NCBI GenBank assembly: GCA_020060105.1
Contig: JAGVAV010000023.1
Location: 14,905 to 78,904 of the forward strand
Direction: 5' to 3'
Source of the DNA: Candidatus Woesebacteria bacterium
GTDB lineage: Bacteria > Patescibacteriota > Microgenomatia > Woykebacterales > 2-01-FULL-43-14
Length of the DNA stretch: 64,000 nucleotides
Shown here: positions 1 to 64,000 of the stretch, piece after piece
Layout: the number at the start of each line of letters is the position of its first letter
Numbering within the stretch: position 1 is the stretch's first letter
Notes under the pieces: generated by a model
Told to the model about the DNA's origin: nothing
The model's database searches: none
Seen by the model: the letters and a program-made list of their open reading frames with translations, nothing else
Made by a program: the position numbers and the translations under genes

Positions 1-1
1 T

Positions 2-1873
2 AATCAAGTAGAAGTCCTTCTGTTTAAGCAAGCAATTGCTCAAGGATGGGATTGCCCGAGAGCAGCTATTTTATTACTTCAAAGAGAGTGGAACGCTGAA
101 AATTATGAATTTAACATCCAAACTCTTGGCCGAATAATGCGCATGCCAGAACAAAAGCACTACCAGAACCTCGTTTTAAACATTGGATACGTCTATACAG
201 CCTCTGATAACTTCAGTATTGTTGAAGATTTAGCCAAGGATTATGTAAGCAGAGTCCAAATGCTTAGGAACAATCAAATCTACAAACCAATTTTTCTACC
301 AAGTGAGTTTATAAGAAGAAAACGAGAAGTAACAAGGCTTTCAGGAAAATTTAAAGATTGTTTACTTGAAGCTAGTCAAGAAATAGACATGAGCAACAAA
401 ATCAACACAGGTATAGCTCAATTTAAAAAGGATATTGGGTTGGAAGGAACTCTTTCAAATATTAACAGGCTTCAGGAAGTTGAGTTTAGTTCTGTCGGAC
501 AAATATCGAAAGGTAGAGAAGAGGTTTTTTCTGAATATTCAAGTTTCCTTGCATCTCATACTTCACCATTTTCTAAAGCACGTTCAACCGAAATCTTAAA
601 AAGCAGTATGCGATCTTTGTTTAAACGAACTTTTGGAATAAGCAATGAGGATGAAATAGCCAATATTGTTATTAATCCAGTAAACAAAGATGCTTTCATC
701 GATCTTATCGACAAAGCTAAAGAAAAATATAAGTATCTACCAGAAAGAGAAGACGTTATTGTCACAGAGAAAGAATGGCAGATTCCAGAAAGTCTCAGTA
801 TTTTCGACAATTCTGATAAATTTAACCCTTCACAACGATCAATCATGCAGCCATTTAATGTAAAGGTTGATAAAAATTCTAGACTAAACCTTTCAAAACC
901 TGAAGTAACTTTTATTGAAGAGTTGGAAGGCACTGACAACGATATTCTTTGGTGGTTCAAGAATGGTGACAAAGAAAGCAAGTTCTTCGGAATTGCATAT
1001 AAAAAGGATGCTGGCTACTATGGTTTCTACCCAGATTTTCTTATTCAAACGAAAAAGGAACTTATTATAGTTGAAATAAAAGATAATCGTGATTTCAAAA
1101 ACGAGAACTTGTTAAAACTTAATGCTGGAAAAGAATATAGGAAAAAATATAAAGATTCACGTGGGCTATACTTTTTCATAATATCCCCAGACGATTATTA
1201 TAGATTCTTCCGCTGTTTAAAAGAGCAAGACATTTCCAACTTCAAATCTAAATACGAAGAGAACCTTACAAAATATAATCGAAGCCGTAAGGTTATTTCT
1301 GAAAAAACCAACGATTTATCAAAAGAAGATAAAGAATTATTAGAAATGTATGATGAAGAATTATCCAAAGCAATAAGAAACCTCGAAGATATAAAACTTG
1401 AAAAAGAAATTCTTGAAATTAACTTAAATGAAGCTAAATCAATTATCGATTCACTCAAGAAAAAAGAATCAGAGCTCGTAGAGCTAAAAGTTCCAAAGCC
1501 ATTTAACATTTGTATTTTAGGTGAAGTATCTGATGAAGATGAGGTTAAGAAAAGTTTGATGAGTTATTTCTCAAAATATGGCCTAAAGGCTACCGATTGG
1601 GAAGTAGAATTTTTTAACAACTCCAAATTAAAAAATAGTAACGTGTTAGTAGGATTAAAAAAGGGAAGGAGCCGTTACAGCCTTATCATCACAGGACAAA
1701 TTTACCATCATTCTGGAAAAGATAACCAAAGTGCAAACCTAGTTACTGAATTAAAAAAGCCACAATATATCGACTCGATAATTGGAAGTTCCCCAACAGA
1801 TCCATTAACACCCTCAAGCATGGTTGAAATGCTGGACCAGTACCTTTCGCCAGCAAGCTATGTTACAGCCTAA
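2..1873 (+). CDS. Type III restriction enzyme Res-like helicase/endonuclease, C-terminal part (5' end lies off the left edge), with an unusual ~270 aa coiled-coil-plus-extra-domain extension after the nuclease motif
   Basis: The frame is open from position 2. Helicase motif VI (QTLGRIMR) is followed ~300 aa later by a PD-(D/E)xK-like motif (YPDFLIQ...ELIIVEIKD). A coiled coil (EDKELLEMYDEELSKAIRNLEDIKLEKEILEINLNE) and a further ~130 aa domain follow. Confidence 0.55.
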   Translation, partial: NQVEVLLFKQAIAQGWDCPRAAILLLQREWNAENYEFNIQTLGRIMRMPEQKHYQNLVLNIGYVYTASDNFSIVEDLAKDYVSRVQMLRNNQIYKPIFLPSEFIRRKREVTRLSGKFKDCLLEASQEIDMSNKINTGIAQFKKDIGLEGTLSNINRLQEVEFSSVGQISKGREEVFSEYSSFLASHTSPFSKARSTEILKSSMRSLFKRTFGISNEDEIANIVINPVNKDAFIDLIDKAKEKYKYLPEREDVIVTEKEWQIPESLSIFDNSDKFNPSQRSIMQPFNVKVDKNSRLNLSKPEVTFIEELEGTDNDILWWFKNGDKESKFFGIAYKKDAGYYGFYPDFLIQTKKELIIVEIKDNRDFKNENLLKLNAGKEYRKKYKDSRGLYFFIISPDDYYRFFRCLKEQDISNFKSKYEENLTKYNRSRKVISEKTNDLSKEDKELLEMYDEELSKAIRNLEDIKLEKEILEINLNEAKSIIDSLKKKESELVELKVPKPFNICILGEVSDEDEVKKSLMSYFSKYGLKATDWEVEFFNNSKLKNSNVLVGLKKGRSRYSLIITGQIYHHSGKDNQSANLVTELKKPQYIDSIIGSSPTDPLTPSSMVEMLDQYLSPASYVTA

Positions 1874-1981
1874 TAACTTAAGAATTGTTAAAGCTGGGAA
1901 TGTAGATATAGCCGTTGTAACTTTGAACTGCAGTTCTAACGTTGTCTACAGTTTGCAGCCACTCGACCTCTTTGAAGAATA

Positions 1982-2016
1982 GGTGTGAACCTAACACACC
2001 CGGAGGGTGTGAAACC
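1982..2016 (+). repeat. Palindromic intergenic repeat, copy A (full-length GGTGTGAACCTAACACACCCGGAGGGTGTGAAACC)
   Basis: Exact 7-bp stem / 3-nt loop hairpin CACACCC-GGA-GGGTGTG. The 5' arm GGTGTG..CACACC can form an alternative hairpin. It is translated spuriously at the N-terminus of ORF 1985. Confidence 0.9.
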
Positions 2017-2059
2017 AATACTATTGCCACTCAAGCTTCGAAAAAGTATACTTAAAAAG

Positions 2060-2917
2060 ATGGATATTTTGATCTTTGGCACAGTTTGTATCGATCACAA
2101 TGTTACGGAAAGTGGAAAAATTACCTCTTGGGGCGGAACAGGAATGTTTATTTCCAAAATTCTCAGTCAACTCCCTCAAACCAATACAACTGTTATTTGC
2201 AACTACGGTCCTGACTATCTTGAATATCTTAAAGGTATAAATATTTATCCCTTATCACCGAGCGTTCCAAATACTTTAGTTTATGAAAACGTTAGCCAAG
2301 GAAAAACCCGGACTCAAAAAGCCTTATTTCGAGACAATTCCGAACCAGTGGAAATTACTCAAGATTTGAAATCAAAAATTGAAAATGCTCATATCATTTT
2401 CTTTGCCCCGCTGTTACCAAATCTTTCTACTGCTTATATCCACAAAGTGACGCAGCTTGCCAACAAAGAAAGTCTAAAAGTCCTTTTACCGCAAGGATAT
2501 TTTAGAAGCTTTGATAGTGAAGATAATGTCATACCACGAGACTTTCAGGAAGCGGCAGAAATGCTCCCTCTGGTAGATTTTGCCATCATCTCGGATCAAG
2601 ACACACAAGATGTGGATAATGTAGCACAAAACTGGGCGGAAAAAACAGGCGTTCAGGTTATTGTCACTAGGGGAGAGGATGGAGCAAGTATTATCTCTAA
2701 AGAAGAGAGCCAAGTAGTGCCAACTAAAGCGGTACCTCTGGAGGAAATCGTTGACTCCGTAGGCTCAGGCGATACCTTCAGCGCCGGTTTTGCCTATCAA
2801 TATTATTTAACCAAAGACATTACTAAAAGCCTTCGTTTCGCCAATAAACTAGCTGCCGCAAAACTTTATTTCAAACCAAAAGATATAAAGTTCGACTACG
2901 CAAAACTTCTAGACTAA
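2060..2917 (+). CDS. PfkB-family carbohydrate kinase (ribokinase-like)
   Basis: PfkB signature DSVGSGDTFSAGFAY near the C-terminus. ATG at 2060 (MDILIFGTVCIDH). The upstream part of ORF 1985 is a translation of the repeat. Confidence 0.8.
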   Translation: MDILIFGTVCIDHNVTESGKITSWGGTGMFISKILSQLPQTNTTVICNYGPDYLEYLKGINIYPLSPSVPNTLVYENVSQGKTRTQKALFRDNSEPVEITQDLKSKIENAHIIFFAPLLPNLSTAYIHKVTQLANKESLKVLLPQGYFRSFDSEDNVIPRDFQEAAEMLPLVDFAIISDQDTQDVDNVAQNWAEKTGVQVIVTRGEDGASIISKEESQVVPTKAVPLEEIVDSVGSGDTFSAGFAYQYYLTKDITKSLRFANKLAAAKLYFKPKDIKFDYAKLLD

Positions 2918-2934
2918 TTCGTCTAGTTTTTTTC
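2908..2934 (+). terminator. Putative intrinsic terminator of the pfkB-like gene
   Basis: Stem CTAGAC / GTCTAG with a 6-nt loop, followed by T7. It overlaps the stop codon. Confidence 0.4.
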
Positions 2935-2966
2935 AACCTTATCCCAGTTAACTATATTCCAAAACT

Positions 2967-2995
2967 AACCTAACACACCCGGAGGGTGTGAAACC
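2967..2995 (+). repeat. Palindromic intergenic repeat, copy B
   Basis: AACCTAACACACCCGGAGGGTGTGAAACC. Confidence 0.9.
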
Positions 2996-3182
2996 ATTAT
3001 CCGTTAGGTCCTATTTGTCTTTTGGAATTTTTTCCTACCGCTCGCTGACGAGATTACCATTTATTGATTATTCATGGACTCCAGGTCAAAGCGTTTAGTT
3101 TATTCAGTTTTAAAGGTATTTTAGAACAAATCTTCTCTAGATTACAAATTCCTGGTACAATAAATCCAGTTTGGAAGAAATT

Positions 3183-3704
3183 ATGAATGAAAATAATCTA
3201 GAAATACTTTCTTTACCTTTGGAAAGTTGGCAAGAGTATAAAGAACTTCGTTTGAGAGCTTTGCAGCGTGAACCCCAAGCGTTTGGATCTAATTATGCCC
3301 GAGAAGTTGAGTATCCAAACGAAAAATGGCAACAAAGAATCCAAGGAGTCATTGATGGTCAAGGTTTGATGCTATTTGCCAGATTAGACGGAAAACTTGT
3401 AGGCATGATTGGAGGATACCAAGATGACGACAATAAACCCCAAAAGAGAATTCAAATTTGGGGGATGTATGTTGATCCAGAAGCTCGCGGTAGAGGAATT
3501 GCAAAAACATTAATGAATAATCTAATTAGCAAAATCCGAGAGAGAGGAGATATTTTAATAGCTAAACTGGAAGTTAACGAAGACCAGGATCCAGCCAAAA
3601 AACTTTATGAGAATATGGGTTTCAAAATTGTTGGCACAAAAACAAGAGCTTTAGGAGATGGTAAAAAGCATCAGTTACTCGAAATGGAACTTGATCTTAT
3701 TTAA
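3183..3704 (+). CDS. GNAT family N-acetyltransferase
   Basis: GNAT motif A (QIWGMYVDPEARGRGIAKTLM). ATG at 3183; TTG at 3171 is an alternative start. Confidence 0.75.
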   Translation: MNENNLEILSLPLESWQEYKELRLRALQREPQAFGSNYAREVEYPNEKWQQRIQGVIDGQGLMLFARLDGKLVGMIGGYQDDDNKPQKRIQIWGMYVDPEARGRGIAKTLMNNLISKIRERGDILIAKLEVNEDQDPAKKLYENMGFKIVGTKTRALGDGKKHQLLEMELDLI

Positions 3705-3777
3705 GTTCACCCAACAGCACTTTTCTAACATACTTTGTGTTACTAGCACTTGTGCTGAGACCTATTGGAATATTAGT

Positions 3778-3803
3778 CTAACACACCCGGAGGGTGTGAA
3801 ACC
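3778..3803 (+). repeat. Palindromic intergenic repeat, copy C
   Basis: CTAACACACCCGGAGGGTGTGAAACC. ORF 3658-3861 is a spurious translation of it (LTHPEGVKP). Confidence 0.9.
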
Positions 3804-3811
3804 AGAAACCA

Positions 3812-4423
3812 TCATATTTTCAGCGTTGAAGAAACAAAGTCACAAAGAGGTTTGCCGATAGCTTTTTGCCAAAATTCATCTTGCTCTGACTGTTGCATCT
3901 CTGCAATATATTTACCACTTTCAGGATCAACTTGGAGGGACTCTAAAGGATACCCAGGAACAACTTTAGTGCTGATTTCACTTGTAAATACCCTAGGAGA
4001 AATGATATTTATTTCACCTAACGATCCTTGAGAATTAGCTATACAAACTCCAAATTCCCAATGTCCATTTATTCTTCCTCCCAATCTCTTAATAACTTCA
4101 GAATAATGTCTAAGTAAGTCTTCATCCGTTGGCCTTTTATCTCCATTACCAATCCTCCTAACATTTAGCCCTGGTTGTTGATCATCTGTTAATCCATCCA
4201 AATATAAGGCATTATCCATCGAGAGAATTGTCTGATTTAAAGCTTCTGCATAAGCTATAGCCTTCTTTCTAGCGTTCTCTATGGCTGTTTGACCGTCTTC
4301 ATCAACCTTGGGTAATAAATCCTTATTCTCTACACCTTTTACAGAAATATTAAGGGGAGCTAATGCACCAAGAATCTGTTTAACCTTAGCTTCATTGGTT
4401 GTCCCGACAATAATTTCTATCAT
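3812..4423 (-). CDS. Ham1/ITPase-like non-canonical NTP pyrophosphatase (divergent paralogue)
   Basis: N-terminal IIVGTTNEAKVKQ (compare ATGNxGK) and VDEDGQTAIENARKKA (compare ETGxTFxENAxxKA). Confidence 0.55.
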   Translation of the reverse strand: MIEIIVGTTNEAKVKQILGALAPLNISVKGVENKDLLPKVDEDGQTAIENARKKAIAYAEALNQTILSMDNALYLDGLTDDQQPGLNVRRIGNGDKRPTDEDLLRHYSEVIKRLGGRINGHWEFGVCIANSQGSLGEINIISPRVFTSEISTKVVPGYPLESLQVDPESGKYIAEMQQSEQDEFWQKAIGKPLCDFVSSTLKI

Positions 4424-4485
4424 TTCCTTTAATCCTGATAATCTTGAATATATCTTTCAAAATCCTCCACAGTTTGGACATAAAC

Positions 4486-5028
4486 TCATTCGAGTTCCTC
4501 TTTCTTTAACATCATTAAATACTTTTCCTCTTTTTCTGGTGGAACTTGAGTAGTTCTAAAATGTTTAAAGCCTACTTTTTCGTAAGATTTGATTGCTCTT
4601 ATATTCTTTAATTCTGGATCGACTATACAGGCACTTATTTCCCCTCTAACAAAAACAATCTCTTTAAGAAATTTTCTTAACATCCTACTACCCAAACCTT
4701 TACCCACAAACATCTGCTCGCCAATAAATAAATCTACACCGGCAATTCCCTCAGTACTTATATTTAACTGCAGAGAATAATCTGGGTAATCGCTTATTTT
4801 ATAAGTCTGAATAAAACCAAAAAGAGAATTTTCGTAGTAAACGATGTAACAATCAGTCGGTTCTTTTCCTTCAATACGAGGATTATATTTTTTAACGAGA
4901 GAATCAATATCACTTGCTTCGTCTCGCCCATACCATTCCTTTACAAAAGGTTCATTCAGCCATTTATGAAGCAGCGATAAATCATCAACTCGTAATCTTC
5001 GAAAAGAAATTTTATTTTCGTTCTGCAT
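4486..5028 (-). CDS. GNAT acetyltransferase resembling aminoglycoside 6'-N-acetyltransferase AAC(6')-Ib family
   Basis: WLNEPFVKEWYG, GKGLGSRMLRKFL and NIRAIKSYEKVGFK parallel the conserved AAC(6')-Ib blocks (WLNRPHIVEWWG / GKGLGTKLVRAL / NLRAIRCYEKAGF). Confidence 0.6.
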   Translation of the reverse strand: MQNENKISFRRLRVDDLSLLHKWLNEPFVKEWYGRDEASDIDSLVKKYNPRIEGKEPTDCYIVYYENSLFGFIQTYKISDYPDYSLQLNISTEGIAGVDLFIGEQMFVGKGLGSRMLRKFLKEIVFVRGEISACIVDPELKNIRAIKSYEKVGFKHFRTTQVPPEKEEKYLMMLKKEELE

Positions 5029-5194
5029 GAGTTAAGTATACCAATTTTCTCAAACAGTAATGAGTAGGGTAGTGGGGTAAGCACTAAAGTCGTAGGTTCT
5101 AAACATGTTGACCCCGGTTCAATCAAATCCCAATCAATCTTGGTTGACTACAGTCTGAATTACCAATCTGATCGCATAGTGATATAATACTTGC

Positions 5195-5533
5195 ATGATT
5201 ATTATCAAATCCGAACCTTACCTTCGGGAAGAAATAGAAAAACTTAAAGAACAGTTTGACGTTTATGTTAAAACAGTAATCGATGTTGAGAAAAAAGTTT
5301 GCTCGGCGGGAATGGGCAGGCACTATGAAGGTGAGGAGATCTTGATAAAACAAGGTTCGAAACAAAACGATATCTGGGGCGGGGGAGTCGATTTAGAAAC
5401 AAAAACAGTTGATTTTAACTCATTTATTAATATCAGGCCAAATCAAAGTAATCCCAGTAATGAAATCCTTGATCCAGTTTTAAGAAAAAAATATGAAGAT
5501 TTAACGAGGTATTTTTTCAAGGAAGTATTATGA
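5195..5533 (+). CDS. Small conserved hypothetical protein, first gene of a six-gene operon; apparently leaderless
   Basis: The ATG lies 6 nt after a TGATATAAT -10 element. The stop overlaps the next start (ATGA). Confidence 0.5.
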   Translation: MIIIKSEPYLREEIEKLKEQFDVYVKTVIDVEKKVCSAGMGRHYEGEEILIKQGSKQNDIWGGGVDLETKTVDFNSFINIRPNQSNPSNEILDPVLRKKYEDLTRYFFKEVL

Positions 5534-5832
5534 CTAGACAAGAGTTCGACACGTTAAACACCCTTGCTGCATTAGCTTTAGACTTAAAAAGAGCTTCTCT
5601 TGGAATTCACCGCGGGTCTATCCAAATGGCCAGACAGTTTGAAAAACAAGCCATGAATAGAAAAAACGAGATAAATCAAAATTACCTGAAAACGTATCTC
5701 CAACGCACCCTTAAGAAAACAGAGGAATCACTCCATTGTTCTGATGAAAAAAAGAAAGCCGAAGACCTTCTCACTTACAGCGTTATTTTCCAAAACTATG
5801 CCCAAAAGGCCCTGGCAGTAGAAATAAAATAA
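5530..5832 (+). CDS. Hypothetical protein (100 aa), translationally coupled
   Basis: ORF with a 4-nt overlap with the upstream gene; the next gene starts 5 nt downstream. Confidence 0.45.
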   Translation: MTRQEFDTLNTLAALALDLKRASLGIHRGSIQMARQFEKQAMNRKNEINQNYLKTYLQRTLKKTEESLHCSDEKKKAEDLLTYSVIFQNYAQKALAVEIK

Positions 5833-5836
5833 ACCT

Positions 5837-6361
5837 ATGACACAAAAACCAATCCAATATTTATTAGTGGGTCTCCCTTACTCGGGAAAGACTACATTAG
5901 CGAAAGAGCTAGTTAGTAGATTAGGATTTGCCTATATTAATATAGGCCAACTTAAGTGGGATAAGGGATATTCTGATGTTGGGGACGATGATGTCCCTGA
6001 TAAAGTATGGAAAGAAATCTTTGAAAAGGCGGATAAATTAATCCTTAAGTATTTAAACGAAGGAAAAAATCTGGCAAATGAGTATGCCTGGGTAACCAAG
6101 AAATGGAGAGACAGAGCAAGGAAAGTTGTCGCAAACGCAGGATTTGAAACAAGAACCATTTACCTGAAGATACCAGTAGAGGAAGTAAATAGAAGGTGGA
6201 TAGAAAACATTAAGACTAAAAATCACTTTCATTGGCCTAAAGATGAATTTAATAATTACTTAAGGGATTTTGAAGAACCAACTTTGGAAGAAAATGTGAT
6301 ATTGTATGATCAATCTATTCCTTTTGATAATTGGGTAAAGAAAAATAACTTTTATGGATGA
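5837..6361 (+). CDS. AAA_33-like P-loop kinase (polynucleotide / small-molecule kinase fold)
   Basis: Walker A GLPYSGKTTLAKEL. Size of 174 aa and layout fit the AAA_33 / zeta-toxin-like kinase class. Confidence 0.6.
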   Translation: MTQKPIQYLLVGLPYSGKTTLAKELVSRLGFAYINIGQLKWDKGYSDVGDDDVPDKVWKEIFEKADKLILKYLNEGKNLANEYAWVTKKWRDRARKVVANAGFETRTIYLKIPVEEVNRRWIENIKTKNHFHWPKDEFNNYLRDFEEPTLEENVILYDQSIPFDNWVKKNNFYG

Positions 6362-7336
6362 TTTAAGAACGGTAGTAAATCAAATCGTTAGTAAAAGTGT
6401 GGAGTTAAAAAATAAATATACCGAAGAAAAAACCGCTCCCGTAGAGTTTGCTTGCATTTTTTGCCAAACAGACGAAGAATATAAAAAATTTACTGATGAA
6501 GTTAAAGAACTAGGAAAAGTGGTTGAAGATACTCCAACGGGATTTACTTATTTATTAAGTGAACCTCTTCAAACTATTGCCGGCCCTTTAAGCCTAGTAA
6601 AAATAAGAATGCCTGAAAAATCAAGGAAAGAAAGAGGGGACGCTGACTTCAATACAAACTATTCAGAATTTAAAAATAAATATTTAAACCAGCCAAATTT
6701 TGAGTTAATTAAGCGAGACAACTTTGAAATGCTGCGATTATCGGAACCAGGCAACAATGTTATGGTCTGCTTCTCAAATACCCCTAAGAGCAAACTTTTC
6801 GGCATCCCCACTCAAGAGGAGAATCAGTTAAAATATTCCTTCAAACGGTACGAAGATTTCTTTCCGGAACTCTTTGAACAAGAGAAAAAAGACTAAGCGA
6901 CTTTTTGCCCGAACCTTATCGAATTGAGCATGTCGGCAGTACAGCCGTAGTTGGATTAGGAGGTAAAGGAATAATCGATATTTTGATCTCCGTTCCTAGA
7001 GAGAAAATGGGTGAGTATTCATCAAAATTACGAGAAGCTGGATATGTTTTTAGCCCTCAAGCATGTACAAAAGACAGATATTTTTACAAGCAGGATATAG
7101 AAACTGCCAAATATCGGACCAGAAGATTTCACATACACCTTACTTACCCGAGTAGTCAAGACGAACAAGAAACTTTGGCCTTTAGGGATTATCTTCGAAA
7201 CCACCCGGAAGAGGTAAAAAGATATTCCGATATTAAGGAAGAGGCAGGAGCTTTAGATAACGTTAACAAAAAAACGTACTGGGCCAAAAAGGAACCTGTG
7301 TTTCGAGATATTCTGTCGAAGGCGTTAAAAGAATGA
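6354..7336 (+). pseudogene. Unknown N-terminal domain fused to a GrpB-family (UPF0157) nucleotidyltransferase-fold protein; reading frame broken by a -1 shift at an A6 tract (6885-6890)
   Basis: The GrpB N-terminal block (KRYEDFFPELFEQEKK) ends ORF 6354-6896 in frame 0. The GrpB core (IEHVGSTAVVGLGGKGIIDILI) continues in frame 2 from 6905. One extra A in the tract would give the in-frame junction EQEKKRLSDFLPEPY, which matches GrpB. Confidence 0.55.
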
Positions 7337-7357
7337 GTAATATGGTATAAATTAGTT

Positions 7358-8017
7358 ATGAATATCGAATTTGAAGCCACATTTCCAAACGTTGATAAAG
7401 ATAAAATTAGAGAAAAACTACGAAAGATAAATGCACAGTTAGTCAAACCTGAATTGTTACAAAAAAGGTCCGTCTATCGTTTACCTTCGGGACATGAAAT
7501 TAATGGAGGCTGGTTAAGAGTGAGAGACGAGGGAGATAAGGTTACAATGAGTTTAAAAGTAGTAGACGGCGACAAAATAGAAAACCAAAAAGAAGTTTGT
7601 TTGACTGTAGATAATTTTAAACAAGCAGAGTTACTTTTAATTACAATAGGTTGCGAGAAAAAAGCGTACCAAGAAAGCAAAAGAGAGCTATGGAAATTTG
7701 ATAATGTTGAAATTACTATCGATGAGTGGCCGTTTCTTGAGCCATTTGTAGAAATAGAAGGAAAGTCAAAACAAGAAGTAAAGAAAGTTTCGGAATTACT
7801 TGGTTTTGAATTTAATAAAGCGTTATTTTGTGCCGTAGATACTCTATACAGCCAAAAATACGCAATTTCAAAAGACTGGATCAATAACAAAACACCCTCA
7901 ATTGTTTTTAATGAAGAAAACCCTTTCTTAAACAATAGTAAGTTGAGTGGTGGGGTAAGCCTCCCATTTAAAGGTTCTAAAGATGTTGACACAGACAACC
8001 ATTCGACTTCGTCCTGA
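7358..8017 (+). CDS. CYTH-domain protein (triphosphate tunnel metalloenzyme / class IV adenylate cyclase-like)
   Basis: N-terminal MNIEFEATF...K..R (CYTH ExExK signature) and WLRVRDEGDKVTMSLK. The last ~40 codons overlap an inverted-repeat region and may not be real. Confidence 0.55.
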   Translation: MNIEFEATFPNVDKDKIREKLRKINAQLVKPELLQKRSVYRLPSGHEINGGWLRVRDEGDKVTMSLKVVDGDKIENQKEVCLTVDNFKQAELLLITIGCEKKAYQESKRELWKFDNVEITIDEWPFLEPFVEIEGKSKQEVKKVSELLGFEFNKALFCAVDTLYSQKYAISKDWINNKTPSIVFNEENPFLNNSKLSGGVSLPFKGSKDVDTDNHSTSS

Positions 8018-8115
8018 GTAAAATCGAGGGACTTCGTTCATAGTCTTTGACCACTTGTTAACAACGGCAACTTTATATCTTTCACAAGTCGAATGTCTCG
8101 AGCGAAGTCGAGAGG
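7995..8115. repeat. Nested inverted repeats at the 3' end of the operon (CATTCGACTTCG / CGAAGTCGAG / CAAGTCGAATG)
   Basis: Complementary segments seen directly in the sequence. Possible terminator or structured RNA. Confidence 0.35.
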
Positions 8116-8201
8116 CCATATCATTTTATCTTGTCCTATCTAGAAAACAAAATACTTAGAAATAAAACAGGCGTGAAAACCACCTCAACATGTTTATAAT
8201 T

Positions 8202-8230
8202 GACTTACTGCTTTGTCTTCAGTATAATCT
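8202..8230 (+). promoter_or_regulatory. Sigma-70-like promoter TTGACT-17-TATAAT
   Basis: Consensus hexamers with a 17-nt spacer, upstream of the G9 tract and the small ORF. Confidence 0.45.
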
Positions 8231-8256
8231 CAACTACAATAAACGAGGGGGGGGGA

Positions 8257-8373
8257 ATGAACACTCAAACGACTTCAACAACGCTGTGGAAGCATCTCCT
8301 AAGCAACGCTAAAACTCCCAAAACCTTACCGTCATTTTTCCACAAATGGCGGTCTTTCTTTAATATCCCTTGA
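8257..8373 (+). CDS. Putative 38-aa small protein whose ribosome-binding region is a G9 homopolymer
   Basis: ATG 1 nt after GAGGGGGGGGG (the G run is 8247-8255). ORF reads MNTQTTSTTLWKHLLSNAKTPKTLPSFFHKWRSFFNIP. It is below the ORF-track size cutoff. Confidence 0.25.
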   Translation: MNTQTTSTTLWKHLLSNAKTPKTLPSFFHKWRSFFNIP

Positions 8374-8565
8374 AGTAAACTAAATCTGCAAGAAAGCTTA
8401 AAAATCAACCGTCAACATTACTTAACCACATTTGAGAAAGACCCAAGAAAAAATCTCTAAGTAAGAATAATCTTTATCACAAGGTAAGGAGACTAACCTG
8501 CTAGAATGTTGTAAACACTCCAAGAAAAAACTATTTTTATCTTTAGTTCCCTTTGGTGATCGTCT

Positions 8566-9114
8566 ATGGATCAAAATATCCAACCCTTTGACTTACAACG
8601 CATGTTTTTTGGAGACTATCCTCTGCTTTTCCTACTGGAAGTCCTCTTCAGAACAGCCTTCATGTACCTTTATATGCTGCTAGCTTCCAGATTTCTTGGA
8701 AAACGAGGAGTCGGACAGCTTACTCCATTCGAATTTATTATCGTTATCGTCTTAGGCTCGGCGGCAGGGGACCCGATGTTTTATCCTCAGGTATCTCTGC
8801 TCCAGGGAGTAGCCGTCATAACAGTCGTAGTATTGCTCGAAAAGGTAATTGCCGAACTATCTCAAAGAAACAAGAAGCTGGAACATATCATACAGAGCAC
8901 CCCACAACTTTTAGTCAAAAACGGACAAGTTCTGGATAAAGCTTTAAATGAATCTGGACTAACCAAACAAGAGCTGTTAATGCAGCTTCGAACGGAAAAC
9001 ATAAGAGATATCGGTGAGGTAGAATACGCTTACCTTGAACCGATGGGAAAACTAAGCGTTTTTAAGCTAGAAGGGGGGAAAGAAAAGAAAGTAGAAACTA
9101 CTCTCCCACAATAA
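8566..9114 (+). CDS. DUF421 (YetF-like) membrane protein
   Basis: LGKRGVGQLTPFEFIIVIVLGSAAG is typical of DUF421. Confidence 0.6.
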   Translation: MDQNIQPFDLQRMFFGDYPLLFLLEVLFRTAFMYLYMLLASRFLGKRGVGQLTPFEFIIVIVLGSAAGDPMFYPQVSLLQGVAVITVVVLLEKVIAELSQRNKKLEHIIQSTPQLLVKNGQVLDKALNESGLTKQELLMQLRTENIRDIGEVEYAYLEPMGKLSVFKLEGGKEKKVETTLPQ

Positions 9115-9131
9115 CCATTAGATAATATTAT

Positions 9132-9157
9132 GAACCTAACACACCCGGAGGGTGTGA
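9132..9157 (+). repeat. Palindromic intergenic repeat, copy D (3' end diverged)
   Basis: GAACCTAACACACCCGGAGGGTGTGA. Confidence 0.85.
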
Positions 9158-9233
9158 GTGCAAGTTGTCAATAGTTCCAGCTTAGGTCAATTTGTTTGTT
9201 GAATCCATTTTTCCCTAAAACTAAAATTCCAGC

Positions 9234-11918
9234 ATGCCGAATAAACCAATTTGCGATATTTGTCATATCCGACCCGCTACTCATACCATCCAAGTATCTA
9301 GAAATGGAAAAAGGGAAATAATCCAAGTTTGCGACGTCGATTACCAAAACGCTATAGAGCAACGAGGTTTTTTCTCACCCTTTGAGTCTTCCTTTGGTGC
9401 AGACCCTTTCGGATTCTCCTCTGATTACTACGATAATTTTGAAAACCTTTCTTCTCGGATAGGTTTTCCCATTCCCAGACACCGTGAATCCGTCGACATT
9501 GACCAGTTCTTCTCCGAACACACCAAAGAACTGATTCAAAAAGCTGCTCAAAAGGTCATTGAGTCTGGCAGAAACGAACTTGACACTGAGCATCTTCTGT
9601 ACGCCCTTATTGATAGCGATGTCATTACCGAAATCTTGGAACAATTCAATATCAATCCAAAAGATCTTAAAGGATACGTTGAAGACAACATCCCAAAAGG
9701 CAGGTTAGATAAGAAGGAAAAAGCCGAAGTCACTGTCTCTCCAAGAGTAAAAAATGTTATCGAAAAAGCCTTCGAAGTTTCTCGAGAAATGGGACATAGC
9801 TATATCGGTCCCGAACATTTGTTATTAGGGCTGGCAATGGAAGAAGATGGCTTGGCCTACGATATTCTAAAAAGCTACGGGTTAAATGCAAATGCCATTC
9901 GGCAACAAACGTTAAAAGTGGTTGGTCGAGGAGCGAAGGAAGGCCGAGTCGAAACTAAAACCAAGACGCCTCAACTCGACAAATATTCCCGCGATTTATC
10001 CAGGTTAGCCAAAGAAGGAAAACTAGACCCGGTTATCGGCAGATCCGATGAAATTGAGACAACGATTGAAATTCTCTCTCGAAGAACAAAAAATAATCCC
10101 GCATTGATCGGAGAACCCGGCGTCGGAAAAACAGCGATAGTTGAAGGACTAGCCCAAAGAATTGAAAACCGCGACGTTCCGGAAGTGTTGCTGAATAAAA
10201 GAGTGGTCGAATTTAATATCAATTCCATTGTCGCCGGATCTAAGTACCGAGGAGAATTTGAGGAAAGAATTAAAGAAGTCATCGACGAGATAGTTGTTCA
10301 TAAAGACGAATTGATTATTTTCGTTGATGAGCTGCATAACATTGTCGGTGCCGGAGCAACCGGAACGGAAGGTGGCCTAGATGTCTCTAACGTAATCAAA
10401 CCCTACCTGGCCCGGGGAGAACTTCACCTGATCGGAGCCACCACTCTAAATGAGTACCAGAAATATATTGAAAAAGACATGGCTTTGGAACGAAGATTTC
10501 AGCCTGTCTTTATTTCCGAACCGACCGTCCTCCAAACAATTGAGATTCTTCGCGGATTGCGGGACAAGTATGAAGCTCATCACAAAGTTAAAATTACAGA
10601 TGAGGCGATCGTTGCCGCAGCCGAACTTTCAAATAAATATATTAGTACCCGCTTCTTGCCTGATAAGGCAATCGATCTCGTGGACCAAGCCGCTTCTAGA
10701 GTGAGAATCCTTTATGCTTCGAAACCAGAAACCGTCAAAAAAATCGAAGAAAAAGTGACCCGATTAAAGAGGGAAGAAGAATCAGCCACTTCTCGAAGAC
10801 AATACGATCAAGCGAAAAGGTACGCTGAGGAAATTCAAGCCCTAGAAAAAAATATTGAAGAAGAAAGGGCTAACTGGCGAAGAGAAAGGGGAGTTACCAC
10901 CGGCGAAGTGAAAAAGGAACACATTGCTCAAATCGTTTCCAAAATCACAGGTATTCCTGTAACTGACCTTACGCAAGAAGAAAGAGAACGGCTTTTGAAA
11001 ATGGAAGAAAAACTTCACCAGCGAGTCATTGGTCAAAACGAAGCAGTTACCGCTGTTTCGGACGCGGTTCGTCGCTCCCGAGCAGGCTTAACGAGTGGAA
11101 AACACCCAATTGCCACCCTTATGTTTCTCGGCCCAACCGGGGTGGGAAAAACCGAACTGGCTAGATCTCTGGCGTGGGTCATTTTTGGGGATGACGAAGC
11201 CTTGATTCGATTGGATATGAGCGAGTATAGGGAAAGGCACTCTGTTTCTAGATTAATCGGCGCTCCACCGGGCTATGTGGAGTATGAAGAAGCCGGGCAA
11301 CTCACCGAATCCATTCGAAGACGGCCTTACAGCGTTGTCTTGCTTGATGAGATTGAAAAAGCCCATCCAGACGTTTTCAATATTCTTTTACAGGTTTTAG
11401 ACGACGGCCGGCTCACTGACAGTAAAGGACGAACGGTTGATTTTACCAATACTATTATTATCGCCACAAGCAATCTCGGCTCTGATATTATTTACAAAAA
11501 TTTAATGACCAAGCAGAAAAAATCTTACGAAGAATTAAGAGGGGAGTTAAATATTTTACTCAAGAATTACTTCCGACCAGAGTTTTTGAACCGAACCGAT
11601 GAAATTATTGTTTTTCATGCTCTCACTGAAGAAGAAATAAAGACCATTACTAAGCTTCGGTTAGAAAGACTTAAGGTAATGGCTCGGGGGCAGGGAATTG
11701 ATCTTTCTTTCGATAAATCGGCCGTTGAACACATCGCCAAAGAAGGCTTTGCCCCAGAATTTGGAGCGCGAGAACTTCAAAGAAAAATCAAAACAGAGAT
11801 CGAAAACCCTCTCGCTAAAGAAGTGTTGAGCGGAAAAATAAAAGAAGGGGAGAAAATCGTGGCTTTTTTCGATCCTGTAAATCATGTTTTCAATTTTTCC
11901 CATTCAGCTTCTCCCTAA
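9234..11918 (+). CDS. clpC: ATP-dependent Clp protease ATP-binding subunit ClpC/ClpA-type, with an N-terminal Cys/His-rich extension
   Basis: Clp_N repeats (EHLLYALI, EHLLLGLA). Two AAA modules (GEPGVGKTAIVEGLA; GPTGVGKTELARSLA). N-terminal CDICHIRPATH...VCDVDY. Confidence 0.9.
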   Translation: MPNKPICDICHIRPATHTIQVSRNGKREIIQVCDVDYQNAIEQRGFFSPFESSFGADPFGFSSDYYDNFENLSSRIGFPIPRHRESVDIDQFFSEHTKELIQKAAQKVIESGRNELDTEHLLYALIDSDVITEILEQFNINPKDLKGYVEDNIPKGRLDKKEKAEVTVSPRVKNVIEKAFEVSREMGHSYIGPEHLLLGLAMEEDGLAYDILKSYGLNANAIRQQTLKVVGRGAKEGRVETKTKTPQLDKYSRDLSRLAKEGKLDPVIGRSDEIETTIEILSRRTKNNPALIGEPGVGKTAIVEGLAQRIENRDVPEVLLNKRVVEFNINSIVAGSKYRGEFEERIKEVIDEIVVHKDELIIFVDELHNIVGAGATGTEGGLDVSNVIKPYLARGELHLIGATTLNEYQKYIEKDMALERRFQPVFISEPTVLQTIEILRGLRDKYEAHHKVKITDEAIVAAAELSNKYISTRFLPDKAIDLVDQAASRVRILYASKPETVKKIEEKVTRLKREEESATSRRQYDQAKRYAEEIQALEKNIEEERANWRRERGVTTGEVKKEHIAQIVSKITGIPVTDLTQEERERLLKMEEKLHQRVIGQNEAVTAVSDAVRRSRAGLTSGKHPIATLMFLGPTGVGKTELARSLAWVIFGDDEALIRLDMSEYRERHSVSRLIGAPPGYVEYEEAGQLTESIRRRPYSVVLLDEIEKAHPDVFNILLQVLDDGRLTDSKGRTVDFTNTIIIATSNLGSDIIYKNLMTKQKKSYEELRGELNILLKNYFRPEFLNRTDEIIVFHALTEEEIKTITKLRLERLKVMARGQGIDLSFDKSAVEHIAKEGFAPEFGARELQRKIKTEIENPLAKEVLSGKIKEGEKIVAFFDPVNHVFNFSHSASP

Positions 11919-12020
11919 TCTATTTTACCTATGCGGATATCCCAATTTCTGTTAACCACCCTGTTTTCGTTAAAGGCATTCTGATTCGAAATTTTTCTCT
12001 AGAAGTGATATAAGTTATGT

Positions 12021-13001
12021 ATGAGTGACCAGAACATTAAGTGGAACAATAAAGTTAAGCTTGTTTTAGCCGATGTCGATGAGACGATAGCGGATGTTTA
12101 TACTCCCGCGGAGCCGGAAATGATCGGAGAACTAACCTCTGTCCTTGAAGAAGGGGTAGTTATCTTTTTCGTTACAGGAGCAAGCCTCGCGAGGGTCGAA
12201 TCGAGAATTACTAATCAAATTCCAGGCCATCTGAGAAGATTTACATTAGTAAGCCACTGTAACGGGGCAGAAGTATGGGGGTTTAATAGCGAGGGAGATA
12301 AAAAGGAGAAGCCCTTTTACAGTCTCTATGATGAAACTTTTTCCCAACAACAAAAAGATAAATGGCGAGAAATTGTCAAACAACTAATTGAAGAGTTTAA
12401 ACTCTCGGTCTACCCGGCAACTAAAGTTTCGGAGTTTAAAACGATGGCTGGCCATAATCCGCTAGCCGTAATGCTCGAAGATAGAGGACCGCAAATAACT
12501 TTTGAATTTGTTAACGGTTATGACCTCACACCGGAACAGGAAAAACAGCTAGAAATGTCCGTGCCACAAACTAATGGAGCACTAGATTTAAGAATTCCGG
12601 TGCTCGAAAGAGCAGATCGCCTGTTTCAAGAAAATAATATTCCGGTTACGCCAAGATTAGGAGGAATATTTGCCCTAGATTTTGCCATAAAAGGGGTATC
12701 AAAAACCTACTCAGTAAAGCACGTTCTCGAAAATGAAAATATCCTTGAGTCTGCCGGTTTATCAAGACAAGATTTAGAAAATCCAGATCACATTGAGATC
12801 TGGGGCGATAAATTTGATCAATTTAGAGGCGGCACGGATCGGCATATGTGCGAGGCGGTAAACCCAAAGGTTAGAGCGATTGACTTTCGTGAGGAAGACC
12901 CTTCCGGTTTTCTTCCTGGCTACAACGTGGTAATTTGGAAGGGAAAATATCACCTACACCATGGTTTACTAGAGTATCTTAAATCTCGACATAACAAGTA
13001 G
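12021..13001 (+). CDS. HAD-superfamily hydrolase (IIB-like phosphatase)
   Basis: Motif I LADVDETIAD (DxDxT). A distal GDKFDQ acidic motif. Confidence 0.6.
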   Translation: MSDQNIKWNNKVKLVLADVDETIADVYTPAEPEMIGELTSVLEEGVVIFFVTGASLARVESRITNQIPGHLRRFTLVSHCNGAEVWGFNSEGDKKEKPFYSLYDETFSQQQKDKWREIVKQLIEEFKLSVYPATKVSEFKTMAGHNPLAVMLEDRGPQITFEFVNGYDLTPEQEKQLEMSVPQTNGALDLRIPVLERADRLFQENNIPVTPRLGGIFALDFAIKGVSKTYSVKHVLENENILESAGLSRQDLENPDHIEIWGDKFDQFRGGTDRHMCEAVNPKVRAIDFREEDPSGFLPGYNVVIWKGKYHLHHGLLEYLKSRHNK

Positions 13002-13030
13002 GTGTGAACCTAACACACCCGGAGGGTGTG
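13001..13030 (+). repeat. Palindromic intergenic repeat, copy E (full 5' arm)
   Basis: GGTGTGAACCTAACACACCCGGAGGGTGTG immediately after the HAD stop codon. Confidence 0.9.
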
Positions 13031-13149
13031 TTAGTGGAGTTACAAGTCGGGGCTAGCCCTGATCCAATCGGGGCTGGCGGATCAAGTTAAATGGGTGTAT
13101 AATTCTTTCCAACGAGAACAAAATTCAGATTGGAAGGAGGGTGAGAGCC

Positions 13150-13443
13150 TTGATTTTTCTCGTTTGGCTGAGGATCGACAGAACCAAAGCCCCGAAGGCT
13201 GACCAAGTGGGCCGAGAAAAAGCGGTTAATTTTTTAGTTTCGCAAAGGTGTGCCGCCCGAGAAAGCTTGATATGGTGGCTAGCGCAGAATGGTCTTGAAA
13301 AGAAAGTGGAGATCATCAATACCTTAAGCCACCTTGGTGTTTTGGAAATGAACATCATGGAAGGGTCGCTGGAACTTCTCAAGCAATGTCCTTTCATCGA
13401 GGCAATCGTTCCTGATGTGAAGGTGGGGAATCTGATCCGTTAG
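13150..13443 (+). CDS. Hypothetical protein
   Basis: TTG start 9 nt after AGGAGG. The ORF ends at a strong terminator. Preferred over the overlapping antisense ORF 13125-13397. Confidence 0.3.
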   Translation: MIFLVWLRIDRTKAPKADQVGREKAVNFLVSQRCAARESLIWWLAQNGLEKKVEIINTLSHLGVLEMNIMEGSLELLKQCPFIEAIVPDVKVGNLIR

Positions 13444-13465
13444 AGCTAACTCGTTAACTTTCCTT

Positions 13466-13503
13466 AAACCGTCGACGAAAAAAACGTTGGCGGTTTTTCT
13501 TTG
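13466..13503 (+). terminator. Rho-independent terminator ending GGCGGTTTTTCTTTG
   Basis: GC-rich hairpin ACCGTCGACG...CGTTGGCGG followed by TTTTTCTTT. Confidence 0.6.
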
Positions 13504-13632
13504 ATAAACTTTCGTGGTATAAATAAATTATCCGGCTAGAACGGCTTCTGCACGTTTCAAATCTTTAAAAATCAATATCGTTTTACTATGGATATTTGAT
13601 CTCTTTTTACTTACCACTTTAGGAGCAACCAC

Positions 13633-13914
13633 GTGAACCGTGTTCAGTTATCAACCGAAGCAAAATATCTTAAACTTGGTTTATACGAGCATTACAAAGG
13701 TAAAAGGTATATGGTGCTAGGCGTGGCTATTCACAGCGAAACCCTGGAAGAATTTGTCGTCTATAAAGCTCTTTACGGAAAAGGATTTACTTGGTTAAGA
13801 CCGCTCAAGATGTTTTTGGAAACGATCGAGGTTGGGGGAAGGACAACCCCAAGATTTCGTTATCTTCCATCGACAGGAAGGTTAAACAAAGAAAAGGAAA
13901 TTAAATTAAGGTAA
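13633..13914 (+). CDS. DUF1653-like small protein
   Basis: YEHYKGKRYMVLGVAIHSETLEEFVVYKALY pattern. GTG start 8 nt after AGGAG. Confidence 0.5.
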   Translation: MNRVQLSTEAKYLKLGLYEHYKGKRYMVLGVAIHSETLEEFVVYKALYGKGFTWLRPLKMFLETIEVGGRTTPRFRYLPSTGRLNKEKEIKLR

Positions 13915-13938
13915 ACTTGATTTAAAAAGAGGAAATAA

Positions 13939-14577
13939 ATGGCCATCACTGATTCGCGAGAGAAAATTATCTCAAAAAGAGGGTATCGAAAAGACATTTC
14001 CGGAGATCAATACGATCTTTACTTATCCAGTTATCCGGTGGCCGCTAACTACCTTATGGAAAGGCTAGCTGGTAGGGGTAAGGTCGTGGCCGAGCTTTGT
14101 TGTGGAGTAGGGGTCACCTTAGAAACACTCGCAAAGGTGTTTAATCATTTGATCGGTGTAGAGCTAGACGCAAATGCCTTAGCGCATTGTAGAAAAAATT
14201 TGGAAAGAGAAGGAGTATTAAATAAAGTTACTCTAATAAATGGCGACGTGTCTGACGAAGTTTTATTAAGAAACATCAAGGCAGATCTTGTCATTTACGA
14301 CATCCCGTACTGGGTGTCTCTAAAGTTGCCTGACGGGACAGATATCCTGGAGAAAAACCCAAACTTTGAGACTTTAGTGGTCAAGATCAAAGAGCTAATT
14401 ACCGAAGATATCGTTGTTTTTGCCCCGCCTTGGTTTGAATATCCTTTGGCGGAAAGAGTGTTTGGCAAATGTGAATTTCAGAAAATCTATATAAATGGCC
14501 GCTACGATCGAAATTACATTTTCTCTGGAAATCTAGTTAATCAGGAAGGGGTCGCGGAAAAACAACTGCGTTATTAA
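13939..14577 (+). CDS. Class I SAM-dependent methyltransferase (TGS1 / RNA cap guanine-N2 methyltransferase-like)
   Basis: Motif I VAELCCGVGVTLETLA. A DIPYW block resembling the (D/N)PP(Y/W) motif of amino-methyltransferases. Confidence 0.55.
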   Translation: MAITDSREKIISKRGYRKDISGDQYDLYLSSYPVAANYLMERLAGRGKVVAELCCGVGVTLETLAKVFNHLIGVELDANALAHCRKNLEREGVLNKVTLINGDVSDEVLLRNIKADLVIYDIPYWVSLKLPDGTDILEKNPNFETLVVKIKELITEDIVVFAPPWFEYPLAERVFGKCEFQKIYINGRYDRNYIFSGNLVNQEGVAEKQLRY

Positions 14578-14710
14578 TCCCTGATTGATTAGAAAAGTAG
14601 AGATTAAAAGTAACAAAAGTGTATTCAAAAGAGAACCGTCCCCTTAGCCTTGCTTTTTATTCACGTTTATCCTTATAATAAGTCCCAAAGAAAATTCAAG
14701 GAGGGGGACA

Positions 14711-15103
14711 ATGCGCTTTAGAAAATGCCAAGAAGCCCTGTTTAAGGGGATGAGGCCAAGGTTCCCAAAAGGAATCAACCAACTAAACCAGCTTTACTCA
14801 AGTGGTAAGGGATTTAGTGTCAATGATCTTAGAGAGGTGCTCCGAGGAGTTCCTGGTTTTTACACGGCCTGCCTTGGTCTACTTACGTCGGATGGCTACC
14901 ACTGGCATGTCCAGGTAATCTTCCTATATGAAAACGAGGTTGTTTACGTCCTTTTTCCTTGGCGAGACAATAAGGGAATGGAGCGTTCAGTCGCACTTTA
15001 CCCTGAAGAAGCCATTCCGAAAGAAGCCCTGGTTCGCCTGGTAGGTAAGATAACAAAGTCCCTAGAAATGCGTCAAGTTCAAAGGGCAGACGTTCCCGCC
15101 TAA
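14711..15103 (+). CDS. Hypothetical protein
   Basis: Strong RBS (AAGGAGGGGG) 4 nt before the ATG. Upstream TTGCTT-17-TTATAA promoter-like elements. Confidence 0.5.
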   Translation: MRFRKCQEALFKGMRPRFPKGINQLNQLYSSGKGFSVNDLREVLRGVPGFYTACLGLLTSDGYHWHVQVIFLYENEVVYVLFPWRDNKGMERSVALYPEEAIPKEALVRLVGKITKSLEMRQVQRADVPA

Positions 15104-15250
15104 TAACTTAATTTACTCTCGCCCCAGAAAACCCTTCATCCCAGATCCAAATGGAGCACTCGTGGAGGAGGTAATCACTTCTGTGTTTACTTCCTCTTTT
15201 CCTTTTAGCAAAAGAACAGATGTAAAGCTGGTGAATAATTGAAAACCAGG

Positions 15251-15286
15251 CCTATAGTTGACAGATGTTACGGCCCGTGGTAGAAT
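15251..15286 (+). promoter_or_regulatory. Promoter CCTATAG-TTGACA-17-TAGAAT
   Basis: Consensus -35 and -10 with a 17-nt spacer. A CCTATAG upstream extension is shared with three other sites. Confidence 0.55.
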
Positions 15287-15323
15287 TCCCTCAAATAAAC
15301 TAAAAAAGGAGAGTGCGCCTGCC

Positions 15324-15938
15324 ATGTGTTCAGACGACCAGATAGCAAAGCTGCGGGAAGATATCGACATTCTCACCCAAAGAGTAACCGCGCTTGAGGA
15401 AAAATTAGGGACCTCCCCAGAAGAAGTTCAAGAAAAAGTCTCGTTCGAAGAACACTTAGAAAAATTAAAGGAGGAGATTGGCCGGACCGTTTTCTCGTAC
15501 CATCGCGGCGGAAAACCAAAAGCGTTGGCAAGGGTGATTGATCTGATACCAAACATGTCGACGCTTGTTGAAAGAGCTCAAGTCGTTTCCCGTCTCCGAA
15601 GAGAAGAAAAAAAGCTTTTGAGTGAATTTCAGAAATTCTACGAGGGTTCTGAAGGTCTTCTTCAGGAAATCAGAGCCCTCGTTGAGCAGGCACCCAGAGA
15701 CCTCTACGAGAAAACGAGAATAGAGGCTGACACTTTCCTAACCAAACACGGTGTCTGGGGAAGCTGTATGGGAACCGTATATCAAATTGAGTACCTGTTC
15801 GGGGAAAGGAATGATTATAACTCAGGCCTTCTCTTAGGTGTACCGAGGGGAGCAATGGAAATGGTTACGTTCTTCCGAACAGTGCTTATCGTCATTAACG
15901 GCCTTGGCAACAAAAGCGCCACTCCCGTCTTGGCATAA
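15324..15938 (+). CDS. Hypothetical protein with an N-terminal coiled coil
   Basis: ATG at 15324 downstream of the promoter. The ORF-track start at 15258 is the -35 hexamer itself. Confidence 0.5.
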   Translation: MCSDDQIAKLREDIDILTQRVTALEEKLGTSPEEVQEKVSFEEHLEKLKEEIGRTVFSYHRGGKPKALARVIDLIPNMSTLVERAQVVSRLRREEKKLLSEFQKFYEGSEGLLQEIRALVEQAPRDLYEKTRIEADTFLTKHGVWGSCMGTVYQIEYLFGERNDYNSGLLLGVPRGAMEMVTFFRTVLIVINGLGNKSATPVLA

Positions 15939-16064
15939 AAAAGCAACCGGTACGGGCAGTGTGTTGATAATCAACTACTGCCCTTTTTCTTTCTCCTTTG
16001 CCTTTTCCTCGGCACTCCTATTCACTGGAAAGCCGCCTTACTCACCCTGCTGCTCGAAACCAAT

Positions 16065-16092
16065 CTTGTTAAACTTGCCTATAGTTGTATAA
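16065..16092 (+). promoter_or_regulatory. Putative promoter containing CCTATAGTTG and TATAAT
   Basis: TTGTTA-16-TATAAT with the CCTATAG motif inside. Exact -35 assignment is ambiguous. Confidence 0.35.
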
Positions 16093-16138
16093 TATATCTC
16101 TAGAAAGCTATCCAGATATTAGGAAAGGAGAGGAAGCA

Positions 16139-16810
16139 ATGTCTGCGGTAGTGGCTCTAAAGGAGCTGAAAGAGAGAATTAGCCACGTAAAATCTTCATT
16201 GGTAATGGCTCTAAAGAAGCTAAAGGGGAGACTTAGCCACGTAAAATCTTCATCCTGGCACTTTCAGTTCGTTGAAATGGTCTGGAAGGAGGGCGCTCGG
16301 AACTCGAAAGCTTGTTCGTATTACTGGGTTAAGTTTCCCACCTCGATGCTGATCGTTCTATTGGTTCTTTGCTTAGTTGGGGTGGTTTATCCCGTGGGGT
16401 GGTTCCTAGGCTTCCAGTTTAAGTTTTCAGCACCTAAAAGCGGCGAGTATAATGAGGGTGGTGAATTATTTTACCCTTACAAAACCACCAGAAAAGGTAA
16501 AAAGGTCCGGTTTGCTCCGTGGGAAATCGCTATGGGGATTTGCTGGGCCTTGATCGTAATCTTGGTGGCCCACCATCTAGTTTTCAATGACCCGGCCTTG
16601 GGCGTCGGGATACTCACGTATGGAGCATTGACAGTCGCGTTAGTCACTCTCTGCGTGCTGCTGTGGCCCGTGTTACGGAAGAAGGCAACTTCAAGTGATC
16701 GACCCAGACTTAGGCTGTTTTCTTTCCGGGGCAGTATCGACAATCGGCTCACCCGCAATCTGTCTTCTTTTTGGGACAGGGTCTGTCCCAAACTAATCGT
16801 TGACGAATAA
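16139..16810 (+). CDS. Hypothetical membrane protein with an internal 54-nt tandem duplication
   Basis: RBS GGAAAGGAGAGG upstream of the ATG. The duplicated 18-aa unit is ALKELKERISHVKSS / ALKKLKGRLSHVKSS. Multiple TM segments. Confidence 0.5.
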   Translation: MSAVVALKELKERISHVKSSLVMALKKLKGRLSHVKSSSWHFQFVEMVWKEGARNSKACSYYWVKFPTSMLIVLLVLCLVGVVYPVGWFLGFQFKFSAPKSGEYNEGGELFYPYKTTRKGKKVRFAPWEIAMGICWALIVILVAHHLVFNDPALGVGILTYGALTVALVTLCVLLWPVLRKKATSSDRPRLRLFSFRGSIDNRLTRNLSSFWDRVCPKLIVDE

Positions 16811-16834
16811 ATCATCGTCGAAGGAGTAAACTGA

Positions 16835-16870
16835 CCGCCAGTAAAGAAATATACTGGCGGTTTTTCTTTG
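16835..16870 (+). terminator. Rho-independent terminator ending GGCGGTTTTTCTTTG
   Basis: Perfect 9-bp stem CCGCCAGTA / TACTGGCGG followed by TTTTTCTTT. Confidence 0.65.
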
Positions 16871-17068
16871 GCAAATGATCCAAACCCATCCTCTTCTCCT
16901 CACACTTTGCCAAGATATTTCCTAAACCGAGGTCTAACCTAAGGCGGGTTTGAAAAAAGCTTTGATAAAAGATCTTTACCTTTTTTTAAAGATTTGCTAA
17001 TATTAGGACTGTTGTCTTCATTAGGGCTCATAAAAGTTTAGAAATTTTTAAAAAATTATTCTTTTACT

Positions 17069-18508
17069 ATGTCAATGACTAAGTTAATAAACCGATTGAA
17101 AAATCCTGCCTTTCTCGCTCTGGCAGCTCTCTTTCTGAGCGCTACGTCTGTCTTCGCGGCCGAAGGGGCCACTAACAACCACGCCGCTTTTGCTCTTACC
17201 TTTGGTTGGATCGCCGTCCTTCTTTTTATCGCCAAACTCTCCGGACTGGTAGACAGGTTTGGTCTGCCTCCCGTCCTCGGGGAGCTAATCGTCGGGGTGA
17301 TCTTAGGCAATCTTGTTTTGCTCAATATCCACTGGTTTGAACCTCTCAAACATAGCGAGATTATCACCTTTTTAGCTGAGCTGGGAGTAATCATCTTACT
17401 TTTTCAATCCGGTTTAGAGTCAAATCTCACCGAGATGCGCCGGGTAGGAGTAAGAGCTTCCCTCGTCGCGATCATTGGGGTAGTCGTTCCGTTCCTTCTT
17501 GGGGCGTATCTGGCCGGACCTTGGCTTTTGCCAAATCTCTCAAGTAACAGTTATCTTTTCCTGGGAGCCGCTTTAACAGCCACCTCGGTTGGGATTACCG
17601 CCAGAGTTTTTCGTGATCTGGGCAAAAGTAAAATAAAAGAAGCCAAAATTGTTCTTGGCGCGGCGGTAATTGATGACGTTTTAGGTTTGATCATCCTAGC
17701 AGTTGTCTCCGCTATCGTCACTAAAGGAAACGTCAACCCGGCGGAAATTGGATTAATCAGCGCAAAAGCGATTGGATTTTTGGTCTCGGCCATCTTAATT
17801 GGCCAACTTATCGCGCCGCACCTTTCTAAGCTCCTTTCCAAAATCCATGATGGGGTAGGAATGAAGTTTACGCTAGCCATTACTTTCGCCCTCGTTTTTT
17901 CTTACCTCGCCAGTCTAATTGGCCTCGCCCCAATTGTCGGAGCTTTTGCCGCCGGTCTTATCCTTGACCCAGTCCATTTCAAAGCCTTCAAGGACCCGGA
18001 AATCGTAACAGAACTGCGAGAGGTTGCCAACGACGTTTCGGAAAAAGCGAAAGATAAAATTATCAGCACCATCCGCCATCACTCCGATCATCACCTCGAA
18101 GAAATTATTCAACCCATTGGACTTCTTCTTGTCCCGATATTCTTTGTGGTAACCGGGCTGCAAGTTAAGCTGGAAACTTTGGCTAATCCCTCAATACTGC
18201 TAACCGCCTTAGCGATAACCCTCGTCGCCGTCGGGGGTAAAGTCATCGCCGGTACGGCAGCCGGAAATGTGAATAAGTGGGTCGTGGGTTGGGGAATGGT
18301 CCCTCGGGGAGAAGTAGGCTTGATCTTTGCCAACGTCGGTAAAGCTTTAGGAGTAGTCGGGGATGAAGCTTTTTCGGTCATTGTTATTATGATTATTCTT
18401 ACCACTCTCCTTACTCCGCCAATTCTGACCTTTTTACTTAAGCAGCAATCTCAACAAGCCTCGGCAAAGCCTGACAGCATCCCAACCGCTGTTCCATCAA
18501 CGTTGTAG
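17069..18508 (+). CDS. Cation:proton antiporter (CPA / Na+-H+ exchanger family)
   Basis: About 12 TM segments with Na_H_exchanger-like conserved blocks (GELIVGVILGN..., PRGEVGLIFANVG). Confidence 0.7.
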   Translation: MSMTKLINRLKNPAFLALAALFLSATSVFAAEGATNNHAAFALTFGWIAVLLFIAKLSGLVDRFGLPPVLGELIVGVILGNLVLLNIHWFEPLKHSEIITFLAELGVIILLFQSGLESNLTEMRRVGVRASLVAIIGVVVPFLLGAYLAGPWLLPNLSSNSYLFLGAALTATSVGITARVFRDLGKSKIKEAKIVLGAAVIDDVLGLIILAVVSAIVTKGNVNPAEIGLISAKAIGFLVSAILIGQLIAPHLSKLLSKIHDGVGMKFTLAITFALVFSYLASLIGLAPIVGAFAAGLILDPVHFKAFKDPEIVTELREVANDVSEKAKDKIISTIRHHSDHHLEEIIQPIGLLLVPIFFVVTGLQVKLETLANPSILLTALAITLVAVGGKVIAGTAAGNVNKWVVGWGMVPRGEVGLIFANVGKALGVVGDEAFSVIVIMIILTTLLTPPILTFLLKQQSQQASAKPDSIPTAVPSTL

Positions 18509-18618
18509 ACGAACAAATATCAGCGCTACTTTTGTGATCCTTTCATCCTCAGTGTTCAAGAAAGGTGAAGGCCTTTTATTGATCCAAAAATTCCCAAACT
18601 CTAAAATTCAACTAGGAA

Positions 18619-19929
18619 ATGAGTTACTCACAGTTAAAACTGGTCTGGGAAGAAATTTCTGAAAGCTTTTGGTTTTTACCCGGTCTTTTGACTTTGGGTG
18701 CTTTGATACTTACCCCTCTCCTTATTTTTATCGATCTCGTTTTCCAAGAAATGATTGGCCAACTAACCCCAACTTTTTTAATCAGTTCTCCAGAGTCCAC
18801 TAGAGGCCTTTTGTCAACAATCGCCACTACCGTAGCGACTATTGCCGCGGTCACCTTTTCCATCACCATCGTAGCTATCCAGCAAGCCTCAAACCAATAC
18901 TCACCCCGAGTTCTTCAGACTTTCCGAAAAAGTTACAGTTATCAGGCGGTTCTAGGCATGTTTATTGCCACTTTTCTAACGTCATTACTGGTGCTTTCAA
19001 CTATCAGAGTGGGCAATCCTGGGCAAGAAGTTTTTATCCCCAGACTTTCTATCTTCGCCGTAATGCTTCTTACTCTCGCTGACCTTGGATTACTAATTTT
19101 CTTTCTGTCTCAAGTTCTTCGCTCGCTCCAGGCAACGGAAATTATCGCTGAAATTAATAATGAAGTAAGAAAGCAAATTAACAACATCTATCCTAGCGAG
19201 ATTGGAGAGGAAGTTAAAGAATCCGAACCTCCTCAAAAGATTATTGAAAAACTCAAAGGAGGAGAGGAACCAATCTATTTACTAGCAGAAAAACCAGGCT
19301 TTATCAAAAGAGTCAATGAAGAACTTCTAGAAAGGGCCTCAACTCAAGCCGTAAAATGGATCTATATCTTCCCTCAGATTGGCGATTTTGTCGGGGTCGG
19401 AGATCCCTTAGCCGAAATTGATAATACGAAGGAAAATAAAAAGATTTTAAAGCTTTTGAAGGAGGCCATCACTATCAGTAGCAGAAAGTCAACCAAAGAA
19501 AATGCTCTCTTTGGGATTCACGAACTCTCCGACGTTATCTTAAAAACCCTTCCCAGTGGCGACGAAACTAGTCCGGGGTATTGCTTAGAATTCATAGGCG
19601 ACGCTCTCACTCAGCTAGTTAACCGAAAGTTTCCTTCAAACGAAAGGACTTTGAAAGAAAAAACCATTCTCGTTCTAAACAATCACACTTGGAATCAGTT
19701 CGTCGAAACTGGTTTTGGCCGAGCCGATCAAGAACTTTCCAAATCTCCTCAACTCCTCCTCATCGCCATTCGAAACTTAGGAAAAATCAGATCGATAGCC
19801 AAGAGTAACTATAGAAAGAACGTTATCTTGAAAGAATTGGGAAAAATTAGTCGGATAATCCAAAAAGCGCCTTTTATCCAATCAGAAAAAGAAAATCTCC
19901 TGGAAGCTCTCGAAAAAGCAAAAAGATAA
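18619..19929 (+). CDS. Membrane protein, DUF2254-like (N-terminal TM region plus soluble domain)
   Basis: N-terminal LKLVWEEISESFWFLPGLL followed by TM helices. Family assignment is tentative. Confidence 0.4.
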   Translation: MSYSQLKLVWEEISESFWFLPGLLTLGALILTPLLIFIDLVFQEMIGQLTPTFLISSPESTRGLLSTIATTVATIAAVTFSITIVAIQQASNQYSPRVLQTFRKSYSYQAVLGMFIATFLTSLLVLSTIRVGNPGQEVFIPRLSIFAVMLLTLADLGLLIFFLSQVLRSLQATEIIAEINNEVRKQINNIYPSEIGEEVKESEPPQKIIEKLKGGEEPIYLLAEKPGFIKRVNEELLERASTQAVKWIYIFPQIGDFVGVGDPLAEIDNTKENKKILKLLKEAITISSRKSTKENALFGIHELSDVILKTLPSGDETSPGYCLEFIGDALTQLVNRKFPSNERTLKEKTILVLNNHTWNQFVETGFGRADQELSKSPQLLLIAIRNLGKIRSIAKSNYRKNVILKELGKISRIIQKAPFIQSEKENLLEALEKAKR

Positions 19930-19965
19930 TCTTTTGAAGCGTAAGTAAAAAGAGCTTGTCGCAAA

Positions 19966-21054
19966 TCAAATCTGTCTTTTCAAAACTTTCTCCACTCTCG
20001 TCTCCAGATCCGGCATTTCTCGCCCGGAAAGGTAAAACTCCTCATAATAAGCTTTCACAAATCCGGCCACGGGAGTGGCGATCAGTGCCCCCAAGAAACC
20101 GAAGGCGTAAGTTAACCCCACCACGAAGAAAATAATCAAGACAGGGTTAATCTCCGTTTGAGAAGAACGAACGTATGGAGCGAGAAGATCGCCCGCAAGC
20201 TCTTGCATAATAAGGTAAAAGATCAGAACCCACAAGGCTTTCACTGGGTCAATCGCCAACGCGATTAGGACCGGGGGGATAGTCATAATCAAAGGACCAA
20301 CTCTCGGAATAAGTTCGGAGAAAGCGGTCACCACTCCCCAAATCAAGGCCCCCGGTATTCCAATTATCAATAAGAATGTCGCCGCTAAGAACCCTTCAAC
20401 TAAGCCAACGATTAGACTGGCCCATAGCCATCCGATGGTCGTGTTTGACCCTTTGACCAAGGCTCTCTCCGCTTTAGTCCTTAAACGAGTTGGGAAAATC
20501 TGCAAGTAAGTTCGGATTAGCGGTCTGGGGTTAGCAAGAGAATAAATCAGAACGCTAAACAAAACGGCGCCAAAGATTAACAAGTTTAGCAAAGTAATGG
20601 AAAATTGTCCAATTTGAAAAACGACTGACTGGATTGTCGGTAACACTTGTTGGGCAATAAGAGTGGTAATTTCTTCTCTTTCAAGAATCGCCAAATCTGC
20701 CCCTAGTAAGTTAGCCACTCTTTCCGTTACTAGCGAAAGATATTGCGGTAAATCCCTGGTCACCCGACCGATCTCGACGGTTAGAATTGGCAGTATTAAC
20801 CAACCGACCAGAGACACAAACGAGACAATCCCGGCCAACGTAAGAAAGGTCCCCAGGGAGCGAGGAATCTTTTTTTCCTCCAGCCTCGTCACCAAAGGAT
20901 TGAGAGTAATCGTCAATATAAAAGCTGAGAGAAAAACTAAGACGACTGCTCGGACTAAGTTAAGAAACAAGACTAAGAGGATAATCGCTACCGTCAGGAA
21001 TATCAGTTTTTTAAAGGTTGAAAATAAGTTTGGGTAGAAAGTTTCTGGATTCAC
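19966..21054 (-). CDS. AI-2E family transporter (UPF0118 / PerM-like)
   Basis: Conserved ELIPRVGPLIMTIPPVLIAL block and the topology. Confidence 0.7.
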   Translation of the reverse strand: MNPETFYPNLFSTFKKLIFLTVAIILLVLFLNLVRAVVLVFLSAFILTITLNPLVTRLEEKKIPRSLGTFLTLAGIVSFVSLVGWLILPILTVEIGRVTRDLPQYLSLVTERVANLLGADLAILEREEITTLIAQQVLPTIQSVVFQIGQFSITLLNLLIFGAVLFSVLIYSLANPRPLIRTYLQIFPTRLRTKAERALVKGSNTTIGWLWASLIVGLVEGFLAATFLLIIGIPGALIWGVVTAFSELIPRVGPLIMTIPPVLIALAIDPVKALWVLIFYLIMQELAGDLLAPYVRSSQTEINPVLIIFFVVGLTYAFGFLGALIATPVAGFVKAYYEEFYLSGREMPDLETRVEKVLKRQI

Positions 21055-21122
21055 AACTCCTCAACTCGATCCTAGTTTTTAAGATTCGCTAAGACCGTGG
21101 GCTTTTAACCCCCGGTAATTAA

Positions 21123-21341
21123 TCATTCCTTAGCTTGCTCTTTAATTTCTTCTCCAGTCCTCTCCGCTTGCCGCCTAGCTCTTTCTTTTAGCTTTTCTCC
21201 TCGGGCTCGGATATCATGATAAGCCTCTTCAAGTTTTTTTCGATTTTCCTTTCTCATCAGAACAACCGCCGCCGCCCCAATCGCTGCCCCAATTACTAAA
21301 GCGGCCAGAGTTCCCATACCGCCTCTTTGTCCATTGTTCAT
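21123..21341 (-). CDS. YtxH-like small stress protein
   Basis: Gly/Ala-rich TM segment (LAALVIGAAIGAAAVVL) followed by a charged helical tail. Confidence 0.5.
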   Translation of the reverse strand: MNNGQRGGMGTLAALVIGAAIGAAAVVLMRKENRKKLEEAYHDIRARGEKLKERARRQAERTGEEIKEQAKE

Positions 21342-21355
21342 ACTTTGTCACCTCC

Positions 21356-21580
21356 TTAGCCAAAAAACATTCTCGGAATAGCTAAGATTTTTCCCTTAAT
21401 CTGATTTTTCAAGCTCCTCGCCTCACCAGTGACATCTTTAACGTCTCGAAGCACCATCTGAAGCGTATCCAGCGTTTGAGCTATTTTCAAAATAAGATAA
21501 ACCAAAAATCCTACCAAAATCAAAAACCCAAACGCCAGACTAAGGTATAAAAAATCTAAGCTGGTAAGAACAGTACTCAA
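21356..21580 (-). CDS. DUF948-like membrane protein
   Basis: N-terminal TM segment followed by LDTLQMVLRDVKDVTGEARSLKNQIKG. Confidence 0.45.
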   Translation of the reverse strand: MSTVLTSLDFLYLSLAFGFLILVGFLVYLILKIAQTLDTLQMVLRDVKDVTGEARSLKNQIKGKILAIPRMFFG

Positions 21581-21614
21581 CGGTTTTTCCTTTCAAACAA
21601 ACAGTTTAAACACC

Positions 21615-22406
21615 TTAAGTGAGTTGACCAACCGCCCGACTGACATCAGTCGGCTTATTGTAAACCCTATCCGGCAAACGCTCTAAAGTCAGACGGACAT
21701 TCTTATCCGCTCCTTCTTGATCGGCTTTTTTAATTAATTCTTCCTTACTCACCGGATAGTCGACACCTTCAAGAAACTTTTGGACTTGGACAGGGTTTAC
21801 TGTTTCTCCTTCCTCTCCAGACATAGATTCTTCTCCTCTCATCGTTCTTTCCTCCTCCTTCTCCCGTCCGGTCATGGAAACGGATTCGACGTTTGCGGCC
21901 CCGTGGTGTTCTAAAATCCTTCTGGCTTCCATTTCTCGCTCTGGCGGGGAGGAAACCAAAATCAACACGCCACCAGCTCTAATTTTTTCCTCGTAGTCAC
22001 GCGCCCGCTCTTCCGGAATCCCTAGCCCTACCAAACCTCCAGTCAGACCACCAGCCAAAGCTCCAGTCACCGCTCCGGAAACAGTCGTTGCTGCCGCTCC
22101 GGTCAAACCTAGGGCCGCGGCGATCGGTCCTCCGATCAAAATCGCCCCTAAGCCTGGAACAGCGATCGCCCCAACTCCGGCAAGCAAACCTCCAAGGCCT
22201 CCGATCACTCCTCCGGCCGCTGCGCCGGAAACCGTGCCTTTAGCCACGCTGGCTCCGGTTCTCTCCGCCAGATCTTCTCCTTCTTCCTCTTCTTTCACCA
22301 TCACCGAAACATCCTTCATTTCAAATCCCGCTCTCTTCAGATCATTCACCGCCATCTCCGCGTGCTCTCGGTTTGGAATCACTCCGACCACTGACCTAGT
22401 CATCAT
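21615..22406 (-). CDS. General stress protein (YflT-like N-terminal domain, glycine-zipper segment, C-terminal DUF2795)
   Basis: C-terminal VQKFLEGVDYPVSKEELIKKADQEGADKNVRLTLERLP matches the DUF2795 pattern. Central Gly-rich repeats. Confidence 0.5.
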   Translation of the reverse strand: MMTRSVVGVIPNREHAEMAVNDLKRAGFEMKDVSVMVKEEEEGEDLAERTGASVAKGTVSGAAAGGVIGGLGGLLAGVGAIAVPGLGAILIGGPIAAALGLTGAAATTVSGAVTGALAGGLTGGLVGLGIPEERARDYEEKIRAGGVLILVSSPPEREMEARRILEHHGAANVESVSMTGREKEEERTMRGEESMSGEEGETVNPVQVQKFLEGVDYPVSKEELIKKADQEGADKNVRLTLERLPDRVYNKPTDVSRAVGQLT

Positions 22407-22601
22407 TTTTTACCTCCACGGGTTTAAAAGTAATCAAAATTTAAACAGGAAAGTCTATAACAACCGTAAAAAGCAATCCCTATCATAAGTTAGGATATGG
22501 GGAAGGATCAACAACGAGGCTTATCCAAGCCTGGCAAGATAATTGCCGATAAACAACCATCTAAAAAACGTCGCCAAGTCATTAACTAGTTGCAAGTGAG
22601 T

Positions 22602-22637
22602 CCTATAGTTGACCGACTGTTTTATTTCCGACATAAT
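22602..22637 (+). promoter_or_regulatory. Promoter CCTATAG-TTGACC-17-CATAAT upstream of pyk
   Basis: Hexamers and a 17-nt spacer, with the same CCTATAG extension as at 15251. Confidence 0.5.
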
Positions 22638-22790
22638 CTCAGCTATAAAAAGGTGTGTAATTTACAAACAGTAAAATGCGTGCCTAAAAGAGAAGCGCCT
22701 CCTTAGTCTATTTACTGGAGGTTAGCTAAAGGTAGGGGGATCAGCTGAATCTTGAATTAAAATCCAACATATCAGATTATTCAAGGCACT

Positions 22791-23798
22791 ATGAGCAAGA
22801 TAATTCAAACCGTCTGTACCCTTGGCCCGGCTTCTCAAAAACCTGAGACTTTAGAAAAGTTAATCTCTTCCGGCATGAACATTGCCCGTTTCAACTTTTC
22901 TCACACGACCCCAGAACAGTTTCTTCGTATTAAAAGCTTAATTGAAAAATATAACCAAAAACTAGGTAAAAAGACAAAAATTCTCCTAGATCTCCAAGGA
23001 CCAAGAATGAGAGTCGGGCTCTTACCTGAAGAAGGTCTTAACTTAAAGGAAGGGGAGGAAGTGACTTTTTCGACGGGTCTTTCGGATAATAGGGCCATCC
23101 ACATCGATAATCCACACCTTCATGAAGATATAGAGCCTGGCCAGCCAATGTATCTTTCTAATGGAGAAATCGAACTTAAGGTCGTTTCTAAAAAGGGCAA
23201 TAAAATCATGGCTAAGGTTCTGATTGGGGGAGTACTTTATTCCAGAAAAGGGGTCAATGTCCCGGAAACCAAAACACGAGCCAGGGGATTGACCGATAAA
23301 GATCTAAAGGACGTTAAACTTGGAGTAGAAAATGGAGTGGATTTCATCGCCTTATCGTTTGTAGGGGACAAGTCCGACGTTAGAGAACTTCGTGAAAAAA
23401 TCAATGACCCGACTACCGGAATCGTGGCAAAAATCGAAAGAAGGGCGGCGATCGCTAACCTAGAAAAAATCATCAAAGCCTCTGACTTAATAATGGTCGC
23501 TCGAGGGGACCTGGGAGTTGAGTTTCCTTTGCCAGAAATTCCGTTTTTACAAAAAGAAATAATTAGTAAAGCAAATCGTTTTGACAAACCGGCGATCGTC
23601 GCGACCCAAATGCTTGCCAGCATGGTCAATCATCCGCATCCCACCCGAGCCGAAGTCACTGATGTAGCTAATGCCGTCCTAGACGGGGCTTGGGGCGTGA
23701 TGCTTTCCCAAGAAACTGCCTTTGGCCATTACCCGGTCCAGTCTCTGGATTACCTCACCAAGATCACCCAACGAGCGGCACAATTTTCTTCAGGTTAA
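22791..23798 (+). CDS. pyk: Pyruvate kinase lacking the C-terminal regulatory domain
   Basis: Pyruvate kinase active-site block MVARGDLGVEFPLPEIP...ETAFGHYP. The protein ends ~30 aa later at 335 aa; typical PKs exceed 460 aa. Confidence 0.8.
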   Translation: MSKIIQTVCTLGPASQKPETLEKLISSGMNIARFNFSHTTPEQFLRIKSLIEKYNQKLGKKTKILLDLQGPRMRVGLLPEEGLNLKEGEEVTFSTGLSDNRAIHIDNPHLHEDIEPGQPMYLSNGEIELKVVSKKGNKIMAKVLIGGVLYSRKGVNVPETKTRARGLTDKDLKDVKLGVENGVDFIALSFVGDKSDVRELREKINDPTTGIVAKIERRAAIANLEKIIKASDLIMVARGDLGVEFPLPEIPFLQKEIISKANRFDKPAIVATQMLASMVNHPHPTRAEVTDVANAVLDGAWGVMLSQETAFGHYPVQSLDYLTKITQRAAQFSSG

Positions 23799-23997
23799 TA
23801 ACTATTTCAAACCTACTCTCCCCGGAAACTACCATTTCTGTATCTTTAAACACGCCCTTAGACAACACCTTGGCAACAAATTATGGTGTCATTTTGAAAG
23901 ACCCATCAAAAGTTTAATTTCAACGAGAAACGCTATCTGAAAAAAACGCAGTTTTATTTAGCCCTGTTTAACCAAGGCCTAAAACCTTAAGTTAAAA

Positions 23998-25290
23998 TTA
24001 GTCGACAAAGGTTAAAGCGACGCCTTTTTTACTGGCTCGGCCCGTTCGGCCAATACGATGAATATAGTCTTCGTAATTTTCCGGAAGATCGTAGTTGATA
24101 ACGTGGGTGACACTGTCAATATCTAAACCCCGAGAGGCCACGTCTGTGGCCAAAAGCACTTTTATCTCGTTATTTTTAAATCGGTCAAGAGTTTTTTGGC
24201 GTTGATTCTGATTCTTATTGCCATGAATTGCCCCAACTTTAAAACCGCGTATGGTTAGTTGTTTATTTAGCTTCTCCACTCCGTGCTTTGTTCGACCGAA
24301 AACCAAAACTTTATTAAAGCCTTCGCCAATTAACAAATCGTGTAGTTGCTCAATCTTTTTCTCTTTATCGATTACTTTGATGATATCCTGGTCGACATTA
24401 CCTGAAGTGTCAGCTCGTTTGACTGAGATAGTCACCGGATCAGTAACGAAGGTATTTAGAATTTCCCGAACTTTCGGAGAGATTGTTGCGGAGAAAAAGA
24501 GTGATTGACGCTCCTTCGGAAGGAGAGCAATAAAGTATTTGACGTCGTGGATAAAACCGATATCAACCATCAAATCAACCTCATCTAAAACGAAAGTGGA
24601 GTAATCGGATAAACGAAGATTTCTTCGCTGGATGTGGTCTTTCAATCTTCCTGGAGTGGCGATCACTACCCGAGGGTTTCTTTGAAGATCTTGGATTTGA
24701 CGTCTCACATCCGCCCCACCGATAAGAAGGGTGGAATAAATTCTCATGTTATCGCTAAATTCTTGCAACTCCTCTCTAATCTGAAAGGCCAATTCTCTGG
24801 TTGGCGCAATAATTAAGGCTTTTTGATCCGGCTGTTTGAAAAGTTTGTCGATAATCGGAATCAAAAATGCCGCGGTTTTACCAGTCCCGGTGTCCGCCAA
24901 ACCGATTAAGTCGCGACCCTCTAAGATTGGCGGAATTGCTTGGTCTTGAATCGGCGTCGGATGAGCGTATCCGCGCTTAGTAATATTTTGTTTTAAGATA
25001 CCATGAATCGCAAAATCCGAAAATTGATGCGTTGAGGCAAAGCTTTCCACTGAAGAAAGCTCATCAGCTCGTCGGATAAAAATGTTAACATCTTGTCCAG
25101 CCAGCTTTGACTTAGGTCTGTTATTGGCACTTCGACCAAATCTAGTTCTATTGTCAAAAAGTTTCTGAGAATGGCTGAGACCGCCATTGTAAGACGTTTT
25201 CTTAAAGGAACTTTTTTGTCGCGACCCGTAACGGATCGAAGCACTATTGCCTTTTTGACCGGTGTTACCCGGGTTTGATTTGTAAAACAT
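23998..25290 (-). CDS. DEAD-box ATP-dependent RNA helicase with a basic N-terminal extension
   Basis: Q motif, ADTGTGKTAAF, DEVD, SAT, HRIGRTGR. Confidence 0.9.
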   Translation of the reverse strand: MFYKSNPGNTGQKGNSASIRYGSRQKSSFKKTSYNGGLSHSQKLFDNRTRFGRSANNRPKSKLAGQDVNIFIRRADELSSVESFASTHQFSDFAIHGILKQNITKRGYAHPTPIQDQAIPPILEGRDLIGLADTGTGKTAAFLIPIIDKLFKQPDQKALIIAPTRELAFQIREELQEFSDNMRIYSTLLIGGADVRRQIQDLQRNPRVVIATPGRLKDHIQRRNLRLSDYSTFVLDEVDLMVDIGFIHDVKYFIALLPKERQSLFFSATISPKVREILNTFVTDPVTISVKRADTSGNVDQDIIKVIDKEKKIEQLHDLLIGEGFNKVLVFGRTKHGVEKLNKQLTIRGFKVGAIHGNKNQNQRQKTLDRFKNNEIKVLLATDVASRGLDIDSVTHVINYDLPENYEDYIHRIGRTGRASKKGVALTFVD

Positions 25291-25527
25291 AATTTTGATA
25301 TTGGTTGAAGAAGAAAAACTAAAAGATCGATGCTTGCCAAAAGGGCAAAGGACTTATCCTGAAATTTTAGGAGCTACTTTCAAAGATTTAATCCCGCTTT
25401 TGGCAACTTGACTAATTTTGCAGTAACTTGAAGGGAAGAATCAAATGTATAGCTCGTATTCTAGATCAACTCTAGAGCATTATACCATAAAGTTAGGAAA
25501 AAAGCAAATCCTATAACATTAGGTGGC

Positions 25528-25842
25528 TTAAAACTTGATAAAAGACTGGTTTCCAAAGTAGAAATTAAAAGCTTTCAGCAGGTCTGTTAGATCAAAGTTT
25601 GGTTTTTGAGTAGCTACATTATTAACTATTTCCTTGAGGACTTGAACGCTCAAGGTATATTTTAGATTGTTCTCTTCAGCAAAGGTAGGTTCCTCACCCT
25701 TCTTAACACGATCATCATTTAAAATGATACACTTGGTACTTTCATGGAAAACAGGGGCTTGTTCACAGTAGAGAGAGCCTTTCCAGAACAGTTTATTGGC
25801 GTTGATTAAAATGTCAGAAAGCTTTTGAGGTTTTGGTTGCAT
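25528..25842 (-). CDS. Hypothetical protein
   Basis: ORF only; divergent from arsR. Confidence 0.4.
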   Translation of the reverse strand: MQPKPQKLSDILINANKLFWKGSLYCEQAPVFHESTKCIILNDDRVKKGEEPTFAEENNLKYTLSVQVLKEIVNNVATQKPNFDLTDLLKAFNFYFGNQSFIKF

Positions 25843-26040
25843 TAAGACGATTATACCAGAAAACTGCCGAAATGTACATTTAGCTTCGCCGTTTTACGCT
25901 TAGTATAAGTTCGGAAGGGGGACGTTTCTCTTTTGAATACGAAATTGGTTAATTTTTTAAGTTAACGGCTTCCTAACGATACACTCTTAATCTCTTTCCT
26001 TCTCCTTGACACCTGCCAACCCTTCCCTTATCATAAATAT

Positions 26041-26352
26041 ATGAATAAATGTTCATATAACTGCTGTAATCCCGACAGTTATGAATTTCAAAGAGTAATT
26101 AGCCTATCTTCTTTACTAAAAATCGTCTCCGAAGAAAGCCGATTAAAAATACTTTGCATTTTGAAAGAAGGGGAGCACTGCGTTTGTGAAATAATAAATC
26201 ACCTCTCATTATCCCAAAGTCTTATTTCCCATCACCTAAGAGATTTAAAAGATTTTAACGTTGTTTCCGATCACAAAAGGGGAAACAGGGTTTATTACTC
26301 ATTAACAAAACAGGGCAGAAAATTTGCCGATATTTTATTTAGCTTAGATTAA
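26041..26352 (+). CDS. arsR: ArsR/SmtB family metalloregulator
   Basis: HTH with the metalloid-binding CVCEI motif (compare ELCVCDL). TTGACA-17-TATCAT promoter ending ~7 nt before the ATG, so possibly leaderless. Confidence 0.8.
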   Translation: MNKCSYNCCNPDSYEFQRVISLSSLLKIVSEESRLKILCILKEGEHCVCEIINHLSLSQSLISHHLRDLKDFNVVSDHKRGNRVYYSLTKQGRKFADILFSLD

Positions 26353-26363
26353 GGGAGGTCTTT

Positions 26364-26663
26364 ATGAAAATCGAAGTTTTAGGTTCCGGATGTAACAACT
26401 GCAAAAAGCTCTATGACCTGACTAATCAGGCAGTTAAAGAATTAAACCTCGAGGCCGAGGTTGAGTACATAACTGATATCAAAAGGTTAGTTGAAATGGG
26501 GATAATGCAAAGCCCTGCCCTCGCCATTGACGGGGTTGCGGTAATGACGGGCGCGACAACAAACCTCGAGAAAATCAAAGAGGTCCTTCAAAAAGATAAA
26601 TCGGATAATTCAGCCAACGGCTGCCAAAACAAAACTTGTCGTTGTCATAACGGCTGCTGCTAA
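26364..26663 (+). CDS. Thioredoxin-fold redox-active disulfide protein 2 with a Cys-rich C-terminal tail
   Basis: GSGCNNC active-site motif. Tail is NGCQNKTCRCHNGCC. Confidence 0.7.
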   Translation: MKIEVLGSGCNNCKKLYDLTNQAVKELNLEAEVEYITDIKRLVEMGIMQSPALAIDGVAVMTGATTNLEKIKEVLQKDKSDNSANGCQNKTCRCHNGCC

Positions 26664-26668
26664 CGCAT

Positions 26669-27646
26669 ATGGATATTTTCTTTCCAATTCAAATATTTGC
26701 CGACTGGGTCGTTTATAATTTGCTCAACTTACCAAGATCAACGCAGCTTGCCGAAAGTTTAAACTTTTTTATCTACGACACTTTAAAAATTATTCTTTTG
26801 ATCGTGGTCATTAATTACTTAATGGCGGTCGTTCGTTATTACTTACCGATTGAGAAGTTACGCGATTTTCTAACCAGTCGAAAATTTTACGGATTTGATC
26901 ATTTGTTCGCCTCAATGTTTGGGGCGGTCACGCCGTTCTGCTCCTGCTCTTCCATTCCTTTGTTTATCGGTTTTCTAAAAGCCGGCATACCCTTAGGGGT
27001 AACTTTTTCCTTTCTTATTACCTCCCCCTTAGTCAATCAAGTAGCGGTGGCGATGTTCATTGGCCTTTTTGGCTGGAAAGTAACGCTAGTTTACATCACC
27101 GCGGGGATCCTGATTGGCGTAGTGGGAGGCTACGTTTTGGGTAAACTCAAAGTAGAAAAATACGTCGAAGACTTTGTCTGGAAAGTCCAAAGTCAACAAA
27201 ACAACTCTTCGAAGGAAAAAATATCTGCCGGAGATTTAATCAAACAATTTAACGCTGAAACTTGGGATATCACCAAAAAGATCGTTCCTTATGTTTTGGC
27301 CGGAATCGCTCTTGGGGCAGCTATCCACGGCTACGTTCCCGCTAATTTCTTCGAACGTTACATTACCAGAGATAATTTATTTGCCGTTCCCTTGGCCACT
27401 GTTGTCGCCGTGCCTCTTTATTCAAACGTTACTGGTGTTATTCCCATCGTTCAAGCGCTTGTTGCAAAAGGCATTCCTTTAGGAACAGCTTTAGCCTTTA
27501 TGATGGCAATCGTTGGGCTATCATTTCCCGAAGCAATGATTTTGAAAAAGGTGATGCGCTGGCAACTCCTGGCAATCTTTTTCGGAGTAGTCACCTTTGG
27601 AATAATACTAATTGGATATTTGTTCAACTTACTAAGTCTATCTTAG
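26669..27646 (+). CDS. arsP: Organoarsenical efflux permease ArsP (DUF318 permease)
   Basis: Diagnostic TPFCSCS motif (AVTPFCSCSSIPLF). Eight or more TM segments. Lies downstream of arsR. Confidence 0.75.
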   Translation: MDIFFPIQIFADWVVYNLLNLPRSTQLAESLNFFIYDTLKIILLIVVINYLMAVVRYYLPIEKLRDFLTSRKFYGFDHLFASMFGAVTPFCSCSSIPLFIGFLKAGIPLGVTFSFLITSPLVNQVAVAMFIGLFGWKVTLVYITAGILIGVVGGYVLGKLKVEKYVEDFVWKVQSQQNNSSKEKISAGDLIKQFNAETWDITKKIVPYVLAGIALGAAIHGYVPANFFERYITRDNLFAVPLATVVAVPLYSNVTGVIPIVQALVAKGIPLGTALAFMMAIVGLSFPEAMILKKVMRWQLLAIFFGVVTFGIILIGYLFNLLSLS

Positions 27647-27658
27647 GGTAACCAAAGG

Positions 27659-28318
27659 TCATAAGTACCTATCAAACCACGCTGCCGCATGGCCTGCGAC
27701 TTCCTCCAATTTTCCCTCTTCCTCAAAAAGATGGGTTGCCCCGGGAACAATCACCAACTTCTTATCTTTGGCCTTGGTTAGTTTTTCCAAAGCTTTTTTA
27801 TTTAAATCAATTACCGGGTAGTCTTCTCCGCCAACCAAGAAAAGAACGGCCGTTTCAACTTTACTCAAATCTTCGCCAGCCAAATCCGGCCGACCCCCTC
27901 TGGAAACCACCGCTTCAATTTTTTCTGGAAGCTGAGCGGCGGCAACTAAAGCCGCTGCAGTGCCGGTTGAGGCCCCGAAATAACCCACCTTCAGATTTCT
28001 CGTAAACTGATTTTCGCTTGTAAAACGAGTGGAGGAAACTAGTCTGCCGGCTAAAAGGTCGATATTAAAGCGGTACTGCCCGGTAATTTCATCCTCTTTT
28101 TCTTCATCTTCCGTTAATAAATCAATGAGAAGAGTCGCCATGTTCGCTCTGTTTAAAACCTCCGCGACGTATCTATTGCGAGGGCTAAATCTCCCACTAC
28201 CGCTACCGTGAGCGAAAATGACCAATCCGTGAGCCTCTTCGGGAACGTTTAAATTTCCCTTAATAAATTTTCCTTCAGTCTCTATCTGGACTTCTTGACT
28301 TAAACTTTTTTCACCCAT
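27659..28318 (-). CDS. Dienelactone hydrolase family alpha/beta hydrolase
   Basis: HGSGSGRFS and GYFGASTGTAAAL nucleophile region. Confidence 0.65.
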   Translation of the reverse strand: MGEKSLSQEVQIETEGKFIKGNLNVPEEAHGLVIFAHGSGSGRFSPRNRYVAEVLNRANMATLLIDLLTEDEEKEDEITGQYRFNIDLLAGRLVSSTRFTSENQFTRNLKVGYFGASTGTAAALVAAAQLPEKIEAVVSRGGRPDLAGEDLSKVETAVLFLVGGEDYPVIDLNKKALEKLTKAKDKKLVIVPGATHLFEEEGKLEEVAGHAAAWFDRYL

Positions 28319-28500
28319 TTATCTCCTTTTTTCTCATACTCGTGTTTTAAGGCGGCAAAGGCCACCCGATGAGCTCTGGCGCCTTCACCGTAAGTTTCAA
28401 CGGCACTGTCATGGGTTTTTTTCCAAATCTCTTGAGCGTGCTGATCCGATCTCTGAATAGTCTTTGGAACGGCCACTACTGACACCTCCTTTCGTAACAC
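28300..28500 (-). CDS. ChaB family protein
   Basis: PKTIQRSDQHAQEIWKKTHDSAVETYGEG...AFAALKHEYEKKGDKW. Confidence 0.6.
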   Translation of the reverse strand: MLRKEVSVVAVPKTIQRSDQHAQEIWKKTHDSAVETYGEGARAHRVAFAALKHEYEKKGDKWVKKV

Positions 28501-28605
28501 CTTGACAGTTCATGCCCCAGATTTTAAGCCAAGGCGAAAGTTTTGAGTAGCGTCAAGGATTAGTCTCCTTGACTCATTTTAAAAGATCCAATTCTTCCGG
28601 ATAAA

Positions 28606-28617
28606 GGGTGTGAAACC
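28606..28617 (+). repeat. Partial copy (3' half GGGTGTGAAACC) of the palindromic repeat
   Basis: 12-nt identity to the 3' arm of the repeat. Confidence 0.5.
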
Positions 28618-28729
28618 AAATTGTACAGAAAATTTGAGGAAAAGAAAACCCGCCTTAAGCATTTCTGCAAAAAGCGGGCCTGTCCACCGAAGCTTTACGC
28701 GAAGGTGGGCGAACCAAGTTTCCGAGAAT

Positions 28730-29689
28730 CTAGTTCCTAGACCGGCGGAGACCGACAGCCGAACCCCATTTCCCGTCCGAATCGTCAACCCAGGCGACGT
28801 TGAACTCGAGCCCGCCGTCGAAGCAGAAGAGCAGGCAGTACTCGTCGAACTGGGACTCGCCGCCAGGATCATACTCGTCTCCAGGGAAATCGATGTGCAA
28901 AAGGTCGTTATTGCCGAGACGGGTGTGGTCGATCAGTAGGATACTACCGCCAACAATGGCCGGCCAAGCCCACCGATCTCTGTTCACGTACATCGTATCT
29001 TCTCGACAACATCTCGGACTCCAGCCCCCACACTCTTTTCCGAAGGAGCCGAGTTCGAGAATGTAGTCCCCTTTGGTTTGAGAATCAACCCATTCCAAGT
29101 ATTGTCGGGTGGGCGACCAGAGTCGAACGTGCTTTTCGGTAAGAGCGTCCTTTCGGTAGTTGTAGAACCTCCCATCGTAGGCTTTGACCAGACGGTCTTT
29201 GATTAGCCATTCCAGGCAAGGGCCATAGCCTTTGCCGTAAGGGTCTTTGGCCCCGACGATCTTTCCCACCAAATCCAGTCGAGGTCGCCAGTACACCCGC
29301 TGATCACACCAGGGGGGAATCACCAGACCGCTTTCCGGCTCCACGATGCAAGAAGCATCCAGCTCCGGAATGGCTTTCTGGAATCCTTCCGCCCATCGCT
29401 GTGCGGTTAAAACCGGCCAGGGATTAGGGTAAGACCGCGTTGGCGTGACCTTTTCATTGGCGTACTTGTTGCTCAAACTTTCGAAGGTTAGTGCTCCTGA
29501 TGAAAGAATCTGTTCGATCTGCCGAGCTTCGGTGGAGTCGTGGGGCAATCGGACCAGTTGTGCGATCCGTTCGTTGTACCATTTCGGGTCCTGATGATAG
29601 CCGTCTCCTCCCAACTCTTTGGGAAGCCGGTCTCCCAGTGCTTTGATCATCTCCCAGATTTGCCCGGGAGTCGCCTGTGTTTTTCCCAC
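28730..29689 (-). CDS. Hypothetical protein, markedly GC-rich gene
   Basis: GTG start after AAGGAGAGG. GC content is well above the neighbours. Flanked by repeat copies. Confidence 0.5.
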   Translation of the reverse strand: MGKTQATPGQIWEMIKALGDRLPKELGGDGYHQDPKWYNERIAQLVRLPHDSTEARQIEQILSSGALTFESLSNKYANEKVTPTRSYPNPWPVLTAQRWAEGFQKAIPELDASCIVEPESGLVIPPWCDQRVYWRPRLDLVGKIVGAKDPYGKGYGPCLEWLIKDRLVKAYDGRFYNYRKDALTEKHVRLWSPTRQYLEWVDSQTKGDYILELGSFGKECGGWSPRCCREDTMYVNRDRWAWPAIVGGSILLIDHTRLGNNDLLHIDFPGDEYDPGGESQFDEYCLLFCFDGGLEFNVAWVDDSDGKWGSAVGLRRSRN

Positions 29690-29770
29690 AGTAACCTCTC
29701 CTTAATTTTTTACTTCTGCTATAAAGCAGAGCAATTACTATATATACCAAATACCAAAAATTGGCTTGAA

Positions 29771-29782
29771 TGTCAACTATAG
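29771..29782 (-). promoter_or_regulatory. CCTATAGTTGACA motif (minus strand) upstream of the 28730-29689 gene
   Basis: The reverse complement reads CTATAGTTGACA. The downstream -10 is weak (TATTTG). Confidence 0.35.
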
Positions 29783-29871
29783 ATCGCCTCTGGATCGGGA
29801 AGCTAGGGAGAGAATCGCAATGCGGCAGCCAAGTAGAGCCCCCATAGCCCGACCGAAATGTCTAAATAGTT

Positions 29872-29900
29872 AACCTATCACACCCGGAGGGTGTGAAACC
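29872..29900 (+). repeat. Palindromic intergenic repeat, copy F
   Basis: AACCTATCACACCCGGAGGGTGTGAAACC. Confidence 0.9.
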
Positions 29901-30059
29901 GTATATATCTTTCTGGTCTGCACCCTCATCTTTATCCTTGTCAAATTCCAACTCGGCCGACGCCTAAAGCGGAAACCTTCAACTATAACTGCCTAGTTTT
30001 GCTAACCGATTTCACGGTAGATTGTTGCTTCGTTTAAAACCGCTTTCTAAACTTAAGGT

Positions 30060-31580
30060 ATGAGCGGGGAAAACTTACCGGGAAAGCACGTCTCTTTTTG
30101 GATTGCCTCCACCCCTAAAACAGACTTTCCGCGATTGAAAGCTGGCCTAGAGGTTGACGTCGCGGTTATCGGGGGAGGAATTGCCGGATTAGCCACCGCC
30201 TATTTTCTAAAAGAAGCGGGAAAGAAAGTCGCGGTTCTGGAGTCAAGAAGGATTCTTGAAGGAGTGACCGGTCACACCACGGCCAAGATCACCTCTCTGC
30301 ACACTCTGATATATCAAAATCTAGTTGATCTTTTTGGAAAAGAAAAAGCGAAACTGTTTGGCGAATCCCAACAAACGGCAATTGATAAAATCGAAGAAAT
30401 CTCACGAAAAAACAACATTTCTTGCGATTTTAAAAGAGCTGCCGCCTACACCTATACTCAAACCGCCGAAAAAGTTAACAAAATCAAAGGCGAGGCCGAA
30501 ACAGCCAAAAACCTAGGCCTACCCGCTTCTTTTGTGGAAACCTCTCCGCTTCCTTATCCAATCAAAGGAGCGGTACGTTTTGATAATCAAGCCCACTTTC
30601 ACCCTCGAAAATTTCTCCTTGGCCTCGCAAACTTGATCCAGAGTGGGGGAGGTAAAATTTTTGAACAGACTAAAGTCACCGAGGTCAAAGAAGGCGAGCC
30701 TTGCCTTGTGGTCACTGAAAGAGGGGAAATCAGGGCTAAAGACGTTGTCGTGGCTACCCATTACCCAATTTTTAACGAAGGGGGCTACTTTACCCGGCTT
30801 AATCCTCTTCGTTCTTATGTTCTTGGCGTTTATATCAACGGCCCCGTCCCTGAAGGAATGTTTATCAATACCGAGACGCCGCTTTTCTCCGTGCGCTCTC
30901 AACCCACCGAAAAAGGCCAAATGCTTATCATCACCGGTCAGGAACACAAAACGGGGCAGGAGAATAACACGATCGGTTGCTATGAAGAAACGGAAAAATT
31001 AACTAGAGATCGTTTTTCGGTCTCCTCCATTGCTTACCGGTGGTCGACTCAAGATAACTACACTATCGACGGTGTACCTTATATCGGCAAATACACCCCA
31101 GGTTCGCAACACCTTTATGTCGCCACGGGCTTCAATGGTTGGGGAATGGCTAGCGGAATTGTTTCCGCAGTCCTGCTGACAGATCTAATCTTGGGAAAGG
31201 AAACTCCTTGGGCCTCGGTTTATGATCCCGTAAGATTAGAACAAGTTAAGGGAGTCAAAAATTTTCTTCTCACGAATGTCGACGTTGCCCAAAAATTTAT
31301 TTCCAGTTACTTGTCCGGACAAGGAAAAGAAGTGGTTCCGAAGATGAAGAACGGCGAAGCTAAAGTGATTAAGGTAAACGGCCAGAAATTGGCCGTTTAC
31401 AAAGACGAGGAGGGAAAAATTCACGTTCTCTCCGCCAAGTGTACTCACTTAGGCTGTCTTGTTAACTGGAACAAGGCGGAAAAGTCCTGGGATTGCCCCT
31501 GCCACGGTTCCCGTTTTAGCCCTGAAGGCGAGATTCTCCACGACCCAGCCATTTATCCTCTCCCGAAAAAAGAGGTCTGA
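30060..31580 (+). CDS. FAD-dependent oxidoreductase with a C-terminal Rieske [2Fe-2S] domain
   Basis: N-terminal VAVIGGGIAGLATAY. C-terminal CTHLGC...CPCHGS. Confidence 0.8.
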   Translation: MSGENLPGKHVSFWIASTPKTDFPRLKAGLEVDVAVIGGGIAGLATAYFLKEAGKKVAVLESRRILEGVTGHTTAKITSLHTLIYQNLVDLFGKEKAKLFGESQQTAIDKIEEISRKNNISCDFKRAAAYTYTQTAEKVNKIKGEAETAKNLGLPASFVETSPLPYPIKGAVRFDNQAHFHPRKFLLGLANLIQSGGGKIFEQTKVTEVKEGEPCLVVTERGEIRAKDVVVATHYPIFNEGGYFTRLNPLRSYVLGVYINGPVPEGMFINTETPLFSVRSQPTEKGQMLIITGQEHKTGQENNTIGCYEETEKLTRDRFSVSSIAYRWSTQDNYTIDGVPYIGKYTPGSQHLYVATGFNGWGMASGIVSAVLLTDLILGKETPWASVYDPVRLEQVKGVKNFLLTNVDVAQKFISSYLSGQGKEVVPKMKNGEAKVIKVNGQKLAVYKDEEGKIHVLSAKCTHLGCLVNWNKAEKSWDCPCHGSRFSPEGEILHDPAIYPLPKKEV

Positions 31581-31778
31581 GTCGTCCTTTTTGGCAAAAA
31601 GTCTCCCTCTTCAACCAAGGTGTCAACACAAATACATCTCCAAGGTGTACAACGGTCTTTTATTTTCCTCCTTTTACCACTACCAATCCTATAGTATTGA
31701 CTTTTAAGCTAGCTTTTAGTATAATTCACCTCAGATCCTATCGCTCATTAAAAAATTACTTAGAGGAGGGAGAATCTC

Positions 31779-32849
31779 ATGGGAAGACTTGCCGTAGTAA
31801 TAGCTGGTGCCGCGATCGTGGCGACTCTTTTAATTTTGACAGGTCGGAACCTAACCCCAAATGCCTTAGAGGCAGAAACGCCGACTCCAATCGTTGTCTC
31901 CGGAAAACCCACGATTCCTTATCCCACCGAGGAGGTAACCCAACGCATCATGTTGCCACCTCTGGTAATGGGGGAAACCAATCCGAAAGTAACGCCAAAC
32001 CCTTTCGTTACCCCTACCCCCCAACCACGGAAGAAACTCGTTCAACCCGTGTTCTCTTTAAAGTCAACGGACGGGAAAGAGGCGGTCTCCTTCACCTCGC
32101 TTGAGGGAATCCAAGGCGAGTACCGGCCTTGGTACTATGACGAAGCCAATGGTGCGGAGATCAAAATCATCTTAGACAAACCCGCTTACGAAATCATCGT
32201 CTTGGAAGAATCAAGCGTGGGGGAGACCTTCAAGATTCTTAGTTCTTGGCGTGATCAACCCAACGGCTGGTCGGTCTTCGATGACTTTAACGGTAACGTC
32301 TACTACTTCAACCGGGACCGGTGGGTTTGGGTCTTCCCAAAAAAGGGTACTCCGCTGGAGGTCCTTAACCAAGGGCGGAAAGAGAAGGAAAAAGTCGGCC
32401 AGCTGATCTACGGCCCATGGCTGCTCGGATCGTACTCTTCTCAAGAGATGGCCCTTATCCTGGCCGAAAATCTCACCCTTCAAGTCCAGCAGGAACTCTC
32501 CTCGATTCAAGCGTTTGAACAGTTTGTCAGCGAGCAAAACACAGTGGGGCTGCTGATGGGGGAGACCGACGCCAAGCGCTTCGCCTACTACAATGGCCAA
32601 CCGCTGGCCAAGGTTGAGGGGAAGTACTTCGGCTGGTCGCTGCCAAACAAGTACGGCCAGCTGAAAGGCGAGTCGCAATACACTCACCTATCTTTGGCCT
32701 ACAACGCCGGGATCGGTTACGACACGCCCATCCGTTGGGGTGGGGTCGTCTTCGTGAACATCCAAAGCGATCAGAAGCTCTTCCCGCACGGCACTTTGTT
32801 CAAGAACGGCAAGCCGAGCGAGAAATGGGAGGAAGCGAAAGGAGAGTAA
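31779..32849 (+). CDS. Hypothetical secreted/membrane-anchored protein (GC-rich)
   Basis: RBS GAGGAGGGAG. N-terminal TM/signal segment MGRLAVVIAGAAIVATLLIL. Confidence 0.5.
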   Translation: MGRLAVVIAGAAIVATLLILTGRNLTPNALEAETPTPIVVSGKPTIPYPTEEVTQRIMLPPLVMGETNPKVTPNPFVTPTPQPRKKLVQPVFSLKSTDGKEAVSFTSLEGIQGEYRPWYYDEANGAEIKIILDKPAYEIIVLEESSVGETFKILSSWRDQPNGWSVFDDFNGNVYYFNRDRWVWVFPKKGTPLEVLNQGRKEKEKVGQLIYGPWLLGSYSSQEMALILAENLTLQVQQELSSIQAFEQFVSEQNTVGLLMGETDAKRFAYYNGQPLAKVEGKYFGWSLPNKYGQLKGESQYTHLSLAYNAGIGYDTPIRWGGVVFVNIQSDQKLFPHGTLFKNGKPSEKWEEAKGE

Positions 32850-33060
32850 GCGCAAAACAGGCAAAGGCTGTTGGAAAGTATTTTTCCGGCAGCCTTTTTT
32901 ATTTAAGCAAACAAATGCTTTTAAAGATATAAATAATAGAAAAATAAATAAAATAGATAATTTTTTTGATTATTTTTGAGGATTTTTATCTTGAAGCTAA
33001 GAGGAGAAAAAGTAAACCGGAACCTTTTAGCGATTTTCCACCGCAAGGTTCCGGTTCTAA

Positions 33061-33657
33061 TCAGATTAGACTTACCGACTTCCGATCCCACTGGCGCCGA
33101 ACTTCCCGAATCCGCAAAACAGCCACCCCAACGTTCAAAACCGTTACCGACCAAATCGTTAAGACCAGGGGAAACCATTGATCGGCAAACATCAGAACCA
33201 CTAGGAGAGCGATCCTGAAGGGCCGACCAAGCACCAGACCTGACGAAAAGTTACCAAAGCCTTGTTCCACGCCGGCCGACTTCGTGTAAGTTGCCAGTAA
33301 CCCGGTAACCAGAGCTAACCAAACCGAGTTTTCCGGGACGACCCAGAAAATGGAGACAAAAAAGATAATCTCGGCGAGTCGATCTCCCACCGTGTCCAGA
33401 TAAGCCCCATAGGCCGTCGACCTCCCAGTCGCTTTGGCCACCGCGCCATCCGCCATGTCAAAAAGCGTCGCGAAAAGAACGGCGAAAGCGCCCCAAACCA
33501 CCCCAAAGACCACCACCACCCAGCCGGCGAAAAGGCAAACGATCAGACCAAACAAAGTCAGCTGGTTGGGAGTTACCCCCGTCTTCGCCAGCTGTCTTCC
33601 CAGCCACGTGTTAAATCGGCCGCGGAACCAGCTGTTGACCCTTCTTTCTGAAAACAC
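33061..33657 (-). CDS. CDP-alcohol phosphatidyltransferase family protein
   Basis: DMADGAVAKATGRSTAYGAYLDTVGDRLAE matches the D-G-x2-A-R...G-x3-D-x3-D signature. Confidence 0.75.
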   Translation of the reverse strand: MFSERRVNSWFRGRFNTWLGRQLAKTGVTPNQLTLFGLIVCLFAGWVVVVFGVVWGAFAVLFATLFDMADGAVAKATGRSTAYGAYLDTVGDRLAEIIFFVSIFWVVPENSVWLALVTGLLATYTKSAGVEQGFGNFSSGLVLGRPFRIALLVVLMFADQWFPLVLTIWSVTVLNVGVAVLRIREVRRQWDRKSVSLI

Positions 33658-33660
33658 TTT

Positions 33661-34380
33661 TCACCCTCCTAGGTTTAATTGGAGAAGGTAAACGAAGATA
33701 AATGAGAGCACGTGGCTGTCTACCCGATCAAAGCAACCGCCGTGCCCCGGGAGCAGATTGCTCATGTCTTTCGTCCCCAGATACCGCTTAAAAGCGGACT
33801 CGAAAAGATCGCCAAAAAAAGCGGCCAGGCCAAGCAAAACCCCCAGGAACAGAGAAAACCAAACTCCTTGGGAAAGATGTTGGGTGCCAATATAGAGGGC
33901 CCAGGGCACCGAGCCGAGAAATCCCCCTAGAGTCCCTTCCCAGGATTTTTTTGGGCTTGACCGAAGAAGCGCAAACCTAGAGTCGGCGAATTTCCGCCGA
34001 CCAAAACTTCGGCCGATGAAAAAGGCCAAGGTGTCGTAAAGAACTACCGCGACAATCGACAGGAGCAACCATTTTCCCATCGAGACAAACCAGGGTGAAA
34101 AGCTAAAGGTTATCTGCTCCGACCAACGCAACTTCGGCAGAGCAATTGAAAGCGAAACCGAAGTGTAAACCGCGAAAAACAAGGCCAGGATGGTTGTCAA
34201 AGTGCCCTCTTTTGTCCTGATCCCAACTTTCCGGATCTTCTCCCTCGCTTTGAGGGTAATCTCGATCAAAATGATTAAGTTCAAGACCGCGGCACCGACC
34301 TGAAAACCCCTCTCGCTAAGGAAAAAGCTCGCCACGACTAGAACGGTAAGAACAAGACTAGTGATCACTCTAACTTTCAT
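33661..34380 (-). CDS. cdsA: Phosphatidate cytidylyltransferase
   Basis: Signature SAFKRYLGTKDMSNLLPGHGGCFDRVDS. Confidence 0.85.
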   Translation of the reverse strand: MKVRVITSLVLTVLVVASFFLSERGFQVGAAVLNLIILIEITLKAREKIRKVGIRTKEGTLTTILALFFAVYTSVSLSIALPKLRWSEQITFSFSPWFVSMGKWLLLSIVAVVLYDTLAFFIGRSFGRRKFADSRFALLRSSPKKSWEGTLGGFLGSVPWALYIGTQHLSQGVWFSLFLGVLLGLAAFFGDLFESAFKRYLGTKDMSNLLPGHGGCFDRVDSHVLSFIFVYLLQLNLGG

Positions 34381-34521
34381 GGCCCTCTCCTTTCACCTTT
34401 ATGGCTAATCATGTTACAACCAACCGCCGCGTTTGTCAAAAACCCCTAAGAAAAAAGGCAGGAACGAATTTCTTCAGTTCCTGCCTAAGTTAGTCAGAAA
34501 ACCGCCGTCGACACCAAGTCT

Positions 34522-35022
34522 CTAGTGGCAGCTAAAACCTCGAATCTTTGAATCCGGCCCTTGGATAAGCGTTACGTTAGCTTTCTGGCATAAGGACCGA
34601 ACGTCTTTATCCCGAACCGAACCGCTCGAAGCTAGGATTACCTTAATCCCTTTTTCAATAAGCGCCCCCGGCCCATCCGTCTCCGGAAAGTAACTGTCGC
34701 TGTAGGCTACCGCCCCGTAAGTACTAAGACCGGAAGAAGCGGCCCAGCCAATCACATCTTCAAGATCCTGATAGTAATTAGTCAGAGTAGCATCCTCATA
34801 CTTTCCGTCACTTTCGCCAATCGTGTTGGTTGTGTCAAAACGAACGATCGTAAAGCCTCTTTCGAAGAAAGCCTCCGCCACGGTAATAACATGCGGCTGC
34901 TCTTTAAAACCGCTTAAACCGTGCATCACAAAAGCCAAACCTTTCTGCTGGGAGTTTAATTCAACGATAACCGCAATTCTTTGCTTCTTTCGATTTTTGA
35001 TAAAAAGCTTTTCCATTTTCAC
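34522..35022 (-). CDS. Short alpha/beta-hydrolase-fold protein (166 aa, appears truncated)
   Basis: HGLSGF...FDTTNTIGESDG strand-turn motifs, but no clear downstream nucleophile elbow. Confidence 0.4.
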   Translation of the reverse strand: MKMEKLFIKNRKKQRIAVIVELNSQQKGLAFVMHGLSGFKEQPHVITVAEAFFERGFTIVRFDTTNTIGESDGKYEDATLTNYYQDLEDVIGWAASSGLSTYGAVAYSDSYFPETDGPGALIEKGIKVILASSGSVRDKDVRSLCQKANVTLIQGPDSKIRGFSCH

Positions 35023-35267
35023 ACCCTCGTTTTCTCCTTTTCAGTTTCATTATACTACTTTTTTTCTTCCCCGAAACTATCTTGCCACTTGAGAAAGCCA
35101 CATCTAGCAGGGGGCAAACACTATCCTATAGCTTTAGCTCCAACCCCAAATGTCAACTCCTTCCATAAATTAAGAGTAAGTCGCATTTCGTTACGCCTCA
35201 CCCTTTTATTTAGATTAACTTAAGGCTTATTTGAAGAAAAATTTTAGTATCGCGAAATCATAGCTGC

Positions 35268-35302
35268 GGTTGACAGATTATGTATATAGTGATAGAATAC
35301 AG
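35268..35302 (+). promoter_or_regulatory. Promoter TTGACA-17-TAGAAT
   Basis: Consensus hexamers. Confidence 0.5.
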
Positions 35303-35328
35303 GATAACTATTTCAAGGGGGAGAATGA

Positions 35329-35961
35329 ATGGCCACAAACGGACAAACCCAAGCTGTTGACCACCAGCACGGCGTCGAGGAGTGGCAAAAGGCTTCTGAG
35401 GAATCGGCCAGAACGGCGGTCGCCCAAAGGGAGACCGCTAATGCCCAACTAGCGGCAGCTATTGCTTGGGAAAAGGCCGCCAATGCCCAGCGCGCGTACT
35501 ATCAAAAGCTGTCGGCTCAGCCAACAGATCACTCAACTGGGCATCACCACCATCGGTGGGAACCAGTACTACTGTTGGCGGCGTTTGTAGCGGTCGCTAT
35601 TATGGCGGTGATGGTGTTCAACATTCTAACCGCACCAGCACCGCAAGGGACCGAAGATCCGATCCTGAAGGACTTAAATGAGATCGTCGCGATGGCACCC
35701 AACGACATCAGCTTTCTGGAGCTTTCGCGAGTGGATCAGATCCGTCCGAACGGGGCCCATGAGATCTTTATCACATACAACCCCGATGAAACGGCTCGTG
35801 CCCTAAACCGGACGGGAAAGACCTTCGTCTTCAAGGCACCTGAAGGCTGGGAGATCGAAACGGAGACAGTCTTCGGGACGAGGACGTACAGTCCGGGAGA
35901 ATTCGGTGAGATAGAGATCAAGCCGAACGCTTTCCGAGCCTATCGACTGCCGCGTCAATAG
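35329..35961 (+). CDS. Hypothetical single-pass membrane protein with a His-rich motif (GC-rich gene)
   Basis: RBS AAGGGGGAG. Contains HSTGHHHHRWE and one TM helix. Confidence 0.5.
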   Translation: MATNGQTQAVDHQHGVEEWQKASEESARTAVAQRETANAQLAAAIAWEKAANAQRAYYQKLSAQPTDHSTGHHHHRWEPVLLLAAFVAVAIMAVMVFNILTAPAPQGTEDPILKDLNEIVAMAPNDISFLELSRVDQIRPNGAHEIFITYNPDETARALNRTGKTFVFKAPEGWEIETETVFGTRTYSPGEFGEIEIKPNAFRAYRLPRQ

Positions 35962-35980
35962 CCCGTAACCTGCGCCAAAA

Positions 35981-36018
35981 CCGCCAAAGCTTTTGTCAAG
36001 CTGCGGCGGTTTTTCTTT
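35981..36018 (+). terminator. Rho-independent terminator ending GGCGGTTTTTCTTTG
   Basis: CCGCCAAAGCTT...AAGCTGCGGCGG stem followed by TTTTTCTTT. Confidence 0.55.
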
Positions 36019-36145
36019 GTAAGCCCTTTCTCGGATAAAACTCTGTATGTAAGTAGCAAGCCTAGTTTAAGATCATAAATCAACGGCCCTGAAATACCTT
36101 TATCGCTTCTTGACGGAAAGTTACTCTAATGCTAGGATTAATTTT

Positions 36146-36538
36146 ATGAAAGGCTACGCCGCTAACATTGAAAAGGAAACAAAAGACAATACTGATTACC
36201 GACGGGTCGTCTATACCGGCCGTTACACTCAACTAGTCCTGATGAATCTAAAGCCAGGCGAAGAGATCAGTAACGAAATCCATGGTCTTGATCAATTTAT
36301 TCGCCTGGAAGAAGGAAAAGCCAAAGTCGTTTTAAACAACGGGGAAACGGAATATGATCTTGAGCAGGATTGGGCAATCATCATCCCGGCCGGAACGTGG
36401 CACAAAGTTACTAACACCGGAAACACAAACCTCAAACTCTATACCCTTTACTCTCCGCCGGAGCATCGCGAATCCACCCGGCAGCCCACAAAAGCAGATG
36501 AAAAAGAGGAACACTTTGACGGAATAACTACCGAATAG
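36146..36538 (+). CDS. Cupin domain protein
   Basis: Cupin motifs (HGLDQFIRLEEGKAKVV...PAGTWHKVTNTG). Start uncertain (TTG at 36110 is an alternative). Confidence 0.6.
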   Translation: MKGYAANIEKETKDNTDYRRVVYTGRYTQLVLMNLKPGEEISNEIHGLDQFIRLEEGKAKVVLNNGETEYDLEQDWAIIIPAGTWHKVTNTGNTNLKLYTLYSPPEHRESTRQPTKADEKEEHFDGITTE

Positions 36539-36570
36539 GTAGAATAAAGAGGCCTTCGATATTCAAGCAT

Positions 36571-37230
36571 TTATTTAATCTTCGTTGCTTTAACTAAGTA
36601 CTGTTCAATGAAAAAACGGGCTAATAAACCAAAGAGGTATTTATTGAGCTTTGTTTGTCTTTGGCTGTCGAAAGCGATGTTAACCTTCGTTTCCACCGCC
36701 TTAAATCCCAAGTTTGCTAGCATTTTTTCGACGCTTTTTCTGGTAAAAAATCTCAGGTGACCTCGATCCAGCACCCCAGCCTCCTTATAATCGAAATCCC
36801 CCCTAAGAAAAACCTCCCGAAAGATTCGCCAGTTCCGAACATTGGGAATACTGACTATTAAGTTTCCGTTTCTTTTTAGACAGGGAGAAATTCTTTGGAG
36901 AAACTGCCAAGGATCAATCATATGTTCTAAAACATCGGCCAAGATAATGTAGTCAAAATGGTCTTCGTAAGGCAAGGCAATTTTTTCAACGTTACCGGTG
37001 AAAACCTTATCCAAATGCCTCTTGGCTTCTTGAGCGGAACCTTCGTGAATCTCCGCTCCGACAATTTCGGAAGCGACGCCTCGTCTCTTTAACTCCCTCA
37101 AGGTCGCTCCCGTTCCACAACCAATCTCTAAAACCGCCTTATCGCTCCCCTCAAAGAAGGGTAATAGCTCCGTCCTGACCCCTGAAAAATAAGCATAATT
37201 TTTAGTTTCGTAAAAATTCTTGATCAACAA
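36571..37230 (-). CDS. Class I SAM-dependent methyltransferase
   Basis: Motif I VLEIGCGTGATLREL. Confidence 0.7.
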   Translation of the reverse strand: MLIKNFYETKNYAYFSGVRTELLPFFEGSDKAVLEIGCGTGATLRELKRRGVASEIVGAEIHEGSAQEAKRHLDKVFTGNVEKIALPYEDHFDYIILADVLEHMIDPWQFLQRISPCLKRNGNLIVSIPNVRNWRIFREVFLRGDFDYKEAGVLDRGHLRFFTRKSVEKMLANLGFKAVETKVNIAFDSQRQTKLNKYLFGLLARFFIEQYLVKATKIK

Positions 37231-37624
37231 TACTTCTCCTGATCACAACTTTATCTTGAGCATTAGAGGGTAAAACCCCAGAACCTCACCACAATTTATT
37301 CTAACAGGTTTCTGATAAAACGCTAGACTGATCTTGCGCGATAACTCTTTCAAGAGCCGCTCCTACCAAGTTAACTTCCTACGATCCTGGCAAAAGCCTC
37401 CCTGTCCTTTTCAAATTCTGTTTGAAAATATCGCTCCGAATTTAACCAGAATAATTCGGGGGAAGATATTCCCTCAATGCTTGTCCTCGACCCAATCAGG
37501 GAGAAGGAGTTTAGGAACGTCTGGATCCCCGATCAAGTCGGGGATGACAGTTTGTGTTGACAAATCAGAAAAAAGAGCGTTTAATCTAGTCAGAAGTCAA
37601 GCCGACGTTACTACATTAATATTT

Positions 37625-38077
37625 ATGGGAAAAACTACCCTTATCAATCTAACATTATTGCTTCTTGCCGCAGCAGCTGGTTATTTCATTTTTATCTCTG
37701 TCAATCAGTCTTCCTCCTGCACTGTTGAAAATGCTAAACCCCCTGATCCTCAAACTGCCACAAATCAGCAAGCAGAAAAGTATGCTAAATGTAAACCCCT
37801 GACCGCCCTTCTTCGAAAGGAAGCCACAAACTCTCAAGTATCCTCTCTAACCGAAAAACTAGAAAACATTTCAGGCGTTTATCTGGTTAAATATGTTCCC
37901 CAAGAAGAAGCCTTAAATACTTTTAAAGAGCGTGGCCAATTTGATCCCTCCCTTCTAAACCTATTTCCAAAGGAAACATTTCCCGCTTCAGTAGAAGTTT
38001 ATCTGAAAGACCCTTCTCTAAAAAAGGAAGTTATGGAATTCCTAAAAGAGCAGCCGCTTGTGGAAAAAGTGATTTGA
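37625..38077 (+). CDS. Hypothetical membrane-anchored protein (FtsX extracellular-domain-like fold?)
   Basis: ATG at 37625 then a TM helix. The upstream part of ORF 37334 lacks coding features. Confidence 0.35.
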   Translation: MGKTTLINLTLLLLAAAAGYFIFISVNQSSSCTVENAKPPDPQTATNQQAEKYAKCKPLTALLRKEATNSQVSSLTEKLENISGVYLVKYVPQEEALNTFKERGQFDPSLLNLFPKETFPASVEVYLKDPSLKKEVMEFLKEQPLVEKVI

Positions 38078-38079
38078 CA

Positions 38080-38098
38080 AATGCAAATTATTTGCATT
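38080..38098. promoter_or_regulatory. 9-1-9 palindrome AATGCAAAT-T-ATTTGCATT overlapping the fur-family gene promoter (putative Zur/Fur box)
   Basis: Perfect inverted repeat immediately 3' of a TTGACA hexamer, 33 nt upstream of the regulator's ATG. Confidence 0.6.
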
Positions 38099-38130
38099 AC
38101 AATAAGGTTGCTTGACAAGAAAGAGTGGTT

Positions 38131-38541
38131 ATGATCAAAAACCAGACAGATTTAAAAAAGGTAGGTCTGAAAGAAACCAAAGGAAGAAACGAAGTCCTGA
38201 AATTACTTCAAACCGAAAGAACGCCGGTTGACGTTGCCCTCATCTCCGCCCATTTAAAAAAGAGCCGCCTCTTCCTAAACTGCGCGACTATTTATCGAAT
38301 CTTGAGGGTATTTTGTCAGAAAGGAATCGCCAAAAGGATCGAATTTCAGGAAGGCAAATTTCGCTACGAACTAAATCGAGACGATCATCACCATCTTATC
38401 TGTGAAGGTTGTGGAAAGATTGAAGATATTTCCTACTGTCCTCTGACCCAAATGGAAAATCAAATTAAACATGATAAAAACTTTATTATCAAAAGACACG
38501 CCTTTGAAATTTTTGGAGTGTGTAAACAATGTCAATCTTAG
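38131..38541 (+). CDS. zur: Fur family transcriptional regulator, probably Zur
   Basis: Fur-family length. HHHLICEGCGKIED metal site. Directly upstream of, and overlapping, a ZIP transporter gene. Confidence 0.7.
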   Translation: MIKNQTDLKKVGLKETKGRNEVLKLLQTERTPVDVALISAHLKKSRLFLNCATIYRILRVFCQKGIAKRIEFQEGKFRYELNRDDHHHLICEGCGKIEDISYCPLTQMENQIKHDKNFIIKRHAFEIFGVCKQCQS

Positions 38542-39287
38542 CTTACATTTTACTTTTTACCCTCTTAAGCAGCGTTCTTTCCCTAATCGGAGGATTGGTT
38601 CTTCTCTTTAAAGAAAAGTTCGCCCTTAAGTTTGCCCACCTCTTGCTCTCTTTGGCCGCGGGTATTCTTTTGGGAACCGCCTTTCTGGATCTGCTCCCGG
38701 AAGCGGCCGAGGAAGCGCCAGGGAGAGAGATCTTCCTCTGGGCGCTAATCGGAATCCTGGTTTTCTTTTCCCTTGAACGATTTGTCCACTGGTTTCACCA
38801 TCATGACGAATGTGACGAGTGTCCTAAAGGAGAAGCGAGACCCCTTGTACCGCTGATTATCCTAGGGGATAGTGTTCACAACTTTATTGATGGGATGGTC
38901 ATCGCCGCCACCTTTCTCGTCAGCGTCCCTTTGGGAATCGTGACTTCAATTGCCGTAGCCGCTCACGAGATTCCTCAAGAAATCGGCGACTTTGCCATCT
39001 TGCGCCATCAAGGCCTAACCCGAAAAAAGGTCATTCTGGTTAACCTTTTCAGCGCGCTAACCGCCTTGGCGGGAGCGGTTCTCATCTTTCTTTTAGGAGC
39101 GGTCATCGGCGGTTTCTTACCGGCCCTTCTAGCCCTAACCGCCGGGTTCTTCATCTACATTTCCGCCTCGGACCTCATTCCCGAAATTCACCGTCACGGA
39201 AACGGGCGAAAAATTGCTTTCCTGGAAAGCTTCGTCCTTCTGGCCGGGGTAATGATCGTCTGGGTTTCCATTTCTCTTTTAGAGTAA
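38529..39287 (+). CDS. zupT: ZIP family zinc transporter
   Basis: HNFIDGMVIAATF and HEIPQEIGDF motifs. Overlaps the regulator gene by 13 nt. Confidence 0.8.
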   Translation: MSILAYILLFTLLSSVLSLIGGLVLLFKEKFALKFAHLLLSLAAGILLGTAFLDLLPEAAEEAPGREIFLWALIGILVFFSLERFVHWFHHHDECDECPKGEARPLVPLIILGDSVHNFIDGMVIAATFLVSVPLGIVTSIAVAAHEIPQEIGDFAILRHQGLTRKKVILVNLFSALTALAGAVLIFLLGAVIGGFLPALLALTAGFFIYISASDLIPEIHRHGNGRKIAFLESFVLLAGVMIVWVSISLLE

Positions 39288-39490
39288 TAATTACCATTAA
39301 TGGTAAGGGGGTTGAGAAAGTTTAAGTGTGAAAACTGCCAATACGAGTGGGAAGTTCCCTTTGGCACGGGAAGGCGAGGTTTGGAAATGTCTTGCCCAAG
39401 TGCCAGGCGAAAATGATCCGCCGAATTGATTGCCAAAGTCATGGCTTTGGCCGGTAACCTTGGGGATACCACGAAAGCTGACAGACGAGG

Positions 39491-40336
39491 TTAACTTAAC
39501 CGCAGCTCTCTTAACCTCGCCACTCTGTCTTTAACCGGCGGGTGAGTGCTAAAAAGACTCATCAGACCTGCGCCATTGAGTGGGTTAGAGATATACAGAT
39601 GAGCCGTGGCCGCGTTTGCGTGAGCCAAAGGAACTCGGCTGGAAGCAGCTTCAATTTTTTGCAAAGCCTGAGACAAACCATCCTTATCCCGGGCAAAGCT
39701 TGCTCCGGAAGCGTCGGCTTGGTATTCCCGCGATCGAGAAACCGCCGCTTGAACCAGCAAAGCGGCAATTGGGGCAAGTATGGCTAAAGCCAACGTCCCG
39801 ACCGGGCTTCCCCCCTCATTTTCATCACTGTGACTGCCAAAAATCGCTCCCCATTGGGCGATCTGAGCCGCGTAAGTAATCACCCCGGCCATCATCGCGG
39901 CAACGGAACTGATCAAAATATCCCGATTGGCAATATGCGCAATCTCGTGAGCCAAAACCCCCCGAAGCTCGTTTTTATCCACTAGATTAACCAAGCCTTG
40001 CGTCACCGCCACCAGAGCGTGGCTGGGACTTCGGCCAGTGGCAAAAGCGTTGGGTTGGGCATCATTAGTCATGTAAATCTTGGGCGATGGTACTTTGGCC
40101 CGTCTGGCCAACTCTTCCACCATCTCATAAATTTCCGGAACTTGGCTTCTGGAAACTGGTTTGGCGCCGGTCATCCGAACGACCATTTTGTCCGAGAACC
40201 AAAAACTAAAAAAGTTCATTCCTAAAGAGATGGCCAACATTACCAGCATCCCGGCGTTCCCACCGATCATCCGCCCTATAAAGACCATCAGAACGGTCAA
40301 CAAACCCAGCAAAAGAAAAGTCTTTAAAATATTCAT
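39491..40336 (-). CDS. htpX: Zinc metalloprotease HtpX
   Basis: HEIAHIANRD (HExxH). N-terminal TM helices. Conserved C-terminal region. Confidence 0.85.
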   Translation of the reverse strand: MNILKTFLLLGLLTVLMVFIGRMIGGNAGMLVMLAISLGMNFFSFWFSDKMVVRMTGAKPVSRSQVPEIYEMVEELARRAKVPSPKIYMTNDAQPNAFATGRSPSHALVAVTQGLVNLVDKNELRGVLAHEIAHIANRDILISSVAAMMAGVITYAAQIAQWGAIFGSHSDENEGGSPVGTLALAILAPIAALLVQAAVSRSREYQADASGASFARDKDGLSQALQKIEAASSRVPLAHANAATAHLYISNPLNGAGLMSLFSTHPPVKDRVARLRELRLS

Positions 40337-40617
40337 CCAAACTAACCTCCATTTAGGTTATTATACACTAAAACTCAAAGATGCAACCGACTTATCAGAA
40401 AATTAACCCCCTCCCAGCGCCTTTGTTTTATCCTTTTGGCTTGTCTTGATTATTAAGTAAGATTAATGAATTCTTTAATCCTTAATCAGTCTAATAGCTG
40501 GCCCCGACTTGTTCCGATTTAATCGGGATTGGATCGGGACTGGCGGATTGCTAATTTATATTCTTGAGTTTTAATATTACCGGTGGGTCATGGCCTAAAG
40601 GGGTTGCCGTCTAAACA

Positions 40618-41259
40618 ATGTTCCGATATAATGCCCTTATGAAGCAGAAAAAGAAACTAAATCGGGATCTGGAATTTCTTTATGAGATCGGCTGTTTGCG
40701 TTTTCTCAGGCGCAACTGGCAAAGATTTTTAAACCCGGATTTTGCCAACCTGGCTGAACATCCGTTTCGGGTCGCCTGGCTTTCTCTGATCCTGGCGAAA
40801 ATGGAAGGAGTAAAAAATACCGATAAGATCCTGAAGATGGCCTTGGTACACGACGTCGGGGAAAGCCGAGCCGGAGACGTAGATTACCTGCAGCGCCAGT
40901 ATGTTAAGCGTCACGAAAAAATGGGAATCGAAGATATCTTCCGCCAAACTTCCCTCGAAGAAGAGCTTCCCGTACTGTGGGAGGAATGTGAAAACCCAAC
41001 CTCTCTAGAAGCGAAAATCGTTAAAGACGCCGATAATCTCGATGTCGACCTGGAGTTAAAAGAGCAGGAAGAGAGAGGCTTTTCCATTCGCCAAAAGTTA
41101 CAAGACATACGTCGTCACGTAGCCAAAGAAAAACTTTACACCCAGTCAGCAAAAATTCTCTGGGAAGAAATCCAGGAGTCCGACCCTCACGATTGGCATT
41201 TCCGCGCCCGAAACCGCTTCAACAGCGGAGATTGGAAAAAATCAGAAGAAACTTCTTAA
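40618..41259 (+). CDS. HD-domain phosphohydrolase
   Basis: H...HD...D arrangement (LVHDVGESRAGDVD). Confidence 0.6.
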   Translation: MFRYNALMKQKKKLNRDLEFLYEIGCLRFLRRNWQRFLNPDFANLAEHPFRVAWLSLILAKMEGVKNTDKILKMALVHDVGESRAGDVDYLQRQYVKRHEKMGIEDIFRQTSLEEELPVLWEECENPTSLEAKIVKDADNLDVDLELKEQEERGFSIRQKLQDIRRHVAKEKLYTQSAKILWEEIQESDPHDWHFRARNRFNSGDWKKSEETS

Positions 41260-41818
41260 TAATCTTTACCACCAGCAATCAAGGTAAATTTGAAGAAGCC
41301 AAAGCCTTTATTCCCGAACTTCAACAACTGAAAGTCCCTCTACCGGAAATTCAGGAAACAGACGCCAAAAAGATTCTTACGGCCAAGATAAAAGAAGCCT
41401 TTAAATATTCTCAAGAAAGACTTGTGGTTGAAGATACCTCTCTTTACCTGGAGTGTTTAAAAGGCCTACCCGGACCACTGATCAAATGGTTCCTTCAAAC
41501 TCTGGGAACCAAGGGCTTGGCGGAGATCGCAGAAAAATTAGGCAATAGAAAGGCCCGAGCCGTAACCGTCCTAGGTTACGCTGACAATCCCGCAAATATT
41601 AGTTTTTTGAAGGCGGGATCAGCGGAGAAGTGGTTCAAGATAGGGGAGGTGGCGGCTTTGGTTGGGACCCTATCTTTCTGCCGGAAGGCCGTGATCAAAC
41701 CTTCGCCCAAATGGGCCCGGAAGAGAAGAACAAAATCGGCATGAGAAAAAAGGCTTTTGAAAAACTAGCCGTTTTTCTTGACAATCAACACTTAAGGTGT
41801 GATAATTCTCTCAAATGA
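41193..41818 (+). pseudogene. rdgB: dITP/XTP pyrophosphatase (Ham1/RdgB family) interrupted by a frameshift at a T6 tract (41603-41608); its 5' end overlaps the HD gene
   Basis: Frame 0 encodes IIFTTSNQGKFEE...LGYADNPANISF. Frame 2 continues FFEGGISGEVVQDRGGGGFGWDPIFLPEGRDQTFAQMGPEEKNKI. T7 instead of T6 would join them in frame. Confidence 0.6.
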
Positions 41819-42462
41819 AGTTGCCAATCAGCTTTACTACCGTCACTAAAACTTCAAAAATACTTGCTCTCACTCTTTTTATCACCTTGCCTCTTTTAGG
41901 TTTTTACCTCGGCACCCGCTACCAAGAAACTATAACCCCTAAACAAGCCGATAATACCAGCGTCAATAAACCAGCCTCTAAAACCGACGGTCCAAGCGAT
42001 TTGAAATCTCAGTTAAATCCCTATTCCACCGCACAATATTCTTTTCAATACCCCAAAGGTTGGGTTATTTCAGAAGAAAAAGAGAATTCACTTATTTTAA
42101 AGAAAACCGACAAGGCAAATATTGAGGGCACTTTACAAGACGCGGAAGTAACCATATCTTTTTCCAAAGAAAAAGTCTCACCAGAGCTGACTTTAGGTCA
42201 GTGGTTTGAAAACGAGTATAAAGCTAACTCGGCATTTGACGTAATAAGTAATTTAAAAAAGGAAACCACGCTCGGGGGAATAAAAGCAATCGAAGTCTTT
42301 GAACCTGGAGCGGCCGGGTATATAGATCAAGGTGTTATGGCGATTCATCAAGGAAATGGTTATAAGATCATGATCAGAGGCATAGAAATAGCTGGGAGCC
42401 TCAAAGATTACCGGTCAATTATAGAAAGTTTTAAATTTCCGACCATACCAACCCTAAAATAA
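41815..42462 (+). CDS. Hypothetical secreted protein
   Basis: N-terminal TM/signal segment ILALTLFITLPLLGFYLG. Confidence 0.45.
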   Translation: MKLPISFTTVTKTSKILALTLFITLPLLGFYLGTRYQETITPKQADNTSVNKPASKTDGPSDLKSQLNPYSTAQYSFQYPKGWVISEEKENSLILKKTDKANIEGTLQDAEVTISFSKEKVSPELTLGQWFENEYKANSAFDVISNLKKETTLGGIKAIEVFEPGAAGYIDQGVMAIHQGNGYKIMIRGIEIAGSLKDYRSIIESFKFPTIPTLK

Positions 42463-42980
42463 TTGTGGCTACAGGCAAATTTACTCAAGATGGAGTATCT
42501 CTTGATTATTTGTACACCTTGATGGAAGGAGAAATTAGTCAACTTAATTCGGGTCCGTATAGCTTCGAGTTTCTTGACAAAAACGGGGTGGTTTTGTATC
42601 AGAAAAATTTCAATTTGTTCCTCGCGCAGTAAAAATTGCTGTCAAAAAGAGTTTAAAGACCATCGGGAAAAAATTATTAGTCCAAACACACCTTCAGTAA
42701 GTATCAATATCCCGAACGGGAGAGACTTTAGGTAAAAGTGTAAGGGCCACTTGGTCTAGTAAAGACATTGATAACGACAAGCTTTCCTACTTAATCCAAT
42801 TTAGCCCAGATGGGGGTAAAAACTGGGAACCGGTTACAAGTCAAATACTTAACACAAGTTACAACTGGGAAACCAAAGGTCTTAGAAATGGAAGTGACTA
42901 TTTAATAAGGGTAATTGCAACCGATGGCTTTAACACAGGTGAAGATGTTTCAAACTCAACTTTTACCTTACAAAACTAAG
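42463..42980 (+). pseudogene. Decayed remnant of a gene encoding an Fn3/Ig-like beta-sandwich domain (three frames, several stops)
   Basis: Frame-hopping translation yields ...YSFEFLDKNGVVLYQKNF..., ...SPNTPSVSINIPNG... and ...SVRATWSSKDIDNDKLSYLIQFSPDGGKNWEPVTSQILNTSYNWETKGLRNGSDYLIRVIATDGFNTGEDVSNSTFTLQN. Confidence 0.45.
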
Positions 42981-42995
42981 TCTCTAAATAGCTAA

Positions 42996-44240
42996 TCAAA
43001 GTTTCTCTTTCTTCTTACTCAACCAAATCAAAACTATCAGACCTAAAATGGGGATAAATAAATTAAGTAACGGCTTTAGGGAGTTGGCAAGACTAACTTC
43101 ATCAGCTTTTATAGCCTCGTCTGACTTATTAGTTTCCTCTTTTGATTTCTCTTTAGCGATAATCTCTTCGCCTTTCTGGCTAGAAGGGGCCGATAAGTCT
43201 TTCTCCTCTTGACTAATCGTAAAGGCATCTTTAAAATCCCCGCCAGCGGCTCGGACAAAAGAGTAGGTGAGAGAATCTTCCCTGATAGTAGCCTTTCCGA
43301 AACCCCAGGTCGGGTTGGCGTTAGCGCCCATCATTGCCGCGAAATAGGCGGCTTTTGGATCTTGACGGTCAACATTGTAAAGCCAGTAGCCTCCAGTCCC
43401 GACTGTTAGAAAAACCGTCCCGGCTCCTTTTACCAAGTCGTCGTCGGCATCTGCAACGCAGCGGCTGTTGTATGAAGAAGTTGAAAGCAGCGGACAGTCA
43501 GAAGGATTGGTCGAAAGCTGCTTCGTTCTCTGATAGGTATGATCGTGCGCCTGAAGAACCAAATCCACCTTTTTCTCCGCCAGTAAATTCATAAACTTCT
43601 CTCCAGCGTCACAACCTTTCTTTTCGCCGGTTTCTAGACAAACCAGGTGGTAACCCACCACGATCCATTCAATTCCTTGACTTCGAGCCTCATCAATCGC
43701 TTTACTTACCCATTGATAGTGGGAAGAACCTTCGGAATTATAATTCCAAAACCCGGAAGGGTAATTGCCAGAACCAGAACCAAAGGTTAAACCGGGCGAG
43801 ACCAAAATAAACCGGGCCATTGGCACAGCCAAGGGATAATCAAAGTAATATTCCCTCCCATAAAAGCCCTGAATGTTTCCAATCTTGTCAGGCAAACATT
43901 TGACAAAATTATCAATGTTATTTCCCTTTGGTTCATTGGCCTCATGATTCCCAGCTAAAATCTCGAAGGGAAAATCATCTCCAACGGATTGTTTAACTTT
44001 GTCGCACCAAGCTTCTTCCGGAGATAACTTGCCGTAGCTTAGATCCCCCAAAGCGAGATGAAAACTAGCCCCAGAATTTCGGGGATTCAAACTGGATAAA
44101 ACCGCTTGGGTCTGAAAAGTGTTGCCATAATCTCCGGCAAAGGTAAAAGAAAAAGAATCAGGTTCCGATTTAACTATCGGCGTTACTAAAAACCAAAAGA
44201 CGAAAGTGATCAAAAAAGTCAAAAAAAGCCACCTAATCAT
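42996..44240 (-). CDS. Calcineurin-like metallophosphoesterase (purple-acid-phosphatase-like), secreted, with a C-terminal TM anchor
   Basis: GDLSYG, GNHE and HDH motifs. N-terminal signal segment. C-terminal LLNLFIPILGLIVLIWLSKKKEKL. Confidence 0.7.
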   Translation of the reverse strand: MIRWLFLTFLITFVFWFLVTPIVKSEPDSFSFTFAGDYGNTFQTQAVLSSLNPRNSGASFHLALGDLSYGKLSPEEAWCDKVKQSVGDDFPFEILAGNHEANEPKGNNIDNFVKCLPDKIGNIQGFYGREYYFDYPLAVPMARFILVSPGLTFGSGSGNYPSGFWNYNSEGSSHYQWVSKAIDEARSQGIEWIVVGYHLVCLETGEKKGCDAGEKFMNLLAEKKVDLVLQAHDHTYQRTKQLSTNPSDCPLLSTSSYNSRCVADADDDLVKGAGTVFLTVGTGGYWLYNVDRQDPKAAYFAAMMGANANPTWGFGKATIREDSLTYSFVRAAGGDFKDAFTISQEEKDLSAPSSQKGEEIIAKEKSKEETNKSDEAIKADEVSLANSLKPLLNLFIPILGLIVLIWLSKKKEKL

Positions 44241-44343
44241 CAGTCAGATTATATAATTCTTCCGCTCGAAAAGCCATAAGGTCCTAAAATCAATTTTCTC
44301 TTGATTCTTTATTGCTTTCCCCTTTCTCTTTATCTAAATTAAA

Positions 44344-45282
44344 ATGGAAAATTCCGCTACTTTGGCCAACAACTATATGGAAAACCATCTTATCCACCAG
44401 CAAGCAAAAAACAAAAAGGCCCTCCTCTGGTCAGGAGTGCTTACCGGACTTTATTTTATCCTTGAATTAGCCGTCGGCCTCCTGATCGGCTCGGTAGCGG
44501 TTGTCTCAGACGCTTTGCACACTTTCTCGGCCGTGGGCGGAGTCTTAATTGCTTTAGCGGCCGCTCATTATGCCGCTAAGGCGCCTTCAAAAACGAGTAC
44601 TTTTGCTCTTTACCGGGTCGAAATTCTGGCCGCCTTTATTAACGGTCTTTTCCTTCTAGTTATGGCGTTAATCGTCATCTGGGTAGGCATCCAAAGGCTG
44701 CCAAATCCTCCGGATCTTCCCACCACCCCAATGCTCTTGATTGCCGTTGGAGGCCTAGTTACAGAATTTATTTCTCTTTACCTTCTTTATGAGGGACAAG
44801 GTCAAAACCTAAATGTCAGAGGCGCCTTTTGGCACGTCATCCAAACCTTTGTCGGAAGCTTGGGCATAATCGTTAGCGCTTTGGTCATCCGCTTTACCGG
44901 ATTTCTCGCCATTGATCCTCTTATCGGGATTCTCTTCGGCCTAATCTTAATCTGGGCCTCTTATCGGATCATCAGAGACTCCGCAAGAATTTTTTTGGAA
45001 ATGACTCCTGAGAATTTAGATCTGTTAAAAATCAAAACCGAGTTAGAAAAATTACCCAATGTTAAAAATTTACACATCCACGCCTGGACCCTCACCTCCG
45101 GCAAAAATCTTTTTACCGCTCATGTTCTGGTGAGAGATCTTAAGAAAACCCCTCAAACCCTTCAGGAAATTGACCGAATATTAAAAGAAAAATACGAGAT
45201 TTACTTCACCACTCTCCAAGTGGAGGAAACCCCAACCACTGAAGAACCAAGGGAAATTGAATTTCTTGATAAAGAGATTTAG
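44344..45282 (+). CDS. Cation diffusion facilitator family transporter
   Basis: Six TM segments with the CDF signature region (LIGSVAVVSDALHTFSAV) and a C-terminal cytoplasmic domain. Confidence 0.75.
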   Translation: MENSATLANNYMENHLIHQQAKNKKALLWSGVLTGLYFILELAVGLLIGSVAVVSDALHTFSAVGGVLIALAAAHYAAKAPSKTSTFALYRVEILAAFINGLFLLVMALIVIWVGIQRLPNPPDLPTTPMLLIAVGGLVTEFISLYLLYEGQGQNLNVRGAFWHVIQTFVGSLGIIVSALVIRFTGFLAIDPLIGILFGLILIWASYRIIRDSARIFLEMTPENLDLLKIKTELEKLPNVKNLHIHAWTLTSGKNLFTAHVLVRDLKKTPQTLQEIDRILKEKYEIYFTTLQVEETPTTEEPREIEFLDKEI

Positions 45283-45294
45283 GATAAAATCTTT

Positions 45295-46101
45295 ATGCGT
45301 CAATCAAAGTCTCCTCAACCTATCGAAACCTTAAAAACCAAGGTCGCTCCCGTCGAAATCGCTGTTTCCTATCTTCAACACGAATTTCATAAACTTTTCT
45401 CCGGCCAAAAAAGCGAGTTCTACGCGAAAGTTGACAACTTGATCAGCAGTTTTCCTGCTACCTTGGGAGAAAAGCACTTTTGGTACTTAGTTTCCGGCAT
45501 CTCTGAAGCCTATAAGTTCAAATGGGTCCATCGAACTCTCACTAACACCCAGTTTTGCTGGTCTCTGGAAAAAGTGAGGTTGGACGATGTCACCATGACT
45601 GGAATGAGCCCTTACATGGATAAAGTCTTAAAACAAGCCCAATGGACTCCTTCAAAATTTGCCAGGATCTGGAAAAGGGGCAGGCGATACACAAAAGCCA
45701 AAGAGGCGGAAGGAATCAGGCCTTATTCTCAAAGGGATTATTTTCCAATCTTGCTTAGAGAAAGCGATCGTCAGTTGAAGGTTTTTGATGGAATGCGAAG
45801 AACTTGCGTCGCCGCTCTCCAAGAAAAGGCCGACGTTATCGCCTGGGTCGGAAGGATTTGCCGCTCTAAAGGCTTTTCCCTAATCAATCCGGATAAGGTC
45901 CTGGCCTTAAGAGTCCTTTACGATAATTCCCCAACGAAGGATCAAAAGCTGCTAAAGGCGATACAGGTCATCATGCGAAGATATCTGAAACAGTATCGAA
46001 ATGGCGAAGAAGTCGTCAAAAACGTCTTATCGGAGTGGGAGGAAGACCCAAACCTAGCTAAAGTCGTCAAGGATATCTTGAAATCATCTCCTCGCCGATA
46101 A
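45295..46101 (+). CDS. Hypothetical protein
   Basis: ORF 13 nt after the CDF gene; no recognisable motifs. Confidence 0.45.
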   Translation: MRQSKSPQPIETLKTKVAPVEIAVSYLQHEFHKLFSGQKSEFYAKVDNLISSFPATLGEKHFWYLVSGISEAYKFKWVHRTLTNTQFCWSLEKVRLDDVTMTGMSPYMDKVLKQAQWTPSKFARIWKRGRRYTKAKEAEGIRPYSQRDYFPILLRESDRQLKVFDGMRRTCVAALQEKADVIAWVGRICRSKGFSLINPDKVLALRVLYDNSPTKDQKLLKAIQVIMRRYLKQYRNGEEVVKNVLSEWEEDPNLAKVVKDILKSSPRR

Positions 46102-46130
46102 ACGACAAAACAAGATTTTTTAATTAGATT

Positions 46131-46865
46131 ATGGCCAGTAATGAATCTAGTCAAAGAAAAATTAAAATTGCCGCCTTGGGAGATCTTCACACTCAGCCCT
46201 CCACGGCTGGCTCATTTAGAACAGTCTTTCGTAACATCTCTGAAAAAGCCGACCTTTTAGTATTGGCCGGGGATCTTACAGATCGGGGCCGCAGACAAGA
46301 AGCCGAATCTTTAGTCGAGCAGCTTTCTTTTTGCACTATTCCCATTTTAGGCGTCTTAGGAAATCATGATTACGAAAATAATAAACAGGAAGAAATAAAG
46401 AAGGTTCTCGCTCCAAAAATCCACTTTCTTGAAGAAGAGCCGGCGGTTTTTGGCGAAGTCGGTTTTGCCGGAGTCAAGGGTTTTGGGGGTGGCTTTGCTC
46501 CATATATGCTTGAACCATTTGGTGAAAACACGCTAAAGCATTTTGTTTATCGGGCTTTTGAAGAGGCTTTAAAACTAGAAACTTCCTTAGCCAAATTAAC
46601 CACCAAGAAAAAAGTCGTTGTTCTTCACTACTTACCCATTCGCCAAACCGCGGTAGGAGAACCAGAAGAAATTTACCCCTTCTTGGGCTCTTCCCGGCTG
46701 GAAGAGTCAATCAATTTTTTCCACGTCTCGGCAGTTTTTCACGGCCACGCCCATTTTGGCAGCTTTGAAGGAAAAACCAGCCGAGGAACGCCAGTTTACA
46801 ATGCGGCAATGTCGCTTCGAAAAAAACAAAACCCAGACCAGCCTTACCTTTTGATCAACCTCTAA
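46131..46865 (+). CDS. Metallophosphoesterase (Icc-like)
   Basis: GDLH, GDLTDRG, GNHDYE and GHAH motifs. Confidence 0.7.
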   Translation: MASNESSQRKIKIAALGDLHTQPSTAGSFRTVFRNISEKADLLVLAGDLTDRGRRQEAESLVEQLSFCTIPILGVLGNHDYENNKQEEIKKVLAPKIHFLEEEPAVFGEVGFAGVKGFGGGFAPYMLEPFGENTLKHFVYRAFEEALKLETSLAKLTTKKKVVVLHYLPIRQTAVGEPEEIYPFLGSSRLEESINFFHVSAVFHGHAHFGSFEGKTSRGTPVYNAAMSLRKKQNPDQPYLLINL

Positions 46866-47036
46866 ACTTTTTAACTTTTTTTTAACCTAAAGTTATTATT
46901 TCTCCTTAATTTCATACTGTCCTCTCCCAGTAAACAAATCCTCAGTAGAATTGACAGCCACCTGTTCTAATGTTAAAATTCAGGCGGAACAAGCTAAACC
47001 CGGCTTGCGAATCTTTATAGAACAAGGGGGGTAAAA

Positions 47037-48152
47037 ATGAGGCGACTGGAAATTACTGTCAACGGCTACCCACTGCATGCCGCCGGGTTGCCGCATTTTC
47101 CAAGGTTCTTCGCTAGAGACGCTTTGCTATCCGCTTTGATTTTAGCGGAGGCCGGTCAAAGAGCAAAGTCCTTCGAGATTCTTCAAAAAACCCTTCCGTT
47201 CTGCCTCGCCTACCAAGGCAAAAAGAAGGACCCCTTCACTGGGGAGTTACCAGGCAAGGTACCCCATGAGTGCCCGGGCGTCATCCTTCGCGATCTTTCT
47301 ACTCTTTACAACGCCTGCGACAGCACCACCTTATTCCTAATCGCCTTGGAGCTTTATCTTGACCTGACCGGAAACCAAGCCGTCCTCCTAGAACATCGAG
47401 AGAGCATCAAAGAAGCGACTGACTGCATTCTTAGTCATGTCAAGGAAGATGGTCTTTTTTGGGAAGATCCTTCTCTTTGCGGCGCATCTCGATTCGCCCT
47501 CAAGGTGACTTATTGGAAGGATTCCCAACTGCCGCGAGAAAGGGAAGAGCCTCTCTACCCAGTCGTTTACACCCTGGCCCATTTCCAGAACGCCGCCGGT
47601 CTCCGAAGCGCTGCTAGAATGAGCGGCTCGAGGGAGTTGTTCAACGCTGGGTCAAAAATGATCCAAGCGGGGTTGGAGAAGCTTTGGGGAGGGAGCGACT
47701 TTTTCATTGGTCTAGATCAAAACGGCCCGATCTCCGGCCCTTCCTCCGACTCGCTTCACCTCCTTTACTACCTCTCGCCAGCCGACATTCGAAGCGAATG
47801 GGTCGTGCGGATCGTCGAGTCGACCAAAACTCTGGAAACTCCCTTTGGCTACCTAGCCTTAGCGCCTGGTCTCGCGGAAAATGTCGTCGACGACTATCAC
47901 GCCCGAATTTGGCCTTGGGAACACGCTCTCATCTACGCCGCGGCGGAGAAGCATAACCTCACTCGCGTTCAAGAGGTCAGTTCAAGAGTTCTTAAGGGCC
48001 TTGAGATGTTTCCCAATGAGGAACCCGAAACTTTAATCTACAATCCTCACGAAAAGACTGTCTCGACGGCTGGCTGCCAATATCAACTCTGGACTTGGGC
48101 CGCCAAAGCTTACCTTGAAAGTAAGATTCCTTTGCCAGTTTCTGTCAGTTAA
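47037..48152 (+). CDS. (alpha/alpha)6-barrel glycoside-hydrolase-like protein (GDE_C / amylo-1,6-glucosidase-like), GC-rich
   Basis: HFPRFFARDALLSA resembles the GDE WFGRD block. TTGACA-17-TAAAAT promoter upstream. Family assignment is tentative. Confidence 0.4.
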   Translation: MRRLEITVNGYPLHAAGLPHFPRFFARDALLSALILAEAGQRAKSFEILQKTLPFCLAYQGKKKDPFTGELPGKVPHECPGVILRDLSTLYNACDSTTLFLIALELYLDLTGNQAVLLEHRESIKEATDCILSHVKEDGLFWEDPSLCGASRFALKVTYWKDSQLPREREEPLYPVVYTLAHFQNAAGLRSAARMSGSRELFNAGSKMIQAGLEKLWGGSDFFIGLDQNGPISGPSSDSLHLLYYLSPADIRSEWVVRIVESTKTLETPFGYLALAPGLAENVVDDYHARIWPWEHALIYAAAEKHNLTRVQEVSSRVLKGLEMFPNEEPETLIYNPHEKTVSTAGCQYQLWTWAAKAYLESKIPLPVSVS

Positions 48153-48293
48153 AACCAAGAGAGTGTCTTGCTTAAAGGCACTCTCTTTCCTCAACCAAAA
48201 AATAATGGGGCCTGTTGAATCTTGAATTAGCGCTCCCATCCCTTATCATGATAAGTGTTAACATTACTGTATTCTGATCAAAAAGGAGCGCCT

Positions 48294-48839
48294 ATGACGG
48301 AAGTAAACCCGGACAAAGAAAAACGGCCGGAAGAAATAGCCGCCGACCACGGCCAAAGTTTTAAACAGCTCTTAGAGTCTTTTGCCCGCGATAAAGCCTC
48401 CGCCGATGCCAAGGATGGAGACTATCTAATTACTCTGGTCGGAGAAGAAGCCGAAGGTTGGTACGCTCCTCAACTTTTAGGAGGTTTGGCTTGGGAAGAG
48501 CCGGACGAAGAAGAAAATCAACACCTGGAAGTAGTCGTCCAAGACATGCAGGATCTTCGTTTTATTCCTTATTTGAGAATCCGTTTAAAGCTGATCCGAG
48601 CAGACGGGGAAGAGGTGGAAGAAAAGGAGCAGCGCTTTATTTGGCATCCTTTCATTTACCATTACGGTGAAAACTGGGAAATTCCTGAAGAAGGAGACTA
48701 TTACGGAGAAATAACAATCAAGTCACCTGATTTTCGCCGCCATGACCTCGCTCGAGGTAAACGCTACCTTGAAGAGGTGAAAGTGAAAGTCGGGCCCCTT
48801 CACCTTACTCCAGGCCGGAAACCCCAGGCAAAAGAGTAA
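48294..48839 (+). CDS. Hypothetical acidic protein
   Basis: ATG 7 nt after AAAGGAG. Confidence 0.45.
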   Translation: MTEVNPDKEKRPEEIAADHGQSFKQLLESFARDKASADAKDGDYLITLVGEEAEGWYAPQLLGGLAWEEPDEEENQHLEVVVQDMQDLRFIPYLRIRLKLIRADGEEVEEKEQRFIWHPFIYHYGENWEIPEEGDYYGEITIKSPDFRRHDLARGKRYLEEVKVKVGPLHLTPGRKPQAKE

Positions 48840-48851
48840 TTCCAGTCAACC

Positions 48852-49889
48852 CTACGAAAACTGAGGCAAAAGCAATTGGGCGATAAAGAAGTAGAGAGTC
48901 AAGCTGGAAACATCTCTAATAACCGTCGCCAAAGGCCCGCTGGCAATCGCCGGATCCAACCCTCTTTTGGTGAAAAACCAGGGCATAAAAAGAGCCAAAG
49001 CCATCGCCATAATAATGGTGACAAAGACAGAGACGCCTAAAATCAACCCAATCACCAAGGCTTTTGTCCAAAGAAAGGAAAAGGCCGAAATTGCCAACCC
49101 TAAAGACAAAGCCAAGACCAAGGCAATTTTCACTTCGCGAATCGCGTAACCTTTGAAACCAAGCCTATGGTCTAAGGCCATGCTCCTTATGTAAAGCGTT
49201 TGAGTCTGAGCGCCCACCGCGTCAGCCATGTAAACGATCAGCGGAATAAAGGCGGCCAGAATCAAGTGTTCTCCCCAAGCCCCCTCAAAGAATTCCACGA
49301 TAAAAGCGGCCAAAATACCACCCAGTAGGCCAACCACTAACCAAGGCAGCCTCTTGTTAACATGAACCAAAGCGGACGCTTCAATAATACTTTTCGCCGG
49401 GTCCTCCAGGTGAATACCGGTTGAAAGTAAGTCATCTTCAATATTTTCGCTGTGCAAAACATTTAGAATGGTGTCGGAAGGAATTACTCCCAAAAAACGT
49501 CCGTCGCTTTCGGTAATGGGGATCGCTTTTAGACTATGCCGAATTGAAAGTAAAGCCACTCTCTCCTGAAGAGTGTGGGGCCGGGCGGTTACAAGGCTTT
49601 TTTGCATTATCTCCGAAACTTTCCTTTCTTTAGGCCAAGAAAAAAGTTCTTTGATGGAAACCACCCCAACCAATTTCTCAGAAGAGTCTAAAACGTAAAA
49701 GTAATTTAAGGATTCAAAATCTTTCGCTTTCTTTAAGAGTGTCTTTTCCACATCGGCAAGGGAAGCGTTGGGAGAAATCAAAGGAACCCGGTCGGTCATC
49801 AACCGAGCAGCCGCCTTTTTTGGAACGTTTTTCACTTCAAATTTGTTTATCCTTTTAGGAAAGCCTTGGGGCATAAGCTGCCTCCTCAA
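48852..49889 (-). CDS. mgtE: Magnesium transporter MgtE
   Basis: CBS pair followed by the MgtE membrane domain (IPLIVYMADAVGAQTQTLYIRSMAL). Confidence 0.8.
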   Translation of the reverse strand: MRRQLMPQGFPKRINKFEVKNVPKKAAARLMTDRVPLISPNASLADVEKTLLKKAKDFESLNYFYVLDSSEKLVGVVSIKELFSWPKERKVSEIMQKSLVTARPHTLQERVALLSIRHSLKAIPITESDGRFLGVIPSDTILNVLHSENIEDDLLSTGIHLEDPAKSIIEASALVHVNKRLPWLVVGLLGGILAAFIVEFFEGAWGEHLILAAFIPLIVYMADAVGAQTQTLYIRSMALDHRLGFKGYAIREVKIALVLALSLGLAISAFSFLWTKALVIGLILGVSVFVTIIMAMALALFMPWFFTKRGLDPAIASGPLATVIRDVSSLTLYFFIAQLLLPQFS

Positions 49890-52524
49890 CCGGGGGCGAA
49901 ACCTTCATCCTTCTGATTTCTTTAAAGAAATCAAAAATCGAAATGATAATCAGTCCGGAAGATATCGCCACTGTCCAGTTTAACAATCCGATAGGAGTAG
50001 TGCCAAAAATTTCGTTTACCGGGGAGTAAATCACGATAATCGTCGCTATCATTGAAATTACCGAAGCGAGAACAAGATATTTATTCACCAGTAAAGAGCG
50101 GGTGAGAACCCCTTTCCTAAAGGAGCGAAAACTAAAGGCATTAGCAATTTCTAAGCAAATTAACGTCAGCAGAGCGGTAGTTCTGGCGGTAGTCAAATCT
50201 TGATTAAAAACGTTTAGAGACAGGTAAAAGACCCCTAAAGTGATAAAACCCATTAGAGCCCCGGTGGCAATCAGCAAACCAATCAAGGACTCACTTAAAA
50301 CCTGCGAGTTTTTTCGCGGTTTTCTTTGCATCACGTCGGAGGAGGAAGGGTTAAAGCCTAGAGTAATGGCTGGTAAGTTATCCGTGACTAAGTTCATAAA
50401 CAAAATTTGTAAGGCTAATAAAGGCAGAGGCAAGCCGAGAAGAATACCTAAGAAGATAATCATCAGTTCGGCAAAGTTACAGGAAAGCTGGTAAGTGACA
50501 AACTTTTGGATATTGTAAAAGACCGTTCTTCCTTCGTCAATCGCCGCCACAATGGTCGAAAAATTATCATCCTTAAGCGTCAGATCGGCCACTTCCCGGG
50601 AAACGTCCGTCCCGTTCTTACCCATGGCGATACCAATGTGGGCCTCCTTTAAGGCCGGGGCGTCATTAACCCCATCTCCAGTCATAGTCACAATCTCTCC
50701 ATTTTTCTTTAAGGCTCGGACAATTCTGAGCTTATGCTCCGGTTTGACCCGGGCAAAAATACTGACCTTCTTAACCAATCTTGAGAGCTCCTCGTCCGTC
50801 AAACTATCCAATTCGCTGCCGGTCACCACATTTCCCCCCAAGTTTACCTGTCTTGAGATCGCCAAGGCAGTTTCTTTATGATCTCCGGTAATCATCTTGA
50901 CCTCTATTCCTCCTTCCCTGCACAACTTAAGAGCCTGAGCGACCTCTGGTCGTGGAGGATCCTCCATTCCCACCAAACCCAAAAAAATCAAATCTTTTTC
51001 AAAGTTATTTTTATCTGTTTTTTTCGCCGACTTAAAGGCCAAAGCCAAAGTTCTTAACCCCTCGGAAGTTAACTTCGCGTTAACCGCCAAAATCTTCTCC
51101 TTCTCTTTATCTTTAAACTCGACTATCCCATCAGCCATCTGTTTAGATTGGCAGAGATCCAAAAGAATTTCAGGAGCCCCTTTGGCATAAACTATGTGAC
51201 CTGAGCTTTCCTTCACCAAAACCGACATTAGTTTCCGCTCTGAACTAAAGGGAATTTCTTTTTCTCGGCTGGCTTTCAAGTCTTCTTTGTACACTCCCGC
51301 TTTGGCGGCCATAATTAATAGTGACACTTCCGTCGGCGTCCCCCTCGTCAAGTACTCTCGATCCGTCCCTTTTCTTTCAATAACCGCGTCGTTGCACAAC
51401 ACGGAGGCTTTCAGGAGAGTATTTAAAGTTAAATCGGAATAGGAAGCAATTTTTTTATTTTGGTAAATAAATTCTCCTTCTCCTTCGTAACCCACTCCAG
51501 TCAACTCTGCTAATTTATCACTAAAAAAGATTTTCCGAGCTGTCATTTCTCCTTTCGTAATCGTTCCTGTTTTGTCTGAACAAACCACCGTCGCTTCACC
51601 CAGGGTTTCAATAATCGACATTCGATTCACAACCGCGTTTTTCTTGGCCATCCGATAAGCTCCAGCGGCTAGAGTAGAGATTAAAACGACCGGAAATCCT
51701 TCCGGGAAGGCAGAGACGGATAAAGCAATCACCACTAGTAAAACCTCGACCAAGACTACCTCAGAAAAAGAAGCGCTCCTAAGAATCATCACTAGCCCCG
51801 TCAAAATAGAAATGCTAATTGCGACCACCACCATGTACTTGGCAATTCTGTTAACCTTTTTCTGAAGGGGCAATTCTTTTTCTACCGTCGAAACCAAACC
51901 AGCAATTTTACCAAAACGGGTGTTCATCCCCGAATGAAGAACTTTAGCCACGCACTTACCATTAACCACAAAAGTCCCCATGAAAAGAAGGTTTTCTTCT
52001 TTATAGTTTGTTGTTTTGGCCTCCATTTTCTTGATCTCCCTGGATTCTCCCGTTAAAACAGATTCATTCACCCTTAATTCCGTCGCCTCCAGAACAACCG
52101 CGTCGGCCGGAATCTTTTCCCCCGTTCTTAAAATAACGATATCACCCGGAACAATTTCTTTTGAAGGAACCTCTATTTCTTTTCCGCCCCGAATAACAAT
52201 GGAAACGGGCATGATCATGCTCTTTAATGCCTTGATGGCTTTTTCTGCCTTGAACTCCTGTAAAAACCCCGCTCCAACGGTCACCATGATAACCCCAAGA
52301 ATGGTGTAAGCCGTCACCGACTTCCCAAGGAGAAAGCAAATAATCATCACCACAAAAAGGAGGTAAACGATAAAGTTATGCTTTATTTGTCTGAAAAGAA
52401 TCTGGAATGGGGAAAGGTGGATAAGTTCTCTTATTTCATTATAACCATGCTCTTGTAGCCTCTGTTTCGCTTCCTTTTCGTCTAAACCGATTAACCTGGC
52501 AGGCATATTTTTTAAATTCCTCAA
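49855..52524 (-). CDS. Cation-transporting P-type ATPase, type II (Ca2+/Mg2+-type)
   Basis: DKTGTIT, KGAPE, MITGDHKETA and TGDGVNDAPALK motifs. Its 3' end overlaps the mgtE start by 35 nt. Confidence 0.85.
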   Translation of the reverse strand: MRNLKNMPARLIGLDEKEAKQRLQEHGYNEIRELIHLSPFQILFRQIKHNFIVYLLFVVMIICFLLGKSVTAYTILGVIMVTVGAGFLQEFKAEKAIKALKSMIMPVSIVIRGGKEIEVPSKEIVPGDIVILRTGEKIPADAVVLEATELRVNESVLTGESREIKKMEAKTTNYKEENLLFMGTFVVNGKCVAKVLHSGMNTRFGKIAGLVSTVEKELPLQKKVNRIAKYMVVVAISISILTGLVMILRSASFSEVVLVEVLLVVIALSVSAFPEGFPVVLISTLAAGAYRMAKKNAVVNRMSIIETLGEATVVCSDKTGTITKGEMTARKIFFSDKLAELTGVGYEGEGEFIYQNKKIASYSDLTLNTLLKASVLCNDAVIERKGTDREYLTRGTPTEVSLLIMAAKAGVYKEDLKASREKEIPFSSERKLMSVLVKESSGHIVYAKGAPEILLDLCQSKQMADGIVEFKDKEKEKILAVNAKLTSEGLRTLALAFKSAKKTDKNNFEKDLIFLGLVGMEDPPRPEVAQALKLCREGGIEVKMITGDHKETALAISRQVNLGGNVVTGSELDSLTDEELSRLVKKVSIFARVKPEHKLRIVRALKKNGEIVTMTGDGVNDAPALKEAHIGIAMGKNGTDVSREVADLTLKDDNFSTIVAAIDEGRTVFYNIQKFVTYQLSCNFAELMIIFLGILLGLPLPLLALQILFMNLVTDNLPAITLGFNPSSSDVMQRKPRKNSQVLSESLIGLLIATGALMGFITLGVFYLSLNVFNQDLTTARTTALLTLICLEIANAFSFRSFRKGVLTRSLLVNKYLVLASVISMIATIIVIYSPVNEIFGTTPIGLLNWTVAISSGLIIISIFDFFKEIRRMKVSPPVEEAAYAPRLS

Positions 52525-52665
52525 ACTGTTCCAACCGCTAACTTAAACTTATTTTACCAGCAGCCAAACTGCTTTTCAATCTTTAATTTAGGAGTATAAT
52601 GTTATTTAAAGTAAGGAGGGAACAGCTTCTTTAACCTTGTAACTAAACGTTAAGGAGAGAGAACC

Positions 52666-53337
52666 TTGGGTAAAAGTAACCGGCCAGCTCTTCCTAAAAG
52701 AGTAAGAGACGTGGTTTATAAACGTGATGGGGGAGTTTGTCAAACTCCTGGTTGCGGCCAAGAGAACAAGAGAAAGTTAACCTGCCATCATAAGGTCCCT
52801 GTTTCCCAGGATTCGTCCCTTTTTGACGATCCCGAGAACATCGAATTGCGCTGTGCAGGTTGCCACGGCATGATAAACAAAGGAACCTTAGTGATCATCA
52901 GAGGCAGCCAAGGAAAGCCTCTGGTTCACCTGTTAGTCACGCCAAACTCATTGACTTGGCTGCAAGCTGATGGAAACAAAGTTCTTATCTGGGCCCCGGC
53001 CACCAAGAAACGTGTCTGGCATGGGCGCCTTTACACGGAAGATTTTGTTTTTCCCGAGGCGGAAACGGTTTCTGAATACCAAGGCTCTGAGGAGGAAGTG
53101 CCTTGCATTCAACCGCGTTTTCTCAAAGCCCGCGCGGTCGCGGGGCAAAGGTTACTATCTCTAAAAAACGGGGCGGGGAAGGTAGTCGCTCGGCTATGGG
53201 TCCCTTTGGATCTGCGAAGTCGTCGTCAGGCCAAACATAAAGTCGGTCAAAAACATCCGCGGACGACTCCCCGAATCCAAAACGCTCCCTTCAGCTCTAG
53301 CGCTATCCACGCCCAAGTTGCCGTTAGAGCCTCCTAA
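52666..53337 (+). CDS. HNH endonuclease domain protein (GC-rich gene)
   Basis: CQTPGC...CHHKVPVS...N...CAGCHG HNH/zinc-finger motif. TTG start after AAGGAGAGAG. Confidence 0.6.
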   Translation: MGKSNRPALPKRVRDVVYKRDGGVCQTPGCGQENKRKLTCHHKVPVSQDSSLFDDPENIELRCAGCHGMINKGTLVIIRGSQGKPLVHLLVTPNSLTWLQADGNKVLIWAPATKKRVWHGRLYTEDFVFPEAETVSEYQGSEEEVPCIQPRFLKARAVAGQRLLSLKNGAGKVVARLWVPLDLRSRRQAKHKVGQKHPRTTPRIQNAPFSSSAIHAQVAVRAS

Positions 53338-53367
53338 CCTTAAAAAGTCCTAGGGTGCAAATACGAA

Positions 53368-53384
53368 GACACCCCGGGGGTGTC
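53368..53384. repeat. Perfect palindrome GACACCCC-GG-GGGTGTC (a relative of the CACACCC/GGGTGTG repeat)
   Basis: Seen directly; lies 30 nt after the HNH gene stop. Confidence 0.5.
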
Positions 53385-53453
53385 GTGGGTAGGGCAGGTG
53401 AGTATTTCGCCTGTCCTTTTTCTTTAAACTCCTAATTTCCCTTATCTTGTATA

Positions 53454-53732
53454 ATGAAGGGGATGATTAAACATTTCAACATCTCCATTGATGGACTCGT
53501 TCACGGAGTCTTTTTCCGCACTTCAGCCAAGCAGAAAGCAGATTATCTTAATCTCAAAGGCTTTGCCCAAAATGAGCCTGACGGCTCAGTTTATCTGGAA
53601 GTAGAGGGGGAGGAAGAAAATTTAGAAAAGTTTCTCACCTGGTGCCGAAAGGGTCCTCCCTTAGCGAAAGTGGAAAGAGTAGAAGTTACCAAAGGTCTAG
53701 TAAAAGGCTACAGTGACTTTGTGATTATCTAA
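53454..53732 (+). CDS. acyP: Acylphosphatase
   Basis: VHGVFFRTSAKQKADYLNLKGFAQNEPDGSV matches the acylphosphatase signatures. Confidence 0.75.
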   Translation: MKGMIKHFNISIDGLVHGVFFRTSAKQKADYLNLKGFAQNEPDGSVYLEVEGEEENLEKFLTWCRKGPPLAKVERVEVTKGLVKGYSDFVII

Positions 53733-53801
53733 TTCCGCCCGAAACGCTTCTCGTAATCCAATCCAACGAAAGATTGAAGTTGAGCAGATTTAAAAGCGGT
53801 C

Positions 53802-55310
53802 TTGAAAATGTTGCCCGCGACGTGTCATAATGCTTTTATGAGCTTTCAAGGAGGCGCTTTACTGTCTAAGTGGTTCATTCCTTTCCTCTTCCTTTGGAGT
53901 ATCTCCGTCGGAGAAATGTTTCCCGTCTGCGTGGAAAATTTCAACTGTTTTCCAGAAGTGGTCGATCCCTGGACGAAAGAAACTTTGGTGGCCAGTCCGG
54001 AAAGGTTTTTCTCTGTGGTGATCTTTTATCTGTTAATCGCCGTTTCCTTTTGGTTCCTTTACCGAAAGTTTCATTGGCCGCTGGTTTTACTCATCGCCGT
54101 TGCCTTCGGCCTGACGAAAGAGTTTCTTTTTAAGTCTCCGGAACCAAGTGATTTATTTTTAACCAGGGAACTCTTCGGCGCGACCGCCTTTTACACCTTG
54201 GCTTGGTCTGCAATGTTATTTCTCCCTTTCCTCCTATTTAAAGGGGTAAGTAGGATTTTAGGGAACCGGAGAAAGATCAAGACCGCGGTGCCAATCGTTT
54301 TATCCTTAGCCTTCCTTTTGTTTATCGCGGGCCACTTTTTCCCCCAGAGACCCGAGGAATCAGTTTCCGCGGTCGGATCGGCGCTCACGGATTGTCAAAG
54401 GAAGTTTACCCCCACCGTCAGCAACGGTCCGTATTATACCGGGGAGCTGTTTGACTCCCATTACCATATACCGATTCCTCCGGGAATGAGAGCAATGTTT
54501 ATGGATACGCCAACGCTGGGCAAGGATATTACTTTAAGTCAAATTCGCTGCACGCTTGACAAGGAAGGAGTCGAAAATGTTCTGGCTTTTTACATGCCGA
54601 AAAAAACCGATCGGCTTTCAATTCCCCAGGCCGCCGAAATAAAACAGTACTTGGGAAACCGGTTGTATTTGTTTATCTCGCCAGCGATTCTCAACGGGGC
54701 TGAACTGGAGAAAATTTTGAATGAAAATCCCGGTCTTTTCATCGGCATTGGGGAAATTGGTTTTTACGAGATTATCAATTTCTTGAAGCCTATTGATAGC
54801 CGCTGGGCCAAAAACATTTATCAAATCGCTACTAAGCACAACCTTCCAGTGATGTTTCACCCGGGAGATAATCAGCTGGATAAACTGGAAAAAATCTTGC
54901 AGCAGTTTCCTCAAACAACTTTTATCCTGCACGGTCACGAAATGGAACGGAAGATGGACGAGTTGATGGGTAAATATTCCAACATCTATTACTCAATTGA
55001 TTCGGCCTCTCTTTATCCTCTGCGGGGCAAGTTCATTTTTGGCCCGAAGGAAGAGTTTTTAGCCGAATTTAAAAAGGATTTCAAGGCCATCCTAGAGGAA
55101 AAGGTAAGTCTTTGGAAAGACACGATAAGCAGGTATCCCGATCGTTTCATGTGGGGGACTGACCGAAGCGTTAAATGGAATTACAGTGAGGAGATGAGTG
55201 TCTTGATGGAAGAATTCGCACGGGCTTTTATCGGCCGACTAGACCCCGCTGTCCAAGAAAAATTCGCCTACCAAAACGCTCAAAAGTTATTGAAGAAACA
55301 AAAGGAATAA
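53802..55310 (+). CDS. Membrane-anchored amidohydrolase-family (TIM-barrel metallo-hydrolase) protein
   Basis: About 5 N-terminal TM helices, then SHYHIP (HxH), HPGD, LHGHE and WGTDRS metal-ligand motifs. Start may be at 53835. Confidence 0.55.
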   Translation: MKMLPATCHNAFMSFQGGALLSKWFIPFLFLWSISVGEMFPVCVENFNCFPEVVDPWTKETLVASPERFFSVVIFYLLIAVSFWFLYRKFHWPLVLLIAVAFGLTKEFLFKSPEPSDLFLTRELFGATAFYTLAWSAMLFLPFLLFKGVSRILGNRRKIKTAVPIVLSLAFLLFIAGHFFPQRPEESVSAVGSALTDCQRKFTPTVSNGPYYTGELFDSHYHIPIPPGMRAMFMDTPTLGKDITLSQIRCTLDKEGVENVLAFYMPKKTDRLSIPQAAEIKQYLGNRLYLFISPAILNGAELEKILNENPGLFIGIGEIGFYEIINFLKPIDSRWAKNIYQIATKHNLPVMFHPGDNQLDKLEKILQQFPQTTFILHGHEMERKMDELMGKYSNIYYSIDSASLYPLRGKFIFGPKEEFLAEFKKDFKAILEEKVSLWKDTISRYPDRFMWGTDRSVKWNYSEEMSVLMEEFARAFIGRLDPAVQEKFAYQNAQKLLKKQKE

Positions 55311-55353
55311 GTAAAGGCCTCGATTCGCTAAATAGCACGAGGCCTAAGAAAAG

Positions 55354-55740
55354 CTAAACCCTCAAGATCTCCCTTAAACGTTCCTCCCACTCAGGAAGAC
55401 CCAAAGAGACTAATTCAGAATTATAAGGATAAAGATTCATAATCACCGTGCGGGCAATCAAAGCGACAATTTCTTCAGCCGCATCGGAAAAGACATCAAC
55501 GATTTCCCTTCTTTCTTCGGCCATTGTCTGAAGACAAACCTTAACTTCTTCCTGTAACTCTGGACGGTCGGTCAGCAAGTAATTTTCCAGAGTCACTCCA
55601 CCCCGGACATCCTCCGGAATGAGCATTCGCAACCGAAAACTGCAGCGTAATAGCTCTTCTACGTAGGAACGAAGGTCGCTCGTTCTCTCTTCCCCCAGGA
55701 TTTCCGCCAGGTCAATGGTCACCTTCATAACTCTCTCCAC
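55354..55740 (-). CDS. Hypothetical protein
   Basis: ORF only. Confidence 0.4.
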   Translation of the reverse strand: MERVMKVTIDLAEILGEERTSDLRSYVEELLRCSFRLRMLIPEDVRGGVTLENYLLTDRPELQEEVKVCLQTMAEERREIVDVFSDAAEEIVALIARTVIMNLYPYNSELVSLGLPEWEERLREILRV

Positions 55741-55955
55741 TTTATCTTTCTTACCTAACGTCTGTTTTGCGGACCGGCGACGGCCACGATTAAGTTCGTG
55801 TGTGTTGTTGCCTCTCTACTAGCATATCCTCTCCTTGATCTTTGATTAGTTTGATTGCTCATTTTAGAAGAACAAGTGGTAAAAGTCAATGGAACTTGCT
55901 TTTTCCGGAAGTTTCTTGGTATAATCCCACCAAAAGGAAGGTAGGAGGGCAGGCC

Positions 55956-56612
55956 GTGAGCATTTGGTTGTCTGCTAATAGAGAACCAACTATAAAAGAA
56001 AAATTGTCCGTCTTAACCACCTTGGCCAGTCAAGTTTCTCAGGCCCAAGAAGAAATTGGCGAGGGAGATTCAGAAGACGATCTTCGGGAAATCGCTAACC
56101 AGCTTTCGGAGGTAGTCAAGTCTTTTGAAAGAGCCGTTGCCGCCGAGGAAGCAGGTTATGAGGAAATCAATCTGCTCAAATTATTTGGCTGGGTCTCCTG
56201 GCAGAACGAGAAAGATCCCCGACAGCCTAAAGCCATCAAGTGGACGTCCCGTATTGGGCTGCTTGTAATTCTTTTTGTCTCAGGATGGCTTCTAGGTTTG
56301 GATCTAGTTCTATCTTTGCTTATGGGATCTATAGGTGCTTTGGCTCTAATATTAATCGGAACTATTGACGAGACAAACCAGCTTTTCAAAAAAGGTTTTT
56401 CTGACCGGGACCATTTTCTCTCGGAAGTGCCGCCACAAGTAACCGCGGTTATCGAAAAAGCCAAAGCGCAGAAATGGTCCGGGAAACCCTTGTTTGACCG
56501 GATAATGATCTACGCCCCGAAGAAAGAAAAGCCGGACGAAAACTATCTGGAAAGAGTCGTCTACGGAAAAATTGACTGTTGGAATTTTCTGATTACCACT
56601 TACCCCGGCTAA
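55956..56612 (+). CDS. Hypothetical membrane protein
   Basis: GTG start 6 nt after GGAAGGTAGGAGGG. Two TM helices. Confidence 0.45.
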   Translation: MSIWLSANREPTIKEKLSVLTTLASQVSQAQEEIGEGDSEDDLREIANQLSEVVKSFERAVAAEEAGYEEINLLKLFGWVSWQNEKDPRQPKAIKWTSRIGLLVILFVSGWLLGLDLVLSLLMGSIGALALILIGTIDETNQLFKKGFSDRDHFLSEVPPQVTAVIEKAKAQKWSGKPLFDRIMIYAPKKEKPDENYLERVVYGKIDCWNFLITTYPG

Positions 56613-56617
56613 GTCTT

Positions 56618-56660
56618 AATCCCGAATTTTTAAGTCACTTAAGAATTCGGGATTTTTTTA
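56618..56660. terminator. Bidirectional terminator between convergent genes
   Basis: 11-bp stem AATCCCGAATT / AATTCGGGATT followed by T7. Confidence 0.6.
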
Positions 56661-57155
56661 CTTTTGTAAAATTTCTTTTTTAACCATTTCGAGAAAGGAG
56701 GGGACCATGGAGTGAGTCGGGGAGGGGGGATTGTAAACGTCAAACCAACCGATTTCTTCCACCTTTTCAGGATCACCGATTCTGACCTCTTCTGGGTCAA
56801 CACGGGCAGTGAAGATAAGCGCAATCCAGTGAGTTTTTATCTCGCCGTTTTCTCGCAAAACATTATGTGCCCCTAAAAACTTCAGATCTAGGACTTCCGT
56901 AGCGTATTCTTCCCGAATTTCTCGGCAAACCGCTTCTTCAAAGGTTTCGCCAAATTCCATCGCTCCACCGCCAACGTCCCAACGGCCGACCTCATCCCGA
57001 CACCGGGCGCTTCTTTTATGCATCAGCAAATTTCCCTTTCCGTCGTGACAATAAAAGACACAGGTAATCCCGATGAAGTCAACCCCTCTTTTCAAATCCA
57101 GCTGTTTATAATTTTCTTCACCCGCCTTTTTCTTCATAACCACATTATATAGCAC
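56658..57155 (-). CDS. NUDIX hydrolase
   Basis: Nudix box GGGAMEFGETFEEAVCREIREEYA. Confidence 0.8.
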   Translation of the reverse strand: MLYNVVMKKKAGEENYKQLDLKRGVDFIGITCVFYCHDGKGNLLMHKRSARCRDEVGRWDVGGGAMEFGETFEEAVCREIREEYATEVLDLKFLGAHNVLRENGEIKTHWIALIFTARVDPEEVRIGDPEKVEEIGWFDVYNPPSPTHSMVPSFLEMVKKEILQK

Positions 57156-57296
57156 AACCCTCGACTTGAGAAGCCGCTTTGACTTCTTTTTCTTTTTGTT
57201 ATAATATTGCCCTTAGAGTCAAGCCACCTCTTAGTCGGCTTGATTTCTTTTTCAAGTTGAACCTTAACAATTAAACATCCAGAAAGGAAGTGAGCC

Positions 57297-58763
57297 GTGC
57301 CTTACCGTGTTGACCAGTACAAACCGCAGATTCTCTGGCTGCCGGGAAATCCCCGTTATCAGCCCAAAGCTTTGGAGAAGCACTTTGGCTACGATAACCT
57401 TTACCGGGGAGTCGCCGAAGTCGAAGTGGCCAACCTCCTAACTTTGGCTGAAGTCGGCCTCATCGGAGAAGAGGAAATTAATCTTCTGACCCCTGAGGTG
57501 TTTCAAACTTTGCTGGATATCCCTACCACCGCCGTTGACGAGGTGGAAAAAAGCCTGACTCACCATGACATTCGCGCCTTTGTTCTAATCGGCCGGCAAA
57601 TCCTTGATCCTCGGTTGGCCCGTTGGCTACACCTTCTCTTAACCAGTTACGACGCTCTTGACACTGGACGGATCTTGCAGTTTTCACGAGCCTATCAACA
57701 CACCCTCAAACCGAAAATCAAGGAAGTCTGTTCCTTGATGGCTGAACTGGTGCCTAAGTTCGCTTATCAGCGGCAAATCGGACGAACTCACGGCCAAGCC
57801 GCTTTGCCCATCACCGTCGGCTTTTGGCTGGCCACGATCCTTCACCGAATTCTTTACAACGCCGAGAAAATGGAGGAGTTTTCCCAGCAGCTGGTAGGGA
57901 AGATTTCCGGAGCGGTCGGCGCTTATAACGCTCAGGTTGGGTTAGGAGTCGACTCCCTTTGTAAGGATAAGCCTTACGAAGTCCGAGTTTTGGAAAAAAT
58001 CGGCCTTAAGCCGGCCCGGATCAGTACTCAGATTTTGCCTCCTGAACCCCTGACGTACTTTTTATTTGCCTGCACCATGCTCTCCGCGGCCTTGGCTCAA
58101 TTCGGCCGAGACGCCCGACAGCTGATGCGCACTGAAATCGCCGAGTTTTCCGAACCTTTCGGCTCAACTCAAGTCGGCTCTTCCACCATGGCCCAAAAAC
58201 GTAACCCAATCAACTTTGAAGGTCTGGAAGGGCATTACCTTCGGACTAAAAACGAGTTGGGAAAAGTCCTTGATACCTTGATCTCCGAACACCAACGAGA
58301 TCTAGTCGGCAGCTGCGTTTCCCGCGACTTTCCCGTCATCTTGGTCAATCTCCTGATCCAGTTAAATACCTTGACTAAGGAAGACCAGAAAACGAAAGAG
58401 CCGTTTCTCCGCCGGGTTCAGGTCAATCCGGAAGCCTGTCGGCTAAACCTCGAGCGAGTCGCCCCCACAGTTCTTGCCGAACCGCTTTATATCGCCCTCC
58501 AAATGGCCGGATACCAAGGCGACGCCCATGAGTTAATCAACCACCACCTGGTCCCGACGGCTGAAAGGCGAGGACAACTGCTTGTTGACGTCCTCGAAGA
58601 GTACCTCAAAGGATCTTCAGATGAGGAACTTCACACCGCCTTTAACAACATTCCTCAGGAGGTGAAAGAACTGCTTCGCCAACCCCAAAACTATCTTGGC
58701 GAGGCGCCCAAGAAAGCCTTGGAAATCGCCGCATGGGCCGAAGAAAGAGTAGCCCGCTACTAA
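57297..58763 (+). CDS. purB: Adenylosuccinate lyase
   Basis: Fumarate-lyase signature GSSTMAQKRNP. Lies in context with purE and purC. Confidence 0.8.
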   Translation: MPYRVDQYKPQILWLPGNPRYQPKALEKHFGYDNLYRGVAEVEVANLLTLAEVGLIGEEEINLLTPEVFQTLLDIPTTAVDEVEKSLTHHDIRAFVLIGRQILDPRLARWLHLLLTSYDALDTGRILQFSRAYQHTLKPKIKEVCSLMAELVPKFAYQRQIGRTHGQAALPITVGFWLATILHRILYNAEKMEEFSQQLVGKISGAVGAYNAQVGLGVDSLCKDKPYEVRVLEKIGLKPARISTQILPPEPLTYFLFACTMLSAALAQFGRDARQLMRTEIAEFSEPFGSTQVGSSTMAQKRNPINFEGLEGHYLRTKNELGKVLDTLISEHQRDLVGSCVSRDFPVILVNLLIQLNTLTKEDQKTKEPFLRRVQVNPEACRLNLERVAPTVLAEPLYIALQMAGYQGDAHELINHHLVPTAERRGQLLVDVLEEYLKGSSDEELHTAFNNIPQEVKELLRQPQNYLGEAPKKALEIAAWAEERVARY

Positions 58764-58779
58764 CCTTTGGAGGAAGAAA

Positions 58780-59298
58780 ATGGCCAATCAAGTTGAAGTG
58801 GTCATTGGCAGCAAAAGCGACAAGAAGGTTCTGGAAGAGTCCGGGCTCGCCGACCTTCTTAAAGCAGTGGAAGTCAGTTTCCGATTCTCGGTGATCTCCT
58901 GCCACCGCCACCCGGAAAATCTTCGTGTATTCTGCCAACAAGCTCTAAGCGAAGGGGAACCGATCTTTATCGCCGGAGCAGGCATGGCCGCCGCTCTGCC
59001 GGGAGCGATTGTTGCGGAGACAAAAGGACAGTGCTTGGTAATTGGCGTCGCCCTGGACTCAGGCTTCTTAAGCGGGCTTGACGCTCTACTTAGCCAAACT
59101 CGAACTCCGGCCGGCACCCCAGTCGTTTTCGCCGGAATCGGCAAAGTCGGGTTTTACAACGCTGGCCTGATCGCTTGCCGAGTACTCGCCCGTCAAGATT
59201 TTGTACTTTCCGGGCGTCTTCAAGTCATCCAGGCAAAGGCTTCTCAGGAGAACCCCCCGGAAATTGGCTACCTCAAATCAAAGGAGGAAAGGTCGTGA
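58780..59298 (+). CDS. purE: N5-carboxyaminoimidazole ribonucleotide mutase / AIR carboxylase
   Basis: VVIGSKSD and GAGMAAALPG blocks. Confidence 0.8.
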   Translation: MANQVEVVIGSKSDKKVLEESGLADLLKAVEVSFRFSVISCHRHPENLRVFCQQALSEGEPIFIAGAGMAAALPGAIVAETKGQCLVIGVALDSGFLSGLDALLSQTRTPAGTPVVFAGIGKVGFYNAGLIACRVLARQDFVLSGRLQVIQAKASQENPPEIGYLKSKEERS

Positions 59299-60125
59299 CA
59301 ACGCAAATCCAGCGCGGAAAAAAACTCGCTGAAGGGAAAACAAAAATCATCTGGTCAGTCCATGGCCAACTCGATCAAGTCATCATCGAAAGCAAAGACG
59401 ACATCACCGCCGGTGACGGAGCCAGACGCCACGTTTTGGAAAGCAAAGCCGTTCTGGCCAATACCACCACCTGCCGCATCTTCGAGTACCTAAACCGCCG
59501 CCACATCCCGACCCACTACATCGATCAGGTTGATGAGCGCTCCTTTTTGGCTTGGGGAGCGGCAATGATTCCCATCGAAGTGGTCATTCGGCAGATCGCC
59601 ACAGGTTCGGTCCTTAAACGCGAACCAGATCTTAAAGAAGGGCACTGCTTCGACTCTTTGAGAGTGGAATTTTTCGCCAAAGACGACGCCAATCACGACC
59701 CGTTGATGGTCCTGGATCCGGTAAGCGAAAGGGTCTTCTACTTTGAGGCCAAACGGCCTCTCGTGGAAGGCTTGATCAAAACCACCCCAACAGCCAACCT
59801 TGACTGGTTTCCCAGAAGGGACTGCCTAAAGTTGCCGGAAATGGCTAAGCGCGTCTTCGTACTGCTTGAAATAGCCTGGCGAGCCTTCGGGATCGTTTTG
59901 GTCGACCTAAAACTCGAATTTGGTCTCACCTTTGATGGAGAACTAGTCCTAGGCGATGTGATTGACAATGATTCCTGGCGGATCTGGCCAGAAGGCGATC
60001 CCACGAGAATGCTCGACAAACAGGTCTACCGAAATCTCACCGACGTCACTCCAGAAGCGCTGGCCCAGGTGAAAGAAAACTACGCCCTAGTCGCTCAACT
60101 TACCAGCCAGTTTGATCGGCTTTAA
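59295..60125 (+). CDS. purC: SAICAR synthetase
   Basis: GTG start overlaps the purE stop (GTGA), 7 nt after AAGGAGG. SAICAR-synthase blocks (GKTKIIW..., LVDLKLEFG). Confidence 0.75.
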   Translation: MTTQIQRGKKLAEGKTKIIWSVHGQLDQVIIESKDDITAGDGARRHVLESKAVLANTTTCRIFEYLNRRHIPTHYIDQVDERSFLAWGAAMIPIEVVIRQIATGSVLKREPDLKEGHCFDSLRVEFFAKDDANHDPLMVLDPVSERVFYFEAKRPLVEGLIKTTPTANLDWFPRRDCLKLPEMAKRVFVLLEIAWRAFGIVLVDLKLEFGLTFDGELVLGDVIDNDSWRIWPEGDPTRMLDKQVYRNLTDVTPEALAQVKENYALVAQLTSQFDRL

Positions 60126-60161
60126 TCTATCTTATCGAAAGAGGAGGGAAGTCAGAAACAT

Positions 60162-60198
60162 AAAAGGCCTTTAGTAACCATTTACTAAAGGCCTTTTT
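60162..60198. terminator. Bidirectional terminator (15-bp perfect stem AAAGGCCTTTAGTAA / TTACTAAAGGCCTTT)
   Basis: Seen directly; flanked by T-runs on both strands. Confidence 0.65.
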
Positions 60199-60204
60199 CT
60201 TTAA

Positions 60205-61599
60205 CTAGACTAGAACTTTCGTTTCTCCCTGACTTCGAAGATAGGCTTGCGGATCAGTCACGCTGTCGAGCAAACCTTTCACTCTCAACAGCGCGCTCCG
60301 GGAAATCTTCCCGGAACGAATCATCTCCTTCAGATCCGCCAAGCTCAGAGTGCAAGTGGCATAAAGCCTGGCGAGGTTCTCGTAAAACTCCTCAGGCGGC
60401 AACCTGGTCGGAAGCACGCTATGAAGAAAGTCAAAGACCTCGTAATCGTCGGTTGTCAGATGTGACCGCTGTCTTTCATAAAAGGCCGTTCCCGGCAAAG
60501 GGGTCAGAACCGTAAACTGGGGAAAATGAATATTATTGCTTCGCACATAATCCCCCAGCGCCTCGAAGTCCGGCCTTTTCCAGTCCGGATTAACGATGAA
60601 AGCCCCCCAGATTTCCACGCCGTATTCCTTTAGAATCGCCATACAGCTCTCATTGATCTTTACCGAACCTTTTTTATTTAGCCGACCAAGCTCCTCCTCC
60701 CGAAACTTCTCGAAGCCGACCAAAACCGTCGCCAGTCCTAAGTCCGCCCACTGCTTAATCACCTTCGGATTACGGACGATGCTGTCAGCGCGAGCCTGCA
60801 TCCAGTACCGAGCCTGATAACCTTCCTGATTGATCAGCTTGCCGATTTTCTCAGCTCGCCCAATATCGGTCAAGAAGTTATCATCGACAAAGCAAACGAT
60901 TCCCGCTTCCGGATCCAGGCCTTTTAATTCCTCCATTACCCGCTCCGGACTCTTGAAACGACACTTGCCCCGGTGAAACTTCCAAACCGCACAAAAATTA
61001 CAGCGGAACGGGCATCCCCGGGCCGTCTCCACCGAAGCGGGCTGATCCCAAAAGTGAAAATGGTAATGCCTCAGGTTCCGGGCCACCAGATCCCGCCTAG
61101 GAATCGGGGTCTCGTCTAGATTTTTAAGAAGAAGCCGTCGGGCACTCTGGACTTGCCTGCCTTCATTGCGATAGGCGATTCCTTTGACCCAAGCCCAGTC
61201 GACCCCTTTCTCCACGGCGGAAACGACATCGCCAATCGTTCCCTCACCTTCGCCAAGGGCGACCACGTCCACCCAATCACGGTCAAAATCCTCCGGGACG
61301 AGACTAGCGTGATAACCGCCGACGACTGTAACAATCTGAGGATCGATTGCCTTAACCGTCTGGCAAATTCGGTGCACCGAAGGAACGGCGGTGGTGTAAC
61401 CGCTAACTCCCACAATCAGCGGCTGAAAAGATTTGACTTCCGCCTCTAATCCTCCTTCCACCCGCAAATCCAAGATTTTCACCTCATGACCGTTCAAGCA
61501 AGCAGCGAGGGTCTCTAGCCCCAACGGCTCGGGACAAACGATCTCCCCAAAACCAACCATTCGACCGGGATTGCCCGGCTGAACCAATAAGATTCTCAC
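60205..61599 (-). CDS. B12-binding-domain radical SAM protein
   Basis: N-terminal cobalamin-binding fold. CPFRCNFC (CxxxCxxC). Confidence 0.8.
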   Translation of the reverse strand: MRILLVQPGNPGRMVGFGEIVCPEPLGLETLAACLNGHEVKILDLRVEGGLEAEVKSFQPLIVGVSGYTTAVPSVHRICQTVKAIDPQIVTVVGGYHASLVPEDFDRDWVDVVALGEGEGTIGDVVSAVEKGVDWAWVKGIAYRNEGRQVQSARRLLLKNLDETPIPRRDLVARNLRHYHFHFWDQPASVETARGCPFRCNFCAVWKFHRGKCRFKSPERVMEELKGLDPEAGIVCFVDDNFLTDIGRAEKIGKLINQEGYQARYWMQARADSIVRNPKVIKQWADLGLATVLVGFEKFREEELGRLNKKGSVKINESCMAILKEYGVEIWGAFIVNPDWKRPDFEALGDYVRSNNIHFPQFTVLTPLPGTAFYERQRSHLTTDDYEVFDFLHSVLPTRLPPEEFYENLARLYATCTLSLADLKEMIRSGKISRSALLRVKGLLDSVTDPQAYLRSQGETKVLV

Positions 61600-61744
61600 C
61601 TTTTCTCTCCTTCCGATTCTCTTAGCGAATTACCTTAGCATTTTACTCCTCCCAAGCAAGATCCGCAAGCGCTCCTTTTAGCCTGTCAAGGGTTGCAATT
61701 TTGGCTTAGTTGGTTTATTATTAACGAAGGAAGCGAGCCAAAAT

Positions 61745-63772
61745 ATGAGCAAGAAAGCCTTGGCGATCTTTATCCTTATTCTTCTAACCGCAACTGTCCT
61801 GAGCTTGACAGTTTATTTCTGGTCCCGTTTATTGGTTTCCTCTCAACCTTCAACACCTCCGAAAACGCCTTCTGATCCCCCCGCCGCTAACCAAGCGGAA
61901 ATTTTAAAGTTTGACTCTGAAGAGGAATTTAAAGAATACTTAGCTCTCTCCGAAAAAACTTCTCCTTATCTTTCGGGAATATCGGTCTCCTCTCTGCAAA
62001 CCTTTTCTGACGTTAGCACTAGAGACGTCGTCAATTTTTCCGCCCCAGAAACCGGTTCTGCCAGCAAAACCGACACTCCTGAAAGAGTTTCGGGAACGAA
62101 TGTCCAAGTAACCGGAATTGACGAGCCAGACATCCTCAAAACCGATGGTAAGGAAATTTATTTTTCCTCCACTGCCTACTCAAATTATCGGTTGTCGGCT
62201 CGGACCGAAAGATCCTCCATCGCTCCTCCGGTAAAAGAAAGCGAGATCAAGCTTCTCAAAGCCTTCCCTCCCCCCAGCCTTAAAAAGGACGCCGCGATAG
62301 AAAAAAGCGGAAATCTTTTGTTAATTAAAAATACCTTAGTGGTTTTTGCCAGCGGGGAGAGGAAAATCTACGGTTACGACGTCTCCGATCCCACCGCCCC
62401 CAAAGAAAGCTGGGTCATCGACCTAAGTCTGACCGATCAAGATAATGACGGCAAGTCCAGCCAAAGTCAAATTACCAGCGCCAGGCTTTACCAAGATAAA
62501 ATTTATCTTATCACCCAAACTGATATTGATTATTCAAATCCTTGTCCCATTCGGCCAATGGTTGTGGAAGGATCTTCCCTAACCGTTCCTTGCGAGGATA
62601 TTTATCATCCCAAAACCAACATCTTAGTCGACCTCACCTATACCGCAAGCATCGTTGACCCTCAAACTGGCCAAGTGGAAAAAAGAGTTTCCTTTGTCGG
62701 TTCCTCAAGCTCTTCCGTCGTTTATATGTCCGAAGACGCTTTGTATCTGACTTACTTTTACCCGGGTGACTACATCAAGTTGATCCATAGTTTCTACCTT
62801 CAGAACAAAGATTTAATCTCTACAACCGCTCTCGAAAAGATGGAAAGACTTCAAACTTATGATCTGAGCAGTTACACCAAGTTGGTGGAGCTTCAAACAA
62901 TTTATGACCAGTATAAACTGTCCCTCAGCCGGGATGAGAAGCTTCGGGTTGAAAACGAAACCCAAGATCGGCTGGAAGATTATCTTAAAACTCACCAAAG
63001 AAGCCTGGAGAATACCGGAATCGTGAAAGTGGGCCTGGACGGATTCCAAGTTGAGGCGACCGGCATTATCCCGGGTAAGATTTTAAATCAATACTCCCTT
63101 GATCAGTATCAGGATCACCTGCGAATCGCCACCACCGTGGGCGAAAGCTGGTGGGGGAGAGGGGCTAGAGAGAGCGTTAATGACGTTTACGTTTTAAACC
63201 AAGGCTTGCAGGTGGTTGGCTCGATTCTTGACTTGGGTTTAAACGAAAGAATATACTCGGCCCGATTTGTTAAAGACAAAGGCTATCTGGTCACTTTTCG
63301 CCAAATTGATCCATTTTACGTTTTAGACTTGGCCGATCCCGCTAATCCCCAAAAAGTCGGGGAGTTAAAGATCCCTGGTTATTCTTCTTACCTGCACCCC
63401 ATCAATAAAGATAAGATCCTAGGGATTGGTAAAGAAGGAGCCAAGGTCAAAATTTCTCTCTTTGATGTCTCCTCGCCGGATAATCCTTTAGAGGCGGACA
63501 AGTACACTCTTGATGAATCTTGGTCGGAAATTTTAAACACTCAATACGCCTTTTTGCTCGACAGTAAGCATCAAGTCTTTTTCCTCCCCGGAAGTAAAGG
63601 AGGCTACATCTTTTCCTATCAAGGAGATGATTTAAAATTGGTTAAAGCGGTCAGCGACATCACTCCCCGCCGAGCGCTTTTTATCAACGACTATCTTTAC
63701 CTCATCGCCGACACTAAGCTGGTTGTTTTAAACGAAAAGGATTGGCAGAAAGTCAGCCAGCTAGAGTTTTAG
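61745..63772 (+). CDS. Secreted beta-propeller domain protein (Beta_propel family)
   Basis: Signal/TM segment. C-terminal block FRQIDPFYVLDLADPANPQKVGELKIPGYSSYLHPINKDKILGIG. Confidence 0.6.
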   Translation: MSKKALAIFILILLTATVLSLTVYFWSRLLVSSQPSTPPKTPSDPPAANQAEILKFDSEEEFKEYLALSEKTSPYLSGISVSSLQTFSDVSTRDVVNFSAPETGSASKTDTPERVSGTNVQVTGIDEPDILKTDGKEIYFSSTAYSNYRLSARTERSSIAPPVKESEIKLLKAFPPPSLKKDAAIEKSGNLLLIKNTLVVFASGERKIYGYDVSDPTAPKESWVIDLSLTDQDNDGKSSQSQITSARLYQDKIYLITQTDIDYSNPCPIRPMVVEGSSLTVPCEDIYHPKTNILVDLTYTASIVDPQTGQVEKRVSFVGSSSSSVVYMSEDALYLTYFYPGDYIKLIHSFYLQNKDLISTTALEKMERLQTYDLSSYTKLVELQTIYDQYKLSLSRDEKLRVENETQDRLEDYLKTHQRSLENTGIVKVGLDGFQVEATGIIPGKILNQYSLDQYQDHLRIATTVGESWWGRGARESVNDVYVLNQGLQVVGSILDLGLNERIYSARFVKDKGYLVTFRQIDPFYVLDLADPANPQKVGELKIPGYSSYLHPINKDKILGIGKEGAKVKISLFDVSSPDNPLEADKYTLDESWSEILNTQYAFLLDSKHQVFFLPGSKGGYIFSYQGDDLKLVKAVSDITPRRALFINDYLYLIADTKLVVLNEKDWQKVSQLEF

Positions 63773-63821
63773 TCGCCCCTTGACTCTTTATCGCAAGCAA
63801 CAGTTCCTCTAAAATTCGGCT

Positions 63822-64000
63822 ATGAATCTTTTATTTGTCGGAGACGTGATGCTGGGGCGGTTAGTCAACGATCTTCTAAAGCAGGTCCCGCCAGAATATC
63901 CTTGGGGGGACACTTTGCCTATTTTTCAAAAAGCCACTCTTCGAATCTGCAACCTGGAATGCGTCGTCTCCGACATTGGCCAACCTTGGTCGGTCACCCC
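63822..64000 (+). CDS. CapA-family (poly-gamma-glutamate synthesis / metallophosphatase) protein, 5' partial at the window edge
   Basis: MNLLFVGDVMLGRLV N-terminus. The frame is open to the end of the window. Confidence 0.6.
   Translation, partial: MNLLFVGDVMLGRLVNDLLKQVPPEYPWGDTLPIFQKATLRICNLECVVSDIGQPWSVT

Follow-up and report, generated by a model that had tools for sequence, protein, structure and literature searches.

Over its first 8.6 kb the window, the whole stretch of 64,000 nucleotides that we analysed, differs sharply in composition from the remainder; this segment is probably part of a genomic-island remnant, an accessory region gained horizontally that has decayed in part. The host, with a GC content of ~45%, would be an uncultured bacterium of the Patescibacteria/CPR, going by the names of best hits. 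At the head of the region would stand a Type III restriction-modification module, of which just the 3' part of res lies inside the window, followed by two kinases, two acetyltransferases, an NTP pyrophosphatase, a VOC-fold protein, a GrpB nucleotidyltransferase-fold protein and a CYTH triphosphatase. The donors would have been of lower GC, most likely other Patescibacteria, with more than one transfer event, and arrival may have been on an integrative element like that found beside the same Mod-Res module in a related locus, L129. Partial inactivation and colonisation by a dispersed hairpin repeat of the host would have come afterwards. Rather than forming a single system, the cargo genes probably work each on its own, in house-cleaning, salvage or detoxification. 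The features are collected in Table 1.

Table 1. Coordinates of the low-GC segment, its genes and the repeats of the window
Feature	Position	Strand	Basis or remark
Low-GC segment	1..8610	.	GC 0.359; change-point and segmentation, per-gene GC3
Type III restriction res gene, 3' part (623 codons, ~two-thirds)	2..1873	+	REase_III match, motif conservation
res helicase motif VI, QTLGRIMR	~119-142	+	Motif reading; motifs V-VI present
res PD-(D/E)xK nuclease motif, FYPDF...VEIKD	~1031-1081	+	At least 95% conserved in 28 sequences
Hairpin repeat copy 1 (CTAACACACCCGGAGGGTGTGA)	1991..2012	+	7-bp stem, 3-nt loop
PfkB-family sugar/nucleoside kinase	2060..2917	+	Pfam PfkB 8.8e-21; NCBIfam matches all under cut-off
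Hairpin repeat copy 2	2970..2991	+	Sequence search
GNAT acetyltransferase (Acetyltransf_1)	3171..3704	+	Pfam 8.3e-23
Hairpin repeat copy 3	3778..3799	+	Between convergent GNAT and Ham1 genes
Ham1/RdgB-like non-canonical NTP pyrophosphatase (divergent)	3812..4423	-	Pfam Ham1p_like 8.4e-11; NCBIfam under cut-off
GNAT, Acetyltransf_8 / AAC(6')-like	4486..5028	-	Pfam 1.1e-21
~67-nt direct repeat copy A	5046..5112	+	Divergent promoter gap
DUF5674 protein, first gene of operon	5195..5533	+	Pfam 1.5e-20
100-aa all-helical ORF, family-less	5530..5832	+	4-nt overlap with DUF5674 stop
P-loop kinase (AAA_33)	5837..6361	+	Pfam 2.5e-11
VOC-fold (YecM-like) domain (6354 to ~6818) and GrpB domain	6354..7336	+	Frame analysis, Pfam, AF2/Foldseek
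CYTH (triphosphate tunnel metalloenzyme) protein	7358..8017	+	Pfam 9.4e-8
~67-nt direct repeat copy B	7924..7990	+	Overlaps 3' tail of CYTH gene
Gap without long ORFs, right edge	8018..8565	+	Sequence reading
Hairpin repeat copy 4	9136..9157	+	Outside low-GC segment; between YetF and ClpC-like genes
Hairpin repeat, two further copies	13010-13031; 29875-29896	Same orientation as the rest	Sequence search

An earlier, sequence-only reading had described the first ~8.5 kb as an AT-rich accessory island, and within the window the AT-richness is upheld by GC content, GC3 and tetranucleotide signature alike. Sliding GC and tetranucleotide analysis, a check which that reading proposed for the full contig, was run over the window; the composition is non-uniform, with a step at ~8600. 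With the other 55 kb of the window as background in place of the whole genome, GC is 0.360 for positions 1-8500 and 0.454 for 8501-64000, and 8.5-kb windows placed outside the segment never fall below 0.423. The best single GC change-point of the entire window lies at 8580-8640 (log-likelihood gain ~138). Recursive segmentation divides the window into six segments, the most extreme of which is 1-8610. For the 11 ORFs between 2 and 8017, GC3 ranges over 0.25-0.40 (mean 0.307), compared with a mean of 0.481 for 53 ORFs elsewhere (Mann-Whitney p = 3.4e-7), and GC1 and GC2 are likewise reduced. The GC-normalised tetranucleotide signature of the segment correlates with that of the rest with r = 0.81, where all other 8-kb blocks give 0.93-0.96.

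The left edge of the segment falls beyond the window. The right edge corresponds to a gap without long ORFs and the start of the YetF gene, ahead of which the GC step is located. This gap contains a near-consensus promoter (TTGACT-17-TATAAT, 8200-8228), a G9 run (8247-8255), a 38-codon ORF (8257-8373) and a terminator-like hairpin (8328-8353). To the right of YetF lies the ClpC-like gene (894 aa), which had been used as a stand-in for the core genome. It is a poor yardstick: its nearest relatives are ~65-71% identical, are scattered over Parcubacteria, Saccharimonadales and even Bathyarchaeia, and occupy non-syntenic stress loci.

The gene at the left end had been read as a Type III Res-like helicase-nuclease, and its assignment to Type III Res is confirmed. 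The full-length source protein (P0127, 882 aa) is 100% identical to the part of res in the window and matches the REase_III models with E = 9e-16; ResIII was also matched, and there is a weak TnsA-like nuclease match in Pfam. In two relatives a Type III Mod gene overlaps the start of res (L040, MTase_III 2.6e-86, and L129); in the source, the corresponding position falls to the left of the window. C-terminal to the nuclease there is a coiled coil, followed by a conserved domain of unknown function. From the res product as called, 42 N-terminal residues are missing, Walker A among them; this segment is present in 27/27 aligned relatives, and the gene is possibly truncated. Relatives at 55-63% identity are spread over Patescibacteria, Ignavibacteria, Omnitrophica, Nitrospirae and Cloacimonetes. 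Next to the Mod-Res module of L129, which is 4-7 GC points under its flanks, lie a tyrosine integrase and a DnaD/HTH gene.

The remaining gene calls of the sequence-only reading (sugar kinase, two GNATs, ITPase-like, P-loop kinase, GrpB and CYTH) were essentially correct as judged by Pfam and NCBIfam, but three ORFs had been overlooked, namely DUF5674, the 100-aa ORF and a 180-aa VOC-fold ORF. The description of the cargo as wholly accessory holds for the restriction-modification gene, GNATs, kinases, VOC, GrpB and CYTH; Ham1 could be house-keeping. The mechanical ORF of the PfkB kinase begins at GTG 1985 and reads through hairpin repeat copy 1. The true start is likely to be the ATG at 2060, downstream of a promoter-like site at 2024-2052, and a terminator-like hairpin with a T7 run is found at the 3' end of the gene (2909-2926). 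The first GNAT gene and that of Ham1 are convergent. The AAC(6')-like GNAT scores far under the curated AAC(6') cut-offs, with 88.8 bits for TIGR04431 against 260.

The genes from DUF5674 to CYTH form a tightly packed operon, in which genes overlap by 4-8 nt, behind a promoter-like site (5160-5188) that ends 6 nt upstream of the DUF5674 ATG. The 100-aa ORF gave zero matches in Pfam, NCBIfam, PADLOC and PHROG, and AF2 yielded no reliable structure for it (pLDDT 52). The P-loop kinase belongs to a tight ~170-aa family of Gottesmanbacteria and Shapirobacteria. The CYTH protein scores 37.9 bits against NCBIfam TIGR00318, whose cut-off is 57.95. The two copies of the ~67-nt direct repeat flank only this internal 2.9-kb operon, which suggests a separate insertion or duplication.

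Within the operon the VOC-fold domain reads into the GrpB domain with no stop codon between them. At an A6 run (6885-6890) a 1-nt frameshift disrupts the GrpB gene, giving ORFs 6354-6896 and 6905-7336; the Pfam match of GrpB (9.6e-33) lacks profile positions 1-27. No sequence-level match to the VOC-fold domain was found in Pfam or PDB families. Residues 1-155 of ORF 6354-6896 were modelled by AF2 with a pLDDT of 96.8, and in Foldseek the model superposes on E. coli EC4020 (1K4N) with TM 0.70 and E = 1e-7; other VOC members also superpose. The family is rare, with 222 representatives among 1.84e9 proteins, and the VOC-GrpB arrangement is absent from 14 longer relatives.

The frameshift in GrpB and the missing Walker A of the called res product are signs of decay. 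Among 81 loci carrying kinase orthologues there are no recurring neighbours from the island, and its gene order recurs nowhere. The 64-kb window has no tRNA and no flanking repeat specific to the island, and integrase, transposase and conjugation genes are absent from the ORFs scanned, which are all but ~15 small ones outside the segment. Comparison with phages and plasmids gave no nucleotide similarity, and viral contigs hold no orthologues. No relatives closer than ~70% protein identity were found, and every window protein that was queried makes up a 90%-identity cluster by itself or nearly so. Since the closest relatives of the kinase (60-73%) and of the ClpC-like protein (65-71%) share one broad group, the taxonomy of best hits does not set the island apart.

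Could the segment instead be a native variable region? Its genes would then be weakly expressed, dispensable long-term residents that drifted towards AT by mutational bias and relaxed selection, so that low GC reflects the class of gene and not a foreign origin. We regard this as possible but rather unlikely. The P-loop kinase gene is 11 GC points under its local background, and its orthologues in 14 other genomes are themselves 4.1 ± 3.0 points below theirs; AT-richness is partly a general property of such small genes. Moreover, the window is overall a GC mosaic with other low-GC patches, such as the ArsR/thioredoxin/ArsP cluster at 25-27.6 kb, and a 420-kb contig (L041) has a similar run of small enzymes around its kinase orthologue (three NUDIX, DinB, deaminase, HD, GNAT, SDR and HAD). 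Best hits of island and flank genes in one broad group and the presence of the host's hairpin repeat within the segment also speak for a native region, and the frameshift and truncation are compatible with relaxed selection. However, the deficit of 11 points for the kinase, and of 17 points in GC3 overall, is well past the norm of the family, the step at ~8600 is sharp, and the GC-normalised tetranucleotide signature differs too. The segment also begins with a restriction-modification module that is integrase-linked in L129, and its gene order is conserved nowhere. Acquisition is the preferred reading.

It is improbable that res and the small enzymes (kinase, GrpB, CYTH, GNATs and DUF5674 with the helical ORF) constitute a defence island acting jointly or in parallel against phage. 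A Type III res gene does stand at the left end and the operon is tightly packed; the overlap of DUF5674 with the 100-aa ORF is ATGA, as in toxin-antitoxin pairs, an Rx5H string can be read directly inside the 100-aa ORF, and a CYTH gene adjoins one distant kinase (L088). Yet PADLOC matches res only, apart from a marginal match of DUF5674 to a DNA-binding model (E = 1.6e-4), and PHROGs yields merely generic kinase and GrpB matches. The operon genes do not co-occur across the 81 loci, and the poor structural prediction for the 100-aa ORF also counts against this.

The hairpin repeat bears on the limits of the segment. Four copies had been noted, the fourth being taken as the right boundary. All four are where they had been placed, but a search reveals six copies of the same 22 nt, three within and three beyond the segment, and between the GC step and the copy at 9136, further right, there are ~520 nt. 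The repeat is no island boundary marker. What survives of the island originally proposed is its atypical composition and its accessory cargo with a restriction gene; the repeat as delimiter and clpC as core stand-in do not. All six copies are intergenic and in the same orientation, and five of the six are inside the first 13 kb. Some 30 nt are conserved including flanks, and hairpin energies range from -11 to -17 kcal/mol. By chance the 22-nt repeat occurred 0 times in 100 shuffles. There is no Rfam match, and none of the copies was found in 121 related loci or viral contigs.

The arrangement of these repeats might recall an integron-like cassette array, the 30-nt repeat acting as an attC-like site in the order 1991-[PfkB]-2970-[GNAT]-3778. 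PfkB and GNAT are each bracketed by near-identical repeats of one orientation, the GNAT, VOC fold and small enzymes resemble cassette cargo (an integron-cassette protein is among the VOC fold matches), and ACCTAAC, read directly, matches the RYYYAAC inverse-core pattern. But attC sites are imperfect hairpins of ~55-140 nt with extrahelical bases and R''/L''-L'/R' boxes, while the repeat is a perfect hairpin of just a 7-bp stem and 3-nt loop. Integrons carry an IntI integrase with attI and Pc nearby, which are lacking in CALINs; no integron integrase or tyrosine recombinase was found among the scanned ORFs, which are all but ~15 small ones elsewhere in the window. PfkB carries its own promoter-like site and terminator, the units next to the remaining copies are large or hold several genes, the ClpC-like gene being one of them, and related loci and viral contigs hold zero copies. 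We consider such an array highly unlikely. The same low probability attaches to the idea that a CPR-type bacterium captures genes by an undescribed, integrase-distant and integron-like mechanism with the repeat as its recombination site (a minimal attC); the repeat would bracket single genes (PfkB, GNAT) and larger units and would be responsible for the assembly of the AT-rich region.

An assembly or binning chimera, with a fragment of a lower-GC organism misjoined at ~8.6 kb, would fit a sharp GC step inside a non-coding gap of a metagenome contig near one end of the window, but is very improbable given the identical repeats, three to either side of the junction, which we count in favour of the same genome on both sides, and an unusual promoter geometry (-10 hexamer 6-7 nt ahead of the ATG) common to both.

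If acquisition is the true explanation, the segment is another case of a documented pattern, in which small-genome uncultured bacteria gain restriction systems and small enzymes horizontally, some of which decay later; no new principle would be added. For annotation, GrpB is flagged as frameshifted and res as possibly truncated, a predicted VOC fold is given to a rare, unannotated protein family, and a dispersed hairpin repeat is seen to be unfit as an island boundary.

Several known systems may be compared. ORF 6354-6896 resembles YecM and other VOC proteins (glyoxalase, bleomycin-resistance, dioxygenase) in predicted fold, but has no sequence-level family match and continues into GrpB. The hairpin repeat is like REP or MITE-like elements in being a short, GC-rich, perfect palindrome, intergenic and in several near-identical copies. 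REP elements number tens to hundreds per genome, often with a RAYT transposase; the present repeat has a single orientation and is clustered, and no RAYT-type transposase was seen in the window. With integron arrays and CALINs the segment shares small accessory genes each trailed by a conserved hairpin of one orientation; it differs in a hairpin far shorter than attC, the integrase not found, at least one 'cassette' with its own promoter and terminator, and the multi-gene units flanked. The res gene has the order of Type III Mod-Res systems of the EcoP15I type, an SF2 helicase (ResIII) and then a PD-(D/E)xK nuclease, together with the REase_III match and, in relatives, a Mod gene overlapping its start. 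Unlike that type, its family (~938 aa) has ~230 additional C-terminal residues past the nuclease, and the copy in the window, as called, is without the Walker A N-terminus.

Genomic islands, including those with restriction-modification systems, are common among Patescibacteria (PMC12455944). An integrase and defined ends are not visible in the window, and its restriction-modification system is of Type III where the published example is of Type I. The likeness to those islands lies in an atypical accessory block with a restriction-modification gene, a cargo of unconserved order and donors that are probably other Patescibacteria.

The base composition of the window is not uniform. The GC content is 0.360 in positions 1-8500 compared with 0.454 over the rest of the window, and all 8.5-kb windows elsewhere have a GC content of at least 0.423. 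The strongest single GC change-point of the 64 kb is found at 8580-8640 (log-likelihood gain ~138). Recursive segmentation gave six segments with GC contents of 0.359, 0.431, 0.490, 0.447, 0.526 and 0.452, of which the first (1-8610) is clearly the most extreme. The deficit is largest at silent sites, with mean GC3 = 0.307 for the 11 ORFs within 2-8017 versus 0.481 for the 53 ORFs elsewhere (Mann-Whitney p = 3.4e-7); GC1 and GC2 are lower too. The GC-normalized tetranucleotide signature of 1-8000 correlates with that of the rest of the window with r = 0.81, compared with 0.93-0.96 for those 8-kb blocks that have no overlap with the low-GC segment. Since this signature also deviates, the anomaly is more than one of base content. 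The compositional anomaly of 1-8610 is real and statistically strong, and the proposal of the sequence-only reading that the first ~8.5 kb are lower in GC is borne out by both the sliding-window GC and the tetranucleotide analysis of the 64 kb.

The GC step falls within the gap at 8018-8565, upstream of a YetF-family gene (GC3 0.40). To the right of the ClpC-like gene, GC content is also somewhat low (0.431) as far as ~27.8 kb. A further, smaller low-GC patch at 25528-27646 (GC down to 0.36) encodes DUF7716, an ArsR-family regulator, a thioredoxin-like protein and an ArsP permease, and is another accessory-type unit. The pyruvate kinase ORF at 22791-23798 is only 335 aa in length and matches the barrel domain of the PK family alone; it appears to lack the usual C-terminal domain.

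Features of the low-GC segment and its right flank
Feature	Position	Strand	Remarks
Type III res gene, 3′ part	2-1873	+	truncated by the window
PfkB	likely 2060-2917		Pfam and NCBIfam
GNAT	3171-3704		Pfam and NCBIfam
Ham1	3812-4423	minus	Pfam and NCBIfam
Acetyltransf_8/AAC(6′)-like GNAT	4486-5028	minus	Pfam and NCBIfam
DUF5674	5195-5533		absent from first calls
100-aa helical ORF	5530-5832		no family; absent from first calls
AAA_33 P-loop kinase	5837-6361		Pfam and NCBIfam
180-aa ORF	6354-6896		absent from first calls
GrpB	6905-7336		Pfam and NCBIfam
CYTH	7358-8017		Pfam and NCBIfam
YetF-family gene	8566-9114		right of GC step
ClpC-like gene	9234-11918	+	N-terminal Cys-rich extension (CDICHIRPA...VCDVDY)
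CTAACACACCCGGAGGGTGTGA, exact copies	1991, 2970, 3778, 9136	+	
CTAACACACCCGGAGGGTGTGA, one mismatch	13010, 29875	+	

Database models uphold the PfkB, GNAT, Ham1, P-loop kinase, GrpB and CYTH identities assigned from sequence alone, and three ORFs had been overlooked. The specific substrates cannot be named, because every match of the segment proteins to the curated equivalog models of NCBIfam is far under cut-off. A literature search for DUF5674 found no paper. An Rx5H string in the 100-aa ORF had prompted the idea of a HEPN protein; its AlphaFold2 model was unusable (pLDDT 52). Between 5195 and 8017 the genes follow each other with overlaps or spacers of 4-21 nt, and this tight array looks like a single operon.

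The first gene of the segment was described as a Type III Res-like helicase-nuclease, and this assignment is well founded. Frame 2 is open from base 1, and the window carries the last 623 codons of the 882-aa source protein P0127 (100% identical). P0127 matches Type III REase models with E = 9e-16, and a relative that is 63% identical with E = 2e-22. In both relatives whose loci were examined (L040 and L129), a methyltransferase of ~570 aa overlaps the start of res by 4 nt; that of L040 matches the Type III Mod model with E = 2.6e-86. The nuclease motif FYPDF...VEIKD is at least 95% conserved across 28 aligned family members. The assignment is supported because the REase match, the overlapping Mod of the relatives and the conserved nuclease motif all agree with it. 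However, P0127 as called is without 42 N-terminal residues that hold the Walker A motif (QAPTGxGKT), present in 27 of 27 aligned relatives. This could be due to truncation, a frameshift or the contig edge, and the restriction subunit is possibly inactive. The res family has ~230 additional C-terminal residues, comprising a coiled coil and a conserved domain with no family assignment. In P0127 this extension (residues ~720-882; window 1400-1873) lies after the nuclease domain, and its ~130-aa domain carries the motifs PKPF.I..LG and GQIYHHS...N.SAN; the sole match, to PADLOC PDC-S57, is marginal. The family is scattered over several phyla at 55-63% identity. A tyrosine integrase and a DnaD/HTH gene lie next to the Mod-Res pair in L129, where the GC content of the pair is 4-7 points under that of its flanks. 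The adjacent integrase indicates, from this one relative, that the module is carried on integrative elements.

The 180-aa ORF begins with a domain (6354-6818) that has no sequence match in Pfam or the PDB. Its residues 1-152 define a rare family; the 222 representatives in a set of 1.84 billion proteins are mostly ~155 aa long and stand alone. An AlphaFold2 model based on 74 sequences was very confident (pLDDT 96.8), and matches the VOC-fold protein EC4020 (1K4N; TM 0.70, E = 1e-7); it also superposes on further members of the glyoxalase, bleomycin-resistance and dioxygenase group. We are therefore confident that the modelled domain adopts a YecM-like VOC fold. The ORF then runs on without a stop (...YEDFFPELFEQEKK) into what is clearly, from its sequence, the N-terminus of GrpB. 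Correspondingly, the Pfam match in the GrpB ORF begins only at profile position 28, and the two parts join up when the A6 run (6885-6890) is lengthened by a single A. The break reflects either gene decay, with GrpB a pseudogene, or misassembly of the homopolymer. Fusion to GrpB as a recurrent architecture was rejected: GrpB is found in none of the 14 longer proteins with the VOC-fold domain, so that what is seen here is a local combination of run-on and frameshift.

The 2.9-kb operon from DUF5674 to CYTH is flanked by a direct repeat of ~67 nt (5046-5112 and 7924-7990), consisting of two blocks of 81% and 95% identity with the same spacing. This repeat suggests a separate insertion or duplication within the low-GC segment. 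The CYTH ORF exceeds the CYTH domain by ~40-60 aa, and the right-hand copy of the repeat overlaps its 3′ tail.

A second kind of repeat has a 22-nt core (CTAACACACCCGGAGGGTGTGA) present in six copies, where none is expected by chance. It folds into a hairpin with a perfect 7-bp stem and a 3-nt loop, and ~30 nt are conserved overall. The three copies within the low-GC segment are identical across 27 nt, and each of the three outside deviates at its 3′ flank. No copies were found in 121 loci of relatives or in viral contigs. An Rfam search with the repeats and the gap gave no match at gathering score, and one at chance level with E < 1. A plain intrinsic terminator was rejected, there being no T-run after the hairpin on the + strand; the PfkB terminator lies upstream of the repeat. 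The hairpin behaves as would a REP-like intergenic element dispersed in the host genome. The fourth copy had been taken to mark the right boundary of the island at 9132. This does not hold, as copies lie both inside and outside and the GC step is not at 9132-9157. In the copy at 13010 (window 12995-13039), 25 nt form a near-perfect palindrome (CTAACACACCC-GGA-GGGTGTGTTAG). An additional GGTGTG lies upstream of both this copy and the one at 1991; it could pair alternatively with CACACC, making a three-segment switch-like arrangement possible.

At the right edge of the island, 8200-8373 contains a near-consensus promoter (TTGACT-17-TATAAT), then a G9 run, a 38-codon ORF (MNTQTTSTTLWKHLL...) and a terminator-like hairpin (8328-8353); this is a predicted small stand-alone transcription unit. 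PfkB, DUF5674 and the ClpC-like gene have promoter-like sites (2024-2060, 5160-5197 and 9199-9236, respectively) in which the -10 hexamer precedes the ATG by 6-7 nt. Such placement suggests leaderless mRNAs on either side of the GC step, although promoter-like sites in total are not above the number in shuffled sequences (28 vs 31.2).

The ClpC-like gene had been offered as an example of a GC-richer core gene. It is richer in GC than the island, but it provides no evidence of a core. Its nearest relatives are just 65-71% identical, with labels that include CPR bacteria and archaea (Parcubacteria, Saccharimonadales, Bathyarchaeia and Conexivisphaerales), and they adjoin genes for HSP20, trypsin-like, YfdX and NfeD-type protease proteins in non-syntenic loci (L036, L038 and L039). 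Those of 69-70% identity that were examined have no synteny with the window, and a scan of the genome collection gave matches of at most 50% identity, in mixed phyla. From these comparisons the protein seems to be a stand-alone stress disaggregase that is horizontally mobile, not core ClpC.

Is the low-GC segment an island? The P-loop kinase gene is 11 GC points under background here, compared with 4.1 ± 3.0 in 14 other genomes. The segment might instead be a native variable region that has drifted toward AT, which we consider possible but unlikely; acquisition as an island is favoured because of the composition, the scattered integrase-linked R-M family, the lack of conserved order, the two decayed genes and the GC deficit. 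A conserved operon was rejected, as screening 81 kinase loci with all island proteins revealed only one GrpB 3 kb off and one adjacent CYTH. The latter lies in L088 (834-1882), directly downstream of a distant kinase relative (31% identity). No integrase or transposase was found among the ORFs scanned and no tRNA in the window, beyond which the left edge of the segment lies, and no genome nearer than ~70% protein identity was present in the collections searched. A phage or plasmid origin was also rejected: blastn gave no match, and there were no orthologues among viral sequences.

A functional defence island is improbable, as PADLOC matches res only. An integron-like cassette array was rejected as highly improbable: the ORFs scanned include no integrase, PfkB comes with a promoter and a terminator of its own, and the hairpin is too short. 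We give scarcely any credence to the hairpin serving a gene-capture system as a minimal site of recombination, the sole reading that would be interesting if true. An assembly chimera is extremely unlikely, given that hairpin repeat and promoter geometry are common to both sides; the hairpin on both sides of the step is good evidence for assigning both compositional parts to a single genome.

The conclusion that emerges is that the low-GC segment is most likely an ordinary accessory region, with a Type III R-M module at its head, that was acquired by horizontal transfer and has partly decayed. The best-match names of the island genes and of the ClpC-like flank gene alike indicate Patescibacteria/CPR: those for the kinase are Gottesmanbacteria and Shapirobacteria, and those for res are Patescibacteria, Parcubacteria, Nomurabacteria and Paceibacterota. 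From these names any transfer probably occurred within this group. A very similar stretch of small enzyme genes is found in L041 (5674-16378), a 420-kb contig carrying a 67% identical kinase orthologue; the run encodes three NUDIX proteins, a phosphatase, DinB, a deaminase, HD, MazE-PIN, GNAT, SDR and HAD proteins. Genomic islands are known in Patescibacteria, occupying up to 13% of genome length, and one of them contains an R-M system (PMC12455944).

Follow-up and report, generated by a model that had tools for sequence, protein, structure and literature searches.

A co-oriented family of intergenic hairpin repeats, possibly of REP type, in an uncultivated Patescibacteria bacterium

The palindromes of the REP/REPIN-RAYT systems are thought to act through single-stranded hairpins (PMC3116915, PMC3337134), and inverted doublets and a GTAG-type 5' motif are typical of the systems characterised so far (PMC3116915). 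These elements are short, repeated, lineage-specific palindromes of 20-40 nt that are confined strictly to extragenic DNA (PMC3116915, PMC3337134), traits shared by the repeats that we describe here from a 64-kb window (the whole stretch of DNA analysed) of chromosomal DNA from an uncultivated member of the Patescibacteria (CPR). The repeats form a family of defined extent, intergenic and in a single orientation, with the potential to fold into a hairpin whose stem and loop are strictly conserved. They resemble REP elements also in the conserved bases that flank the hairpin and in the occurrence of singletons. They differ in that here there are singletons only, all in one orientation, in that the 5' flank is ACCTAA and not of the GTAG type, in that no RAYT was seen in the 64-kb window, and in their host phylum, Patescibacteria; our literature search returned no description of REP-type repeats in Patescibacteria. 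The lack of inverted doublets (REPINs, BIMEs) and of a GTAG-type 5' motif counts against a REP assignment. Our best explanation, to which we give about an even chance of being correct, is nevertheless a lineage-specific family of short REP-type extragenic palindromic elements, apparently new and lineage-restricted.

Other described systems share features with these repeats. Integrons, including the integrase-less CALIN (PMC4889954), have imperfect palindromes of one orientation between small accessory genes that stand singly. Genes for GNATs are commonly carried in such cassettes. The ends of IS200/IS605 elements and the PATEs carry subterminal hairpins that are direct on one strand, with no terminal inverted repeats or target duplication, and their insertion is strand-specific, giving a uniform orientation. 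Sequence-conserved terminator repeats are represented by the inverted DUS pairs of Neisseria and by the conserved terminator motifs of mycobacteria, which likewise place a repeated, sequence-conserved hairpin 3' of genes. The genomes of CPR/Patescibacteria are tiny and gene-dense, and their mobile DNA is little known; a hairpin repeat that spreads in one orientation and coincides with an end of an acquired gene would give a handle on the shuffling and acquisition of accessory genes in reduced genomes. As it stands the finding is modest, namely a new repeat family and one well-documented junction.

The core of the repeat is 27 nt long, the longest forms reaching about 37-43 nt. The 27-mer CTAACACACCCGGAGGGTGTGAAACCA has three exact copies (1991-2017, 2970-2996 and 3778-3804, all on the + strand) and two variants, one at 9136-9162 with 3 mismatches and one at 29875-29901 with 2; the chance expectation of such matches, from dinucleotide shuffles, is 0.00. 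A sixth copy, at 13010-13036, retains the hairpin and differs in its 3' flank. A covariance model run with filters off returned these six full copies only, 6/6 on the + strand with no copy on the - strand (two-sided binomial p ~0.03). The preliminary description had also reported a half copy at 28606, and this proved real: the 12-mer GGGTGTGAAACC (28606-28617, + strand) is a 3' half copy, with 5 matches at up to one mismatch against 0.18 expected. All six full copies and the half copy are intergenic, and a simulation weighted by spacer length puts the occupation of three intergenic spacers in a row at P ~0.023. The visible density is about one copy per 10 kb, all six copies lying in the first 30 kb of the window and none in the last 34 kb; this counts against the REP assignment, as REP families number tens to hundreds of copies per genome.

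Copy 1 in its long form (1980-2017, 60.5 bits) consists of TAGGTGTGAAC followed by the core, CTAACACACCC-GGA-GGGTGTGAAACCA; the array had been said to start at 1874, which is the start of the spacer only, the repeat itself beginning at about 1980-1991. A Res-like gene has its stop codon 117 nt upstream of this copy, the -35 box of pfkB follows 7 nt downstream, and the copy folds into two adjacent hairpins (-16 kcal/mol, z -2.9). Copy 2 (2970-3009, 57.3 bits) is made of the core (2970-2996), 6 nt and GTTAGGT (3003-3009), the reverse complement of an ACCTAAC (2968-2974) that runs into the 5' end of the core. Copy 3 (3778-3804, 56.8 bits) sits between the convergent GNAT and Ham1 genes and ends 7 nt before the Ham1 stop codon. 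Copy 4 (9136-9162, 55.8 bits), with the 3' flank GAGTGCA and a TTAGGT 25 nt downstream, follows the YetF stop codon by 21 nt and precedes a leaderless-type ClpC promoter (9199-9227). Copy 5, whose long form (12999-13036, 52 bits) contains the 11-3-11 palindrome CTAACACACCC-GGA-GGGTGTGTTAG, folds at -19.7 kcal/mol; the stop codon of a HAD-like gene precedes it by 8 nt. Copy 6 (29875-29901, 57.2 bits), a CTATC variant followed by GAAACCG, is found in a divergent promoter region, outside any 3' UTR, 158 nt upstream of a DAO/Rieske gene.

Every copy has the same invariant 7-bp stem and GGA loop (the 7-3-7 palindrome CACACCC-GGA-GGGTGTG), a simple perfect hairpin with no bulged bases. These 17 nt, loop included, are invariant in 6/6 copies while the flanks diverge, and 21 of the 43 columns of the alignment are invariant. 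The conserved flanks of the hairpin are ACCTAA on the 5' side and AAACCA on the 3' side; the sequence directly 3' of the hairpins is GAAACCA, GAGTGCA or TTAGTGG, with no U-tract, and the TTAGGT partners of ACCTAA stand at variable distances among copies. The flanks are mosaic, the long 5' arm TAGGTGTGAA being joined to a 3' GAAACCA in copy 1 and to a 3' TTAG in copy 5. As the loop and both strands of the stem are invariant, sequence-specific recognition is indicated, and not a structural requirement alone. A perfect palindrome upstream of promoters might serve as operator for a dimeric DNA-binding regulator, copy 1 ending 7 nt before the -35 box of pfkB and copy 4 37 nt before that of ClpC, but we regard this as very improbable. 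If transcription from the leaderless-type promoters of pfkB and ClpC begins, as is likely, at the start codon, the centre of the hairpin falls at about -57 and about -86, respectively; it falls about 200 nt (GNAT) and about 170 nt (DAO/Rieske) upstream of the start codon elsewhere, and copy 3 has no + strand gene downstream. Furthermore, the asymmetric flanks are conserved, the orientation is always the same, and a 27-mer identical in three copies is atypical for operators.

The first three copies bracket two single genes, as the preliminary description had proposed and as the exact 27-mers and Pfam confirm. Between copies 1 and 2 lies a PfkB-family sugar/nucleoside kinase gene (2060-2917, + strand, 285 aa; PF00294, E=6.9e-21), and between copies 2 and 3 a GNAT acetyltransferase gene (3183-3704, + strand, 173 aa; PF00583, E=8e-23). 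The pfkB gene has its own promoter, TTGCCA-17-TATACT (2024-2052, + strand, 10 of 12 consensus matches), with a -10 box that ends 7 nt before the ATG (2060) in a leaderless-type arrangement, and its own intrinsic terminator, CTAGAC-loop-GTCTAG followed by T7 (2909-2933, + strand). This terminator overlaps the stop codon, and copy 2 is found downstream of it. The GC3 of pfkB and GNAT is as low as that of nine neighbouring genes, so that neither is individually foreign; the cassette-like look is accounted for by three identical copies in three successive spacers within a block of accessory genes of low GC content. The gene that precedes the array codes for a Type III Res-like helicase-nuclease, of which it holds the C-terminal part, an identification that ruled it out as a candidate recombinase.

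The proposed analogy with gene-cassette arrays did not withstand comparison with integrons. Whereas attC sites are roughly 57-141 nt long, the sites here measure 27-43 nt and have neither the R''/L''/L'/R' architecture nor extrahelical bases. A GTTRRRY core follows only one of the three array copies (copy 2, GTTAGGT at 3003-3009) and is missing after copies 1 and 3. Integron cassettes are mostly promoterless and expressed from Pc, whereas pfkB has a promoter and terminator of its own; no IntI (PF00589) was found in the 64 kb, and the copies flank housekeeping genes as well. An integron/attC array was thus rejected on site length, missing R' core, own promoters and lack of an integrase. A CRISPR array, with its regular non-coding spacers of 25-50 nt, was rejected because the spacings of 979 and 808 nt contain whole genes. 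In pdif/Xer modules 28-bp XerC-6 bp-XerD sites alternate in orientation, whereas all sites here are direct, and inspection revealed no 11-6-11 Xer architecture.

Copies further along bracket larger, multi-gene segments, on which the preliminary description was silent: those at 9136 and 13010 enclose ClpC and the HAD-like gene, and the segment from 3778 to 9136 holds nine genes. Such enclosed segments are not cassettes. A comparison with related genomes had been suggested as a check, and conserved synteny was indeed not found. Homologues of pfkB occur in Patescibacteria/Saccharimonadales (best 62%), with a different neighbourhood in each of the 3 relatives examined. However, the databases searched contained no close relative, the nearest ones are very distant (best ClpC match 71%), and ClpC in the nearest relatives (69-70% identity) shows no conserved synteny of its neighbourhood either, so that the absence of synteny is little informative.

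The third bracket provides the one junction that could be documented by comparison. It encloses a GC-rich orphan gene (28730-29689), whose product of 319 aa matches no family, between the half copy and copy 6, whose start is at 29875 and not, as first given, at 29872. Around the gene, a self-contained promoter-gene-terminator unit of about 1.2 kb (28618-29818, - strand, 52.5% GC; upstream region, orphan gene and terminator) has 74.6% nucleotide identity with positions 9873-11094 of contig L079 from a distant Patescibacteria MAG (GCA_023485445.1). The neighbours of the unit in that genome differ from those here, its GC content is above that of its surroundings in both genomes, and the orphan protein has 73% amino acid identity between the two, against 35-62% for the other shared proteins found. 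Homology stops exactly at the edge of the half copy (28617/28618), which directly adjoins the module, and on the other, promoter side at 29818, 56 nt short of copy 6; no significant similarity to L079 was detected beyond either end. One junction of horizontal transfer therefore coincides with a copy of the repeat, in one module compared with one relative and with one of the two ends exact, and the repeats can thus coincide with rearrangement breakpoints. As judged from the sequence comparison, the earlier view of the orphan as an acquired unit with its own promoter is supported, and the module appears to be a self-contained, horizontally acquired one. A check of base composition by cassette, proposed earlier, separates this module, which is GC-rich in both genomes, from pfkB and GNAT, whose GC3 is that of their neighbours. 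The contexts of the module differ in three genomes, the flanks in the third (L083) being too diverged for defining its ends. The protein had no match in Pfam, NCBIfam, PHROG or PDB, nor among phage and plasmid sequences, and its AlphaFold model, built from 4 sequences, is unusable (mean pLDDT 32.6).

These junctions could be read as traces of a hairpin-site gene-cassette system, analogous but unrelated to integrons, in which a site-specific recombinase encoded elsewhere acts on the 27-nt sites. Crossover would take place where the two halves of the site meet, CTAACACACCC on the 5' side and GGGTGTGAAACCA on the 3' side, and single-gene modules, excised as circles, would insert at secondary sites or at full ones. 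Each of two modules has an identical site in the same orientation at either end, and the third bracket, with a 3' half on the left and a full site on the right, has the geometry expected at a secondary site, which parallels the chimeric attI/attC junction followed by attC in integrons (PMC4889954). Flanking sequences are shuffled among the copies around the constant hairpin, the orphan module is demonstrably foreign and found in different contexts in three genomes, the context of pfkB changes in each of three relatives, and attC clusters without a nearby integrase are known (PMC4889954). Against this stand the lack of any recombinase detected in the 64 kb, the bracketing of ClpC with the HAD-like gene (9136-13010) and of nine genes (3778-9136), and the GC3 of pfkB and GNAT. 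In addition, 56 nt separate the right-hand boundary of the orphan module from the repeat, the relative carrying the same module has no such site there, and complete integrons were absent from very small genomes in a survey (PMC4889954). We consider a system of this kind improbable; slightly more doubtful still is the full claim that an undescribed Patescibacteria gene-capture system recombines at the 27-nt hairpin and moves pfkB, GNAT and the orphan in and out as single-gene modules that carry their own expression signals, the half-site and full-site junctions being its secondary-site footprint. Were the cassette reading true, it would mean an integron-like capture system with a different site and a different enzyme.

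A role at the RNA level must be weighed more seriously, although we still judge it unlikely. The repeat would then be an element at the 3' end of the upstream gene, acting in protection against 3' exonucleases, as a processing or pause site, or as insulation between neighbouring leaderless units, and its location at a junction would be incidental. In 5/6 copies the repeat lies, in sense orientation, 8-117 nt 3' of the stop codon of a + strand gene, a point that counts against the REP reading, as an RNA-level role explains the orientation equally well. The GC-rich stem is stable in an AT-rich genome, and adjacent genes have leaderless-type promoters of their own directly downstream. In unrelated contigs of low GC content (L009, L043 and L044) the same 17-nt hairpin also forms a terminator-like stem, there with a T-run. 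Yet the hairpins here are followed by GAAACCA in place of a U-tract, and a canonical terminator already precedes copy 2 at pfkB, where, with a promoter after copy 1 as well, the repeat is not needed for termination. Moreover, copy 6 has no 3' UTR to belong to, the half copy, which comes after the 3' end of a gene, runs antisense to that gene, and a purely structural RNA hairpin would not be expected to keep its loop and both strands of its stem unchanged, free of compensatory substitutions. The lack of a U-tract, the redundancy with the pfkB terminator and the copy in a promoter region also set the family apart from the terminator repeats of Neisseria and mycobacteria. An intrinsic terminator was rejected on the same lack of a U-tract, 0/6 hairpins being called as a + strand terminator.

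For the REP-type elements that we favour, one may envisage the following mechanism. The hairpin with its conserved flanks would form on single-stranded DNA, a presumed intermediate, and would be recognised by a sequence-specific enzyme encoded in trans, the most plausible candidate being a RAYT-like or IS200/IS605-like HUH/Y1 transposase. This enzyme might seed copies into intergenic DNA in a single orientation, and the co-oriented copies could then be preferred breakpoints, either for the same enzyme or through short-homology recombination, which would leave single-gene, self-contained units next to or between copies. The enclosed genes may have been mobilised in this way. The repeats are unlike IS200/IS605 ends themselves in that adjacent units share one hairpin, whereas an IS element has its own left and right ends; no TnpA or TnpB was found in the 64-kb window, and cleavage and target motifs are not identifiable. 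The search for an integrase or recombinase that had been recommended earlier gave a negative answer for the window, as Pfam detected no integrase, tyrosine or serine recombinase, transposase or Y1/RAYT among the ORFs scanned across the 64 kb. This counts against the REP-type reading too, as REP/REPIN systems have a single-copy RAYT gene with the repeats on its flanks.

Other identities were also considered. An att site formed by a piece of a tRNA or tmRNA was rejected, as the window has no tRNA and the stem-loop geometry is unlike a T-arm. A parS site has GTGAAAC in common with the repeat, but on inspection the 16-bp palindrome is missing. No Rfam family corresponds to the repeat: the whole window gave nothing at gathering thresholds, and at E<=5 only two chance snoRNA-level matches were obtained over 1900-3900.

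Neither 185,579 species genomes nor the JGI metagenomes contain the repeat together with its flanks, and the loci of the relatives lack both the repeat and analogous hairpin families. This restricted distribution fits a lineage-specific family. Those proteins of the window that were found in the collection are each alone in their 90%-identity cluster, with the exception of two alternative calls of the orphan gene from the same contig. A search with a 20-mer gave one chance match, inside a coding region of an archaeal MAG, and zero in metagenomes. A looser 17-mer scan gave 70 metagenome matches and 1 viral match, roughly the chance estimate; none had the CTAAC/GAAACC flanks and none came from a related organism. 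Some of these 17-mer matches belong to other, unrelated repeat families.

The DNA of the window is chromosomal and comes from an uncultivated Patescibacteria/CPR bacterium. Among the genes on the contig are those for ClpC, pyruvate kinase and purine biosynthesis, and homologues of pfkB carry Patescibacteria or Saccharimonadales annotations. Three exact copies of a common core, CTAACACACCCGGAGGGTGTGAAACCA, were found within 1500-4200 (1991-2017, 2970-2996 and 3778-3804), and the claim of the preliminary description that pfkB (2060-2917) and a GNAT gene (3183-3704) are each bracketed by repeats is borne out, both identities being upheld by Pfam. That three consecutive spacers should all be occupied has a probability of about 0.02 (length-weighted simulation). 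Allowing up to 3 mismatches to the core added copies at 9136-9162 and 29875-29901 (0.00 expected in shuffled sequence), and a hairpin-only search (ACACCC-NNN-GGGTGT) added one at 13015-13029. The 12-mer at 28606-28617, GGGTGTGAAACC, is a true half copy from the 3' side of the repeat (with at most 1 mismatch, 5 matches versus 0.18 expected). All six full copies, numbered here by position, and the half copy are intergenic and on the + strand. A covariance model made from the six, run on both strands with filters off, gave no further sites except weak palindromic echoes of the same ones.

The invariant part of the repeat reads ...C-TA-(A/T)-CACACCC-GGA-GGGTGTG; 21 of 43 alignment columns do not vary, among them those of both stem strands and of the loop, and outside these ~43 nt the flanks are unrelated. 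The 3' continuation is AAACC(A/G) in most copies, AGTGCA in copy 4 and TTAG in copy 5, which is thereby an 11-3-11 palindrome. A 5' extension, TAGGTGTGAA, is shared by copies 1 and 5; it forms another small hairpin (TAGGT/ACCTA) and also nearly duplicates, in direct orientation, the 3' half of the repeat, GGTGTGAA(A)CC. TTAGGT, the complement of the 5' ACCTAA, lies downstream of the 3' strand of the stem, by 7 nt in copy 2 and 25 nt in copy 4. The stem folds in all copies (-12 to -20 kcal/mol for segments of 56-66 nt, z-scores -1.4 to -2.9). Rfam gave no match for the repeat, and the 64-kb window holds no tRNA. It is possible, at a clear minority probability, that the repeat acts at the RNA level as a 3'-end element, which would be compatible with a REP-like nature. 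A pure terminator was rejected: there is no U-tract, the terminator of pfkB itself makes the hairpin redundant, and one of the copies is located between divergent genes, in their promoter region.

Complete with its flanks, the repeat was not found elsewhere in the genomes and metagenomes searched. A 20-mer matched once, within coding sequence in an archaeal MAG (a chance number), and had no match in the JGI metagenomes. The bare 17-nt hairpin had 70 metagenome matches and 1 viral match, near a rough estimate for chance, none with the flanks and none in a related organism. Some of these belong to other, unrelated families, such as the dispersed CTCCACACCCGGAGGGTGTGGGGTAGTAGC repeat of an unrelated organism with ~58% GC, which contains the 17-nt hairpin and comes mainly from one sample, Ga0265316 (contigs L017, L029, L031, L060, L065, L069 and L072), with contigs L068 and L077 from other samples; another group has a terminator-like long stem on low-GC contigs. 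On L047, two copies of a further family lie 882 nt apart. The repeat family of the window itself appears new and restricted to the host lineage.

The array lies in a low-GC block (bases 1-8100, 35.9% GC versus 45.3% elsewhere in the window; GC3 0.25-0.40 in eleven consecutive genes) that resembles an acquired or accessory island of small accessory genes: besides the truncated Res-like gene described below, it holds pfkB, two GNAT genes, Ham1 (3812-4423; the other paralogue lies at 41193-41744), an AAA_33 kinase, GrpB and CYTH. No repeat copy coincides with its right edge (8017-8566), and in composition pfkB and GNAT are no outliers inside it. Within its bracket, pfkB is an autonomous unit, with its own promoter (TTGCCA-17-TATACT, ending 7 nt ahead of the ATG) and a canonical terminator overlapping the stop codon. 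The ClpC promoter has the same leaderless-type geometry; in the stretches 2047-2062 (pfkB) and 9222-9236 (ClpC) both -10 boxes end 7 nt before the ATG, a spacing that suggests leaderless mRNAs in this organism.

The arrangement had been likened to a gene-cassette array. An integron/attC reading was rejected, its defining tests having failed, and for those ORFs of the 64-kb window that were scanned, Pfam gave no sign of an integrase, a recombinase or a transposase. A true cassette system using hairpin sites would be of high interest, and we consider it improbable. The only nucleases detected in the window are an HNH endonuclease (52666-53337, 223 aa) and a Type III Res-like helicase-nuclease, cut by the left window edge so that its C-terminal two thirds remain (1-1873). 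Homologues of the latter have 700-940 aa and an N-terminal ResIII domain; its weak TnsA_N match in Pfam reflects a PD-(D/E)xK nuclease domain. A hairpin ACACCC-CGG-GGGTGT stands 32 nt beyond the HNH gene, at 53369-53383; it has the same 6-bp stem, but a CGG loop and unrelated flanks, and is a doubtful distant relative of the repeat that may be a coincidence.

Conserved synteny would have spoken against acquisition at the repeats, and the pfkB neighbourhood does differ in all three relatives: in a 62% relative it is MurT-GatD-pfkB followed by a convergent SodA, pfkB there lacking its own promoter; in the second pfkB adjoins an HTH gene; in the third it has a Band_7 gene on one side and genes for ribosomal proteins on the other. 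However, ClpC neighbourhoods are no more conserved, and missing synteny weighs little at such evolutionary distances. The databases searched hold no close relative (the nearest ClpC is only 71% identical), and each window protein in the collection is the sole member of its 90%-identity cluster, except for two alternative calls of the orphan gene from the same contig.

The third bracket, between the half copy and copy 6, is the informative case. It encloses an orphan gene (28730-29689, - strand); for its protein, 5.8 billion representative sequences yielded only three homologues, of which the best (73%) is in the same MAG, GCA_023485445.1, as the best pfkB relative. Nucleotide homology to this relative (74.6%) spans upstream region, gene and terminator (28618-29818), and past both ends similarity is at shuffle level only. 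The GC content of this module is 51-53% in the two genomes, versus about 38-46% in neighbours, and the module is more similar than other comparable proteins common to the two (35 to 62%). In the relative (contig L079) it lies in mobile-element debris, with an IS1595 transposase fragment on one side and an uncalled reverse-transcriptase-like fragment on the other (9070-9672 and ~11185-11420), and an rve_3 fragment at the contig end. Foreign GC, higher similarity and the homology ends together identify the module as a horizontally acquired, self-contained single-gene unit, one end of which coincides with a repeat. The idea of acquired genes at repeat junctions holds at the terminator side, where homology stops exactly at the half-repeat edge (28617/28618), but not at the promoter side, where it stops 56 nt short of the copy 6 core; the deviant composition sought in each cassette is seen in this module but not in pfkB and GNAT.

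An operator for a regulator is very unlikely, as the spacing to promoters is highly variable, one copy lacks a gene downstream and the orientation of the asymmetric flanks is constant. Since the integron and pure terminator fail and the operator fits poorly, we are left with a dispersed palindromic element of REP-like kind, a reading in which our confidence is about even. As a kind of element, the repeat is a variant of the REP type; unlike characterised REP systems, it occurs as co-oriented singletons only, without a GTAG motif, and at a documented HGT junction. The invariance of stem and loop, the conserved yet reassorted flanks, the single orientation and the confinement to intergenic DNA fit sequence-specific recognition of a hairpin on one strand, the way in which HUH/Y1 transposases (RAYT, IS200/IS605 TnpA) recognise their substrates (PMC3116915, PMC3337134). 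An enzyme of this type may recognise the repeat hairpin on a single-stranded DNA intermediate. In that case, co-oriented copies would offer natural breakpoints for rearrangement and insertion of foreign units, which would account for the orphan junction and the cassette-like look; any mobilisation of pfkB or GNAT is inferred.

Other elements were noted in the window. A second family of related terminator-like hairpins, ACCGTC...GGCGGT followed by TTTCTTT, lies downstream of + strand units (8328-8353, 13466-13496, ~16855-16875 and ~36004-36024). The first of these terminates a small stand-alone transcription unit (8200-8360) that separates the low-GC block from YetF; its promoter is near consensus (TTGACT-17-TATAAT), its ribosome-binding site is poly-G and its ORF of ~35 codons starts at 8258. 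A 23-nt inverted repeat pair (14621-14643 and 25918-25940, 96% complementary) has both arms intergenic and 11 kb apart, and an ORF without family match (16085-16810) contains a 54-nt tandem duplication (16147-16253, 89% identity).

Follow-up and report, generated by a model that had tools for sequence, protein, structure and literature searches.

The window, meaning the whole 64-kb stretch of DNA analysed, looks like part of a Patescibacteria (CPR)-like genome, with its nearest available relatives at 43-71% protein identity (best homologues: ClpC 71%, pfkB 62% and DAO/Rieske 58% identical) and with 13.1% of its length intergenic. The first 13 kb form an AT-rich accessory block (GC3 25-40% vs 40-65% elsewhere), which is compositionally foreign. 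The genes flanking the repeat elements described here had no common functional theme, and included the small accessory genes GNAT and GrpB. Genes for tRNA and tmRNA were absent from the 64-kb window, and a tRNA-derived att site was rejected as a reading of the repeat on that ground. The window's real terminators had stems of 10-17 bp followed by a T-tract (U-tract).

A 17-nt core, CACACCCGGAGGGTGTG, occurred exactly six times, always on the + strand (Table 1), and had no match in 100 dinucleotide-preserving shuffles, even with 2 mismatches allowed, which bears out the six copies in one orientation listed by the sequence-only reading. There were zero substitutions in the 6 x 17 nt of core, which, as also described earlier, forms a perfect 7-bp stem with a 3-nt loop (GGA). 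The outer modules were optional. The left flank AACCTAA was exact in 4 copies and carried 1-2 mismatches in the other 2, copies 1, 2, 3 and 6 had the right flank AAACC, which copies 4 and 5 lacked, and an extra upstream AGGTGTG was found only in copy 1 (1981-1987) and copy 5 (13000-13006). Element length ranged from 24 to 37 nt around a 24-nt heart (AACCTAA plus the 7-bp stem with GGA loop), and the conserved asymmetric flanks and asymmetric GGA loop set the single orientation. A search for diverged full copies (≤8 mismatches in 29 nt) found none. The half-site GGTGTG was not enriched in the manner of an uptake sequence or Chi, with only a few scattered 6-7-mer matches outside the elements.

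Table 1. Elements of the repeat family, and the palindrome at 53368, with their modules and setting in the window.
Feature	Position	Strand	Core start	Modules	Setting
Copy 1	1981..2017	+	1995	AGGTGTG-AACCTAA-CACACCC-GGA-GGGTGTG-AAACCA; sole copy with every module	107 nt past the stop of a Res-like gene, 42 nt ahead of the pfkB ATG; promoter-like TTGCCA-17-TATACT at 2024-2052, after the copy
Copy 2	2967..2996	+	2974	AACCTAA-core-AAACCA	49 nt past the pfkB stop; weak canonical terminator (2909-2926 plus T7) upstream; outer stem with GTTAGGT at 3003-3009, exact complement of ACCTAAC
Copy 3	3775..3804	+	3782	AGTCTAA-core-AAACCA	Spacer between convergent genes; 70 nt past the GNAT stop, 7 nt from the stop of the - strand Ham1 gene
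Copy 4	9133..9156	+	9140	AACCTAA-core, without AAACC	18 nt past the YetF-like stop, 77 nt ahead of the ClpC ATG; TTAGGT at 9182-9187, possible pairing with ACCTAA of the copy
Copy 5	13000..13034	+	13014	AGGTGTG-AACCTAA-core-TTAG; stem extended to 11 bp	Overlaps the last two bases of the upstream ORF's stop codon; GTAG at 12998-13001 contains the TAG stop of HAD-like ORF 12021-13001
Copy 6	29872..29900	+	29879	AACCTAT-core-AAACC	370-nt divergent spacer between an unknown 319-aa gene (-, 28730-29689) and a DAO/Rieske gene (+, 30060)
Right-half relic	28597..28619	+		CCGGA-taaa-GGGTGTG-AAACCAA	Flanked by two - strand genes
Palindrome	53368..53384			GACACCCCGGGGGTGTC	30 nt past an HNH endonuclease gene; strong terminator directly after

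The half copy reported before was recovered as a right-half relic, with an exact 12-mer, GGGTGTGAAACC, at 28606-28617 after CCGGA and a 4-nt insertion; it forms no hairpin because its left arm is missing. The palindrome at 53368 had been called a relative of the repeat. It differs from the core at 4/17 positions, and chance alone would give about 1.6 matches of this quality (uniform base frequencies, 128 kb for the two strands), so that it is indistinguishable from chance and its kinship is unproven.

The core hairpin was predicted to be stable on either strand, both as RNA (-14.6 and -12.3 kcal/mol) and as single-stranded DNA (-8.9 and -8.6 kcal/mol). Two mutually exclusive hairpins had been proposed for full-length copies. 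The upstream arm that this calls for was present in 2/6 copies, and the alternative fold was minor (-8.0 kcal/mol vs -14.6 kcal/mol for a fold combining the core hairpin with a small one 5' of it; equilibrium pair probability 0.002 vs 0.996 for the core). The view that the repeat is not an intrinsic terminator stood: the stem is followed by no U-tract (0-4 T in the 10 nt 3' of it), and a + strand terminator scan flagged none of the copies.

All seven elements (six copies and the relic) were intergenic in the gene set used, bar the 2-base stop overlap of copy 5 (7/7; chance probability ~6.5e-7 with 13.1% intergenic), as had been claimed. Five followed a + strand gene, one lay in a divergent spacer and one between - strand genes. 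The five copies in 1-13 kb, of which 4 were in unidirectional spacers and 1 in a convergent one, did lie on the sense strand of flanking + strand genes, as stated earlier, but the half copy (two - strand genes) and copy 6 (divergent) did not; orientation at 28.6 and 29.9 kb tracked the DNA strand and not gene direction, consistent with a process acting on DNA. Downstream genes started at variable distances (42, 186, 77, 110 and 159 nt), a spread that speaks against a positioned operator. Copies were 808-16,865 nt apart, with genes in between. They were strongly clustered, with an element in 5/9 spacers of the AT-rich first 13 kb vs 2/40 elsewhere (Fisher P = 0.0012), and the initial figure of ~1 per 10 kb is not a fair description of their density. 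Spacer 11919-12020 held neither element nor terminator and may be operon-internal.

Rfam covariance models gave 0 matches at the gathering score over the whole window and none on elements at E≤10 (1900-3900), and a sequence search of the paper library returned no match to the repeat. Searches of the genome, metagenome, viral, plasmid and phage collections yielded no copy carrying the family flanks. The core was matched once in the genome-contig scan, by chance, in a Promethearchaeota MAG, at 70 loci in the metagenome scan (0/70 with family flanks) and once in the viral scan, by an unrelated terminator-like hairpin; blastn against plasmids and phages returned nothing relevant. On its sequence, then, the repeat matches nothing known, and the failure of the earlier reading to name it was repeated here. 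The suggested comparison with related genomes yielded no motif copy and no comparable repeat family in 106 kb of related CPR loci, where the gene contexts of the ClpC, DAO/Rieske and pfkB homologues differed from those of the window. Its absence from these loci marks the repeat as specific to its genome, a common trait of REP families. An origin by chance, or as an assembly or adaptor artefact, is scarcely credible: the contig comes from a metagenome assembly and unrelated organisms also have chance matches to the exact 17-mer, but those matches lacked the family flanks, 0/100 shuffles matched, and the copies have conserved flanks of variable extent, intact neighbour genes and a decayed half copy among them.

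The six copies and their relic are read, with about even confidence, as a lineage-specific family of short interspersed extragenic palindromes, that is, a REP-like, non-autonomous repeat. We infer both mobility and a role at the RNA level. Copies would have entered spacers through recognition of the hairpin and not of fixed element ends, the likeliest agent being a RAYT/IS200-type HUH/Y1 single-strand DNA transposase presumably encoded elsewhere in the genome, and a process confined to one replication strand would account for the shared orientation of the copies. A copy behind a + strand gene would be transcribed into 3' untranslated or intercistronic RNA, where a hairpin of about -11 kcal/mol may block 3' exonucleases or cause a weak pause or stop, roles that have been suggested for REPs. 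The decayed half copy shows that members can be lost, as befits a repeat family and not a fixed set of regulatory sites. It counts against the REP-like reading that no variants were found, although some should exist in a REP population whatever its age, and that copies cluster in the AT-rich accessory block. No IS200/IS605-type tnpA (RAYT) was found among the scanned ORFs of the 64-kb window, nor any Y1/HUH transposase, integrase or other transposase; a regular-expression scan for HUH...Y returned only annotated enzymes and one 104-codon frame (~32.7 kb) overlapping an annotated gene. The unknown 319-aa gene beside copy 6 was considered as a hidden transposase and set aside, with no family, PDB or HUH signal.

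Heterogeneous ends around an identical core are not predicted by a fixed-end cut-or-copy model, and could mean selection on the core. A non-mobile, host-selected cis-acting RNA element, serving transcription units of the accessory block as a non-canonical 3'-end, processing or protein-binding signal, is possible but unlikely; in variants of this idea the GGA loop would be shown to a CsrA-like protein, which is speculative, or the hairpin cut by a double-strand RNase. Selection is what an unsubstituted core beside completely different adjacent modules looks like, and an element is held by 5/7 spacers that come after a + strand gene in 1-13.2 kb; of the two lacking it, one, at 8018-8565, carries a canonical terminator with a long stem (8328-8353). 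Copies 1, 4 and 5 also sit between the upstream stop codon and the promoter-like site of the next gene. Such a signal is harder to reconcile with copy 6, in its divergent spacer, with the half copy, which is antisense to both neighbours, and with copy 2, which is already downstream of a terminator-like site. The organism has ordinary terminators (10-17 bp stems plus U-tracts), the flanking genes lack a shared functional theme, and Rfam gave no match. The cores, being identical, offer no covariation.

The same perfect 7-3-7 palindrome, unchanged in every copy, might be recognised by protein in duplex DNA, either as an operator-like palindrome for a dimeric regulator or as a recombination or gene-capture site bracketing single accessory genes. 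Three single genes are each bracketed by two direct copies: pfkB (copies 1 and 2), GNAT (copies 2 and 3) and the 319-aa gene (copy 6 and the half copy). The block of foreign composition is enriched in copies, and the break in the half copy falls precisely at the loop, which a crossover might produce. This explanation is nevertheless improbable, since the asymmetric loop and flanks, which a symmetric dimer does not need, are perfectly conserved, promoter spacing varies, and the window holds no associated recombinase or regulator gene. The 319-aa gene has a GC3 of 63%, like nearby genes, and is thus not clearly foreign, and related cassettes with such sites were not found in the collections searched. 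An undescribed DNA-level system of a CPR bacterium is quite improbable; it would be either a non-integron form of gene capture, with hairpin-bracketed genes and the crossover at the loop that the half copy hints at, or a new hairpin-guided single-strand transposase that leaves strand-oriented singletons and not REPIN pairs.

The copies could also be read as attC sites in a chromosomal integron array: like attC sites, they share one orientation and come after cassette-like accessory genes, their neighbours including small ones (GNAT, GrpB). The R'' consensus RYYYAAC is matched by ACCTAAC or GTCTAAC in 5/6 copies, the exact complement GTTAGGT lies 35 nt downstream in copy 2, and GTTRRRY occurs within 170 nt in 3/6 copies (vs ~0.12 expected per copy). 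An R' box is missing in three copies, however, and the paired unit of 29-55 nt has neither spacer bubbles nor L boxes (L''/L'); attC sites measure ~57-141 bp. With a ten-gene block (3812-9114) free of internal sites and intI absent from the window, an attC array is very improbable.

The small, streamlined genomes of CPR/Patescibacteria are poor in repeats, and there has been almost no study of how their genes are regulated or of their genome dynamics; a REP-like family in CPR would imply either a hairpin-recognising enzyme not yet seen or an RNA signal that has been reused. The 24-nt heart (AACCTAA plus core) is a ready marker for binning this organism's contigs and for tracking insertion polymorphism in its population.

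Several other known systems were compared. A MITE was rejected on the junctions of the six copies, which have no duplicated flanks, and on element boundaries, which differ. A CRISPR repeat, suggested by a hairpin followed by GAAAC, was rejected with no array, no Cas domains in scanned ORFs and no Rfam CRISPR-DR match at E≤10. On inspection, an ECF-sigma promoter with TGAAAC as -35 lacked a conserved -10 at the right spacing in all copies, and the half-sites of parS and CIRCE failed to align with the repeat. Elements of the IS200/IS605 type and their gene-less derivatives have short perfect subterminal hairpins, a motif of a few bases just 5' of the foot and strand-specific orientation. The repeat shares the short perfect hairpin, a conserved 5' foot motif and the strand-specific orientation, but has no left-end/right-end pair, tnpA, tnpB or recognisable conserved target tetranucleotide at its junctions.

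The original description as a REP/BIME-like substrate of RAYT holds only as an analogy; the BIME/REPIN arrangement and the tag were not found. REPINs and BIMEs consist of two inverted REPs less than ~130 nt apart or in regularly alternating orientations (bioRxiv 10.1101/2021.07.10.451892; PMC2817692), whereas no inverted pair within 130 nt occurred here, all copies being on one strand with a minimum spacing of 808 nt. Most REP super-families are marked by a GTAG/CGTC tag (PMC3733652). In this repeat CTAA stands before the core (CTAT in copy 6), with AAAC, AGTG or TTAG after it; GTAG occurred only once, at 12998-13001, ahead of the optional outer arm of copy 5, where copy 1 has ATAG. The invariant core, heterogeneous ends and Patescibacteria-like host also differ from REP-RAYT systems (Nunvar 2010, PMC2817692; Bertels and Rainey; Di Nocera 2013, PMC3733652), as does the lack of a RAYT in the scanned ORFs of the window; in those systems two inverted REPs flank the cognate RAYT gene. 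REPs usually exceed 100 copies per genome, and the count given here covers 64 kb of a contig of 84,309 nt. REPs of the CGTC type have no known dedicated transposase and are usually dimeric (PMC3733652); the repeat resembles them as extragenic palindromes with no assignable transposase gene, and differs in having no CGTC tag. Some REP families are mostly singletons, and GTAG-23 of T. roseum is clustered at few loci (PMC3733652). A REP is defined as a small (20-40 bp) palindromic unit, extragenic and mostly downstream of coding regions, and REP termini are reported to supply TAG stop codons (PMC3733652). The repeat is likewise a palindromic unit of 24-37 nt, strictly extragenic and species-specific in sequence, located mostly in unidirectional or convergent spacers near upstream 3' ends and at varying distance from downstream starts, and the upstream ORF takes its TAG stop from the terminus of copy 5; in kind, it looks like an ordinary species-specific small repeat family of the REP type.

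The repeat family noticed in the sequence-only reading was confirmed, with six exact cores in the window and zero matches to the 17-mer in dinucleotide-preserving shuffles of the window, even at ≤2 mismatches; chance and artefact were excluded for practical purposes. Alignment of the copies gave the modular consensus [AGGTGTG]-AACCTAA-CACACCC-GGA-GGGTGTG-[AAACCA]. The 24-nt heart, composed of AACCTAA and the hairpin, was found in all six copies, the left flank AACCTAA being exact in four and carrying one or two changes in the remaining two. The 5' module AGGTGTG was restricted to copies 1 and 5, and the 3' module AAACC was present in copies 1, 2, 3 and 6, with unrelated sequence at that place in copies 4 and 5. 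A defective seventh member, the half copy, has lost the left arm of the hairpin and retains its loop and right arm together with the 3' module; the exact 12-mer match to the family lies well outside what chance would give. A search at ≤8 mismatches over 29 nt found no further full copies in the window, so that the family there consists of six identical hearts and one relic. Kinship was not established for the palindrome at 53368, earlier listed as a relative: it differs from the core at 4/17 positions, and about 1.6 matches of this type are expected by chance in both strands of the window if uniform base frequencies are assumed. This palindrome, which is perfect, follows an HNH endonuclease gene by 30 nt and precedes a strong terminator.

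Coordinates of the hairpin family and of other features of the window
Feature	Position	Strand	Description
Copy 1, core start	1995	+	CACACCCGGAGGGTGTG, 0 mismatches
Copy 2, core start	2974	+	CACACCCGGAGGGTGTG, 0 mismatches
Copy 3, core start	3782	+	CACACCCGGAGGGTGTG, 0 mismatches
Copy 4, core start	9140	+	CACACCCGGAGGGTGTG, 0 mismatches
Copy 5, core start	13014	+	CACACCCGGAGGGTGTG, 0 mismatches
Copy 6, core start	29879	+	CACACCCGGAGGGTGTG, 0 mismatches
Half copy	28597-28619		CCGGA-taaa-GGGTGTGAAACCAA
HNH region	52666-53425		HNH gene, palindrome GACACCCCGGGGGTGTC, terminator 53391-53417
Canonical terminators	8328, 13466, 16833, 32863, 53391, 56618		10-17 bp stems and T-tracts
Recurrent TGGCGGTTTTTCTTTG	8347, 13488, 16855, 36004		
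Accessory block	1-13 kb		Res-like helicase/nuclease (C-terminal part), pfkB kinase, two GNAT acetyltransferases, Ham1, DUF5674, AAA_33 kinase, GrpB, CYTH, YetF-like protein, ClpC/ClpK-like ATPase, HAD-like protein
ClpC-like ATPase	9234-11918		
Direct repeat	5046-5115, 7924-7995		~75 nt, roughly 80% identity, common AGGTTCTAAA[C/G]ATGTTGAC
Inverted match	14606-14643, 25918-25956		39 nt, 85% identity, core 22/23 (GTATTCAAAAGAGAACCGTCCCC), 11.3 kb apart
-10-like sites of pfkB, DUF5674, ClpC	2047-2060, 5183-5195, 9222-9234		hexamer ends 7 nt before ATG
Tandem units	16147-16253		two of 54 nt, 89% identity, in ORF 16085-16810

Folded as RNA, the core hairpin had an energy of -10.9 kcal/mol and was dominant in every local fold; folded as single-stranded DNA, its two strands gave -8.9 and -8.6 kcal/mol. 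The alternative hairpin proposed from the sequence (GGTGTG with CACACC) was possible in copies 1 and 5 alone, where it was minor (-8.0 vs. -14.6 kcal/mol for the preferred fold; equilibrium pair probability 0.002). Outer pairing of the CCTAAC flank lengthened the stem to 11 bp in copy 5, ACCTAAC paired with GTTAGGT at 3003-3009 in copy 2, and TTAGGT at 9182-9187 is a possible partner of the CCTAAC flank in copy 4. Covariation was absent because the cores are identical, and the sequence therefore does not tell apart a role as RNA, as single-stranded DNA or as duplex DNA.

With the gene set used, intergenic DNA made up 13.1% of the window and held 7/7 elements (P ~6.5e-7). Copy-bearing spacers, among those of at least 30 nt, were 5/9 in 1-13.2 kb vs. 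2/40 elsewhere (Fisher P = 0.0012). Each of the five copies in the 1-13 kb block lay downstream of a + strand gene, with the upstream stop codon at 107, 49, 70, 18 and -2 nt from copies 1 to 5, respectively, and with wide variation in the distance to the next start (42, 186, 77 and 110 nt). The convergent Ham1 gene stops 7 nt from copy 3, and the ORF upstream of copy 5 takes its TAG stop codon from that copy. The half copy has a - strand gene on either side and copy 6 occupies a divergent spacer, so orientation tracks the DNA strand, not local transcription. No U-tract followed the hairpin at any copy. Canonical terminators were present elsewhere in the window, and a terminator-like site was located upstream of copy 2. 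As a separate observation, three of the four occurrences of TGGCGGTTTTTCTTTG form the 3' arm and tail of long-stem intrinsic terminators; the organism thus has canonical terminators whose ends are rather stereotyped.

In the proposed mechanism, copies would have spread through a hairpin-recognising enzyme acting on single-strand DNA, and those that are transcribed may stabilise or delimit 3' ends. A perfectly identical core with heterogeneous ends and no variants is awkward for a simple mobile-element model, and this combination keeps two rivals alive: a host-selected RNA signal, which is unlikely, and a duplex-DNA site, either regulatory or used in recombination that brackets single accessory genes, which is quite unlikely. 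Readings of the hairpins as sites of gene capture, or as products of a new hairpin-guided mode of transposition yielding strictly oriented singletons, have little in their favour and are very improbable. The integron attC reading, superficially supported by RYYYAAC in 5/6 copies, was rejected on the R' box (3/6), the length, the architecture and the lack of an intI gene in the window.

Scans with Pfam, NCBIfam and PHROGs covered essentially all substantial ORFs of the window. The accessory block was AT-rich (GC3 25-33% to 8 kb and ~40% at 8.5-13 kb), and beyond it lay ordinary chromosomal genes (transporters, pyruvate kinase, purB/C/E, Fur, ArsR). Named best protein matches were to Patescibacteria group bacterium, Microgenomates and Saccharimonadales, with amino-acid identity to the nearest relatives of only 43-71%. 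Neither tRNA genes nor Rfam matches were found in the window. The closest proteins to the ClpC-like ATPase (~70%; outside loci L073, L075 and L076) adjoin sHsp, DegP-like protease, NfeD/SDH protease and YfdX genes, a setting reminiscent of transferable heat- or stress-tolerance islands. The homologues with named sources belong to very different lineages (Bathyarchaeia, Parcubacteria, Methylomirabilis).

Other repeats and signals were also observed. The direct repeat flanks a 2.9-kb block encoding DUF5674, AAA_33, GrpB and CYTH proteins, its second copy overlapping the CYTH ORF at its 3' end, and might reflect a duplication or form an att-like pair. Both sides of the inverted match lie in spacers, shortly upstream of the -10-like box of an outward-facing gene, and could represent a shared regulatory site. 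The -10-like hexamers close to the ATG of pfkB, DUF5674 and ClpC, together with the lack of a Shine-Dalgarno sequence, suggest leaderless mRNAs; a clear GGAGG precedes other genes, e.g., that at 13141. The tandem units are a coding repeat inside an unknown ORF. Sigma-70-type promoter-like sites exceeded shuffled expectation in 17000-57000 (36 vs. 20.7 ± 5.0 and 31 vs. 20.9 ± 4.7); the AT-rich first 17 kb showed no such excess (34 vs. 33.6).

A 20-nt pattern matched once in 185,579 species-representative genomes, in a Promethearchaeota MAG with unrelated flanks. The 17-mer returned 70 loci from JGI metagenomes, with the AACCTAA or AAACC flank at none (0/70). Nothing of relevance came from the viral, plasmid and phage collections, the elements had no Rfam match even at E ≤ 10, the family sequence had no match in the literature searched, and 106 kb around the closest ClpC, pfkB and DAO/Rieske homologues contained neither a copy nor a comparable interspersed family. 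Within the reach of these searches, the hairpin family is specific to this genome. Among the metagenome loci, CTC-CACACCCGGAGGGTGTG-GGGTAGTAGC recurred on several contigs of one metagenome, Ga0265316 (L011, L023, L054, L059, L063, L066), and the variant GAGTAGTAG was found at L025 (also Ga0265316) and at L062 and L071 (other samples); the Ga0265316 repeats are a different family in an organism of 54-61% GC, with the same 17-nt hairpin by coincidence.

Published REPs are small extragenic palindromes of species-specific sequence, placed mostly in unidirectional and convergent spacers near upstream 3' ends, whose termini at times supply a stop codon; in some families singletons predominate, and the members of one family cluster at a few loci (PMC3733652; PMC2817692). 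The anatomy and placement of the hairpin family are those of a REP-like element, and by kind it is filed, on this analysis, as a putative new REP-like family. The earlier interpretation was thus supported in part. The family is not filed under the REP-RAYT system because the GTAG/CGTC tag is absent beside the core hairpin, no inverted pairs occur within 130 nt (the REPIN criterion), and Pfam scans and a regular-expression check found no Y1/HUH transposase in the window. The sequence family is previously undescribed, its kind is familiar and its host lineage is unusual.
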